Below are positions 1 to 64,000 of a stretch of DNA of 64,000 nucleotides, in pieces (position 1 is the stretch's first letter; the number at the start of each line of letters is the position of its first letter). The translations under genes and the position numbers were made by a program. Source of the DNA: Lingula anatina (taxonomy: Eukaryota > Animalia > Brachiopoda); the NCBI GenBank assembly GCA_051362555.1, contig CM120640.1, forward strand, positions 28,730,503-28,794,502. The letters are read 5' to 3'. Under the pieces are notes generated by a model. It was not told the DNA's origin, ran no database searches, and saw only the letters and a program-made list of their open reading frames with translations.

Positions 1-469
1 TTAAACCAATGGATAACAATGAAAGCAAATATAAATGTTATGACAGATAATTCCAACTCAAAGTAACATTAAAGGAAATCTAGGAAACTTTCAAAACGTA
101 CGTAAGATAAAACCCAATCAAGGAAGTTTTCGATAAAAACAATTTATTTGGCTTGTCTTAATTTGGTGTTTATTTACTTTATTTTCGAAGGTTCTTCTGC
201 TGTTTTTTTTAAATTTAATTTTGTTCAATTTTTTAAAACTTTTAAACGTCCAAAGCTGTAGATCTAAATGTCCGCGAGAAGTTTTTGCATATGGCCGTAC
301 GAAAATTTCTTTTGCCGATTTTTCGTAAAATGTATGCCCACATGCATAAAAAACATTTAAGAAGAAAAGTAACTGGCGTGATTTAATTACTCTAACATAT
401 AAAACATCATAAAAATATTATCGTCTTCGATTAAATGAAAATATCTTCCTGAATTTTTTCGATACTCAC

Positions 470-478
470 CTCGCTCAT
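470..478 (-). CDS. Coding part of exon 1 (ATG AGC GAG, M-S-E) of a sixth copy of the tandem six-exon gene; the rest lies left of the window
   Basis: Minus strand ATGAGCGAG|gtgagta, identical to exon 1 of the five full copies. Positions 1-469 match intron 1 of copy A (~13919-14387). Confidence 0.7.
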
Positions 479-486
479 TGAAAAAA

Positions 487-540
487 TGCGCAAATCTGCC
501 GCTTTTGTTGCTAGGCACGCTCTCCAATGTGATTGGCTGA
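487..540 (-). promoter_or_regulatory. Putative promoter of the six-exon gene: CCAAT box and RFX X-box-like motif
   Basis: Minus strand AGCCAATC (plus gattggct 531-538) and GTGCCTAGCAAC (plus 507-518), 30-60 nt upstream of the ATG. The same block precedes every copy. Confidence 0.5.
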
Positions 541-1364
541 AAGTTCGCTGAAACTCGAGCGTTTACGTTTTTCTCCGCCTCCGACATACATGCAATGGAA
601 AAGAGTGACGCAGACGCCTGAAATATTTCACAATATTTGATCGGTTGTCAGGATTCCATATCCCGTAATGAGTGATGGGTGCTAGCAAATATACATTTCA
701 TTACAAAATAGGCACGTTGCCAAAGATGGTATTTTTTTTTCTCAGTCAGAATTCTCTGAAATTCTCGTTTTGTTCGTTCAAATATGGCAATATCCAAGGA
801 ATAATTTACACATGAAATTAAGCTTCTTTCATTATTATTTCAGAACTTCAAAACACAATTTTGAAAGCTACGAGGACTTAAAAGCTATAAATTTGCGTAC
901 TCAGTACGTCTTTGACCTCATAACTACAGTACCAACCCGTAATTTTATTTATTTTTCAAATTTATATGGGATTTGCTTAGCAAAAAGTCATTTTGTAAGT
1001 CGGCATTCTTTTAACAAAAGTGTTTTTTTTTTTTTCATGTACTTTAACTGTGTTTGCTCCATTTTGTTTTACTTCATCTTTGTTGAGGTTTTTTGTTCAG
1101 GAAAGACTCCTTTCACTCTTTTATATATCAGCATAATAAAAAAAAAAAAGCTTTAAAATATCTTGTAACACAGCTTCATGCAGACTTAAAGGGCCTAGCA
1201 ATTAAATCTCTGGTTTTATTTTATCTTAAAATCCTATATAGGCCACTGTAAGGATGGCATGTGTGGTAGGTGGGGGAAACCATTAAGGGAGTATGAGGCT
1301 TTGCTTTCAAGTAGGTCCACCATATTTGAGCCTTGAATCAGTTAGTCCTAGGATCAAACTGTAT

Positions 1365-1640
1365 TGAATGCGGCCCTAGATCTAACACAACATGCTGTGG
1401 GGGAAGCATGCATTGTAAGTGTAGTATTACAAATACTGGTCTTAGATATTGTAGATTTTTGTTGTGTTGTGTATTTATGTGTAGTAAAACCAAATATGAA
1501 AAACAAACGGTGTTCATATGTTTGAAAAACATTGATTTTCAAAAAAGTGCATATAGGAATACAATATTAGAAAACAGAAGTTACCATAGCAATTTGAAGA
1601 AAGAAATGATAAAATGAAAGGTGCACTGATAGGTAAATTT
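1365..1640 (+). pseudogene. TTC1: Highly decayed remnant of TTC1 3' exons; also at ~15770-16045, ~23795-24040 and ~38165-38410
   Basis: gatctaacacaacatgctgtgggggaagcatgcattgtaagt resembles gatccaacacaacatactgcaagggaagcatgtattgtaagt (end of the TPR exon at 11504). gaagaaagaaatgataaaatgaaaggtgcactgataggtaa resembles the RLPQQITERNEKMKDEMI exon. Confidence 0.6.
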
Positions 1641-3823
1641 TTATTTCAGATATTTCAGCACTACAGTACCATGCAGTAAATTTTGAAATACTTTATATGA
1701 AAGCAAAACATTTTAGACTGGTCCTCTGCTCATTGATTTTAATAGCAGTCAACATATTTATTAAAATTTTGATTCTTGTTACATTTGAGTTTTGTATTAA
1801 TCATCTCATTTTTGAGAATTTGGTTTTATTGACAGAATTGGCAGCTCTAGCATGGATTTTTAAAAATATCAATTAAGGGTGTTCTTTAAATATTTCCTGC
1901 CAAAATAAATTCTGGATGCCAAAATCTGATATCTGTCTACAAAGGAGAGTGGTGATTTGTGCTCAATAGGTGCTGTTGGTGAGAGCAAATCGGATTGCAA
2001 GTAAATTGATAAGAAAAGCACCATTTTTACTTTTTGTTTTCAGCAAGCAGAGGAGAATAGACATCTATTTTCTTAAGATGAAGAAATGCAGATTGTCCTT
2101 AGAGCAGGGGTTTCTGCAGGATTTGCATCACAGTAGGTCAACATTCCAAAACGTTGATCTGTAATTTGGTAATTTGGTCACCAATTTACAAGAAATTCAA
2201 CTACAAATATACTGTCATTTCTAAATATTTCATAAGCCATCCAGCCTTTTTTTTTTTTTTTTTTTTTTGAAAAACATAGGTTGTCTATTGTATTAAATGA
2301 ACACTGGATGGCTATCTGGGAAAAGTCTTGCCTTAGAGTCAATTTGATCTTTTTATATCTTGTAACACAGCATAAGATTTTTATATCTTGTAACACACTA
2401 TAAGATAACAATATGTGGCCTCTTTCAGTCTCTTTAAATATAAAAATGTAGTGATTGTAGGCCATCGCCGTCGTCGCCGTCGCTGTGCACTCAGCGATAA
2501 CACGATAAGTGGAATACCGTTTTACATTTTGTATTCAAATTTACAGAACTGATGAATATTCATAATACGCAGGTCAAGTTCAAAAATCAGCATGATCGGG
2601 CCATTTTTAGGGAAGTTATGCTGTTTTTTCACTTTTTTTAGCATTATTATAACACCGATAACACGATAAGTGAAAAACATTCTTACTTTTTGGCTTGAAA
2701 CTTATAAAGCTGATGAATATTCATAATATGTAGGTCAAGTTCGAAAATCAGAGTTATCGGGTCAATTTTATGGAAGTAATGCTGTTTTTTCACTTTTTTC
2801 AGCATATATGCAACACTGATAACACAATAAGTGAAAAAACGTTTTACCTTTTGGCTTGAAACTTACAGAATTGATGAATATTTATAATACGCAGGTCAAA
2901 TTTGAAAATCAGCATGATCGGGCCATTTTAAGGGAAGTTATGCTGTTTTTTCACTTTTTTCAGCATATATGCAGCACTGATAACACAATATAAGATTAAC
3001 AGATGGGCAAATTGTCATTATACTCACAGGACTGGTCAATGTTACTAAAACGTAGGATCAGAGTTATCGGGTCAATTTTATGGAAGTAATGCTGTTTTTT
3101 CACTTTTTTCAGCATATATGCAACACTGATAACACAATAAGTGAAAAAACGTTTTACCTTTTGGCTTGAAACTTACAGAATTGATGAATATTTATAATAC
3201 GCAGGTCAAATTTGAAAATCAGCATGATCGGGCCATTTTAAGGGAAGTTATGCTGTTTTTTCACTTTTTTCAGCATATATGCAGCACTGATAACACAATA
3301 TAAGATTAACAGATGGGCAAATTGTCATTATACTCACAGGACTGGTCAATCTTACTAAAACGTAGGATGAGTTGGAAAAGCAGCATAATCGTGCCATTAT
3401 TTTAGATGTTATGCTGTTTTTCACATTTCCTCAGATTCAATTCTTAAGCATGTTAACAGTCTCATTATTGAACTAATAAGATACGTAAAAGTGTTTGTTT
3501 GACATTTCCTGCATCTTTATAACATTGTTAGTTGATTATGTAAAAATGATGGTAAACTTGTTATTGTGTATTATGTTATAAAGTGTCAAAAATGGAAATA
3601 AACTCATATCATTGCAGTTTGTCAGATTCAATCATCTACTATCTTCAGAATCTCAGAATGGAGGAAATTGGACATTTAACACTGTTCTATTGATATTTTC
3701 CCATCTCATCAATTTTCTTAGTTGATCATATTAAAATGTCAGTAAGCAGTTTATTTTGGGTTTTTTTTTTCCACTTTTTTTAGCATTTTTATAACACCTA
3801 TAACATAATAAGTGAAAAACATT

Positions 3824-6717
3824 TTTATGTACAGACACAGATGTGTCTGTACATATAGCCATCACCTGCGTCTGTCGTCGCCGTCGCTGTCGCCGTCGCT
3901 GTGCACTTTTACCGATAACATGATAAGTGGAAAACTGTTTTTCATTTCAGCTTGAAACTTACAGAATTGATAAATATTTATAATACGCATGTCAAGTTCG
4001 AAAATCAGCATGATCGGGTCACTTGTAGGGAAGTTATGCTGTTTTTTCACTTTTTTCAGCATATATGCAGCACCGATAACACAATAAATGGAAAACCATT
4101 TTACTTTTTGGCTTGAAACTTACAAAACTGATGAATATTCATAATACGCAGGTCAAGTTCGAAAATCAGCATGATCGGGCCATATTTGTGGAAGTTATGC
4201 TATTTTTTCATTTTTTTCAGCATAAATGCAACACCGATAACACAATAAGTGAAAAACCGTTTTACCTTTTGGCTTGAAACTTACAGAACCGATGAATATT
4301 TATAATACGCAGGTCAAGTTCGAAAATCAGCATGATCGGGCCATATTTGTGGAAGTTATGCTATTTTTTCATTTTTTTTCAGCATTAATGCAACAACGAT
4401 AACACTATAAGTGAAAAACCGTTTTACCTTTTGGCTTGAAACTTACAGAACTGATGAATATTCTTAATACGCAGGTCAAGTTCGAAAATCAGGCTGATCG
4501 GGCTATTTTTATGGAAGTTATGCTGTTTTTTCACTATTTCAGCATATGTGCAACACCGATAACACATTTCAAGGAAAATCAATTGGCCAATCGTCTTTAA
4601 ATTCACAGGGGTGATCAGATTTACTAAAATACAGATGAGGTTCGAAAATAAGCTTGATCGGTTCAGTTTTGAGAATTGTGCCTTTTTTTGTATATAAGTC
4701 TTTTTTCCTCGGATTTAATTCTTAGGCATGTTAACAATCTCATTTGTGAACTAATTAGTAATGTAAAGGTGTTCTTTTGACATTTTCTGCATCTTAACAA
4801 TATTGTTAGTTGATTATATAAAAATGATGGTAAACCTGTTATTGTGCATTGTGTAATAAAGTGTCAAAAATGGAAATAAACTCATATCTTTACAGTTTGT
4901 CAGATTCAATCATTCACCATGTTCAGAATCTCAGAATGGAACAAATTGGACATTTAAAATTGTTCTATTGATATTTTTCCTATGTCAACAACTTTCTTAG
5001 TTGATCATTTAAAAACGACAGTAAATTGATTATTTTGATATATGTAAAAAAAGTGTTGAAAGTGGAAAGAAATTCATTTCAGTACAGTTATCTCTTGTGT
5101 ACATTTTGGCATTTTGAAGTTGTGACTCTGAACTTCCATGGCCCTGAAGACCTTTCCATATCAAATTTTCTGAATATCCATGATACTTTTATTTTATTAT
5201 TAAAAATTGATGGTCATTATGCTGTTAAGCATTATGTAATATTGCATCAAAATTGAAGACAACCCCATTTTAGACAATGCCTCCACAGTGACCATTAAAG
5301 GAAAACCAAGTCACTTACTCTTCTCAAACTTACAGAAATGTAGCATAGCACTTAATTATAGCTTCAGTTGGAAAACCTGTTATATCGGTTAACTTTCTTG
5401 GAAATTATATAGTTTTTTGTTACAATTAAAATTTTCACATATGGACATTTTCAAGGTGTGACTTAGTCTTTGAACTTCCATTGGCTTGAATACCATTGCT
5501 AGTCACATCTTTTGAATAGCTATGATACATTTACTTTATTATTAAAAATTGATGGCCATTGTGCTGTTAAGCATTATGTTAAATTGCGTAAAAGATGAAA
5601 AAAAAACTTTTTTGGACATCGCTGCTGGGATGACCATTAAGGAAAAACCATTTTACTTATGATATTCTAACTTACTGAAAAGTTTCATAGGACTGAAGTG
5701 TAGCTTGTGTTGGTAATCAGTGTGATTGTTTTCTGTTTTAGAAGTAATGCAGCTCTATGGAGTGCTATATGGGGCTACTGTTTATGGATGGTGGTAATTG
5801 TCCTTTGGGATAATCACTAGCTAAATTCAGAGCTATAAAATTACTTGCCTAATTGATTTTCAAGTGCCCATTAAATAAGATTACATAAAACACACGTTGA
5901 GATTTCCCATTCAAGTCCTATAGGTTAAGCTCTCTTAACTGTGTCACATAATTAGGAATTGGTGATAATTATGCAGGTAAATGTTTAATATTGCAAATAA
6001 GTTTACAAAAGAAAAAAAAAATTGTGTAATGCCAACATTAATGCTATAGATGAATAACAGTGCCTTATTATCCTCAAACACATTGGGATTATTAATATCA
6101 TGTTAATACAGCAAGATTAAAAGTTTGAATAGCAGCTTTATTGGAATTTTTTTTTTTTTTTTTTTTTTGTGTTTTCTTTTTAATTTTTTTCTAAACACTG
6201 GCATTTTCAACTCCCATCCACCTGAAGCTCTTCAGATTTTCTGTATTTCCACATAAGCAGTTGCATAGGTTTTTATGTCTTTAAACATTATGTAATATTA
6301 TTTTATGCACTGTCAACATTTTTCAAATATTGGGATTTTCATTATGTGAATTTGAACTCTCATAGTCCAGAAACTGTAATCTTATTGCAGGGGTGGATTG
6401 AGGCCGTCTTCTGGGTCTTTCAGATGACGGTCAGATTTTAAAGTTTACATTGACTGGTATCAATTTTTTTCTGTTGGAAGACCATCAAAAGTGGAGGATG
6501 GATCAACAAAGATACTTTGGAATACTGTCAGAAAATATCTCTGGATCTGCTCCTGTTATTGACCATGTTACCTGTTGTGCATGATTAAAAATCAGTGTTA
6601 ATTGACTGTGTTATTATAAGCATTATTTATTATTGCATCAAAATTAACAGAATGACCTATTTTGCATCTTTATTATCTGTTTTTTGTCTGTACATTTGAC
6701 AGCTTTGCTGCCTTGTT
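3824..6717 (+). mobile_element. Full-length HINE-type element nested inside the previous one
   Basis: 5' end tttatgtacagacacagatgtgtctgtaca (subTIR/IR hairpin), microsatellite, ~161-bp repeats, 3' end tgtctgtacatttgacagctttgctgccttgtt. The empty site aaaacatttttactttttggc is at ~7552-7572; T-run target, no TSD. Confidence 0.75.
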
Positions 6718-8250
6718 ACTTTTTGGCTTCAAACTTATAGAACTGATGAATGTTCATAAATTGCAGGTCAAGTTTGAAAATCAGCATTATCGGGTCAATT
6801 TTATGGAAGCTAAGAACTTCCACTTCTAAGACCTTTTCACTTTTTTTCAGCATATATGCAGCACTGATAACACAATAAGTGAAAAAACGTTTTACCTTTT
6901 GGCTTGAAACTTACAGAACTGATGAATATTTATAATACGCAGGTCGAGTTCGAAAATCAGCATGATCGGGCCATTTTAAGGGAAGTTATGCTGTTTTTTC
7001 ACTTTTTCAGCATATATGCAGCACTGAGAACACAATATAAGATTAACAGATGGGCAAATTGTCATTATACTCACAGGACTGGTCAATCTTATTAAAAGGT
7101 AGGATGAGTTCGAAAATCAGCATAATCGGGCCATTATTTTAGAAGTTATGCTGTTTTATCACATTTCCTCAGATTCAATTCTTAAGCATGTTAACAGTCT
7201 CATTATTGAACTAATAAGATACGTAAAAGTGTTTGTTTGACATTTCCTGCATCTTTATAACATTGTTAGTTGATTATGTAAAAATGATGGTAAACTTGTT
7301 ATTGTGTATTATGTTATAAAGTGTCAAAAATGGAAATAAACTCATATCATTGCAGTTTGTCAGATTCAATCATCTACTATCTTCAGAATCTCAGAATGGA
7401 GGAAATTGGACATTTAACACTGTTCTATTGATATTTTCCCATCTCATCAATTTTCTTAGTTGATCATATTAAAATGTCAGTAAGCAGTTTATTTTGGGTT
7501 TTTTTTTCACTTTTTTTAGCATTTTTATAACACCTATAACATAATAAGTGAAAAACATTTTTACTTTTTGGCTTCAAACTTATAGAACTGATGAATGTTC
7601 ATAAATCGCAGGTCAAGTTTGAAAATCAGCATTATCGGGTCAATTTTATGGAAGCTAAGAACTTCCACTTCTAAGAACTTTTCACTTTTTTTCAGCATAT
7701 ATGCAGCACTGATAACACAATAAGTGAAAAAACGTTTTACCTTTTGGCTTGAAACTTACAGAACTGATGAATATTTATAATACGCAGGTCGAGTTCGAAA
7801 ATCAGCATGATCGGGCCATTTTAAGGGAAGTTATGCTGTTTTTTCACTTTTTCAGCATATATGCAGCACTGATAACACAATATAAGATTAACAGATGGGC
7901 CAATTGTCATTATACTCACAGGACTGGTCAATCTTATTAAAAGGTAGGATGAGTTCGAAAATCAGCATAATCGGGCCATTATTTTAGAAGTTATGCTGTT
8001 TTATCACATTTCCTCAGATTCAATTCTTAAGCATGTTAACAGTCTCATTATTGAACTAATAAGATACGTAAAAGTGTTTGTTTGACATTTCCTGCATCTT
8101 TATAACATTGTTAGTTGATTATGTAAAAATGATGATAAACTTGTTATTGTGTATTATGTTATAAAGTGTCAAAAATGGAAATAAACTCATATCATTGCAG
8201 TTTGTCAGATTCAATCATCTACTATCTTCAGAATCTCAGAATGGAGGAAA
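6718..8250 (+). repeat. ~845-bp near-identical tandem duplication inside the HINE
   Basis: 6718-7562 repeats from 7563. The equivalent ORFs at 6904 and 7749 are offset by 845 bp. Confidence 0.8.
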
Positions 8251-10562
8251 CTGGACATTTAAAATTGTTCTATTGATATTTTTCCTATGTCAACAATTTT
8301 CTTAGTTGTTCATTTAAAAATGACAGTAAATTGATTATTTTGTTATATGAAAAAAAGGTGTTGAAAATAGAAAGAAAATCAATTCAATACAGTTATCTCT
8401 TGTATACATTTTGGCATTTTGAAAGTGTGACTCTGAACTTCCATGGCCTTGAAGACCTTTCCATGGCACATTTTCTGTATATCCATGATACTTTTATTTT
8501 ATTATTAAAAATTGATGGTCATTATGTTATATTGCATAAAAGTTGAAGAAAACCCTATTTTGGAAATGGCTGCCGTAATGACCATTAAGGAAAAACCATG
8601 TTACTTATGATACTCAAAGTTACTGAAAAGTTTCGTAAGACTGACGTGCAGTTTGTGTTGGAAAATCAGTGTGATTGTTTTCTGTTTTGGAAGCAATGCA
8701 GCTCTATAGAGTGCTATATGGGGCTACTGTTTATGGATGGTGGTAATTGTCCCTTGGGGTAGTCACAAGCTAAATTCAGAGCTATTAAATCATTTGCCTA
8801 ATTAATTTCCAAGTGCCCATTAAATAAGATTACATAAAACACACGTTGAGATTTCCCAGTAAAGTCCCATAGGTTAAAGGGATAATAACTCTTCGTTTTG
8901 GCCAAAAAATGAATTTTCCTGGAGTAAACAACAATTTTCCCATACTTACCAATGGTTAATGAATCCATTTTTACATTCAAATTTAGTCCTTGGTTTTTTT
9001 CTAAAAAGTTTGGTTTTTTGTTAAAATCTCTTAAGAGATTATAACAGAGTATAGCCATCAATGGAGGTCACGTGTTCTTAAGACAAGCTCAGATATCAGA
9101 ATAATAGCTATAACTGCTGTTTTCGTCATAAAACAGAATATATTATATTTCTATGAGTTATTTACAATGTTTTTATTGTGAAATATAGATTTCATACGAA
9201 GAGTTATTATCCCTTTAAGCTCTCTTAACTGTGTTACATAATTAGGAATCTGTGATAATTATGCAGGTAAATGTTGTTTAATATTGCAAATAAGTTAACA
9301 AAAGAAAAAATAATTTGAATAACAGTGCCTTATTATCCTCAAACACATTGGGGTTATTCATATCATGTTATTACAGCAAGATTAAAAGTTTGAATAGCAG
9401 CTTTAATGGGATATTTTTGTTTTGTTTTCTTTTTAATTTATTTTTCAAACATTTCAAGCATTTTCAGCTCCCATCCACCTGAAGCTCTTCACATTTTCTG
9501 TATTTCCACATAAGCAGTTGCATTGGTTTTTATGTCTTTAAACATTATGTAATATTATTTTTTGCACTGTCATCATTATTCAAATATTGGGATTTTCATT
9601 ATGTGAATTTGGTCCTGAAACTGTAATCTTATTGCAGGGGCAGATTGAGACCGTCTTCTGGGTCTTTCAGATTTTAAAGTTCACATTGATGGGTATCTGT
9701 TTTTTCTGTTGGAAGACCATCAAAAATGTAGGATGGATCAACAAAGATAATTTGGAATACTGTCAGAAAATATCCCTGGATCCGCTCCTGTTATTGACGA
9801 TGTCACCTGTTGTGCATGATTAAAATTCAGTGTTGATTGACAGTGCTATTGTAGGCATGATTTATCATTGCATTAAAATTGACAAAATGAACCATTTTCT
9901 GCATTTTTATTTTCTGTTTTTGTCTGTACATTTGACAGCTTTGCTGCCTTGTTTTTTTTTTTTTTTTTTTTTGTTTTTTTTTTTAAACATAGGTTGTCTA
10001 TTGTACTAAATGAACACTGGATGGCTATCTGGGAAAAGTCTTGCCTTAGAGTCAATTTGATCTTTTTAAGTCTTGTAACACAGCTTCAGGTATAAGATAA
10101 CAATATGTGGCCTCTTTCAGTCTCTATAAATATCAAAATGTAGTGATTGTAGCTTGGATAAATGATTGACTGTTACAAGTAAATTAATGAATGCAATTTT
10201 TTACATGCTTTCTTTTATTTAAAATATAAATTATATATATGAAATATGTATGATTTGAGGAGAATTGACATCAGTATTATAAGTAATACAAATTCAGCAA
10301 TTTATGTTGTAAAAAAAGAAATAATACTTTAATGTTGTATATACTTTACGTACTATATATATGTATGCTATTCTATTTACATATGTACAAATATTATGAA
10401 ACAAAATTACATGTTTATTATGTACAATTTGTACAAGCTCTTTCTGGAATGCTAATAAATTCCCTTCAAAACTGCAGTGAATGGATGCATATACATGTAC
10501 ATGGCTATTTGTTTATGCACAATGTCCAAGTGATTTTTCTCATACAGTTGTGAACAGTCATT

Positions 10563-10958
10563 TCAGTATTTGACTAGCTGTCGCAGCTTGGTCATCATCC
10601 AAAACTTAAATTTCTTCATCCTGCTAAGGCTATAAGGATGGGTGTCTTCCTGGGCTTGGACACTATATACAGTGTATCAAGGAAAAAGTTTATATGTAAA
10701 ATGGGGCACATATTTTCTCTGTAAAGAATTTTATTAAGACATATTTATAGATCGTGATTATAATGCAAATGTCAAATTGAGTACATTTCACTTGGGATGA
10801 TTATAAAACCATCTAACTCACTTGTTACAACTTACTTTACTTTCAAATCTGCCATCACCCAATTGAAAATAATTTAATTGTTTTATAAAATTTGAACACA
10901 ATACCTTAATTCTCCCTCAGTAGATGGACCTAATTTTTCATCATCATCATCATCAAGA
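10563..10958 (-). pseudogene. Broken duplicate of exons 5/6 of the six-exon gene (exon 5' acceptor deleted)
   Basis: Same exon 5'/6' sequence as 27711-28092, with the same +4 and +8 insertions. The 5' end of exon 5' is deleted and fused to TTC1 intron sequence at ~10960. Confidence 0.65.
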
Positions 10959-10982
10959 TTAATTTATTTTTTCTCATTCTAG

Positions 10983-11092
10983 GAAAGTTAAAAGGACTGG
11001 GGAACATGGTACTAAAGCCCTTAAAATGGCATGTCTACTGACAATTTCAAATCACAGCAAGATCCAAATACAGGACCATATTCTGTGCAGTA
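10983..11092 (+). pseudogene. TTC1: Frameshifted duplicate of the TTC1 last exon; other copies at 17749-17877, 28210-28320 and 57292-57420
   Basis: [13 protein letters not shown]...QQDPNTG-type sequence. All four copies share a 4-bp insertion (ccctt[aaaa/caaa]tgg versus intact ccctttgg). Confidence 0.75.
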
Positions 11093-11318
11093 AGTTCTTG
11101 AGTTATTATTATTATTATTGAAGTGTAGCAATTTCAATTGATGAATGATTTCCCTAGATTGGTTCACTATTTAAAATATATAATTTAAACAACATTTTAT
11201 GACAAAGGCTGTGATAATTTTTCTTTGTTTAAAGGTTGTGTTCAATTTGGCATGCATTGATACAAGGTATATATTAAGGGTGTTTTCTTTGAGGCATTTG
11301 AAAAAAATCTCTTTTCAG

Positions 11319-12071
11319 AAACAGTACAAAAAGGCTATTGAAGACTGTACCAAAGCACTAGAACTTAATCCTAATTATCTCAAAGCACTTTTAAGGAGGG
11401 CAGAAACGTATGAAAAGACTGAAAAATTAGATGAGGCATTAGAGGATTACAAAAAAGTAATTGAAATGGATCCAACACAACATACTGCAAGGGAAGCATG
11501 TATTGTAAGTCTGGTATCATAAAAACAGTCTCAAATACTTTAGATTTGTGTTACATGGTTTTCTGTAATGTGTCAATGTGTAGTAAGTGAAATATAAAAA
11601 TGGTGTTCGTATATGTTTAAAAGCATTGCAAATTTGCAATAGAAAAAATGCTAATAGTACTAAATGTAACAGTGCAATATTCACTTAAATTTAAAGATAT
11701 TAAAATAATTACAAGTCAGCATATTGTTTTTATTCATAAGAGAACTTATCAGTGAACTTTTGAATCTGATTGAATCTGTGTTTATTTTCATCTCTTCAGC
11801 GATTGCCACAGCAAATTACAGAAAGAAATGAGAAAATGAAAGATGAAATGATAGGTAATTTATATCTTTCAGTCCTACATTTTGAAATATTTTACATTAA
11901 AGCAAAATCTTTTAGACTGGTCTTCTGCTCTTTGATTTCAATAAAAATCAACATATTTATTAAAAATTTGATTCTTGAAACATTTGAGTTTTGTATTCAT
12001 CTTATTATTCAGAGCAAAAGTGGAAGTATTTATATTTTCTCATTCTAGGAAAGTTAAAAGAACTGGGGAAT
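11319..12071 (+). pseudogene. TTC1: TTC1 3' fragment: exons 11319-11504, 11800-11854 and a last exon from 12049 truncated by a ~640-bp deletion
   Basis: Spliced translation KQYKKAIEDCTKALELNPNYLKALLRRAETYEKTEKLDEALEDYKKVIEMDPTQHTAREACI/RLPQQITERNEKMKDEMI/GKLKELG matches the tetratricopeptide repeat protein 1 C-terminus. AG/GT borders are present; no 5' exons in the unit. Confidence 0.85.
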
Positions 12072-12561
12072 TCTTTTTATATCTGTTCGAGTTAAAGAAA
12101 ACAATTTATGGCCTCATTCACAGTCTCATTTGAGTTGGTTGTAGTTCTCTTGAATAAAAGACTGATTGCAATAATAAAATAATCCAATTTATTGTCTTTA
12201 TGTGATTTCTTTATTATAAATAAAATTATATATATAAATGATATGTACATAACTTTTGACATAAATATTATAAATGTGTACAAATTAAGCAACTGATGCT
12301 GCAAAACAATAATAATGAACAACTTTTTATATATATTTACCATGGTATTCTATTTAACATATGTACAAACATGAAACAAAATTTCATGTTTACTATATAC
12401 AACGTGAACAAGTAAAAGCTCTCAAGATTGTTCATAATGTCCATTGTAGTTAATGGGTGCATATACATGGGTGGCGTTTCATGTATGCACAGTGTTTAAG
12501 TTATTTTTTTCATTCAGTTTTTATGAAAAAAAAAAAAAAAAGAAAAGGAAGAACAGTCAGT

Positions 12562-14396
12562 TTAGTAACGGATTAACTGTCTCAGCTTTGTGAGTATCCA
12601 ATATTTTATTTTCTTCATCCTACTTAGTATAGCTTTCCTTTGGGGCTTGGACACTATATAAAGGAAAAGCATATATGTGAAATGAGGCTCATATTATCTC
12701 TTTGAAAAATTTCATTGAGGTATTCTCTTCACATCTTGATACTTATACACATACCAAATTTAGAACGGGAATGTTAAGAAGAATGGAAAAAAATTTACAT
12801 TGAATTCTGCTAGTTGTTGAATAATGAAATAAAATACCTTTTCCCTCTGTAGTCGGAGCTAATTTTTCATCATCAAGAGGGATTTCTACAAATCCTGTGG
12901 AAAAACAAAAATTACTGTCAAGGCTTAATATCATGGTGCCGTATTAGAATTGTAGTTATATTTGTGTAAGGAAGGGATCTTTTCTATTAGAATACAATTT
13001 GTTAAATATGCTTTGCTTGGGTGAAAAAAAAAGTAGAATAACTTTTGCACTTCACAACATTTGAGTAGCTAACTGTCATTTAAGAAAAAAAATTCTGAAC
13101 AGTTTTGGGTTTCATATTTATATGTTAGATTAAAGTCCTGATACTGTACCTTGATCAATACTGCTTTCCTTTTCCCAAAATGTTCGACAGCCAAAGGTAG
13201 AATCTGTCTGCACAAACACAGCCTCTCTCTGTACCCGCTCTGGGACTAGAACACCGCTGCTGGGTGTAAGTTTTCTCAGGTGATAGATGCCCTCCACAGC
13301 TGAAAAAAGGTACAAGCTATATTAATAAATGAATGGAAAGGGTCCATATCTGCATTAGAAAAACAATCATAAAAATTCCTTGTATCTCAGGCATTTGTTT
13401 TATACTATTTCCAAAGCTGCAAATTTACAAGCATGGAGGGAGGCTTTTACCTTGAAGTACACAGTCATCTTTTCCAAAAAATGTACAGCAGCCATTTGTG
13501 GAAACTGCCTGTACAAATACATTGTCTTTTTGTTCCTGCTTTGGAACTAGAACAGCAACACTGGGTGTACTGTTTTGTGAATGGTAAATGCCCTTAAGGA
13601 CTGGAAATGAAAAATAAATATTGATGTTAGATTCATTCATCTTTAATAACAGTCATATCAAAAATAAAAGATGTACTTCTGATTGTGAAATACTTCAGAT
13701 GCAAACAGATGCCCATAGCTATTTTCTCACCTTTTTCATCACTCCATCTTTCTATCATTTCCATAACAAAGGACTCCAATTTTAACATTTTAAACTGAAA
13801 ATGTTGAGAAAATAAAAAACAAAATAAAAAATTAAATAAAAAAAAAATAAGAAAAAGAATAAATAATTTTTTTTAAAAATGAAAGAAAGTAAGAAAAAGA
13901 AAGACAGATAAAAATAATTAAACCAATGGATAACAATGAAAGCAAATATAAATGTTATGACAGATAATTCCAACTCAAAGTAACATTAAAGGAAATCTAG
14001 GAAACTTTCAAAACGTACGTAAGATAAAACCCAATCAAGGAAGTTTTCGATAAAAACAATTTATTTGGCTTGTCTTCATTTGGTGTTTATTTACTTTATT
14101 TACGAAGGTTCTTCTGCTGTTTTTTTTTTAATTTAATTTTGTTCAATTTTTTAAAACTTTTAAACGTCCAAAGCTGTAGATCTAAATGTCCGCGAGAAGT
14201 TTTTGCATATAGCCGTACGAAAATTTCTTTTGCCGATTTTTCGTAAAATGTATGCCCACATGCATAAAAAACATTTAAGAAGAAAAGTAACTGGCGTGAT
14301 TTAATTACTCTAACATATAAAACATCATAAAAATATTATCGTCTTCGATTAAATGAAAATATCTTCCTGAATTTTTTCGATACTCACCTCGCTCAT
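12562..14396 (-). CDS. Six-exon gene of unknown function, copy A, 173 aa
   Basis: Exons 14388-14396, 13731-13794, 13451-13600, 13150-13299, 12838-12894, 12562-12653; all GT-AG, intron phases 0,1,1,1,1. Product: MSEFKMLKLESFVMEMIERWSDEKVLKGIYHSQNSTPSVAVLVPKQEQKDNVFVQAVSTNGCCTFFGKDDCVLQAVEGIYHLRKLTPSSGVLVPERVQREAVFVQTDSTFGCRTFWEKESSIDQGFVEIPLDDEKLAPTTEGKVSKPQRKAILSRMKKIKYWILTKLRQLIRY*. Confidence 0.8.
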
Positions 14397-15130
14397 TGAA
14401 AAAATGCGCAAATCTGCCGCTTTTGTTGCTAGGCACGCTCTCCAATGTGATTGGCTGAAAGTTCGCTGAAACTCGAGCGTTTACGTTTTTTTTCCGCCTC
14501 CGACATACATGCAATGGAAAAGAGTGACGCAGACGCCTGAAATATTTCACAATATTTGATCGGTTGTCAGGATTCCATATCCCGTAATGAGTGATGGGTG
14601 CTAGCAAATATACATTTCATTACAAAATAGGCACGTTGCCAAAGATGGTATTTTTTTTTGTCAGTCAGAATTCTCTGAAATTCTCGTTTTGTTCGTTCAA
14701 ATATGGCAATATCCAAGGAATAATTTACACATGAAATTAAGCTTCTTTCATTATTATTTCAGAACTTCAAAACACAATTTTGAAAGCTACGAGGACTTAA
14801 AAGCTATAAATTTGCGTACTCAGTACGTCTTTGACCTCATAACTACCAACCCGTAATTTTATTTATTTTTCAAATTTATATGGGATTTGCTGAACAAAAA
14901 GTCATTTTGTAAGTCAGCATTATTTTAACAAAAGTTATTGTTTTTTTTTTTTTTCATGTACTTTAACTGTGTTCGCTCCATTTTGATTTACTTCATCTTT
15001 GTTGGGTTTTTTTTGCTGAGCAAAAAGTCATTTTGAAAGTCAGCTTTTACAAACTTTGTCTTTTTTTTATGTACTTTAACTGTGTTCGCTCCATCAGTGC
15101 CAAACCGTATTTTTGTTCTACTTCATTTTT

Positions 15131-15476
15131 GGGTACTTTTGTAGTATATACCCCCCCCCCCCCCAACCCTGTAACTTTCACTCTTCAAATAGTTTTTTTT
15201 ACATTTTCCTGTTCATCTATGTCAAAACTGTTAAAATAAAATGTTATTGTAAATACCTGTGGTCTTGACTGCAAGATGCATGGTAGATTCTCACATTGTA
15301 TTTCAATGGGCTGGATTAAACTTGATTAAAACTCGAAAAAGACCACAGGTAATTACAAAAACATTTTATTTAAACAGCTTTGACATAGATGAACAAGTAA
15401 ATGTAAAATATTATGAAAATCTGCTTGAAAAGTGAAAGTTACAAGGTGGGGGGGGGGGTATACTACAAAAGTACCC
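15131..15476. mobile_element. ~346-bp MITE with long (~140-bp) imperfect terminal inverted repeats and a 6-bp TSD
   Basis: gggtacttttgtagtata...tatactacaaaagtaccc, flanked by ATTTTT on both sides. The empty site cttcatctttgttgagg is at ~1072-1088 and ~23504-23520. Confidence 0.8.
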
Positions 15477-17218
15477 ATTTTTGTTGAGGTTTTTTGTTCA
15501 GGAAAAAGACTCCTTTCACTCTTTTATATATCAGCATAATAAAAAAAAGCTTTAAAATATCTTGTACACAGCTTCATGTAGACTTAAAGGGCCTAGCAAT
15601 TAAATCTCAGAGTGGTTTTATTTTAGCTTTAAATGCTATATAGGCCACTGTAAGGATTGCATGTGTGGTAGGTTGGGGAAACCATTAAGGGAGTATGAGG
15701 CTTTGCTTTCAAGTAGGTCCACCATATTTGATCCTTGAAACAGTTAGTTCGAGGATCAAACTGTTTTGAATGCGGCCCTAGATCCAACACAACATGCTGC
15801 TGGGCAAGTATGGATTGTAAGTGTAGTATTACAAATACTGGTCTTAGATATTGCAGATTTTTGTAATGTTATGTATTTATGTGTAGTAAAACCCAATATG
15901 AAAAACAAATGGTGTTCATATGTTTGAAAAACATTGTTTTTTTTTTTCAAAAAAAGTGCATATAGGAATACAATGATAGAATACAGAGGTTACCATAGCA
16001 ATTTAAAGAAAGAAATGATAAAATGAAAGATGTATGATAGGTAAATTTTTATTTCAGATATTTTAGCACTACAGTACCAGTGCATTTTGAAATACTTTAT
16101 ATGAAAGCAAAACTTTTAGACTGGTCTTCTGCTCATTGATTTTAATAGTGGTCAACATATTTATTAAAACTTTGATTCTCTTTACATTTGAGTTTTGTAT
16201 TAATTAATCAACTCATTTTTGAGTTTTTGGTTTTATTGACAGAATTAGCAGCTCTAGCATGGATTTTTTAAAATATAAATTTAGGGTGTTCTTTAAATAT
16301 TTCTTGCCAAAATAAATTCTTGATGCCCAAATCTGATTTCTGTCTACAAAGGAGAGTGGTGATGTGTTGTCAGTAGGTGCTGTTGGTGAGAGCAAATGGG
16401 ATTGCATGTAAAGTGATAATAAAAACGCCATTTTTACTTTTTGTTTTCAGCAAGCAGAGGAGATTAGACATCTATTTTCTTAAGATGAAGAAATGCAGAT
16501 TGTTCTTAGTGCAGGGGTTTCTGCAGGATTTGCATCACAGTAGGTCGAACGTTGATGTGTAATTTGGTAATTTGGTCACCAATTTAAAGGAAATCCAACT
16601 ACAAATATACTGTCATTCCCAAAAATTTTATAAGCCATCCAGCCTTTTTTGAAGAAAAAAAGGGTGTCTATTGAGTCCATGGGCCATCTAAATGAACACT
16701 GGATGGCTATCTGGGAAAAGTCTTGCCTTAGAGTAAATTTGATCTTTTTATGTCTTGTAACACAGTTTAAGATAACAATATGTGACCTCTTTCAGTGTCT
16801 ATAAATTTAAAAACGTAGTGATTGTAGCTTGGATAAATGACTGACTGTTCAAGTAAATTAATGAATGCAAATTTTATTTTGACATGCTTTCTTTTATTTA
16901 AAAGATAAATTATATATATGAAATATGCATGATTTGAGGAGAATTGACATCATTATTATAAGCAATACAAATTCAGCAATTATTTATGTTTTAAAAAAAT
17001 AATACTTTAATGTTGTATATACTTTACATACTGTATATTTGTATGCTATTATATTTACATTTGTTAATTATGTAGAACTAGTACAAGCTCTTTCTGGAAT
17101 GCTAATAAATTCCATTCAAAACTGCAGTGAATGGATGCATATACATGGCTATTTGTTTATGCACAATGTCCAAGTGATTTTGCTCATACAGTTTATGAAA
17201 AAATTGTGAACAGTCATT

Positions 17219-17633
17219 TCAGTATTTGACTAGCTGTCGCAGCTTGGTCATCATCCAAAACTTAAATTTCTTCATCCTACTTAGGATGGGTGTCTTCCTG
17301 GGCTTGGACACTATATATCAAGGAAAAAGTTTATATGTAAAATGGGGGCACATATTTTCTCTGTAAAGAATTTTATTAAGACATATTTATAGATCTTGAT
17401 TATAATACAAATGTCAAATTGAGTACATTTCACTTGGGATCATTGTAAAACCATCTAAATCACTTGTTACACCTTACTTTACATTCAAATCTGCCATCAC
17501 CTAATGCTTTGAAATTAATTTTTTACTTTGTTTTATTGTTTTATAAAATTTGAACACAATATACCTTCTCCCTCAGTAGATGGACCTAATTTTTCATCAT
17601 CATCATCATCATCAAGATCAATTTCTTCAAACA
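17219..17633 (-). other. Intact duplicate exon 5'/6' pair downstream of copy B; candidate alternative terminal exons
   Basis: Exon 5' 17565-17633 (VFEEIDLDDDDDDEKLGPSTEGE) and exon 6' 17219-17310 (VSKPRKTPILSRMKKFKFWMMTKLRQLVKY*). AG/GT sites intact; phase 1, compatible with exon 4. Confidence 0.6.
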
Positions 17634-18198
17634 CTGGTGGGAAAAAGAAATATTTGATTTAAAAAGTTTGATTCTTGAAACATTTGAGTTTTGTATTCAT
17701 CTTATCATTCACAGCAATTGTCGAAGTATTTATATTTTCTCATTCTAGGAAAGTTAAAAGAACTGGGGAACAAGGTTCTAAAGCCCTTCAAATGGAATGT
17801 CTACTGACAATTTCAAATCACAGCAAGATCCAAATACAGGATCATGTTCTGTGCAGTTTCAACAAAATGCAAAATAGATTAAAAAAATATCAAGGGTGAT
17901 GATCCTTTATACCACAAGTACAAGTTTTCCAGGTATTGGTCCAGTCAGAAGAAGTCGCTATAAAAACTTTTCTAAAATTGGGAATGTAGCTGGCTTAATC
18001 ATCCTTTTTCAGATGCCTTATAATAAATAAATTATATAAAAATGGTTTAGCTCAGTAGCAAGGATTGTTCTGATATTTATCAACTTGTTTAAAAGATAAG
18101 CCAAGAAAAAGCTATGAGGAATAAAGACAAGAATTTCCTTCATTGGCAAAATGACAGCTGAAGCATGGTTTTTTTTTTAAATATAAATTTAAGGTGAT

Positions 18199-20032
18199 TT
18201 TTATGTACAGACACAGATGTGTCTGTACATATTGCCATCACCTGTGTCTGTTGTCGCCGTCGTCATTGATGGCGATGGCGATGCCGATGCCGGTGCTGTG
18301 CACTTTCCTTGTAAACACGATAAGTGAAACACAGTTTTATTTTTTGCTTTTATATTTACAGAGCTGATGAATATTCATAAAACGCAGGTCAAGTTCGAAA
18401 ATCAGCATGATCGGGCCATTATAGTAGAAGTTATGCTGTTTTTTCACTTTTCAGCATATATGCAACCCTGTAAACACATTTTAAGGAAAACCATTAAGCT
18501 TGTTGTCATGAAACTCACAGGAGTAATCAATCTTACTAAAACACAGGACAAGTTCGAAAATTGGCATGATTGGGCCACTATTTTAGTAGTTATGCTGATT
18601 TTTTCATTTTTTCAGCATATATGCAACACTGTACACACAATATAAGAAAAACAGATAGGCCAATTGTCATTAAACTCACAGGAGTGGTCAATCTTACTAA
18701 AACGCAGGTTGAGTTCGAAAATCAGCATAATCGGGCCATTATTTTAGAAGTTATGCTGTTTTTTCACATTTCCCCAGATTCAGTTCTTAGGCATGTTAAT
18801 AGCCTTATTATTTAACTAATTAGATACGTAAAAGTGTTTGTTTGACATTTCCTGCATCTTTACAACATTGTTAGTTGATTATAGAAAAATTATGGTAAAC
18901 TTGTTATCGTGTTTTGTGTAATAAAGTGTCAAAAATGGAAATAAACTCATATCATTGCAGTTTGTCAGATTCAATCATTCACTATGTTCAGAATCTCAGA
19001 ATGGAAGAAATTGGACATTTAACACTGCTCTATTGATATTTTTCCCATCTCATCAATTATCTTAGTTGATCATATAAAAATGGCAGTAAACTGTTTATTT
19101 TGTTTTATGTTAAAAATTGTTAAAAATGGGGAAAAAAAACATTTCAGAACAGTGCTGTCTTGTTTACATTTTGGCATTTTCAAGTTTTGACTTTGAAGTT
19201 CCATGGGCCTGAAGACCTTTGCTAATCACATTTTCTGAATATCCATAATACTAATATTTTATTATTAAAAATTGATGGTCATTATGCAGTTAAACATTAT
19301 GTAATATTGCATCAAATTTTGAAAAAAACATATTTTGGGCACTGCTCCCATGATGACCATTTCAGAAAAACCATGTCACTTACTGTTCTTAAACTTACAG
19401 GAAAGAAACCTGGGACTAAAATACAGCTTCAGTAGGCAATGCAGTCTGTTTGGTAATTCTTACTGCCAGTTAAACAGTTTTTTTTGTGAAACTTTAATTT
19501 TTCACATATTGGCATTTTCAAGGTGTGACTTTGAAGTTCCACGGGCTTGAATACCCATGCTAGTCACATTTTCTGAAAATACATGATACATATATTTTAT
19601 TATTAAAAATTAAAGGTCATTATGCTGTTAACCATTATGTAATATTGCATCAGAATAGAAGAAAACACAATTTTGGGTGCTGCTGCCATGATGACCATTA
19701 TGGGAAAACCATGTTATTTATGATTGCACAACTTTCAAAAAAGAAATACAGGACTAAAAATGCAGCCTGAGTTGGAAAAACAGTCTAATTGGCTTCTTTT
19801 TCTGGAAGTTATACATTTTCAAAGTGCGAACTTGAACTCCCATGGGCCTGAAGCCTTATGCTTGTTACACATTTTACTTACATTGGTATTACCTGTTGAG
19901 CATAATTAAAATTTGATGTTGAATTTGCAGTTTAACATAATGTACTTTTGCGTCAGAATTGACAGTAGCCTATTTTGTGCATAGTTATTTCCTGCTTTTT
20001 GTCTGTACATTTGACAGCTTTGCTGCCTTGTT
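18199..20032 (+). mobile_element. Full-length HINE-type element
   Basis: Same termini as 3824-6717. Inserted in the T-run of aaggtgatttttaaatatttcctgcc (empty site at ~43062-43087), no TSD. Confidence 0.75.
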
Positions 20033-20180
20033 AAATATTTCCTGCCAAAATGAATTCTTGATGCCAAAATCTGCAGTGTGTCAATAGGTTCTGAAGGTGA
20101 GAGAAAATCAAATTGTGAATAGACTGATACAAGATGCCTTTTAAATTTTTGAGCAAACAGGAAAGAACAGACATTTATTT

Positions 20181-20290
20181 ACTCCATGAGGCGAGGAAAA
20201 ACCGCTGTCAAGGATGCCAACCAGGGGTCACGTGAACTATTGACAGTATGACGCAATTCCTGCCTCCCCCCCCTTTTTTTTTGTGTGTGT

Positions 20291-20321
<31 letters not shown>

Positions 20322-20503
20322 GGGGGGGGAAGAGGGGTGCTCTATTGTTTGGTTGTGGTATTGGACTCAAAAATGTCAAAATGCTGAAAAAGTTAGAAAT
20401 GGATGTAGGGTTCATATAAAACTGGCGGATCTCAAAAATAAAAGTATTCTGCCCCTCAAAAACTCACAAAACTGAGTGTTGCATTTCTTTTTTCCTTGAG
20501 CAT
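20181..20503 (+). mobile_element. 3' terminal remnant of the Tc1/mariner element seen whole at 57857-59353
   Basis: tccatgagg...ggggtcacgtgaactattgacagtatg...gagtgttgcatttcttttttccttgagcata matches 59041-59355, including the TIR. Confidence 0.7.
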
Positions 20504-21058
20504 ATTTTACTCAATCCACTCTCTGCTCAGAGTGTGAGGGCCATATGTAAATTTGTAAACAGTGCAATTAAAAAGTGTGTTCCTGCATGGATGGGAATAG
20601 TTTACTACATAAATTATTATTTTATATTTGTATTAGTTAGAGAGCCTGTAAATGTAAACCATTTCTTTGTGCTTAATAAATTATTATTATTATAAAATAC
20701 TGCAATTTGTTGTCTTTACGATATCATTTATTATAAATATAAATTTATATGATATATACATAGCTTAAGGGGAATTGACATCAATATATAAAGAAATTAA
20801 GCAACTGATATTGCAAAACAAGTAATATAATAATAATAAGCAAAATATATTTACTGTGGTATTCTGTTTACATATATGTACAGACATGAAACAAAATTTC
20901 ATGCATACTATATACAACCTGAACAAGTAAAAGCTCTCAAGATTGTTCATAATTTCCATTGTAGTTAATGGGTGCATATACATGGGTGGCGTTTCATGCA
21001 TGCACAGTATTTGAGTTATTTTTTTCATTCAGTTTTTATGAAAAAAAAAGAAAAATAG

Positions 21059-22930
21059 TCATTTTAGTATTAACTGCTGCAGCTTGGTGAACATCCAACA
21101 TTTTAATTTCTTCAGCCTCATTAGTATTGATGTCCTCCTGGGCTTGGACACTATATATATAAAGGAAATGCATATATGTAAAATGAGGCTCAAATTATCT
21201 CTTTGAAAAAATTCATTGACATATACTCTTCACATCTTGATACTTATACACATACCAAATTTAGAAGGGGAATGATTAAGAAGAGTGGAAAAAAATTTTA
21301 CATTGAATTCTGCAAGTTGTTGAATAATGAAATAAAATACCTTTTCCCTCTGTAGTTGGAGCTATTTTTTCATCACCAAGAGGGATTTCTACAAATCCTG
21401 CAGAAAAGTAAAAATTGTTGTCAAGGTATAATATCATGGTGCCATAATAGTGGAATTGTATTTGTGTAAGGACGAGATCTTTTCTATTAGAATACAATTT
21501 GTTAAATGCGCTTTGCTTGGGTGAAAAAAAAAGTAGAATAACCTTTGCACTTCACAACATTTGAGTAGCTAACTGTCATTTAAGAAAAAAAATTCTGAAT
21601 AGTTTTGGGTTTCATATTTATATGTTAGATTAAAGTCCTGATACTGTACCTTGATCAATACTGCTTTCCTTTTCCCAAAATGTTCGACAGCCAAAGGTAG
21701 AATCTGTCTGCACAAACACAGCCTCTCTCTGTACCCGCTCTGGGACTAGAACACCACTGCTGGGTGTAAGTTTTCTCAGGTGATAGATGCCCTCCACAGC
21801 TGAAAAAAGGTAAAATCATGGAAATTTTTGCTGTCTATATACAAGCTATATTAATAAATGAATGGAAATGATCCATATCTGCATTTGAAAAAAAAACAAT
21901 CATAAAGGATTCCTTGTATCTCAAGCATTTGTTTTATACTATTTCCAACACTGCAAATTTACAAACATGAAGGTAGGCTTTTACCTTGAAGTACACAGTC
22001 ATCTTTTCCAAAACATGTACAGCAGCCATTTGTGGAAACTGCCTGTACAAATACATTGTCTTTTTGTTCCTGCTTTGGAACTAGAACAGCAACACTGGGT
22101 GTACTGTTTTGTGGATGGTAAATGCCCTTAAGGACTGGAAATGAAAAATAAATATTGATGTTAGATTCATTCATCTTTAATAACAGTCATATCAAGAATA
22201 AAAGATGTACTTCTGATTTTGAAATACTTCAGATGCAAACAGATGCCCATAGCTATTTTCTCACCTTTTTTATCACTCCATCTGTCTATCATTTCCATAA
22301 CAAAGAACTCCAATTTTAACATTTTAAACTGAAAATGTTGAGAAAATAAAAAACAAAATAAAAAATTAAATAAACAAAAAATAAGAAAAAGAATAGATTT
22401 TTTTTAAAAAAATGAAAGAAAGTAAGAAAAAGAAAAACAAAAAATATTAAACCAATGGATAACAATGAAAGCAAATATAAATGTTATGACAGATAATTGC
22501 AACTCGAACATTAAATTAAGGAAATCTAGGAAACTTTCAAAACGTACGTAAGATAAAACCCAATCAAGGAAGTTTTCGATAAAAACAATTTATTTGGCTT
22601 GTCTTCATTTGGTGTTTATTTACTTTATTTACGAAGGTTCTTCTGCTGTTTTTTTTTTTTTTTATTTAATTTTGTTCAATTTTTTAAAACTTTCAAACGT
22701 CCAAAGCTGTAGATCTAAATGTCCGCGAGAAGTTTTTGCATATAGCCGTACGAAAATTTCTTTTGCCGATTTTTCGTAAAATGTATGCCCACATGCATAA
22801 AAAAACATTTAAGAAGAAAAGTAACTGGCGTGATTTAATTACTCTAGCATATAAAACATCATAAAAATATTATCGTCTTCGATTAAATGAAAATATCTAC
22901 CTGAATTTTTTCGATACTCACCTCGCTCAT
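21059..22930 (-). CDS. Six-exon gene of unknown function, copy B, 173 aa
   Basis: Exons 22922-22930, 22265-22328, 21985-22134, 21650-21799, 21341-21397, 21059-21150; GT-AG, open frame. Last exon VSKPRRTSILMRLKKLKCWMFTKLQQLILK*. Confidence 0.8.
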
Positions 22931-24646
22931 TGAAAAAATGCGCAAATCTGCCGCTTTTGTTGCTAGGCACGCTCTCCAATGTAATTGGCTGAAAGTTCGC
23001 TGAAGCTCGAGCGTTTACGTTTTTTTCCGCCTCCGACATAATGGAAAAGAGTGACGCCTGTTAAGTCTTTCACAATATTTGATCGGTTGTCAGGATTCCA
23101 TATCCCGTAATGAGTGATGGGTGCTGGCAAATATACACTGTACATTTCATTACAAAATAGGCACGTTGCCAAAGATGGTATGTCTTTTTCTCTGTCAGAA
23201 TTCTCTGATATTCTCGTTTTGTTCGTTCAAATATGGCAATATCCTGGGAATAATTTACACATGAAATTTAGCTTCTTTCATAATTATTTCAGAACTTCAA
23301 AACACAATTTTGAAAGCTACGAGGATTTAAAGCTATAAATTTGCGTACGTCTTTGACCTCATAACTACCAACCCGTAATTTTATTTATTTTTCAAATTTA
23401 TATGGGATTTGCTTAGCAAAAAGTCATTTTGTAAGTCGGCATTATTTTAACAAAAGTGTTTTTTTTCCATGTACTTTAACTGTGTTTGCTCCATTTTGTT
23501 TTACTTCATCTTTGTTGAGGTTTTTTGTTCAGGAAAAAGACCCCTTTCACTCTTTTATATATCAGCATAATTTTAAAAAAAGCTTTTAAATATCTTGTAA
23601 CACAGCTTCATGCAGACTTAAAGGGCCTAGCAATTAAATCTCAGAGTGGTTTTATTTTAAATCCTATAAAGGCCACTGTAAGGATGGCATGTGCGGTAGT
23701 TGGGGGAAACCATTAAGGTAGTATGAGGCTTTGCTTTCAAGTAGATCCACCATATTTGAGCCTTGAATCAGTTAGTCCTAGGATCAAACTGTATTGAATG
23801 CGGCCCTAGATCCAATTCAACATGCTGTGGGGGAAGCATGCATTGTAAGTGTAGTATTACAAATACTTGTCTTAGGTATTGCAGATTTTTGTTATGTTGT
23901 GTTTTTATGTGTAGTAAAACCAAATATGAAAACATTGTATTTCAAAAAAGTGCATGTAGGAATACAATATTAGAAAACAGAGGTTACCATAGCAATTTAA
24001 AGAAAAAATTATAAAAGAAAGATGCACAGATAGGTTAATTTTTATTTCAGTTATTTTAGCACTACAGTACCAGTACATTTTGAAATACTTTATATAAAAG
24101 CAAGACTTTTAGACTGGTCTTCTGCTCATTGGTTTTAATAGCAGTCAACATATTTATTAAAACTTTGATTCTCTTTACATTTGAGTTTTGTATTAATTAA
24201 TCATCTCATTTTTGAGTTTTTGGTTTTATTGACAGAATTGGCAGCTCTGGCATGGATTTTTTTTTAAATATAAATTTAGGGTGTTCTTAAAATATTTCCT
24301 GCCAAAATTAATTCTTGATGCCCAAATCTGATTTCTGTCTACAAAGGAGAGTGGTGATGTGTTGTCAATAGGTGCTGTTGGTGAGAGCAAATGGGATTGC
24401 AAGTAAAGTGATAAGAAAAACACCATTTTTTACTTTTTGTTTTCAGCAAGCAGAGGAGAATAGACATCTATTTTCTTAAGATGAAGAAATGCAGATTGTC
24501 CTTAGAGCAGGGGATTCTGCAGGATTTGCATCACAGTAGGTCAACATTCCAAAACGTTGATCTGTAATTTGGTAATTTGGTCACCAATTTACAAGAAATT
24601 CAACTACAAATATACTGTCATTTCTAAATATTTCATAAGCCATCCA

Positions 24647-24680
<34 letters not shown>

Positions 24681-24850
24681 AAAAACATAAGTTGTCTATT
24701 GTTTTAAAGGAACACTGGATGGCTATCTGGGAAAAGTCTTGCCTTAGAGTCAATTTGATCTTTTTATATCTTGTAACACAGCTTCAGGTATAAGATAACA
24801 ATATGTGGCCTCTTTCAGTCTCTTTAAATATAAAAATGTAGTGATTGTAG

Positions 24851-27115
24851 GCCGTCGCCGTCGTCGCTGTCGCCGTCGCTGTGCACTCAGCGATAACACG
24901 ATAAGTGGAATACCGTTTTACATTTTGTATTCAAATTTACAGAACTGATGAATATTCATAATACGCAGGTCAAGTTCAAAAATCAGCATGATCGGGCCAT
25001 TTTTAGGGAAGTTATGCTGTTTTTTCACTTTTTTTAGCATTATTATAACACCGATAACACGATAAGTGAAAAACATTCTTACTTTTTGGCTTGAAACTTA
25101 TAAAGCTGATGAATATTCATAATATGTAGGTCAAGTTCGAAAATCAGAGTTATCGGGTCAATTTTATGGAAGTAATGCTGTTTTTTCACTTTTTTCAGCA
25201 TATATGCAACACTGATAACACAATAAGTGAAAAAATGTTTTACCTTTTGGCTTGAAACTTACAGAATTGATGAATATTTATAATACGCAGGTCAAATTTG
25301 AAAATCAGCATGATCGGCCCATTTTAAGGGAAGTTATGCTGTTTTTTCACTTTTTTCAGCATATATGCAGCACTGATAACACAATATAAGATTAACAGAT
25401 GGGCAAATTGTCATTATACTCACAGGACTGGTCAATGTTACTAAAACGTAGGATGAGTTGGAAAAGCAGCATAATCGTGCCATTATTTTAGATGTTATGC
25501 TGTTTTTTCACATTTCCTCAGATTCAATTGTTAGGCATGTTAACAGTCTCATTATTGAACTAATAAGATACGTAAAAGTGTTTGTTTGACATTTCCTGCA
25601 TCTTTATAACATTGTTAGTTGATTATGTAAAAATGATGATAAACTTGTTATCGTGTATTATGTTATAAAGTGTCAAAAATGGAAATAAACTCATATCATT
25701 GCAGTTTGTCAGATTCAATCATCTACTATCTTCAGAATCTCAGAATGGAGGAAACTGGACATTTAAAATTGTTCTATTGATATTTTTCCTATGTCAACAA
25801 TTTTCTTAGTTGTTCATTTAAAAATGACAGTAAATTGATTATTTTGTTATATGAAAAAAAGGTGTTGAAAATAGAAAGAAAATCAATTCAATACAGTTAT
25901 CTCTTGTATACATTTTGGCATTTTGAAAGTGTGACTCTGAACTTCCATGGCCTTGAAGACCTTTCCATGGCACATTTTCTGTATATCCATGATACTTTTA
26001 TTTTATTATTAAAAATTGATGGTCATTATGTTATATTGCATAAAAGTTGAAGAAAACCCTATTTTGGAAATGGCTGCCGTAATGACCATTAAGGAAAAAC
26101 CATGTTACTTATGATACTCAAAGTTACTGAAAAGTTTCGTAAGACTGACGTGCAGTTTGTGTTGGAAAATCAGTGTGATTGTTTTCTGTTTTGGAAGCAA
26201 TGCAGCTCTATAGAGTGCTATATGGGGCTACTGTTTATGGATGGTGGTAATTGTCCCTTGGGGTAGTCACAAGCTAAATTCAGAGCTATTAAATCATTTG
26301 CCTAATTAATTTCCAAGTGCCCATTAAATAAGATTACATAAAACACACGTTGAGATTTCCCAGTAAAGTCCCATAGGTTAAGCTCTCTTAACTGTGTTAC
26401 ATAATTAGGAATCTGTGATAATTATGCAGGTAAATGTTGTTTAATATTGCAAATAAGTTAACAAAAGAAAAAATAATTTGAATAACAGTGCCTTATTATC
26501 CTCAAACACATTGGGGTTATTCATATCATGTTATTACAGCAAGATTAAAAGTTTGAATAGCAGCTTTAATGGGATATTTTTGTTGTGTTTTCTTTTTAAT
26601 TTATTTTTCAAACATTTCAAGCATTTTCAGCTCCCATCCACCTGAAGCTCTTCACATTTTCTGTATTTCCACATAAGCAGTTGCATTGGTTTTTATGTCT
26701 TTAAACATTATGTAATATTATTTTATGCACTGTCATCATTATTCAAATATTGGGATTTTCATTATGTGAATTTGGTCCTGAAACTGTAATCTTATTGCAG
26801 GGGCAGATTGAGACCATCTTCTGGGTCTTTCAGATTTTAAAGTTCACATTGATGGGTATCTGTTTTTTCTGTTGGAAGACCATCAAAAATGTAGGATGGA
26901 TCAACAAAGATAATTTGGAATACTGTCAGAAAATATCCCTGGATCCGCTCCTGTTATGGACGATGTCACCTGTTGTGCATGATTAAAATTCAGTGTTGAT
27001 TGACAGTGCTATTGTAGGCATGATTTATCATTGCATTAAAATTGACAAAATGAACCATTTTCTGCATTTTTATTTTCTGTTTTTGTCTGTACATTTGACA
27101 GCTTTGCTGCCTTGT
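24851..27115 (+). mobile_element. 5'-truncated HINE-type element, same insertion as 2461-9953 but without the nested copy
   Basis: Same 5' junction (gtagtgattgtag|gccgtcgcc), ~161-bp repeats and the same 3' end tgtctgtacatttgacagctttgctgccttgtt. Confidence 0.7.
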
Positions 27116-27710
27116 TTTTTTGTTTTTTTTTTTTAACATAGGTTGTCTATTGTACTAAATGAACACTGGATGGCTATCTGGGAAAAGTCTTGCCTTAGAG
27201 TCAATTTGATCTTTTTACGTCTTGTAACACAGCTTCAGGTATAAGATAACAATATATGGCCTCTTTCAGTCTCTATAAATATAAAAATGTAGTGATTGTA
27301 GCTTGGATAAATGATTGACTGTTACAAGTAAATTAATGAATGCAATTTTTTACATGCTTTCTTTTATTCAAAATATAAATTATATATATGAAATATGCAT
27401 GATTTGAGGAGAATTGACATCAGTATCATAAGTAATACAAATTCAGCAATTTATGTTGTAAAAAAAGAAATAATATTTAATGTTGTATATACTTTACATA
27501 CTGTATATATGTATGCTATTCTATTTACATATGTACAAATATTATGAAACAAAATTACATGTTTATTATGTACAATTTGTACAAGCTCTTTCTGGAATGC
27601 TAATAAATTCCCTTCAAAACTGCAGTGAATGGATGCATATACATGTACATGGCTATTTGCTTATGCACAATGTCCAAGTGATTTTTCTCATACAGTTGTG
27701 AACAGTCATT

Positions 27711-28092
27711 TCAGTATTTGACTAGCTGTCGCAGCTTGGTCATCACCCAAAACTTAAATTTCTTCATCCTGCTAAGGCTATAAGGATGGGTGTCTTCCTG
27801 GGCTTGGACACTATATATCAAGGAAAAAGTTTATATGTAAAATGGGGCACATATTTTCTCTGTAAAGAATTTTATTAAGACATATTTATAGATCTTGATT
27901 ATAATGCACTTGGGATGATTATAAAACCATCTAACTCACTTGTTACAACTTACTTTACATTCAAATCTGCCATCATCCAATTGAAAATAATTTAATTGTT
28001 TTATAAAATTTGAACACAATACCTTAATTCTCCCTCAGTAGATGTACCTAATTTTTCATCATCATCATCATCAAGATCAATTTCTACAAACC
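27711..28092 (-). other. Duplicate exon 5'/6' pair downstream of copy C with mutually compensating +4/+8 insertions
   Basis: Exon 5' 28023-28092 (70 nt, AAG acceptor) and exon 6' 27711-27810 (100 nt). Spliced: GFVEIDLDDDDDEKLGTSTEGELSVQAQEDTHPYSLSRMKKFKFWVMTKLRQLVKY*. Confidence 0.55.
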
Positions 28093-28545
28093 CTTGTGGG
28101 GAAAAAAGAAATGTTTGATTCGAAAATTTTGATTCTTGAAACATTTGAGTTTTGTATTAATCTTATCATTCACAGCAATAGTGGCAGTATTTATATTTTC
28201 TCATTCTAGGAAAGTTAAAAGAACTGGGGAACATGGTACTTAAGCCCTTAAAATGGAATGTCTACTGACAATTTCAAATCACAGCAAGATCCAAATACAG
28301 GACCATATTCTGTGCAGTAAATTTTTGAGTTATTATTATTATTGAAGTGTAGCAATTTCAGTTGATAGAATGATTTCCCTAGATTGGTTCACTATTTAAA
28401 ATATATAATTTAAACAACATTTTATGACAAAGGCTGTGATAATTTTTCTTTGTTTAAAGGTTGTGTTCAATTTGGCATGCATTGATACAAGGTATGTATT
28501 AAGGGCGTTTTCTTTGAGGCATTTGAAATAAAAATCTCTTTTCGG

Positions 28546-29395
28546 AAACAGTACAAAAAGGCTATTGAAGACTGTACCAAAGCACTAGAACTTAATCCTT
28601 ATTATCTCAAAGCACTTTTAAGGAGGGCAGAAATGTATGAAAAGACTGAAAAATTAGATGAGGCATTAGAGGATTACAAAAAAGTAATTGAAATGGATCC
28701 AACACAACATACTGCAAGGGAAGCATGTATTGTAAGTCTGGTATCATAAAAACGGTCTCAAATACTTTAGATTTGTGTTACATGGTTTTCTGTAATGTGT
28801 CAATGTGTAGTAAGTGAAATTTAAAAATGATGTTCATATATGTTTAAAAGCATCGCAATAGAAAAAAAATGCTAATAGTACTAAAGTGTAACAGTGCAAT
28901 ATTCACTTAAATTTAAAGATATTAAAATAATTACAAGTCAGCAAATTTTTTTTATTCATAAGAGAACTAATCAGTGAACTTTTGAATCTGATTGAATCTG
29001 TGTTTATTTTCATATCTTCAGCGATTGCCACAGCAAATTACAGAAAGAAATGAGAAAATGAAAGATGAAATGATAGGTAATTTATATCTTTCAGTCCTAC
29101 ATTTTGAAATATTTTACATTAAAGCAAAATCTTTTAGACTGGTCTTCTGCTCTTTGATTTCAATAAAAATCAACATATTTATTAAAAATTTGATTCTTGA
29201 AACATTTGAGTTTTGTATTCATCTTATCATTCAGAGCAATAGTGGAAGTATTTATATTTTCTCATTCTAGGAAAGTTAAAAGAACTGGGGAACATGGTAC
29301 TAAAGCCCTTTGGAATGTCAACTGACAATTTCAAATTACAGCAAGATCCAAATACAGGATCATATTCTGTGCAGTTTCAACAAAATGCAAAATAG
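28546..29395 (+). pseudogene. TTC1: TTC1 3' fragment: exons 28546-28731, 29022-29076, 29271-29395
   Basis: Open TTC1 C-terminal translation ending [41 protein letters not shown]. The acceptor of the first exon is mutated (ttttcGG); no 5' exons. Confidence 0.85.
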
Positions 29396-30425
29396 ATTTT
29401 TAAAAAAATATCAAGGGTGGTGATCCTTTATACCACAAGTAAAAGTTTTCCATGTATTTATCCAGTCAGAAGAAGCTGCAATTAGAACTTTTCTAAAATA
29501 GAGAACGTAGCTGGCTTCATCATCCTTCAGATGGCTTAAATGGTTTAGCTCAGTAGCAAGGATTGTTCTGATATTTATCAACTTGTTTAAAAGGGTACCA
29601 CACAGCAGATATTCTTAACATTAGCCAACAAAAAACTATAAAGGATAAAGATAAGAATTTGCTTGATTGGCAAAATGACTGCTCAGGCATGGTTTTTTTT
29701 AAATATTAATTTAAGGTGATTTTAAAATATTTTTTTCCAAAATGAAGCCTCGATGCCCATATCTTGTCTGTCTACATAAGGAAGCAGTGCTGTGTCATCA
29801 ATAGGTGCTGATGGTGAGAGAAAATCTGATTGTAAATAGATTAAGACAAGGCGCCTTTTTAACTTTTAGAGCAAGCAGGAAAGAAAAGACATCTATTTAT
29901 CCAAGAGAAAGAAATGCAGATTGTCCTTAGAGTACAATTCTTTTTATATCTGTTCGAGTTAAAGAAAACAATTTATGGCCTCATTCACAGTCTCATTTGA
30001 GTTGGTTGTAGTTCACTTGAATAAAAGACTGATTGCAACAATAAAACAATGCAATTTATTGTCTTTATGTGATTTCTTTATTATAAATAAAATTATATAT
30101 ATAAATGATATGTACATAACTTTTGACATAAATATAATAAATGTGTACAAATTAAGTAACTGATGCTGCAAAACAATAATAATGAACAATTTTTTATATA
30201 TATTTACCATGGTATTCTATTTAACATATGTACAAACATGAAACAAAATTTCATGTTTACTATATACAACGTGAACAAGTAAAAGCTCTCAAGATTGTTC
30301 ATAATGTCCATTGCAGTTAATGGGTGCATATACATGGGTGGCGTTTCATGTATGTACAGTGTTTAAGTTATTTTTTTCATTCAGTTTTTATGAAAAAAAA
30401 AAAAAGAAAAGGAAGAACAGTCAGT

Positions 30426-31225
30426 TTAGTAACGGATTAACTGTCTCAGCTTTGTGAGTATCCAATATTTTATTTTCTTCATCCTACTTAGTATAGCTTT
30501 CCTTTGGGGCTTGGACACTATATAAAGGAAAAGCATATATGTGAAATGAGGCTCATATTATCTCTTTGAAAAATTTCATTGAGGTATTCTCTTCACATCT
30601 TGATACTTATACACATACCAAATTTAGAACGGGAATGTTAAGAAGAATGGAAAAAAATTTACATTGAATTCTGCTAGTTGCTGAATAATGAAATAAAATA
30701 CCTTTTCCCTCTGTAGTCGGAGCTAATTTTTCATCATCAAGAGGGATTTCTACAAATCCTGTGGAAAAATAAAAATTACTGTAAAGGCTTAATATCATGG
30801 TGCCGTATTAGAATTGTAGTTATATTTGTGTAAGGAAAGGATCTTTTCTATTAGAATACAATTTGTTAAATACGCTTTGCTTGGGTGAAAAAAAAAGTAG
30901 AATAACCTTTGCACTTCACAACATTTGAGTAGCTAACTGTCACTTAAGAAAAAAAAAGTTCTGAACAGTTTTGGGTTTCATATTTACCAGGGCCGTAGCC
31001 TGAGCAAAATGCCAGGGGGGGCAGTAAGCGGACACGAGGGGGCGAAGCCCCGGAGGGGGGAGGGTGTGTCCCCCTCCCACGATTGTTGAATGATTGTCTA
31101 GTGGCCATGAGTGCATTTTCTCACAGAATTGATACCAACTTTGCAATTATTTTTTTACCTTTGCGATTATTATTTATTTTTTTTTTTTTTTGCACCTCAA
31201 ATCCCAGGAGGGGCAGCTGCCCCCC

Positions 31226-31260
<35 letters not shown>

Positions 31261-32591
31261 AGGCTACGGCCCTGTTTACATGTTAGATTAAAGTCCTGAT
31301 ACTATACCTTGATCAATACCGCTTTCCTTTTCCCAAAATGTTCGACAGCCAAAGGTAGAATCTGTCTGCACAAACACAGCCTCTCTCTGTACCAGCTCTG
31401 GGACTAGAACACCACTGCTGGGTGTAAGTTTTCTCGGGTGATAGATGCCCTCCACAGCTGGAAAAAGGTAAAATCATGGAAATTTATGCTGTCTAAATAC
31501 AAGCTATATTAATAAATGAATGGAAAGGGTCCATATCTGCTTTAGAAAAAACAATCATAAAAATTCCTTGTATCTCAGGCATTTGTTTTATACTATTTCC
31601 AACGCTGCAAATTTACAAACATGAAGGTAGGCTTTTACCTTGAAGTACACAGTCATCTTTTCCAAAACATGTACAGCAGCCATTTGTGGAAACTGCCTGT
31701 ACAAATACATTGTCTTTTTGTTCCTGCTTTGGAACTAGAACAGCAACACTGGGTGTACTGTTTTGTGGATGGTAAATGCCCTTAAGGACTGGAAATGAAA
31801 AATAAATATTGATGTTAGATTCATTCATCTTTAATAACAGTACTAGTCATATCAAAAATAAAAGATGTACTTCTGATTGTGAAATACTTCAGATGCAAAC
31901 AGTTGCCCATAGCTATTTTCTCACCTTTTTCATCACTCCATCTTTCTATCATTTCCATAACAAAGGACTCCAATTTTAACATTTTAAACTGAAAATGTTG
32001 AGAAAATAAAAAATAAAATAAAAAATTAAATAAACAAAAAATAAGAAAAAGAATAAATAATTTTTTTAAAAAATGAAAGAAAGTAAGAAAAAGAAAGACA
32101 GATAAAAATAATCAAACCAATGGATAACAATGAAAGCAAATATAAATGTTATGACAGATAATTGCAACTCGAACATTAAATTAAGGAAATCTAGGAAACT
32201 TTCAAAACGTACGTAAGATAAAACCCCAATCAAGGAAGTTTTCGATAAAAACAATTTATTTGGCTTGTCTTAATTTGGTGTTTATTTACTTTATTTACGA
32301 AGGTTCTTCTGCTGTTTTTTTTTTAATTTAATTTTGTTCAATTTTTTAAAACTTTCAAACGTCCAAAGCTGTAGATCTAAATGTCCGCGAGAAGTTTTTG
32401 CATATAGCCGTACGAAAATTTCTTTTGCCGATTTTTCGTAAAATGTATGCCCACATGCATAAAAAACATTTTAGAAGAAAAGTAACTGGCGTGATTTAAT
32501 TACTCTAACATATAAAACATCATAAAAATATCATCGTCTTTGATTAAATGAAAATATCTTCCTGAATTTTTTCGATACTCACCTCGCTCAT
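30426..32591 (-). CDS. Six-exon gene of unknown function, copy C, 173 aa
   Basis: Exons 32583-32591, 31925-31988, 31639-31788, 31308-31457, 30702-30758, 30426-30517; GT-AG, open frame. Last exon identical to copy A. A MITE sits in intron 4. Confidence 0.8.
30988..31274. mobile_element. 287-bp MITE in intron 4 of copy C
   Basis: 14-bp TIR cagggccgtagcct / aggctacggccctg with a 5-bp TSD tttac. The empty site catatttacatgttag is at ~44423-44438. Confidence 0.85.
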
Positions 32592-33297
32592 TGAAAAAAT
32601 GCGCAAATCTGCCGCTTTTGTTGCTAGGCACGCTCTCCAATGTGATTGGCTGAAAGTTCGCTGAAACTCGAGCGTTTACGTTTTTCTCCGCCTCCAACAT
32701 ACATGCAATGGAAAAGAGTGACGCAGACGCCTGAAATATTTCACAATATTTGATCGGTTGTCAGGATTCCATATCCCGTAATGAGTGATGGGTGCTAGCA
32801 AATATACATTTCATTACAAAATAGGCACGTTGCCAAAGATGGTATGTCTTTTTCTCAGTCAGAATTCTCTGATATTCTCGTTTTGTTCGTTCAAATATGG
32901 CAATATCCAAGGAATAATTTACACATGAAATTAAGCTTCTTTCATTATCATTTTAGAACTTCAAAACACAATTTTGAAAGCTACGAGGACTTATATTTGC
33001 GTACGTCTTTGACCTCATAACTACCAACCCGTAATTTTATTTATTTTTCAAATTCACGTGGAATTTGCTGAGCAAAAAGTCATTTTGAAAGTCAGCTTTT
33101 ACAAAAGTTGTCTTTTTTTTATGTACTTTAACTGTGTTCGCCCCATCAGTGCCAAACCGTATTTTTGTTCTACTTCATTTTTGGGTACTTTTGTAGTATA
33201 TACCCCCCCCCCCCCCCCCCCACCCCCACTCTGTAACTTTCACTTTTCAAATAGTTTTTTACATTTTCCTGTTCATCTATGTCAAAACTGTTAAAAT

Positions 33298-36200
33298 CAG
33301 TAGGACACATACTGTCGATGCGGAGTGATATAACGTCGTTTTCTCGCGCCAGGACGTAACGTCGGGCTCAAATTTTGTAAAAAATTAAACTTGGTCGAAA
33401 AATGGCTATATACTTTAAATAAATGCATACTTAGCAAGTCTAATACGATATTATGATTGTGGGGTATGTAGACTTCATATTCACGTAGCCTTCTACTGAA
33501 ATTTTGTCGTTTAGAGTGAGCTTGCGTTCGTCAAAGTCGCACTGAGCGGTAAAATTTGACCTTGGCAACATCGTAACTTTGGCCACTATTCCTCAACTAG
33601 AGAGTGTGCGGGAAATTCCGGATAAGAGATAACGTATCTTTTAATCAATGTTGTATGTATAAAGAATTATTAAAATTCATCTTTGGAAACAAATGTTGCA
33701 GAATTTTTGTACCAAAAATCGTGCAAAATCCAGGTTTTTGCGTCATCCATGACCCAAGACGGGCCCAACTCGGCGTTTGTTTACATTTGCAGATGTACTT
33801 TATTTTGGCGATTATCACCGGTTATTTTGGATATTATTACAGTTTTCAATTGATAGTCAAACAATGCGTGTCAGTTTCATATCTAACTTGTAAATTTAAT
33901 ATTGTTGCACCTTCTTTTTCTATGCCCTACTACCGGTACATGTACTTTGCACGTTTCAATGTTACTTATGAAATTATGTTGGTAATTGAACATTTCTGAA
34001 TCAAAAACTTAAGTTTAAAATAAAACAAAGTTGTTTTTCTTTATTTTGCTCAGACAAATTCATCGTTTCTTAAATGAATATTTTAAAGGGTTAACAACTG
34101 TTTGTATGAGATTCACATTTAAGAATAAATAGTGTAAAGAACCCATAGGAATACAATATATATATTCCATTTTACCACCAAAATGGTATTTTCACAATTA
34201 TTTTGGAAACTGTTCTTGCCATCCAATCACATTGTGGCTGTACTCTGTAATAATCTTTTGAAATATTAAAATTAATTAAAAAATTACAGTACAGACTAAT
34301 TTTGAATGTCAAAACTGAAATTGGTAACTATTGGTAAGAAGGGGGAAATTGTCATTTACTCCAGGAGAATCCATTTCGGGCTGATATGAACAGTTACCTC
34401 TTTTATAGTCAATAAAAAACAAAGGGTAAAAAAACAACAGGATATAATTTTATTTTCAAAACAATGGTACAAGTATACATGCACAGGAAGTCCATATGCA
34501 TGGGCGCTAGTAAGTACACAAAGTATTTAGTTATACAAAGTGTGTAAAAATGTAAAATTAAAAAAATACATAAATAAAAACAAAAAATATTTCCAAAATT
34601 AATATAAAATTTTCACTTTCATTGCACTAGGTTGAACTTAATGACTTTCCTATTTTTTTTTTTTTTTTTTTTTGCTGAAGAAATTTTCATACATGTTCCG
34701 TCTTCAAATGCATTATCACAAAATATATAAGCTATCCTTTTAAGACTTAAAATAAGAGAAAAATATGATGATCACCAAGGACAATTTATGTCTTTATTCA
34801 AAACAGTTTCATATGCTTGTATTTGATATCTGATATTAAAATATGGGAATATGTAACTTGCTTCCTAAAAGGGCTCTACCTGTATTTGTGAACACCAGGC
34901 ATTATATACTAGATATAAATGGATGTGGACTGTAAATATATTCAAAATACCTCTTTTACTATTTTGACATTTTTTTTTCTTTTTAAATTCTTGTTTGAAT
35001 GTGAAAAGCAGTCTGGCTCCTGGGAGTACAATTAGAAAAAAATGTGTCCATAATAACACTTGTTTGCAACACTGCCATCCAATTATCTTAAAGAAATACC
35101 ACCGAAGTCATATTTCTTTTTAAAAATTCAATTTTTAATGTTTCAAAAAATGTAAGTGCTGCCAAAGAATACTTTGATAACCAATTTTCACTAGGGCTTG
35201 GTGACAGTTTTTTAATATGACTAATAGGAATGCATGATAATGATGCAGCATATCATCGTGATCACTTTTCAGGGCACTTCAAAGCTTGGCAGAGATTCTG
35301 TAATATCTGAAAAAACTGTTCTTCTTTTATCTGGAAAAGAAAATCAGAATAAATTCAGAATTTACAATTCCATGCAACTAAAAGTAAAAACAATCTGTTT
35401 ACACCCCTTTTCAATATATAGGTCAATTTAACATAAAAAAATTGACTAACAATGAGCGAGGGTCGGAAGATATGTCCAAGTGGTACTTAACTAACACAAG
35501 TCTAGGAACTCACATAATAAAATAATAAATACTGGCTTTATCTTTTTTCATACAGAATCTTAGAACCATATGACATTCTCCAATAGATCTACTTCATTTT
35601 AACTTAAGTAAAAAATCTACAACTTCAACAGTAAGCGAGTATGGTGTATAAATGTCTCAACTTTCATTTTCATACCTGTACTAGCAAGTCATTGATTTTG
35701 AAATTTTCAATGATTTATAAAATAAACCCTACACTTTCAAATGGACCTTTATACTAACAAGGCAGCAAAGCTGTCAAATGTACAGACAAAAAACAGAAAA
35801 TAAAGATGCAAACAAGCCAAAAGGTAAAATGGTTTTCCATTTATGGTGTTATCGGTGCTGTATATATGCTGAAAAAAGAGAAAAAATAGCCTTAATTCAC
35901 TAAAAATGACACAATCACGCTGATTTTCGAACTTGACCTGAGTATTATGAATATTCATCAGTTCTGTAAGTTTCAAGCCAAAAGAAAAAACAGTTTTCCA
36001 CTTATGGTGTTATCAGTAAAAGTGCACGGCGACGACGGCGACGACAGACGCAGATGACGGCTATATGTACAGACACATCTGTGTCTGTACATAAAAATGA
36101 GTGTTAACTGATCATGAAAAAAGCTCATAGTACATAAATACTTCTACCATTCTAAATGTATATACAAACATCTTTTTCCTTACATCAATGTTAGAAAGTT

Positions 36201-37645
36201 TTTAAATTTTTATCAGCCTGAAAAAAAGACAAGGGAAATGTTAAATCTTGCCAAATACTCCCCTGATCTATTGCTAATTATTACAAATAAAAGGTGATGT
36301 ATTCATAATTCAATCAATATATACAACTCTCAAGCACATTATCTATGCTTCACATGACAGGTGCTCGCAATGCTACGTTATACAGCTACAGTACACGTAC
36401 GTACTAATTAAGGCACATATGTCGTTATGTAATATTAGTATTCTAAATAACACTAGATCAAAAGTTATTATTAAACTGAACTGTAGTCGGAGTTAGATTA
36501 CTCTGAATGAGCCTGCGTCGGTCACACGGTGCACATTTTAACAACAAATCTACAAGATACAATGTATAACAAATGTGTTTGATTATGTACAGTATGTAGT
36601 GGAGCGAAACTAGCACATTTCTCGTAATAAAAAACATTAATATATATTTTAAAATCTAAATAATTTGCATACGTACCTGATAATGAGTCTCTGACATGCT
36701 ATAAATATGTGGGTTCCATATTTCAGCAAGGATAAAAATCATAACTTGCCGCACAACCTACTTCACCTGTCCCTGCCTCGTGGTAAATTGCGGGGTTTCG
36801 TTGGAAAGCACCTCAGTTCACCTCTCGTTTAGTGGGCGGGATTTCGGTAAATTTACTAAATTTGTATTAAGTTTTTGGTCTTTGATAAAAGAAATGTTTA
36901 TTCTGTTTCTTAAACTTATATTTGACTTAATATGGGTCTATAAAGGTGCTTTTTAGCACCCAAATCTGCGCGTCACATGATTTGTATCACATGACTTTTT
37001 TGAACTTCCACAGTTCAAGGTCAAAAAAATACTGTCGTAGCAAGTTATGGAACATCATTGCTTTGCGTGAAAATTGAGGTTAGTCACTAACTTTTTTGGA
37101 TGAATAAACGTAATTTTAAGTTCGGGAAATGAATGAGATGTGCACTCTTATCGGAGGTGCCTCAGGGGAGAAATTTTGCTCTGTTTTTTCACAACTTTTC
37201 GGATTTTCTGTCGAGACTTCTTAACCAGAGAGTGTGCGGGAAATTCCCTTCAAAATCGAAAACCTGGATATATATTCGACCATTTTATTAATTTTAAGCC
37301 AATTTCGTATTTGGAAACAATTTCCTTGCAATATAGTCCCTCGCTATACAAAAGCATTTTCGGACACGTAAAATTTTCAGTTTTCTTGATTCGGAGAGAA
37401 ATAATTGTAACTCTGTACAGTGCATTGACAAAAGCTTACAGTTTTTCAATAGACGGATAACTCCTCGTTTAGTCTCTAAAATATGGAAAGTCAATTCACT
37501 GTAGTTTTTTCGCACAGTTTATTTATTTCAGACGTACGCATTTTTCATCGCGCCGCTTTTTTGGCGCTATTTCGTGACGCGGATGTACCAAAAAATCCAT
37601 GACGTTTCAAATCACACCTAAATCCTGACAGTATGTGTCCTACTG
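33298..37645. mobile_element. 4.3-kb non-autonomous or decayed TIR DNA transposon (possibly Sola1-like)
   Basis: 19-bp perfect TIR cagtaggacacatactgtc / gacagtatgtgtcctactg with a 4-bp TSD AAAT; empty site at ~15231-15245. No intact ORF. A stop-riddled minus-strand stretch near 34750-34840 (ISDIKYKHMKLF...DHHIF) faintly recalls Sola-type transposase C-termini. Superfamily is tentative. Confidence 0.75.
35756..36097 (-). mobile_element. Short (~340-bp) HINE-type element nested in the 4.3-kb transposon
   Basis: Reverse complement of both HINE termini (aacaaggcagcaaagctgtcaaatgtacagaca ... tgtacagacacatctgtgtctgtacataaaaa) with about one central monomer. Confidence 0.75.
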
Positions 37646-38688
37646 AAATAGAATGTTTTTGTAAATACCTGTGGTCTTGACTGCAAGATGCATGGTAGAT
37701 TTTCACATTGTATTTCAATGGGCTGGATTAAACTTGATTAAAACTCGAAAAAAGACCACAGGTAATTATTTAAACAGCTTTGACATAGATGAACAAGTAA
37801 ATGTAAAATATTATGAAAATCTGCTTGAAAAGTGAAAGTTACAGGGTGGGGGGGGGTATACTTCAAAAGTACCCATTTTTGTTGAGGTTTTTTGTTCAGG
37901 AAAAAGACCCCTTTCACTCTTTTATATATCAGCATAATAAAAAAAGCTTTAAAATATCTTGTAACACAGCTTCATGTAGACTTAAAGGGCCTAGCAATTA
38001 AATCTCAGAGTGGTTTTATTTTATCTTTAAATCCTATATAGGCCACTGTAAGGATGGCATGTGTGGTAGGTGGGGGAAACCATTAAGGGAGTATGAGGCT
38101 TTGCTTTCAAGTAGGTCCACCATATTTGATCCTTGAAACAGTTAGTCCTAGGATCAAACTGTATTGAATGCGGCCCTAGATCCAATTCAACATGCTGTGG
38201 GGGAAGCATGCATTGTAAGTGTAGTATTACAAATACTTGTCTTAGGTATTGCAGATTTTTGTTATGTTGTGTTTTTATGTGTAGTAAAACCAAATATGAA
38301 AACATTGTATTTCAAAAAAGTGCATGTGGGAATACAATATTAGAAAACAGAGGTTACCATAGCAATTTGAAGAAAAAATTATAAAAGAAAGATGCACTGA
38401 TAGGTTAATTTTTATTTCAGCTGAGTTATTTTAACACTACAGTACCAGTACATTTTGAAATACTTTATATAAAAGCAAAACTTTTAGACTGGTCTTCTGC
38501 TCATTGATTTTAATAGCAGTCAACATATTTATTAAAACTTTGATTCTCTTTACATTTGAGTTTTGTATTAATTAATCATCTCATTTTTGAGTTTTTGGTT
38601 TTATTGACAGAATTGGCAGCTCTAGCATGGATTTTTTTAAAATATAAATTTAGGGTGTTCTTAAAATATTTCCTGCCAAAATAAATTC

Positions 38689-40923
38689 TTGATGCCCTTT
38701 GCTTACGAAACTGGCCAGTTATCGGTGACGCAAAAACAAGGCATAATCACTTGCCTCCCGAAGGGAGATAAACCACGCCACTTTCTTAAAAACTGGCGCC
38801 CCATATCACTTCTCAATACTATATACAAGATCGCCTCGGGTTCGATAGCTGCTAGGGTAAAACTAGTGTTAGATAAATTAATATATCCGGAACAAACCGG
38901 TTTCATGGCTGGCAGATATATCGGAGAGAACACGCGACTTATATACGATGCAATGCAGTATACTGAGGAAGAAAATATTCCTGGGTTACTGTTATTAATT
39001 GACTTTGAAAAGGCATTCGATTCCTTGTCTTGGTCATTCATTCAAAAGGTTCTGACCTTTTTTAACTTTGGTGATTCAGTCAGGAGATGGGTATCATTGT
39101 TCTACAATGACATCTCTGCTACAATAAATCAAGGGGGGAATATGTCGGAATTCTTTAAAATTAATAGAGGATGCCGTCAGGGGGATCCCCTCTCACCCTA
39201 TCTCTTTATTCTATGCGCCGAAATATTGGCGGCGTTTATAAGAAACAATGACAATATAAAGGGTATTAATATAGGTGCAAAAGAATTAAAAATTTCATTA
39301 TATGCAGATGACACTACTCTTATACTTGACGGGAGTGAAAAGTCACTGAATGAATGTATGTTTGTCTTGGATAAATTTTCGAAGATCTCCGGTCTGCATA
39401 TTAATCTCTCTAAAACTGAAGTTATATGGATTGGGTCAAAGCGATACTCTAAAGATATCCTCTGCCCAAAATATAGATTAGATTGGGGAAAAACTAGTTT
39501 CAAAATGCTAGGGATAGAATTTGACGTAGATTTAGGTAAGATAACGAAGCAAAATATGGAGACCAAATTAACTTCCATGAAAAAAATATTTAATCAGTGG
39601 AGAGTAAGAAATATAACACCAATTGGTAAAATAACAGTAATAAAAACATTAGCCTTGCCGGTATTGAATCATATATTTATATCGCTCCCAAACCCAGAGG
39701 AAAAACAGATTAAAGAATTAGAAAAGTGTCTTTTTTCTTTTCTTTGGAATAATAAACCTGATAAAATTAAAAGAAATATCATTATAAGAGATTATAAAGC
39801 TGGGGGCTTGAGGATGGTAAGCGTGAGGCATTTTATAAAATCGTTAAAAATTCCGTGGGTAAGAAGACTTATGTTCGAAAATAAAGAATGGAAAAATATT
39901 ATATCTAAATATGTAGACACTGAAAAACTAATCACATGTGGTACAGAATATATCTCAAAAATCTTGAAAAACATAAAAAATAGATTCTGGATTGATGCCT
40001 TAGCAGCCTGGAAAGAACTTTGTGGTACAATAATGGCCAATAAAATCAAGGATTTTGGTAACATTCCACTCTTTCTAAATGAAAATATACTTATTGGAAA
40101 TAAACCTGTCTTCTATACATCGTGGTACGACAAAAACATTAGATTTGTTAATGATTTACTCCTGGACTCTGGAGAGTTCTATGACTTCACTGAGTTCAGG
40201 GACATCCACGGTATTGACACAAATTTTGTCGAATACCATGGAATTATCTCAGCCATAAAAGAATGGCTTGGTGGTATTCCTGAAAAATTAAGTAAAATTG
40301 CCACTCCTTTAATTCCTGATCATATATTGTTGCTGTCAGGTTGTTCAAAAGGCTCAAAGATTTATTATAAAACTTTAAGTAAAGTAGGTGTTCTTGAGAT
40401 GTCAAAAGGTATGAATAAATGGAAGGAGTTGTTAAATTTGGAGGAAAATGAATGCCCGAAGATTTTCGAACTTCCTTTCACAATAACAAAAGATTCAAAG
40501 CTTCACTGGTTCCAATTTCGAATTAATCATAATATCCTTACCACAAATTCACTGCTTTTCAAATACAAAATGGTCGATAGCAGTATATGTTCCCTTTGCA
40601 AAGGAGCTGAAGAAACAACTGAGCATTTATTCTGGAATTGTGCGGTTACCCAAAAATTATTGACCGATTTGGAAGAATATATATTATCTAATACTCAACT
40701 TACTCTACCTGTCTCAAAAAGGAATTGCTTAGTCGGCTCTACGAGCCTCTCTCCAATTATTAATCTCATTATGTTGCAATTTAAATTTTATATTTATTTA
40801 AGAAGATGTTCACAGGGTAAACCAACATTAGGAGGTTTGATTTCATCGCTTAGATATCTGGTGAAAACAGATAAGTCAATCTGTCAGTACAATTCAAATA
40901 TAATTAAGTTATTTTCAATTTGA
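38689..40923 (+). CDS. LINE ORF2 fragment: reverse transcriptase plus C-terminal zinc knuckle (endonuclease missing)
   Basis: Motifs NWRPISLLN, LLIDFEKAFDS, RGCRQGDPLSPYLF, YADD and CSLCKGAEETTEHLFWNC. The first codons come from the target site. Confidence 0.85.
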   Translation: MMPFAYETGQLSVTQKQGIITCLPKGDKPRHFLKNWRPISLLNTIYKIASGSIAARVKLVLDKLIYPEQTGFMAGRYIGENTRLIYDAMQYTEEENIPGLLLLIDFEKAFDSLSWSFIQKVLTFFNFGDSVRRWVSLFYNDISATINQGGNMSEFFKINRGCRQGDPLSPYLFILCAEILAAFIRNNDNIKGINIGAKELKISLYADDTTLILDGSEKSLNECMFVLDKFSKISGLHINLSKTEVIWIGSKRYSKDILCPKYRLDWGKTSFKMLGIEFDVDLGKITKQNMETKLTSMKKIFNQWRVRNITPIGKITVIKTLALPVLNHIFISLPNPEEKQIKELEKCLFSFLWNNKPDKIKRNIIIRDYKAGGLRMVSVRHFIKSLKIPWVRRLMFENKEWKNIISKYVDTEKLITCGTEYISKILKNIKNRFWIDALAAWKELCGTIMANKIKDFGNIPLFLNENILIGNKPVFYTSWYDKNIRFVNDLLLDSGEFYDFTEFRDIHGIDTNFVEYHGIISAIKEWLGGIPEKLSKIATPLIPDHILLLSGCSKGSKIYYKTLSKVGVLEMSKGMNKWKELLNLEENECPKIFELPFTITKDSKLHWFQFRINHNILTTNSLLFKYKMVDSSICSLCKGAEETTEHLFWNCAVTQKLLTDLEEYILSNTQLTLPVSKRNCLVGSTSLSPIINLIMLQFKFYIYLRRCSQGKPTLGGLISSLRYLVKTDKSICQYNSNIIKLFSI

Positions 40924-41053
40924 AGATTTAGCGTACGACGATGTAATTAACTAAAAAGTGTTATATAGTATAACATCTCTTATGTGTGAGTGTGTGAGCG
41001 AGTGTCTGTTTGTTTGTATTTGTATTGTCATGTTTTCTTGATGTATTGTGTCA

Positions 41054-41082
<29 letters not shown>
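38698..41082 (+). mobile_element. Young 5'-truncated L1/Tx1-clade LINE
   Basis: 15-bp TSD aaattcttgatgccc (38683-38697 and 41083-41097), AATAAA plus poly(A) tail, uninterrupted ORF2 remnant. Confidence 0.92.
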
Positions 41083-41087
<5 letters not shown>

Positions 41088-41770
41088 CTTGATGCCCAAA
41101 TCTGATTTCTGTCTACAAAGGAGAGTGGTGATGTGTTGTCAGTAGGTGCTGTTGGTGAGAGCAAATGGGATTGCATGTAAAGTGATAATAAACTCACCAT
41201 TTTTACTTTTTGTTTTCAGCAAGCAGAGGAGAATAGACATCTATTTTCTTAAGATGAAGAAATGCAGATTGTCCTTAGAGCAGGGGTTTCTGCAGGATTT
41301 GCATCACAGTAGGTCAACATTCCAAAACGTTGATCTGTAATTTGGCAATTTGGTCGCCAATTTACAGGAAATCCAAGTCATCCAGCCTTCTTTGAAAAAC
41401 ATAGGTTGTCTATTAAGTCCATAGGCCAACTAAATGAACACTGGATGGCTATATATGAAATATGCATGATATGAGGAGAATTGACATCAGTATTATAAGT
41501 AATACAAATTCAGCAATTTATGTTGTAAAAAAAAAAATACTTTACATACTGTATATATGTAGGCTACTCTATTTACATATGTACAAATATTATGAAACAA
41601 AATTACATGTTTATTATATACAACTTGTACAATTGTAAAATTGAGTACATTTCACTTGGGATGATTATAAAACCATTTAACTCACTTGTTACAACTTACT
41701 TACATTTAAATCTGCCATCACCTAATTGAAAATAATTTACTATTTTTTTTATAAAATTTGAACACAATAC

Positions 41771-41828
41771 CTTAATTCTCCCTCAGTAGATGGACCTAAT
41801 TTTTCATCAAGATCAATTTCTACAAACC
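41771..41828 (-). pseudogene. Lone duplicate exon 5' downstream of copy D (partner exon 6' deleted)
   Basis: ccag|GGTTTGTAGAAATTGATCTTGATGAAAAATTAGGTCCATCTACTGAGGGAGAATTAAG|gtattg, carrying the +4 insertion. The exon 6' region is missing at ~41630. Confidence 0.55.
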
Positions 41829-41891
41829 CTGGTGGGAAAAAAGAAATATTTGATTCGAAAATTTTGATTCTTGAAAAAAATCTCTTTTCAG

Positions 41892-42747
41892 AAACAGTAC
41901 AAAAAGGCTATTGAAGACTGTACCAAAGCACTAGAACTTAATCCTAATTATCTCAAAGCACTTTTAAGGAGGGCAGAAATGTATGAAAAGACTGAAAAAT
42001 TAGATGAGGCATTAGAAGATTACAAAAAATTAATTGAAATGGATCCAACACAACATACTGTGAGGGAAGCATGTATTGTAAGTCTGGTATCATAAAAACA
42101 GTCTCAAATACTACATATTTGTGTTACATGGTTTTCTGTAATGTGCCCATGTGTAGTAAGTGAAATATTAAAATGGTGGTCATATATGTTTAAAAGCATT
42201 GCAAATTTGCAATAGAAAAAATGCGAATAGTACTAAAATGTAACAGTGCAATATTTAATTAAATTTAAAGATATTAAAATAATTACAAGTCAGCATATTG
42301 TTTTTATTCATAAGAGAACTAATCAGTGAACTTTTGAATCTGATTTAATCTGTGTTTATTTTCATCTCTTCAGCGATTGCCACAGCAAATAACAGAAAGA
42401 AATGAGAAAATGAAAGATGAAACGATAGGTAATTTTCATCTTTCAGTCCTACATTTTGAAATATTTTACATTAAAGCAAAATCTTTTAGACTGGTCTTTT
42501 GCTCTTTGATTTTAATAAAAATCAACATTTTTATTAAAAATTTGATTCTTGAAACATTTGAGTTTTGTATTCATCTTATCATTCAGAGCAATTGTCAAAG
42601 TATTTATATTTTCTCATTCTAGGAAAGTTAAAAGAACTGGGGAACATGGTACTAAAGCCCTTTGGAATGTCTACTGACAATTTCAAATTACAGCAAGATC
42701 CAAATACAGGATCATATTCTGTGCAGTTTCAACAAAATGCAAAATAG
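41892..42747 (+). pseudogene. TTC1: TTC1 3' fragment with three intact exons: 41892-42077, 42374-42428, 42623-42747
   Basis: All AG/GT sites and the reading frame are intact (KQYKKAIEDCTKALELNP...QFQQNAK*), but the unit has no upstream TTC1 exons. Confidence 0.85.
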
Positions 42748-43770
42748 ATTGAAAAAATATCAAGGGTGGTGATCCTTTATACCACAAGTACAAGTTTACC
42801 AGGTATTGGTCCAGTCAGAAGCTGCAATTAGAACTTTTCTAAAATAGAGAATGTAGCTGGCTTCATCATCCTTCAGATGCCTTAAATGGTTTAGCTCAGT
42901 AGCAAGATTATTCTGATATTTATCAACTTGTTTAAAGGGGTACCACACAGCAGATATTCCTAACATAAGCCAACTAAAAACTATAAGGGATAAAGACATA
43001 AGAATTTGCTTGATAGGCAAAATGACTGCTCAGGCATGGGTTTTTTTTTAAATATTAATTTAAGGTGATTTTTAAATATTTCCTGCCAAAATGAAGTCTT
43101 GATGCCTATATCTTGTCTATCTACATAAGGAAGCAGTGCTGTGTCATCAATAGGTGCTGATGGTGAGAGAAAATCTGATTGTGAATAGAGTAAAACAAGA
43201 CGCCTTTTTAACTTTTTGAGCAAGCAGGAAGGAAAAGACATCTATTAACCCAAGAGAAAGAAATGCAGATTGTCCTTATTTTAGAGTACAATTCTTTTTA
43301 TATCTGTTCGAGTTAAAGAAAACAATCTATGGCCTCATTCATTCGATGTCTCTTTTGAGTTGGTTGTAGTTCACTTGGATATAAGACTGATTGCAACAAT
43401 AAAATAATGCAATTTGTTGTCTTTATATGATTTCTTTATCATAAATATATATACATATGTGATATGTACATAACTTTTCACATAAATATAATAAATGTGT
43501 ACAAATTAAGTAACTGATGCTGCAAAACAAATAATAATAATAACGAACAACTTTTTATATATATTTACCATGGTATTCTATTTACATATGTACAAACATG
43601 AAACAAAAAATTCATGTTTACTATATACAACCTGAACAAGTAAAAGCTCTCAAGATTGTTCATAATGTCCATTACAGTTAATGGGTGCATATACATGGGT
43701 GGTTTTTCATGCATGCACAAGGTCCAAGTTATTTTTTCATACAGTTTTTATGAAAAAAAAAATAGTCATT

Positions 43771-45490
43771 TTAGTGCTTCATTAACAGTCGTAGCTTTGC
43801 CATCAACCAAGATTTTAATTTTTTCACCCTGCTAAGGATGGTAGTCCTGGGCTGGGACACTGTATATAAAGGAAAAGCATATTTGTGAAATGAGACACAA
43901 ATTATCTCTTTAAAAAATTTCATTGAGGTATACTATTCACATTTTGATATTTATACAGATACCAAATTTAGAACGGGAAAGATTAAGAAGAATGGAAAAA
44001 AATTTACATTGAATTCTGCTAGTTGTTGAATAATGAAATAAAATACCTTTTCCCTCTGTAGTTGGAGCTAAGTTTTCATCATCAAGAGGGATATCTACAA
44101 ATCCTGTGGAAAAACAAAAATTATTGTCAAGGCGAAATATCATGGTGCCGTATTAGAATTGTAGTTGTATTTGTGTAAGGAAGGGATCTTTTCTATTACT
44201 ATACAATATGTTAAATATGCTATGCTTGGGTGAAAAAAAAAAGTAGAATAACCTTTGCACTTCACAACATTTGAGTAGCTAACTGTCGTTTAAGAAAAAA
44301 ATGTGAACAGTTTTGGATTTCATATTTGCTTGTACGCCGTTAAGCCCTGAGACTTTACCTTGATCAATACTGCTTAGTAGCTAACTGTCATTTAAGAAAA
44401 AAATGTGAACAATTTTGGGTTTCATATTTACATGTTAGACTAAAGTCCTGATACTCTACCTTGATCAATACTGCTTTCCTTTTCCCAAAATGTGCGACAG
44501 CCAAAGGTAGAATCTATCTGCACAAACACAGCCTCTCTCTGTACCCGCTCTGGGACTAGAACACCGCTGCTGGGTGTAAGTTTTCTCAGGTGATAGATGC
44601 CCTCCACAGCTGAAATAAGGTAAAATCATGGAAATATTTGCTGTTAAAATACAAGCTATATTAATAAATGAATGGAAAGGATCCATATCTGCATTTGAAA
44701 AAAAAACAATCATAAAGAATTCATTTTATCTCAGGCATTTGTTTTATACTATTTCCAATGCTGAAAATTTACAAACATGAAGGTAGGCTTTTACCTTGAA
44801 GTACACAGTCATCTTTTCCAAAAAATGTACAGCAGCCATTTGTGGAAACTGCCTGTACAAATACATTGTCTTTTTGTTCCTGCTTTGGAACTAGAACAGC
44901 AACATTGGGTGTACTGTTTTGTGGATGGTAAATGCCCTTAAGGCCTGGAAATGAAAAATAAATATTGATGTTAGATTCATGCATCTTTAATAACAGTCAT
45001 ATCAAGAATAAAAGATGTGCTTCTGATTTTGAAAACCTTCACATGCAAACAAATGCCCCTAGCTATTTGCTCACCTTTTTCATCACTCCATCTTTCTATC
45101 ATTTCCATAACAAAGGACTCCAATTTTAACATTTTAAACTGAAAATGTTGAGAAAATAAAAAACTAAATAAAAAATCATATAAACAATAACACCCTAACA
45201 AAAAATAAGAAAAAGAATGAATAATTTTTTTAATGAAAGAAAGTAAGAAAAGGAAGGACAGAAAAAAATAATTAAACCAATGAATAACAATGAAAGCAAA
45301 TATAAATGTTATGACAGATAATTCCAACTCGAAGTGGCAGTTGGATTCCTGTTTGGGTAAGAGTAAAAGAAATCTAGGAAACTTTCAAAACATATGATAA
45401 AAACCCCATTCAAGAAATTTTTCAATAAAAACAATTATTTGGCTTGTCCTCATTTGGTGTTTATTTATTTCATTTTTGAAGGTTCTTCTG

Positions 45491-45537
<47 letters not shown>

Positions 45538-46865
45538 AAAATGGAGCTCAAATGAGTTAACATGAGAATGTGGGATACACACTGGCGAAAAACATCAAGG
45601 ATAAATGGTGCTTTTTGTATTAAATTTTGTTCACTTTCAAACTTTCAAACTTTCTAAAAGCATTTTGAATCATTCAGTTATATATTCCATTTCATACTTC
45701 AACAATAAAGCTCAGAAATAGCCTTTTACGTAAGGCTCATAACATATATGGTATTGTCCATACGGTTAGCGTGCAGTTCATTTCTATCAATGGAAAACTT
45801 GGAATCATGATAAATGAAGAAAAATTAACCACTTTTTGACAGAATAAAGTGTCCAAGAAGCAAAATGAGATTGCAATACAGATAAATTTATCAAAAAATA
45901 AATGTTTTTAATTTACTAATTATTCAATTTAATGTTTTTTAACATGCAAATCAAAATAATGTACGTTTTGAATCCAGAAATTGGCGGCCATTTTGGATTT
46001 TTATACCCTGAACAAAATCTCAAAACAATTTAAATTATTCAGTCATACATTTCATACCATGACCTGTGCAATAAATCCTCCATTAAGTAGTCTGAGATGT
46101 TTTATACTGAGAAAGGCTTGTTGACATATCAAAACAAAAAGCCCATTTTATGTGGTGGCCATCTTGGATTAGAGCCATCTGTGTTCAAATGTACAATTTT
46201 GTGATAAATTAACTGTTAAAAATTAAAAATATAGACTTCAACTTATTCAAATACATCAAAACATGTAAAATATTCCCAATTTTTGGTTAATAAAAAAAAA
46301 ATCAAATTTAGGTATTTGTATTTTTTCACAAAAAGTAAGGAAAATGGCCGCCATCTTGGATTCAGTCGCCATCTTGAAAAATGTAAAGTGCCTGAAAAAT
46401 CAAAGAAGGCCAAAGTACTTGTGATCAGTGCAAATTTTGATAATATTAAGTTGTTAAGTAACTTTTAAATCAATTTTTGTATTTACAGTTGACACATGAA
46501 TTTACTGGCGGCCATCTTGGATTTGGCCTGTTTCCGGTACAAACGGACACTTTTTCAAGCCGGAAACAAGCAGAAATGAAAAATTCAGGTTCTAAACTAC
46601 AATAATCAATCATAAAACCTTTGCCTGACGGGGGGTGCAGCCAAATTGGATTTTTTGGCCTTTGGCTCATGGACTATATAGCCGTACGAAAATTTCTTTT
46701 GCCGATTTTTCGTAAAATGTATGCCCACATGCATAAAAAACATATAAGAAGAAAAGTAACTGGCGTGACTTAATTACTCTAGCATATAAAACATTATAAA
46801 AATATTATTGTCTTCGATTAAATGAAAATATCTTCCTGAATTTTTTCGATACTCACCTCGCTCAT
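43771..46865 (-). CDS. Six-exon gene of unknown function, copy D, 172 aa
   Basis: Exons 46857-46865, 45075-45138, 44795-44944, 44460-44609, 44047-44103, 43771-43859; GT-AG, open frame. The last exon has an in-frame 3-nt deletion (VSQPRTTILSRVKKLKSWLMAKLRLLMKH*). Confidence 0.8.
45533..46676. mobile_element. One-ended DNA transposon fragment (Academ-like) in intron 1 of copy D
   Basis: Absent from intron 1 of the other copies. Contains repeated GGCGGCCATCTTGGA(T)-type motifs; the terminus reads TAGTCCATGAGCC on the minus strand. The other end was lost with ~80 bp of host intron. Family assignment is from memory. Confidence 0.55.
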
Positions 46866-48091
46866 TGAAAAAATGCGCAAATCTGCCCGCTTTTGTTGCT
46901 AGGCACGCTCTCCAATGTGATTGGCTGAAAGTTCGCTGAAACTCGAGCGTTTACGTATTTTTCCGCCTCCGACATACATGGGAAAAGAGCGACGCCTGAA
47001 TTATTTCACAATATTTAATCGGTTGCCAGGATTCCATATCCCGTAATGAGCGATGGATGCTGTCAAATACAGTATACATTTCATTACAAAATACAGTAGG
47101 CACGTTGCCAAAGATGGTAAGTCTTTTTCTCAGTCAGAATTCTCTGATATTCTCGTTTTGTTCATTCAAATAAGGCAATATCCTGGGAATAATTTACACG
47201 TGAAATTAAGCTTCTTTCATTATTATTTCAGAACTTCAAAACACAATTTTGAAAGCTACGAGGACTTAAAAGCTATAAACCTGCGTACGTCTTTGACTTC
47301 ATAACTTCCAACACGTAATTTCATTTATTATTCACGTGAAATTTGCTGAGCAAAAAGTCAATTTTGTAAGTCGGCATTATTTTAACAAAAGTTGTTTTTT
47401 TCATGTAGATCTACTTTAACTGTGTTCGCTCCATCAATGCCAAACCGTTTTTTTTTTTTCTAAATCTTTGTTGAGGTGTTTTGTTCAGGAAAAAGACCCC
47501 TTTCACTTTTTTATATATCAGCATGATAAAAAAAAAAGCTTTAAATATATCTTGTAACACAGCTTCATGTAGACTTAAAGGGCCTAGCAATTAAATTTCA
47601 GAGTGGTTTTATTTTAGCTTTAAATGCTATATAGGCCACTGTAAGGATAGCATGTGTGGTAGGTGCATTGTAAGTGTATTATTACAAATACTGGTCTTAG
47701 ATATTAGAGTGGTGATGTGTGGTCAATAGGTGCTGTTGGTGAGAGCAAATGGGATTGCATGTAAAGTGATAATAAAAACACCATTTTTACTTTTTGTTTT
47801 CAGCAAGCAGAGGAGATTAGACATCTATTTTCTTAAGATGAAGAAATGCAGATTGTCCTTAGAGCAGGGGTTTCTGCAGGATTTGCATCACAGTAGGTCA
47901 ACATTCCAAAGCGTTGATCTGTAATTTGGTAATTTGGTCACCAATTTACAGGAAATCCAACTACAAATATACTGTCATTCCCAAAAATTTCATAAGCCAT
48001 CCAGCCTTTTTTGAAAAACATAGGTTGTCTATTGATTCCACAGGCCATCTAAATTAACACTGGATGGCTATCTGGGAAAAAACTTGCCTTA

Positions 48092-48311
48092 CGCCCCATT
48101 TCCATAGATTTTTAGATCGATCTATCCCTGTGGGGAGTCTCACTAGATTACTGTCAGCTTGACCGGTTTAAGCGTCTGTCCTGCCTACTAAAAGCTGTAA
48201 GGCGATAATTAACTATGGTGCCCGCTCGGCTGACTGCAATTTAGCGTGAACCCCCAGGGAGTTAGGTTGATCCAAAACTTAATCTTTAGATTGATCTAAA
48301 TCTCTCGACCC
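48092..48311. mobile_element. ~220-bp palindromic MITE-like insertion
   Basis: Absent from other units (cttgccttagagtcaatttg). Nested imperfect inverted repeats tttagatcgatcta/tagattgatctaaa and ggggagtctcactagattactgtcagc/gctgactgcaatttagcgtgaaccccc; possible TTA/TGA duplication. A related decayed piece is at ~57690-57810. Confidence 0.55.
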
Positions 48312-48622
48312 TGAGGGTCAATTTGATCTTTTTATGTCTTGTAACACAGCTTAAGATAACAATATGTGGCCTCTTTCAGTCTCTATAAATATAAAAACGT
48401 AGTGATTGTAGCTTGGATAAATGACTGACTGTTACAAGTAAATTAATGAATGCAGTTTTTTTACATGCTTGTTTTTATATTAAATATAAATTGATATATA
48501 TGAAATACACATGATTTGAGGGGAATTGACATCAGTATTATAAGTAATGCAGATTAAGCAATTTATTTTTGTAAAAAAAAAATAATACTTTAATGTTGAA
48601 TATACTTTTCATATGTATATGT

Positions 48623-49287
48623 CCATTCCATTCCATTCATTATGCCTCTATCTCCTCAGGGGAGCAAAGGGCCGCAGCAGCACTCTTCCAACGGATAAGA
48701 TTGGTGACAACATGCATCCCTGACGTACGGCGGTCTGTATCTGGAAGGGCTCAGTTACCTTTCCCTCGTGTATGACTTGGCAGGCTGCATCTTCATACAG
48801 CTGCTGAATGATGGTGATGTACTTTGGGGGAAAGCCATAGTGCTGCATCAGTTTCCAGATGCCCTCCCTGTCCACGCTGTCAAATGCCTTCTGGAAGTCT
48901 ACAAAAACGCTGTACAGTGGTGTCTGCCACTCCTATGACTGCTCTATGATGATTCTCATTGTGGCGATGTGGTTTGTACAGGATCTATCTTTGTAGAAGC
49001 CTGCTTGTTCATCTCGCAGGGTCTTGTTGAGGGCAGTCTTAAGTCTCTCCAAGATGACTTTTGACAGTACTTTTCCAGATATAGAAAGTAGTATAATCCC
49101 TCTCCAGTTGTTGCACAAGGTGAGGTCTCCTTTCTTAAGTAGTTTCACAATGCAGCCCTTCTTCCAGTCCTCTGGTACTGCTTCCTTCTCCCAGATCTTT
49201 ACTAGCAATGGGTGCAGCATGTTTGTTGATATCTGGACATCTGCCTTCAGGGCTTCTGGTGGAATGCCATCTGGTCTTGCTGCTTTG
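48623..49287 (-). mobile_element. RTE-clade LINE fragment (part of RT joined to the 3' tail)
   Basis: PDGIPPEALK, VPEDWKKG, CNNWRGIILLS, EQAGF, FVDFQKAFDSVDR, VRQGCMLSPIL, with an internal stop. (AATGG)n tail at ~48623-48640. Confidence 0.85.
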
Positions 49288-49404
49288 CATTCCATTCAAA
49301 ACTGCAGTGAATTAATGGATGCATGTACATGGGTATTTATTCATGCACAATGTCCAAGTAATTTTGCTCATACTGTTTATGAAAAAATTGTGAACAGTCA
49401 TTTT

Positions 49405-51424
49405 AGTATTTGACTAGCTGTCGCAGCTTGGTCATGATCATCGATCCAAAACTTAAATTTTTTTATCCTGCTTAGGATGGGTGTCTTAATTCCTGGGCTT
49501 GGACACTTCCCAAAGGCTTTCACCAGCTGGCATCGTGGACTCTACCTCAGCCATGCCGTTTTCGGTATTTGTTGTTGTGGTTTCTGTAACAGCTTGGTTT
49601 TTATAGAATAGAGATGTTAGCCCTATTCAAACCCCCAACCTGGAGGGCCAGTGAGTGCTCTTCGTCTGGTTTCTACCCTTTAACATGTCTGACTTGGGTG
49701 ACTCTCCCAGGAGATAACTCTCCCACCAGCATAGCTCTCAGGGTCCTCGAGACGCACAAGCCCCCCAACCAGCAACAAAGTTGCACTCTCTGGGAGGTAT
49801 CATATATATGTGTGTGGTATTCTTTTTACCATTGTACAAATATTATGAAACAAAATTACATGTGTTTTATGTACAACATGCACAGGCTTTTTCAGGAATG
49901 CTAATTAATTCCATTCAAAACTGCAGTGAATGGATGCATAGATAGGTATTTGTTCATGCATAATGTCCAAGTGATTTTTCTCATACAGTTTATGAAAAAA
50001 TTGTGATCAGTCATTTTAGTATTTGATTAATTGTCGCAGCTTGGTCACGATCCAAGACTTAAATTTCTTCATCCTGCTTAGGATGGGTGTCTTCCTGGGC
50101 TTGGACACTACATGTTTCGTATAGGTTTCTGATGTTCCAGGTCCCTATCCTGGTGTTGGCTTTGGTTGTCAGAAGAGTAGTCTGCGCACTGTCTTCCCAA
50201 AGGCTTTCACCAGCTGGCATCGTGGGCTCTACTGGAGAAGACTCTACCTCAGCCATGCCGTTTTCGGTATTTGTTGTTGTGGTTTCTGTAACAGCTTGGT
50301 TTTTATAGAATAGAGATGTTAGCCCTTTTCAAACCCCCAACCTGGAGGGCCAGTGAGTGCTCTTCGTCTGGTTTCTACCCTTTGACATGTCTGACTTGGA
50401 CGACTCTCCCAGGACATAACTCTCCCACCAGCAAAGCTCTCAGGATCCTCGAGACGCACAAGCCCCCCAACCAGCAACAAAGTTGCACTCTCTGGGAGGT
50501 ATCATATATATATGTGTTATTCTATTTACCATTGTACAAATATTATGAAACAAAATTACATGTGTTTTATGTACAACATGCACAGGCTTTTTCAGGAATG
50601 CTAATTAATTCCATTCAAAACTGCAGTGAATGGATGCATAGATGGGTATTTAATTGTTCATGCACAATGTCCAAGTGATTTTTCTTATACAGTTTATGAA
50701 AAAAATTGTGAACAGTCATTTTAGTATTTGATTAATTGTCGCAGCTTGGTCATGATCCAAGACTTAAATTTCTTCATCCTGCTTAGGATGGGTGTCTTCC
50801 TGGGCTTGGACACTACATGTTTCGTATAGGTTTCTGATGTTCCAGGTCCCTATCCTGGTGCTGGCTTTGGTTGTCAGAAGAGTAGTCTGCGCACTGTCTT
50901 CCCAAAGGCTTTCACCAGCTGGCATCGTGGACTCTACTGGAGAAGACTCTACCTCAGCCATGCCGTTTTCGGTATTTGTTGTTGTGGTTTCTGTAACAGC
51001 TTGGTTTTTATAGAATAGAGATGTTAGCCCTATTCAAACCCCAACCTGGAGGGCCAGTGAGTGCTCTTCGTCTGGTTTCTACCCTTTAACATGTCTGACT
51101 TGGGTGACTCTCCCAGGAGATAACTCTCCCACCAGCATAGCTCTCAGGGTCCTCGAGACGCACAAGCCCCCCAACCAGCAACAAAGTTGCACTCTCTGGG
51201 AGGTATCATATATATATGTGTGCTATTCCATTCAAAACTGCAGTGAATGGATGCATAGATGGGTATTTGTTCATGCACAATGTCCAAGTGATTTTTCTCA
51301 TACAGTTTATGAAAAAATTGTGAACAGTCATTTTAGTATTTGATTAACTGGCGCAGCTTGGTCATGATCCAAAACTTAAATTTCTTTATCCTGCTTAGGA
51401 TGTGTTTCTTCCTGGGCTTGGACA
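49405..51424 (-). repeat. ~705-bp chimeric tandem repeat: RTE 5' end alternating with duplicate exon 6' of the six-exon gene
   Basis: RTE 5' pieces at ~49507-49797, 50111-50498 and 50816-51203 (the latter two ...TRIGTWNIRNLYET, start of the APE endonuclease). Exon 6' copies at ~49405-49505, 50016-50107, 50721-50812 and 51333-51424. Confidence 0.8.
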
Positions 51425-51585
51425 CTATATGTAAAGGAAAAAGTTTATATTTAAACAGGGGCACATATTTTCTCTGTAAAGAATTTTTAAAGACATATTT
51501 ATAGATCTTGGTTATAATACAAATGTCATATTGGCTACATTTCACTTGGGATGATTATAAAACCATCTAACTCACTTGTTACACC

Positions 51586-54500
51586 TTTTTTTTTTTTTTT
51601 TGAAAATTTATTTCTGCCATACAAATATCACTACAGCATAAGAATACATATGTATATAAATACATACCAGTACTAACCAAAGCATGCGCACTTACCACAT
51701 ATGATGTCTTGATTGTGCAATGGGTGCATAGAAAGAAAAACATATTGTATATAGTTGCAGAGTTATCAGGTGAGAGTGTTTTCTATCAGGGCTTTGACAC
51801 GATTCCATTTATTGATAGTTTGAATTTTCTTTTTGTCAGTCAGCAAGAAAGTAGATTACAGGTCAATGCACGTTGCGATAAGACTTGATATATGAGCATA
51901 CATTATTCCAATTAGGTATCTCAGCTTTTGCTCTGCATATAGTTATTAATTTCTTAATGAGCAATACGACAATATGAAGACCCTGTAGCCTGTTATCAAT
52001 GGCACCCAAAACTAACAATTCTTTTTCTCTCTCCAGCCGTAACTCGTAATTTTGTTGAATACTCTGAAGCAGACATGTCCATATGTTCTGGACACATTCC
52101 CATAATAAATGTTTTAAATGTTTCGGCCTCAATTTTACAAAAAAATTTTGTTATCTTTTGATATGAGTATTTTTATGTTATCATTCAAAATCCCATCAAT
52201 GTTTTTCCCATACTCTTTTATGACTGAGCCACAATCTCTTGGAATTGACTTTTTCAGCCCCAGATATTGAAGAAAGCTGAAGTTAGTGGTATATTTTCGG
52301 TTTAATTCTTCTGACATGCAAAGTTCCCCCCTAGCATTCACAATATCAGAAATAAAGTTAATCCCTTTCTTACACCAATTTTTAAGACTTCTTAAAAGCT
52401 TTTACCTTCTATCATTAATTTTTCATTGTACCATAGAGGCTGTGATAAATTATCCTGAGGGCTGGTATCGCAATTAACCTTTAGACTTGCCCAAGCATTT
52501 ATAATGCTTTGCCAAAAAGGGTTGAATATATTCTTATTTAAACAAAGGCCATGTCTTGTGAGGAACCAAAATTTATTTCCACCCAGTATTTTCAAGTATT
52601 CCATACATAACACTACATTTGTGCTTATTGTTTTCGTTAAATAATTTTTGTACCCATGCTCTTGAAAAAGACTTGAAGTCGGGGAATCTTAGTCCACCAT
52701 CTATATAGTCTTGCCTCCTTCTGACTCTTTTGATCTTATCGACTGGACTTCCCCATATAAATTTGAATGTAATAGCGGATAACCTGTCGAACACCTCTTT
52801 CAATACTAAAGAAATCGGAGAGATGGCAGCGCATGACCCTTATTTTGTACCGTGCTAGTGATTCCAGAGTAAAGGGTTTTTAATTTCCTTACGATATTCT
52901 TTCCAAAATCTCTATAAAACTCCACTCCTATGAATCAAAAGCTTTTTCCATGTCTAGTAGTAGCAGGATACCAGGTATGTTGTCATTTTCTGTTTTATCT
53001 ATTATATCAACTCACCAATATACACTCACCAATGTATCTCCCCTTCACGAAACCTGATTGAGTGTCACTTATAATGTGCTTGAGTTTTGGTTTTATTTTG
53101 TTTGCTATACAGGAAGACACTAGTTTATAGTCCATTTAAAAGTGATATGGGTCTCCAGGTTTTTTATGTAGTTTTTGGATTTTACTTCTTTTGGTAGACA
53201 TGTTATAAGCCCTTGTTTTTGACTTACTGACACAGTCTGTATTTGAAAAGAATAATTAAAATAGTGTAGAAGGTAATGTCTGATATCAGCCCAGAAATAT
53301 TTGTAAAATTCAACAATATATCCGGGGTCTCCAAGATGGCTATTATTAAATTTCCAAGTTCCTCTTCCCCTAACCTGATTAATAAATTTGAGCTCAACTG
53401 AGACAGGTGAATGATCGGATTGACAGGCAAAGTCAGTGTCTGAGTTGTACCCGTCCTGTTGTAAATCTGATGAAAGGAGGAAATAATCTAAGCGGCTTTG
53501 CTTTCTTGACAGTCTGTGCCATGCATAATATTATTTCCTTTCGTCAGGGTGCTGTTCTCTCCACACATCAATCAAACCGAATTCATTAGCTATATTATAA
53601 GGACAAAATTGCCTCATTTGACTTTTCATTATTCTTATTTTTATAATTATTTGTATCTTTTGCATAATCGAGGGGAACATTCCAGTCTCCTGCCATAATT
53701 ATCGATAAATTTCCAATCATACTTATTTTTCGTGATATGTTTTCAAAAAAGGAGGGGGTATCATTATTTGGTCTGTAAAGAGCCACTAAAGTAATCTTGA
53801 CACCCTGTATACTGATGTCTAAGATAATATAATTTCCATCTGCATCTACATATTCATTGTGAATTTCGTATTGAAAAGAGTTTTTTAATAGAATTATTAC
53901 AACGCGATCTTTTTGATGAAAATAAACTAAAAACCGCTTTCCCTCCCCATTAATTTTTCCAATGTGTTTCAGATTTTTTATCGAAATGGGAGTCAATTAA
54001 AAATGCTATATCATACTTCTTGGGGCATTTTACAAAAAAATCTCTTCTCTTGATATTGTCTGAATTTAAACCTCTGCAGTTCATACATCCAATTTTTATG
54101 TTAGCCATAGAATAACTAATATTAAATAAAATACATGACCATGGTTGGACTTTTCCTAATTTTCAACGTCTTTTAGATATTTAAGTACAAGTAGCATTCA
54201 TCCTCCTCATTCAAACATTCACTAAACCACACATACACATCGATACACACACACATAAACATTCGAGAGATGACTAGACACATCATACCTAAATTGTATA
54301 ACAAAAATAACTTGAAGTCACTCAAACTCTTACACATACAAATGTAAATGCTTATATATGGAGGACATACATGCACCACCCACTCGCTCTCATGACACGC
54401 ACACAAACATTAAACAAAAATCAATTGACATGTAATAAAGTCAGGTTAAGGAATACCTAAGATTTGGTCCAGTCTTCATGATATAACCATTTTGGTAACT

Positions 54501-54935
54501 ATTCACGCCTATACATGAACACTTTATAGCATTTTGATTGCGTTCTTCAACTTTCAATTTTCACCACATTATACTACAGTATACACGTATATATAAATTT
54601 GAATCATTTCAACTTTTCACACAGATCATCATTTATGTCACATTTTATTCTCTATCCGCTTTTCAACTGACAGTATATACCGCAATTGAAGTACCAAGCA
54701 ATTTCTACTTTTTTGTGTTGTCGCAACTTACTTATTAATGACAGGTTTCTCTTGTTATGTCATCATGTAGGCAGGCCCCTGATTTTATTTCTTTCTTTTT
54801 CATCATGATCCTCCTTTTAATCTCGGAGTTTCTCATCTTTACAATCAGTGGTCTGTTGATTCCTGGTTTAGCTGGTATAGGTGGTGAATCGCAACTATGT
54901 CTTCACAATGCAGCTCAAATTTTAGTTCTTTTCTT
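51586..54935 (-). mobile_element. Decayed L1/Tx1-clade LINE
   Basis: Poly(A) (plus-strand T-run 51586-51601) with AATAAA. Endonuclease begins at 54108 (MANIKIGCMNCRGLN...; LYRPNNDTPSFF; MAGDWNVPLD). Broken RT and C-terminal pieces (GGLRFPDF, QPLWYN, HLLWEC). 5' limit approximate. Confidence 0.8.
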
Positions 54936-57038
54936 ATCAGATCGGAGAAGAAATCTCGAACATTCTCGTCTTGTCACTTGTTACAAAGGGAACTCTTTTT
55001 ACAAAGGGATTGTGGACAAGATTTCAGAATCTAAGTCAAGCCAGCTAAGTGTGCGTCCTGACATATGGAAATGTCAACACTTCCTCAAGTTTTTGCAGAT
55101 TTCTCACAAACCGGATCAAGGATATTTGTAAGGACTTAACTCAAAATTCTATCACAGGATCCTCAGAATCAGATCCATTACCAAGTGAATTTCAAGACAG
55201 GTGTGCCAGTCAGGGTGGTGAGGCCCAACTGAGCAATTTCCTATCGGTCTCAGAGAAGGATATTATCTCTGTTATAAAGGGGATGAATTCTAAGTTTTGT
55301 GCTCTGGATCCCATGCCAACATATATATAGTGAAAGAGTGTATTAGTGTGTTATCTCCAGTTCTCCTGAGATTAGTAAATCTGTCTTTCTCAACAGGTAT
55401 CTTTCCATCAAACTGCAAAACTGCAATTGTTAGACTATTACTTAAAAAGCAAGGGCTGTGTAAAAATGTCCTGAAAAACTATAGACTAATATCAAATCTA
55501 CCCATTTTAGGTAAATTTCTTGAAAAAATGGCATGTTCCCAAATAAGCAGCTATCTGGCTGAAAATAAACTCTTTGGGAAATTTCAGTCTGCCTATAGAG
55601 AAGGCCGCAGCACTGAGACAGCTCTACTTCGAGTCCACAACGACATAATGCTTGCCCTGGATAAACAAAGAGATGTCATTTTAGTTCTTCTAGACCTTTC
55701 AGCAGCTTTTGATTCCATAGATCATAATAATCTTCCTCACAGGTTGCAGCATCGCTTTAGAGTGAATGGCCTTGCACTTAGTTGAATTGGTTTACCTCAT
55801 ACCTGAAAAACAGAACACAAAGGGTTTCAGTAGAGTCGGTTTTATCTCAGCCAGTTAACTTGGAGTATGGTGTCCCACAAGGGTCTGTGTTAGGTCCGAT
55901 CATATTCTCACTATACATGTTACCTGTAGAAGATATACTAAAGCATGGTTTGAACACTGTTATTTTTGCAGATGACACACAAGTATATATTACATGCAAG
56001 AGCAGCCAGTCTGCAACAATCACTTCTATGGAGACTTGTCTTGCAGAGATTCGAGAATGGATGAAAGTGAACACGTTGGCTTAAAATGATAGTAAGACTG
56101 AGTTGATATGGTTTACATCAAGGTTGAAGGCAAATAGAAAAAATGCAGCAAATGCCAACATTTGCATAGGAAATGTTCTTATAAAACATTATCAAGTTCT
56201 GTAAAAGATCTGGGAGTTACCCTCGATGAAAATGGCACTATGGGGAAGCGTGTATCTGAAGTGTGTAAATCAACATCTTATGCACTATGGTGCATTGGAA
56301 AAATAAGGAAAGTGTTAGATAACAAAAACCACTGAAAAATTAGTACATGCATTTATATCATCAAGATTAGATTACTGCAATAGTCTCCTCTTTGGTATTT
56401 GTGACTATCAAAGTAAAAAGTTACAAGTTATTCAAAACTCAGCTACAAGACTGGTTTGTCAAATTAAGTGCAATAGTACACACCATATCACTCCCATTCT
56501 GAAAGAATTATACTGGCTGCCTGTGAAGCAGATGGTTGATTTTAAAGTACTTTGTATTATTTTTAAGGTGATCCATTCACAAGGACCATTATATTTATCT
56601 GATCTTATCTGTTTTAACTTACCACGGCGGTCCACACATTTTAATACTGAGAATGATTATATTTTAGAACATTCTGTTTTAGAGAAGGGGTGCCTCAAAA
56701 GTTATGGAGATCGTGCTTTTATAATCTACGCCCCAAAAGTGTGGAATGCCCTACCAAATTTTATTAGAAAAACAGAAGACTTTGTCCATTTTAAATCTCT
56801 TTTAAAGACCCACATTTTTAATTCTGTCTGTATCTCTTAGATTTTTTTAAAAAATATATATATGTGTATTTTAATAAGATTGATTTTTAGTAGTGTAAAT
56901 TTTAAATGGTTTCCAATGAGAGTTTATGATTAAAATATTGTAGTAATTTTAATGATTTTAGTATATTAGCCAATATTGTAAGGCGCCTTGAGATAGAATG
57001 TAAGGCGCCATATAAGAATCTTATTATTATTAATATTA
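54936..57038 (+). mobile_element. Decayed 5'-truncated L2-clade LINE
   Basis: CALDPMPT, FQSAYREGRSTETALLRVHND, LLDLSAAFDSIDH, GVPQGSVLGP, FADDTQVY, SRLDYCNSLL, HITPILKELYWLP, GDRAF..APKVWNALP, with frameshifts and a (TTA)n tail. 5' limit approximate. Confidence 0.85.
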
Positions 57039-57112
57039 TTACAACTTACTTTACATTCAAATCTGCCATCACCTAATTGAATTAATCGTTTTATAAAATT
57101 TGAACACAATAC

Positions 57113-57175
57113 CTTCTCCCTCAGTAGATGGACCTAATTTTTCATCATCATCATCAAGATCAATTTCTACAAACC
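57113..57175 (-). other. Intact duplicate exon 5' downstream of copy E; partner exon 6' at 51333-51424
   Basis: ccag|GG...G|gtattg, 63 nt, GFVEIDLDDDDEKLGPSTEGE. Partner VSKPRKKHILSRIKKFKFWIMTKLRQLIKY* lies beyond the two LINEs. Confidence 0.55.
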
Positions 57176-57856
57176 CTGGTGGGAAAAAAGAAATATTTGA
57201 TTTGTAAATTTTGATTCTTGAAACATTTCAGTTTTGTATTCATCTTATCATTCACAGCAGTTGTCGAAGTATTTATATTTTCGCATTCTAGGAAAATTAA
57301 AAGAACTGGGGAACTTGGTACTAAAGCCCTTAAAATGGAATGTCTGCTGACAATTTCAAATTACAGCAAGATCCAAATACAGGATCATGTTCTGTGCAGT
57401 TTCAACAAAATGCAAAATGGATTGAAAAAATATACCTTTATACCACAAGTACAAGTTTTCCAGGTATTGGTCCAGTCAGAAGAAGTCGCTATAAAAACTT
57501 TTCTAAAATTGAGAATGTAGCTGGCTTAATCATCCTTTTTCAGATGCCTCATTATAATAAATTGTTTAGTTCAGTAGCAAGATTATTCTGATATTTATCA
57601 ACTTGTTTAAAAGGGTACCACACAGCAGATATTCCTAACATAAGCCAAGAACAATCCTCTTATTATGTCCATGAACAATTCAACTCCAAGAGGTTTCTCA
57701 CTAAATTTCTTTCAGCTTAAGCGGCTTAGGATTCTGGCATACCAGTTTCAGTAGGCGTGACAGACAGCAAAGCCACTTACATTGATTGCAATTTAGCGAG
57801 AATTCCCTCGTAGATAGAGGTTAATTTGCAAGGTCCAACAGACTATAAACTATCTA

Positions 57857-59353
57857 CACTCAAGGAAAAAAGAATTGCAACATTTTTTTTTTCGAAAATT
57901 CCCAAGAAATATGGGTACATTTGGAAAAATGGCTTGGCATCATGATTTCACTCTAAATTAGGCTGAAGACAGGTTAACAGATTTCTTGTTTCCGCTTGAC
58001 TAATTGTGAGGACAATAAAGGGTGAAAGGGTGCATTTAGGGATTTTTTAAACACTAACTTGTGTTTGAAACTAAGAGTGGAGTTTTACCACATGGTTAAC
58101 TGTGCTCAAGCCTTACCTATAAAGGGGCACCAGAATGAAGCCAAAAATACACTTCGACCAAGGCAAATGCCACACTTTGTCACAGCCAGAGAGAGATCGA
58201 GCTATTGGCATGCTCCAAGCTGGACAGGGTTGTCTTGCTGTCGCCAGGATGTTTGGAGTCCACCACTCTACCATTGCTCTTCTTGCTGAGCGATACCATG
58301 CCATTGGTTCCTCTAATGACTGCCCTTGTACTGGTCGCCCCCTTATAACGGCCGCTGCAACAAGACCGTACCAACTGGCTGGTACATCTCTGTAACGGGT
58401 TCTGGTCCGCAGCCGAGACCATAGGAACACACCATAGGCCAGAGTCAGCCAGAACCATTTGTAATCACCTCCGCGCTGATGGTATCCAATGGTATCAGCC
58501 ATATGTTGGATCAGTACTTACCCCCCAACATCGCTGAGTTTGGGTCGAATGGTGCACTGCACATAATTGTTGGACTTCGCAGAAGTGGTTGGGAGAGGTA
58601 TGCCAAACCTTGTGTGCACCAAGTGAACTGGTGGGGCAGTCCCAGTGTCATGGTTTGCGCAGCCATATAGGGAAGTCACCAGACAGACCTGGTTTTCATT
58701 CAAGGAAACCTCAATGGTCTCCGTTTTTAGGATGAGATCCTGAGGCCTGTGGTGCTACCTTTTTTGGGACCAAGTTGGGGTGGGAGCACTATTCCAGCAC
58801 TACAATGTGCGACCCCATGTGGCCTGTGTGTGCACCAGCTTCCTGGAAGAGAATAACGTCCATATCCTGCCTTGGCCAGCCATCAGTCCGGACTTAAATC
58901 CCATTGAAAATGTCTGGGATCTGCTCAGTTTGCATGTCCGCCGACATGAACATCCTCCTGAAACTCAGCAGCAGCTGAGGGAGGCACTGGTGGAAGAATG
59001 GGCAGCGATTCTACAGGAGCAACTCAGACACTACTGCCGATCCATGAGGTGAGGAATAACCGCTGTCCAAGATGCTAACAAGGGGTCACGTGAACTATTG
59101 ACAGTATGATGCAATTCCTGCCACTTTTGTTTTTTTTTCTTTTTTTATTTTTATTTATTTTTTTTGGGGGGGGGGGTGCTCTATTGTTTGGTTGTGTGAT
59201 TGGACTCAAAAATGTCAAAACGCTGAGAAAGTTTGCCTGAGGATTAGAAATGGATGTAGGGTTCATATAAAAACTGGTGGATTTCAAAAATAAAGTTATT
59301 CTGCCCACAAAAACTCCCAAAACTGAGTGTTGCATTTCTTTTTTCCTCGAGCG
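57857..59353 (+). mobile_element. Decayed Tc1/mariner transposon
   Basis: TA-flanked imperfect TIRs cactcaaggaaaaaagaattgcaaca / tgttgcatttcttttttcctcgagcg. Broken transposase with HTH (RAIGMLQAG...VARMFGVHHSTI) and WPAISPDLNPIENVWD. Confidence 0.85.
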
Positions 59354-59899
59354 TATTTTACTTAACCCACTCTCTGCGCAGAGTGTGAGGGCTATATGTA
59401 AATTTGTAAACAGTGCAATTAAAAAGCATGCATCCTTGCATGGATGAGAATAGTTTATTACTTAAATTATTATTTTATATTTGTATTAGTTAGAGAGCCT
59501 GTAAATGTAAACCATTTCTTTGTACTCAATAAACTATTATTATAAAATACTGCAATTTGTCTATACATGATTCCATTTATTATAAATATATATATATGAT
59601 ATATACATAGCTTAAGGGTAAATTGACATCAGTATATATAGAAATTAAGCAACTGATATTGCAAAACAATATAATAATAATAAACAAAATGTATTTACTG
59701 TGGTATTCTATTTACATATGTACAAACATGAAAAAAATTTTCTTGTTTACTATATACAACGTGAACAAGTAAAAGCTCTCAAGATTGTTCATAATATCCA
59801 TTGCAGTTAATGGGTGCATTTACATGGGTGGCGTTTCATGCATGCACAGTGCTTTAGTTCTTGTTTTCATTCAGTTTTTGTGAAAAAAATGAAGAACAG

Positions 59900-61861
59900 T
59901 CAGTATCTGATTAACTGCCTTAGTTTGGTAAGTAGCCAAAATTTAAATGTCTTCAGCCTCCCTATGATTGGTACCCTCCTGGGCTTGGACACTATATATA
60001 TAAAGGAAAAACGTGTGAAATGAGGCTCAAATTATATCTTTGAAAAATTTCACTGACGTATACTCTTCACATCTTGATACTTATACAGATACCAAATTTA
60101 GAAGGGGAATGATTAAGAAGAGTGGAAAAAATTTTACATTGAATTCTGCAAGTTGTTGAATAATGAAATAAAATACCTTTTCCCTCTGTAGTTGGAGCTA
60201 ATTTTTCATCACCAAGAGGGATTTCTACAAATCCTGCGGAAAAATAAAAATTGTTGTCAAGGCATAATATCATGGTGCCGTAGTAGAATTGTATTTGTAT
60301 AAGGAAGGGATCTTTTCTATTAGAATACGATTTGTTAAATAGCTTTGCTTGGGTAAAAATAAAAAAAGTAGAATAACCTTTGCACTTTACTTCAGAACAT
60401 TTGAGTAGCTGTCATTTAAGAAAAAAAATTTGTGAACAGTTTTGGGTTTCATATTTACATGTTAGATTAAAGTCCTGATACTTTACCTTGATCAATACTG
60501 CTTTCCTTTTCCCAAAATGTGCGACAGCCAAAGGTAGAATCTGTCTGCACAAATACAGCCTCTCTCTGTACCTTCTGTGGGGCAACAGTACTGCCACTGG
60601 ATGGAAATACTCTCAGGTGGTCAATGCCCTCCACTGCTGAAAAGAATTAAAGCCATCAATATTTATGCTTACTAACTTCAAGTTATAATAAGTGAATTGA
60701 AAGGCATACTTGCATGCATTTGAAAAAAAAAAAACTTGAGTATCTCAACACTGGGTGTTTTGTACTACACATATTTGCTGGCATTTGTATGTTATCAGTA
60801 AATGCATTGAATTTCAGGAACATGAAGAGAGGCTTTTACCTTGAGGTACGCAGTTCTCTTTTCCAAAAAATGCACAGCATCTGAGTGTGGAATCTGCCTG
60901 TACAAATACATTATATTTTTGTTCCTGCTTTGGAACTAATACAGCAACACTGGGTGTATTGTTCTGTGGATGGTAAATGCCCCTTGGAACTAGAAATGAA
61001 AAAAATAAATATTGATGTTAGATTCATCATCATCAGTTGAAGTCACAAAAGTAAATAAGATATGAGTATTTTTGATTTTGAAATATATAACAAGCAAACA
61101 AATCCTCCAATTTCTCACCTTTTTTATCTCTCCATCTTTCTATCATTTCCATAACACCAAATGACTTCAATTTTAACATTTTAAACTGAAAATGTTGAGA
61201 AAACAAAAAATAAAGTGAAATAAAAAAAATAATAAAACATTGAAAAACAATTAGAAAGAAATCATAAAACATCAACAGGTTAACAAATATAATCCAATAC
61301 GAGAAACTAATAATTCCATCTCAATGTAACACATATTTTGTACTAGGGTTCAACAAGTATAAAAAGAACTCAAAGAAACGCCCAAAACATAAAATAAAAA
61401 CTAATAAAATAATCAACATTCTCTATGAAATATCTAATTTTGTTAGTCCTTTCATTCCGTATTTGATGTGTACTCATTTCAGTTCGAAGGTCCTAACGCA
61501 GCATGTAAAATGATCAAAGTTGATTCCCATAACTAGAATATGGGGCATAAGTAGTTCAAAAGCAGTGAGGATAATCTCCAAAATCTCTACTGTTTGTATT
61601 CAGTTTTCTTTCTTAAATTTCAAACGTCCATGAAAGCAGTGTCACCCAAGTTAAATTTTTTGAAATAATTTTTCGCACATATGAATTTTTTAAAGTTCAT
61701 GTCTCAAAGTATGTTTGGCTAAATGCATTAAAAACTGCCTAGAAAGAAAAAGCAATGACTGTGGTTTGTTTATTACAATAAATAAATAATAATAATAACC
61801 ACTGCCTTACATTGAATAAAATAAATACTGACATAAAAATGTCAATACTCACCTCGCTCAT
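59900..61861 (-). CDS. Six-exon gene of unknown function, copy E (terminal, most divergent), 174 aa
   Basis: Exons 61853-61861, 61119-61185, 60840-60989, 60487-60636, 60177-60233, 59900-59991; GT-AG, open frame, in-frame 3-nt insertion in exon 2. Product: MSEFKMLKLKSFGVMEMIERWRDKKVPRGIYHPQNNTPSVAVLVPKQEQKYNVFVQADSTLRCCAFFGKENCVPQAVEGIDHLRVFPSSGSTVAPQKVQREAVFVQTDSTFGCRTFWEKESSIDQGFVEIPLGDEKLAPTTEGKVSKPRRVPIIGRLKTFKFWLLTKLRQLIRY*. Confidence 0.82.
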
Positions 61862-61868
61862 TGAAAAA

Positions 61869-61945
61869 TGCGCAAATCTGACTGCTTTTGTTGCTAGGCA
61901 CGCGCTCTAATGTGATTGGTTGAAAGTTCGAGGAAACTCGTGCGT
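61869..61945 (-). promoter_or_regulatory. Conserved promoter block of copy E (X-box-like 61890-61901, CCAAT 61914-61920)
   Basis: About 90 bp conserved with the other copies, while the adjacent intron 1 and upstream DNA have diverged strongly. Confidence 0.55.
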
Positions 61946-62750
61946 TTCCGTTCTTTGCCTCCTCTTATCAACAATGAACAAATAATATGGATTCATTGGA
62001 AATAATGGTTTAGACCTAAGTCCTTTTCTCAGGCTTTTACCATGTTTTAGAATGTACACTTTTACCTTCTGTATGATATCAAATTCTGATAAACTGTAAA
62101 TAAATAAGCGAACGTAACTATTCCGTGGCTCCGGCCATTTGGCTGGCCTAAGAGATCGCCTAACGTTTTTTTTTTTTTCTCATAACCTTACTACTCAAAT
62201 TTTTCAAAGACTTGAAAGTCTTTTCTTTATAAATGTCGTCAGCGTGTTAACTGTTTAAACATTTCAAGATTTGTATATTTTGTCCTTTTTTTTTTCTACA
62301 CACTACAAAGTTCATGGTGTTCGTCAGAACTTATCGCAAGTTGTTAGTTCATTTTTGTCTAATAAAGGTTTTAAAACCAGTTTGCTTTCATTGGTAGGCC
62401 TACTCACGTGTGAAGCGCTTTAAATTAAAAAAAAAATTTCGAAATTGGTGAGAAACTCTACCACTTATGACGCACTATTTTAAAGTAAAGTTTTATTAGA
62501 AAACTTCATTTGAAGGTAAACACTCATTATCAATATAGTGATTTATAGGCCGTACATAGGCCCATTTAACATTTTTCATATTATTAAAAGTAATTAAGCG
62601 AGCGGGAGAATTGTTTGTCCAAGGGGAACTTTACTAACATCAGTCTAGCAACTTTTAAAAAATACAGAGAGAGGGTCATGTGCCACCCTATTCTGAACAT
62701 TACAGAGACAGGTACTTAAAAATAAAAATAATAATAACTAGATTTATCTG

Positions 62751-62802
<52 letters not shown>
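62751..62802. repeat. Compound (CT)n(CA)n microsatellite
   Basis: Directly visible in the sequence. Confidence 0.95.
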
Positions 62803-62804
<2 letters not shown>

Positions 62805-64000
62805 ACATAAACTGACTAAATTCTGAACCTTCTTTACTGTCGCTTGCACCACCATCTCGCACTTTGAAATCGATCTAGTTAAATTTTACTAAAGCAGAAA
62901 ATCTGCAATTTGTCAGGAAGCGAGCATGATGTTTAACGTCTCTGAAAATGTCTAGAATGTTTGTTTTAAATTACTTAATAAATAGCTTACGCCGGGTTTT
63001 AAATATTTGATTATTTTTTTGCAATATTTTAGCCATTTATAAGATATTTCAGTGACATCTGCGAATAGCTAGGCGATATGGTGACAGGACACGGGTGCTT
63101 TTTACGCAAAACACGGAAAAACTGCATTTTGTTTGAAAGTAGTTTGCAAAACATCCGCTATCAAGCACTGTGAAAAAATATTTGAGGTTGAGGACAAATG
63201 TGTCAGTAAAATAAACGTGCATATCGTAGTACCCCTTAAGCGCAGTCTAATTTTTGTTAGTATTAATAACGTGCAAACATTATCCAAAATCGATAATTTT
63301 TAATATTTTCGTTACTTAAACAGCTGAAGCCTTTACTAAATACGAAAATTTCCCCATACCAGGAAGGCACAAATTCAAAAATATTCTACGATTAAAAAAA
63401 AAACTCAATTTATCAATTTCTGTCACCAGTGATTACGAAAAAGTTGAATTCGCCAATATATCCGACTCAATTAATCGCTTTTCTTTCTTTTTTTTTCCCC
63501 AAATTGTCCTACATTTTGAGAATGTGAAATATTTAAATTATTTTCAAATTAAAGCACAGTTAATACATCAAATATGTTTAAAAATATGAAAACAATGACA
63601 ACTTTGCCTGGCTCAGATTATGTACTTATAGTTTATTTACACAATAAATCATCGATTTGCAATCATATCAATGCATATATACAAAAGCTAGATATATAGT
63701 ATATTTTACAACTCAATTGTTTGTTGTCACCTACATGTCACTAATAACACATTTTTTCAATATTGCGTCCTGAAAAAATCTAGAAGAAATGGGGGTTATT
63801 TATACCCATTAATAAATATACATAAAATATGTAAAAAAATATTGATAAATAGCAACCCAGATCTTTAATATACAGAAAGCTAAAAATCCAAGCACATATT
63901 AAATAACTTATAGTATTTGTGAGTGCCATCATTACATAAGCCATCAGTGTTTTGATTAATTTAAAAAAATAGGTGGGGTGGAGAGAGAACCACCAGAAAG

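Follow-up and report, generated by a model that had tools for sequence, protein, structure and literature searches.

Tandem copies of a two-repeat gene in the brachiopod Lingula anatina, with a divergence peak in the exon for a cationic tail

The 64-kb stretch of Lingula anatina DNA considered here, which we call the window, carries a tandem array of a small gene on its minus strand. An earlier note on this DNA had proposed, for each of five copies, an open frame of 172-174 aa spliced from six minus-strand exons with GT-AG sites, and this is confirmed: GT-AG boundaries are present at all 25 introns of copies A-E, and the exons measure 9, 64, 150, 150, 57 and 92 nt, the exceptions being exon 2 of copy E (67 nt) and exon 6 of copy D (89 nt). 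Copy A lies at 14396-12562 on the minus strand (exons 14396-14388, 13794-13731, 13600-13451, 13299-13150, 12894-12838 and 12653-12562) and codes for 173 aa. Copy B (22930-21059, minus strand; exons 22930-22922, 22328-22265, 22134-21985, 21799-21650, 21397-21341 and 21150-21059; 173 aa) has a 5-nt deletion in its last codons, which alters the last three residues and lets the frame run on to a later stop. Its exon 6 thus measures 92 nt by coincidence, a correction to the earlier note. Copy C (32591-30426, minus strand; exons 32591-32583, 31988-31925, 31788-31639, 31457-31308, 30758-30702 and 30517-30426; 173 aa) is nearly identical to A and carries an insertion of about 300 nt in intron 4. Copy D (46865-43771, minus strand; exons 46865-46857, 45138-45075, 44944-44795, 44609-44460, 44103-44047 and 43859-43771; 172 aa) has an intron 1 of 1718 nt, as against some 593 nt in A-C. 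Copy E (61861-59900, minus strand; exons 61861-61853, 61185-61119, 60989-60840, 60636-60487, 60233-60177 and 59991-59900; 174 aa) is a mosaic: its 5' half is diverged, whereas its 3' half resembles that of A. At the left edge of the window (~460-581, minus strand), a promoter block, exon 1 and its donor reveal a further copy, Z, the remainder of which would run past that edge, so that the count within the window, five full copies and Z, is at least six. As a control for chance, a blind scan for a pyrimidine-rich YAG followed by 150 stop-free nucleotides in phase 1 and GTR gave 10 matches on the minus strand, every one being exon 3 or exon 4 of A-E, and 0 on the plus strand.

The exons encode distinct parts of the protein. 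In the coordinates of copy A (minus strand), exons 3 and 4 (13150..13600) encode two 50-codon, phase 1-1 repeats that share 49% protein identity, exon 5 (12838..12894) encodes an acidic spacer with a net charge of -2 to -4, and exon 6 (12562..12653), an island of divergence between copies, encodes a cationic tail. A conserved, CpG-rich, promoter-like block lies upstream of exon 1 (14397..14500 in copy A, minus strand), and copies A and E share about 89% identity over it. It contains a CCAAT motif and, some 30-40 nt above the ATG, a half-site resembling the RFX X-box, which recurs in all six copies. The 9-mer of this half-site also occurs in a human X-box probe (PMC5024701). RFX-regulated ciliary genes such as DYX1C1 (PMC5024701) have the same 9-nt half-site close to their first exon; unlike them, the array gene has only one good half-site, the second being poor, and its protein resembles no known ciliary family. 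On these motifs, expression in ciliated or germ cells is conceivable, if somewhat less than an even bet.

The gene had been presented as unrecognised, a view that is not borne out because exons 3-6 of copy A are already covered by a RefSeq model, XP_013413501.1 (LOC106175890, UniRef A0A1S3JTS7), an uncharacterized protein of Lingula anatina. The match is letter for letter, with the same 3-4, 4-5 and 5-6 joints. The corresponding UniRef cluster has one member, and further copies of the array were not met in the searches. That the family may be lineage-specific agrees with the finding of no homolog outside this one Lingula record, and the statement that it has no recognisable domain was upheld, with neither a Pfam family nor a fold match found. 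Pfam returned two matches for six single-exon frames and four for P0001 (UBact, GAE_BBS1, DUF7459 and VEGF_C), all below cut-off, and a PDB sequence search gave 0 matches at E 10. The ESM Atlas yielded no usable feature match, and structural TM by query was at most 0.36 with a query model of pLDDT 0.36. HMMER against 1.84 billion representatives gave four matches, among which P0002-P0004 were rejected because each score is the total over 5-10 short stretches of a repetitive protein (two of the three proteins are long and bacterial-looking). None of 11 candidate longer proteins shared exons 5-6. In the protein databases searched, homologs are seen only as the Lingula self-match, and the family may be taxonomically restricted. 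We found no published paper citing the accession numbers of the gene, and, judged by title or opening of the abstract, none dealing with this gene among the papers listed for Lingula, brachiopods and antimicrobial peptides.

That this is a real coding gene we regard as very probable. Five-way alignments covering 525 exonic and 720 intronic nucleotides contain two in-frame exonic indels, to which the terminal 5-nt deletion of copy B adds a third, against 35 in introns, 27 of which are not multiples of 3; in A-D, exons 2-5 have 0 indels where their introns have 18. At least 107 substitutions have accumulated without any stop (chance 0.007), and comparison of A with E gives a dN/dS of 0.37 (Fisher p 0.0003), indicating past purifying selection. 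The proposal of a coding family under selection is upheld by these two observations, indel avoidance and the A-E ratio, and it fails to extend to exons 1-5 of A-D: there, 18 sites vary, with 3 synonymous and 15 non-synonymous changes for some 90:342 available sites, which is neutral-like, and purifying selection is not visible in dN/dS. With so few differing sites and such a ratio, the fact that the frame is open in all five copies is weaker evidence for A-D. RNA evidence comes from four of nine raw-read runs chosen by species label, in which expression of the gene is very low. In runs X1 and X4 the sense (minus-strand) depth is confined to exons and ends at their edges, with reads over exons 3, 4 and 5 of copy A. 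Base arithmetic on depth in these runs places two reads across the exon 3-4 joint and two across 4-5, pairs that are possibly single molecules, and no joint reached the three-read listing threshold. Exons 2 and 6 had no sense read, and exon 1 had no coverage in these runs. In run X7, reads from intron 4 match none of the five copies at 6 of the 10 sites listed, so that further copies or alleles beyond A-E exist.

The array is crowded with broken relics and transposon pieces. Relic paralogs on the minus strand comprise an exon 5' and exon 6' pair at 17219..17638, with an open exon 6', a TPR-gene fragment harbouring the pair in its last intron; an exon 6' with a partial exon 5' at 10563..10965 and an exon 6' with exon 5' at 27711..28097, both with an 8-nt insertion that leaves exon 6' frameshifted; four tandem exons 6' at 49405..51424, of which that at 49405 is broken and those at 50016, 50721 and 51333 are open; and an exon 5' at 57110..57180. 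Another relic exon 5' lies at 41776-41833. The neighbouring TPR gene, named TTC1 in the earlier note, is confirmed by Pfam as TPR only. The one paper found to link Lingula and TTC1 is clinical and, from its listing, unrelated, and the supplement of PMC4595640 held no match for TTC1, RFX or the motif. Decay of the TPR fragments, as had been reported, is real: an acceptor is lost at 28546 (AG>GG), last exons are frameshifted at 10983, 17749, 28210 and 57292, and there is a truncation at 12049. It is not universal, for the three exons at 41892..42753 (plus strand), the 3' end of the convergent gene, have an open frame and canonical sites. Because their 5' exons are missing within the window, these fragments make a weak neutral control.

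Exon 6 behaves differently from its surroundings. The copies differ there by 21-32%, against 5-17% in the flanks, and variable columns make up 31 of the 82 in exon 6 but 73 of the 443 in intron 5 plus UTR (p 3e-5). The best 80-column window holds 44 changes for a mean of 14, a value reached in 0 of 20,000 permutations, in a test that takes sites as independent and bears on a region picked after the data were seen. As to distances, in exon 6 those among A, B, D and E (0.21-0.32) are like those to the relic paralogs (0.20-0.27), whereas in intron 5 the copies are at 0.05-0.10 from each other and at 0.29-0.42 from the relics. Synonymous divergence of exon 6 is raised as well (dS 0.44-1.3, over about 18 sites with multi-hit codons), and dN/dS, at 0.24-0.67, is below 1 in every pair, hence nothing here signals positive selection directly. 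A and C have an identical exon 6, so that not all copies carry distinct tails. Four separate lineages have the peak on one and the same stretch of 90 nt, with homogenised sequence on both sides. Copy E has its mosaic breakpoint in exon 4: A and E differ at 121 of 490 sites above it and at 30 of 562 below. Furthermore, 484 of 1128 pairs of informative sites are incompatible. Gene conversion best accounts for the young look of the 3' half, and the whole fits a divergence island under such conversion. Recent amplification, as earlier proposed, applies to the 5' part of A-D only. The 5' half of E, the variants of exon 6 and the relic paralogs go back much further. A poly-T tract and indels lie directly 3' of the stop codon and could stop conversion without selection. 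On balance, we lean towards the view that the divergence of exon 6 is selected. The exon 6 peak is absent from the earlier note.

The tail itself has a net charge of +8 to +10 and lacks both Asp and Glu, its Trp is invariant and its amino-acid swaps are conservative. AlphaFold places a helix at residues 135-161 of P0001, with pLDDT 88-96 over the last three blocks; from a single sequence the exon 3 and 4 repeats reach a pLDDT of about 30 and are not modelled, and one repeat modelled from 10 rows gives a low-confidence beta-hairpin (mean pLDDT 50) with 0 Foldseek matches. Strong amphipathy of the tail was not supported by comparison of hydrophobic moments with shuffles, in which one of five tails reached p<0.05 with a 22-residue window and none with an 11-residue window. 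Cathelicidins carry a signal peptide, whereas the first 35 residues encoded by the array gene contain no hydrophobic core by a hydropathy heuristic, not SignalP (best 11-mer 0.64-1.35, broken by charges). The layout is thus cathelicidin-like but the protein is probably intracellular, for want of a signal peptide, and the predicted helix has about an even chance of being an intracellular binding helix.

Our proposed explanation, to which we give slightly less than an even chance, is that conversion homogenises the tandem copies while selection keeps distinct cationic tails. Unequal crossover would have amplified a unit made of the array gene and the 3' end of the convergent TPR gene, and gene conversion would then have levelled the region from intron 4 through the 3' UTR. 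The tail variants would be old lineages that resist conversion because, as we propose, they differ from one another in binding or targeting specificity. A shared body would be formed by the two 50-aa repeats, and an exchangeable address by the tail, a predicted helix binding membranes or a partner inside the cell. The scarcity of reads would follow if, as may be the case, the CCAAT and X-box-like promoter limits expression to ciliated or germ cells. A comparable pattern is described, in the available part of PMC3924837, for exon 5 of primate red and green opsins, with RHCE/RHD as a further model: tandem paralogs with homogenised introns keep a divergence peak in one exon despite conversion. 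Compared with what that part reports, the Lingula array has four lineages instead of two, is an orphan gene with functional residues not known, and is read in one species only, hence undated. Taken to its end, the proposal would define a new modular class of intracellular brachiopod proteins, unsecreted and probably of sperm or ciliated cells, in which a constant two-repeat body receives swappable cationic C-terminal helices as old as the oldest paralogs of the array and held by selection; as a whole this is a rather doubtful construction. If true, it would offer a clean four-way case in which selection opposes gene conversion, and this in a phylum whose gene families have hardly been studied. 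The exon 6 peak would mark the functional end of a protein for which neither homolog nor domain nor fold is found, making its function approachable through four 30-residue peptides.

Neutral hitchhiking would account for the same array with one functional copy (or E plus one), the others being young undecayed duplicates; the peak would then be a neutral escape from conversion, due to nearby indels or to tracts donated by older paralogs elsewhere. The 3:15 ratio in A-D suits it, as do the crowding by relics and transposon pieces, the unseen copies or alleles of run X7, the indels right after the stop and an exon 6 dN/dS below 1. We nonetheless deem it unlikely, in view of a peak that recurs on the same 90 nt between homogenised flanks in four lineages, of the absence of indels from A-D exons 2-5, and of four tails that all retain frame, charge and Trp; a simulated lineage with 12 random changes stays free of stops, Asp and Glu and keeps its moment with p 0.22, which for four lineages becomes roughly 0.002. 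Placement of alleles in tandem by the assembly, either A and C or the two-gene blocks Z+A and B+C, is very improbable. A and C have only 6 coding differences and share exon 6, their downstream blocks are 96-98% identical, and heterozygosity of Lingula is 1.6% according to the available part of PMC4595640; but the window is without any N, identity falls to 92-94% elsewhere in the two blocks, where large insertions and deletions occur as well, and B, D, E and the relics would be left unexplained.

Other accounts differ as to what the tail does. By analogy, the protein might be a host-defence precursor in which the body and the acidic spacer mask a cleavable cationic peptide that attacks microbial membranes, through non-classical release or action on intracellular microbes. 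Bovine cathelicidins, in the available part of PMC3932039, form a tandem cluster whose early exons are conserved and whose last exon encodes a variable cationic peptide, features that the array gene shares, with its cationic predicted helix and an acidic exon 5 immediately before it; cathelicidin genes have four exons there, and the array gene six. We hold this account improbable: besides the missing signal-peptide-like stretch, there is no cathelin (cystatin-like) pro-domain or other Pfam family above cut-off, no sequence similarity to cathelicidins, no dibasic site common to all copies, weak amphipathy and very low expression in the four runs. A search for papers on cathelicidin clusters with exon 4 gene conversion found none. 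A shade less probable still, the tail could be a nucleic-acid- or calmodulin-binding basic helix of a sperm or germline protein in genetic conflict, instead of a membrane address. Precedents are the amplified gene families of testis and the basic calmodulin-binding helices anchored by a Trp, and the high positive charge of the tail with its modest amphipathy suits this account, although such motifs are permissive. Testis-specific isoforms and targets of human RFX factors (PMC5838959, in its available part) point the same way.

The array also corrects the annotation, since the searches gave one of at least six copies, with a start that is probably wrong. XP_013413501.1, of 162 aa, takes as its start an ATG within intron 2; A-D have this codon in frame, and E lacks it, whereas all five copies retain exons 1-2 with their splice sites.

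The six-exon tandem gene is a real feature, already annotated in part, within a window (32% G+C, no N) built as a nest of tandem segmental duplicates. Exon edges were read from an alignment of the five copy regions. Each of the copies A to E, named from left to right (12562-61861), has six minus-strand exons, with GT-AG sites in 25 of 25 introns and an open spliced frame (173, 173, 173, 172 and 174 aa in order), which bears out the structure that an earlier note had read from the sequence. A blind search for phase-1 exons of 150 nt without a stop returned ten on the minus strand, every one of them exon 3 or exon 4, and none on the plus strand. The last codons of copy B carry a 5-nt deletion, and a sixth copy, Z, seen at the left edge by its promoter block, exon 1 and donor, starts at about 460-581.

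Of 1766 candidates compared with a profile built from exons 3 and 4, a single protein matched: XP_013413501.1 (LOC106175890), an uncharacterized Lingula anatina protein of 162 aa. Exons 3-6 of copy A are identical to it, so that the window very likely comes from this brachiopod, one copy of the array is already annotated and the gene is not, to that extent, the unrecognised one of the earlier note; yet the family appears undescribed, a literature search covering few subscription papers having found no paper on the gene and none that names its accessions. The start codon of the RefSeq protein lies inside intron 2, as an ATG in frame in four of the five copies and absent in copy E, whereas exons 1-2 are retained in all five; the 5' end proposed from the sequence is therefore the better model. 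A homolog search of 14 candidates matched only XP_013413501.1 itself, 11 further candidates gave no match, and three of the four matches from 1.84 billion sequences were rejected as homologs. Pfam, PDB, Atlas and Foldseek gave no usable match for the product, in agreement with the first reading that it has no recognisable domain. Its orphan status, as judged by protein and structure databases, is provisional.

Exons 2-6 hold two in-frame indels in 525 nt, besides the terminal deletion of copy B, against 35 in 720 nt of introns 2-5 (27 of the 35 not multiples of 3), the introns being AT-rich and more prone to indel mutation. At least 107 coding substitutions are accompanied by no stop (chance 0.007). 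That the family is under selection holds for A versus E (dN/dS 0.37, p 0.0003), but exons 1-5 of copies A-D show 3 synonymous and 15 non-synonymous changes, a ratio that matches neutrality and counts against coding constraint.

RNA was mapped from four of nine runs, 6-30% of each being read, to 11200-13806. The TPR gene, the convergent neighbour on the plus strand, reaches a depth of 13-263; minus-strand RNA over the six-exon gene has a depth of 1-3, in runs X1 and X4 only and on exons only. The bases mapped in the edge bins come to about twice the exonic bases there, as two reads would give (ratios 2.03, 1.98, 2.05 and 1.95), which implies two reads across exons 3-4 and two across exons 4-5, where each pair may be a single molecule. 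The reads would match the predicted junctions at these two joints; none was listed for the gene because the listing threshold is three reads. Sense reads on exons 2 and 6 were absent from the four runs over the mapped region, exon 1 lying outside it. Of 10 sites listed for the intron 4 reads of run X7 (12940-13087), 6 mismatch every one of the five copies; these reads terminate in foreign sequence, which suggests an additional copy or allele with an insertion.

Exons 3 and 4 are two copies of one 50-codon module of phase 1-1, with 49% identity, for which a low-confidence hairpin is predicted. Exon 5 encodes an acidic stretch (-2 to -4); the product of exon 6 has a charge of +8 to +10, lacks acidic residues and keeps an invariant Trp. 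Only the tail, the C-terminal segment encoded by exon 6, is modelled with confidence by AlphaFold, as a helix; its hydrophobic moment over 22 residues exceeds the shuffle mean in all five tails, significantly in one. Neither a transmembrane nor a signal-like stretch is seen in the protein. A CpG-rich block upstream of the gene, about 105-113 nt long, has 89% identity between A and E, intron 1 being about 25% diverged, and contains a CCAAT motif that we take to be an NF-Y site. A 9-mer of this block, present in six of six copies, is shared with the X-box probe of DYX1C1, a human ciliary gene (PMC5024701). It is only a hint of RFX or ciliary regulation, since RFX factors are active also in testis and other tissues (PMC5838959).

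An orphan tandem array is by itself ordinary; the part meriting follow-up is the four-way island of exon 6. Variable columns number 31 of 82 in exon 6 versus 73 of 443 in intron 5 and 3' UTR (p 3e-5), and the densest stretch of 80 columns contains 44 changes where the mean is 14, a count reached by none of 20,000 permutations that take sites as independent in a region picked after inspection. Distances among A, B, D and E are 0.21-0.32 in exon 6, 0.05-0.10 in intron 5 and 0.07-0.17 in the UTR; distances to the relic paralogs are 0.20-0.27, 0.29-0.42 and 0.26-0.33. The four tails are therefore as distant mutually as from relics whose flanks are severalfold more distant. Synonymous divergence is raised as well (dS 0.44-1.3, about 18 sites; dN/dS 0.24-0.67), and the pattern is better explained by old lineages shielded from conversion than by a recent wave of amino-acid replacement. 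A divergence peak of this kind in opsin exon 5 is described as a mark of selection opposing conversion (PMC3924837).

Our preferred reading, held tentatively and at a little under even chances, places the protein inside ciliated or germ cells. The repeat module would make the body shared by all copies, the copy-specific cationic helix of the tail would set location or binding target, and selection would keep the tail variants despite conversion. A neutral block to conversion, from indels just past the stop, is possible, and neutral hitchhiking, with which the change ratio of A-D would agree, is the likeliest of the rivals but unlikely overall. A defence-peptide precursor is distinctly improbable: the layout of the array resembles that of cathelicidin clusters (PMC3932039), but the cathelin domain and signal peptide are missing and the exon number is mismatched, so that the gene is not a cathelicidin. 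Slightly less probable again is a DNA- or calmodulin-binding germline protein, and least so a partial assembly artefact, which is compatible with the other explanations.

In each array unit the gene stands tail-to-tail with 3' exons of the TPR gene (Pfam TPR_1, E 2e-16), presumably TTC1, the name given in the earlier note. Most of these fragments are broken and show the claimed decay; an open frame persists in the set at 41892-42753. In run X1, roughly one in three reads of the TPR gene bears the alleles of the intact 41892 fragment at six listed sites, and exon 5 of the six-exon gene is crossed by plus-strand reads that have copy D alleles (41892-44103). The TPR 3' end at 41892, whose 5' exons are absent from the window, may be transcribed, with antisense read-through into copy D. 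The relics are older paralogs reduced to exons 5' and 6', and sit within or close to the last introns of other TPR fragments; there are seven occurrences of exon 6', four of them open.

A breakpoint in exon 4 divides the comparison of copies A and E: 121 of 490 sites differ above it, 30 of 562 below. Among 1128 pairs of informative sites, 484 are incompatible. The mosaic of copy E and these pairs carry the signature of conversion or unequal crossover. The Z-to-A block (1-15027) and the B-to-C block (20689-33146) form a higher-order duplication at about 92-98% identity. Between gene units, a 161-bp satellite unit is repeated in arrays that have their flanks in common (2496-4566, 7679-8011, 18378-18772 and 24891-25515); these arrays, which we take to be reminiscent of Helentron-associated elements of molluscs, may promote unequal crossover. 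A tandem triplication of about 700 bp bearing relic exon 6' copies (49506-51232) stands beside a retroelement-like piece. Minus-strand frames at 52000-54200 resemble a second broken LINE, presumably so from their endonuclease-like start, Pfam giving no match at E 0.01 on 53598-53996; a broken non-LTR retroelement (55294-56837; reverse transcriptase piece RVT_1, E 9e-13) and a broken Tc1/mariner-like transposase (58123-59049; DDE_3, E 3e-8) are also present. Copy C has gained about 300 nt of GC-rich sequence in intron 4 (30985-31275); this insertion, which has inverted ends and contains a poly-G run, is probably a small non-autonomous element.
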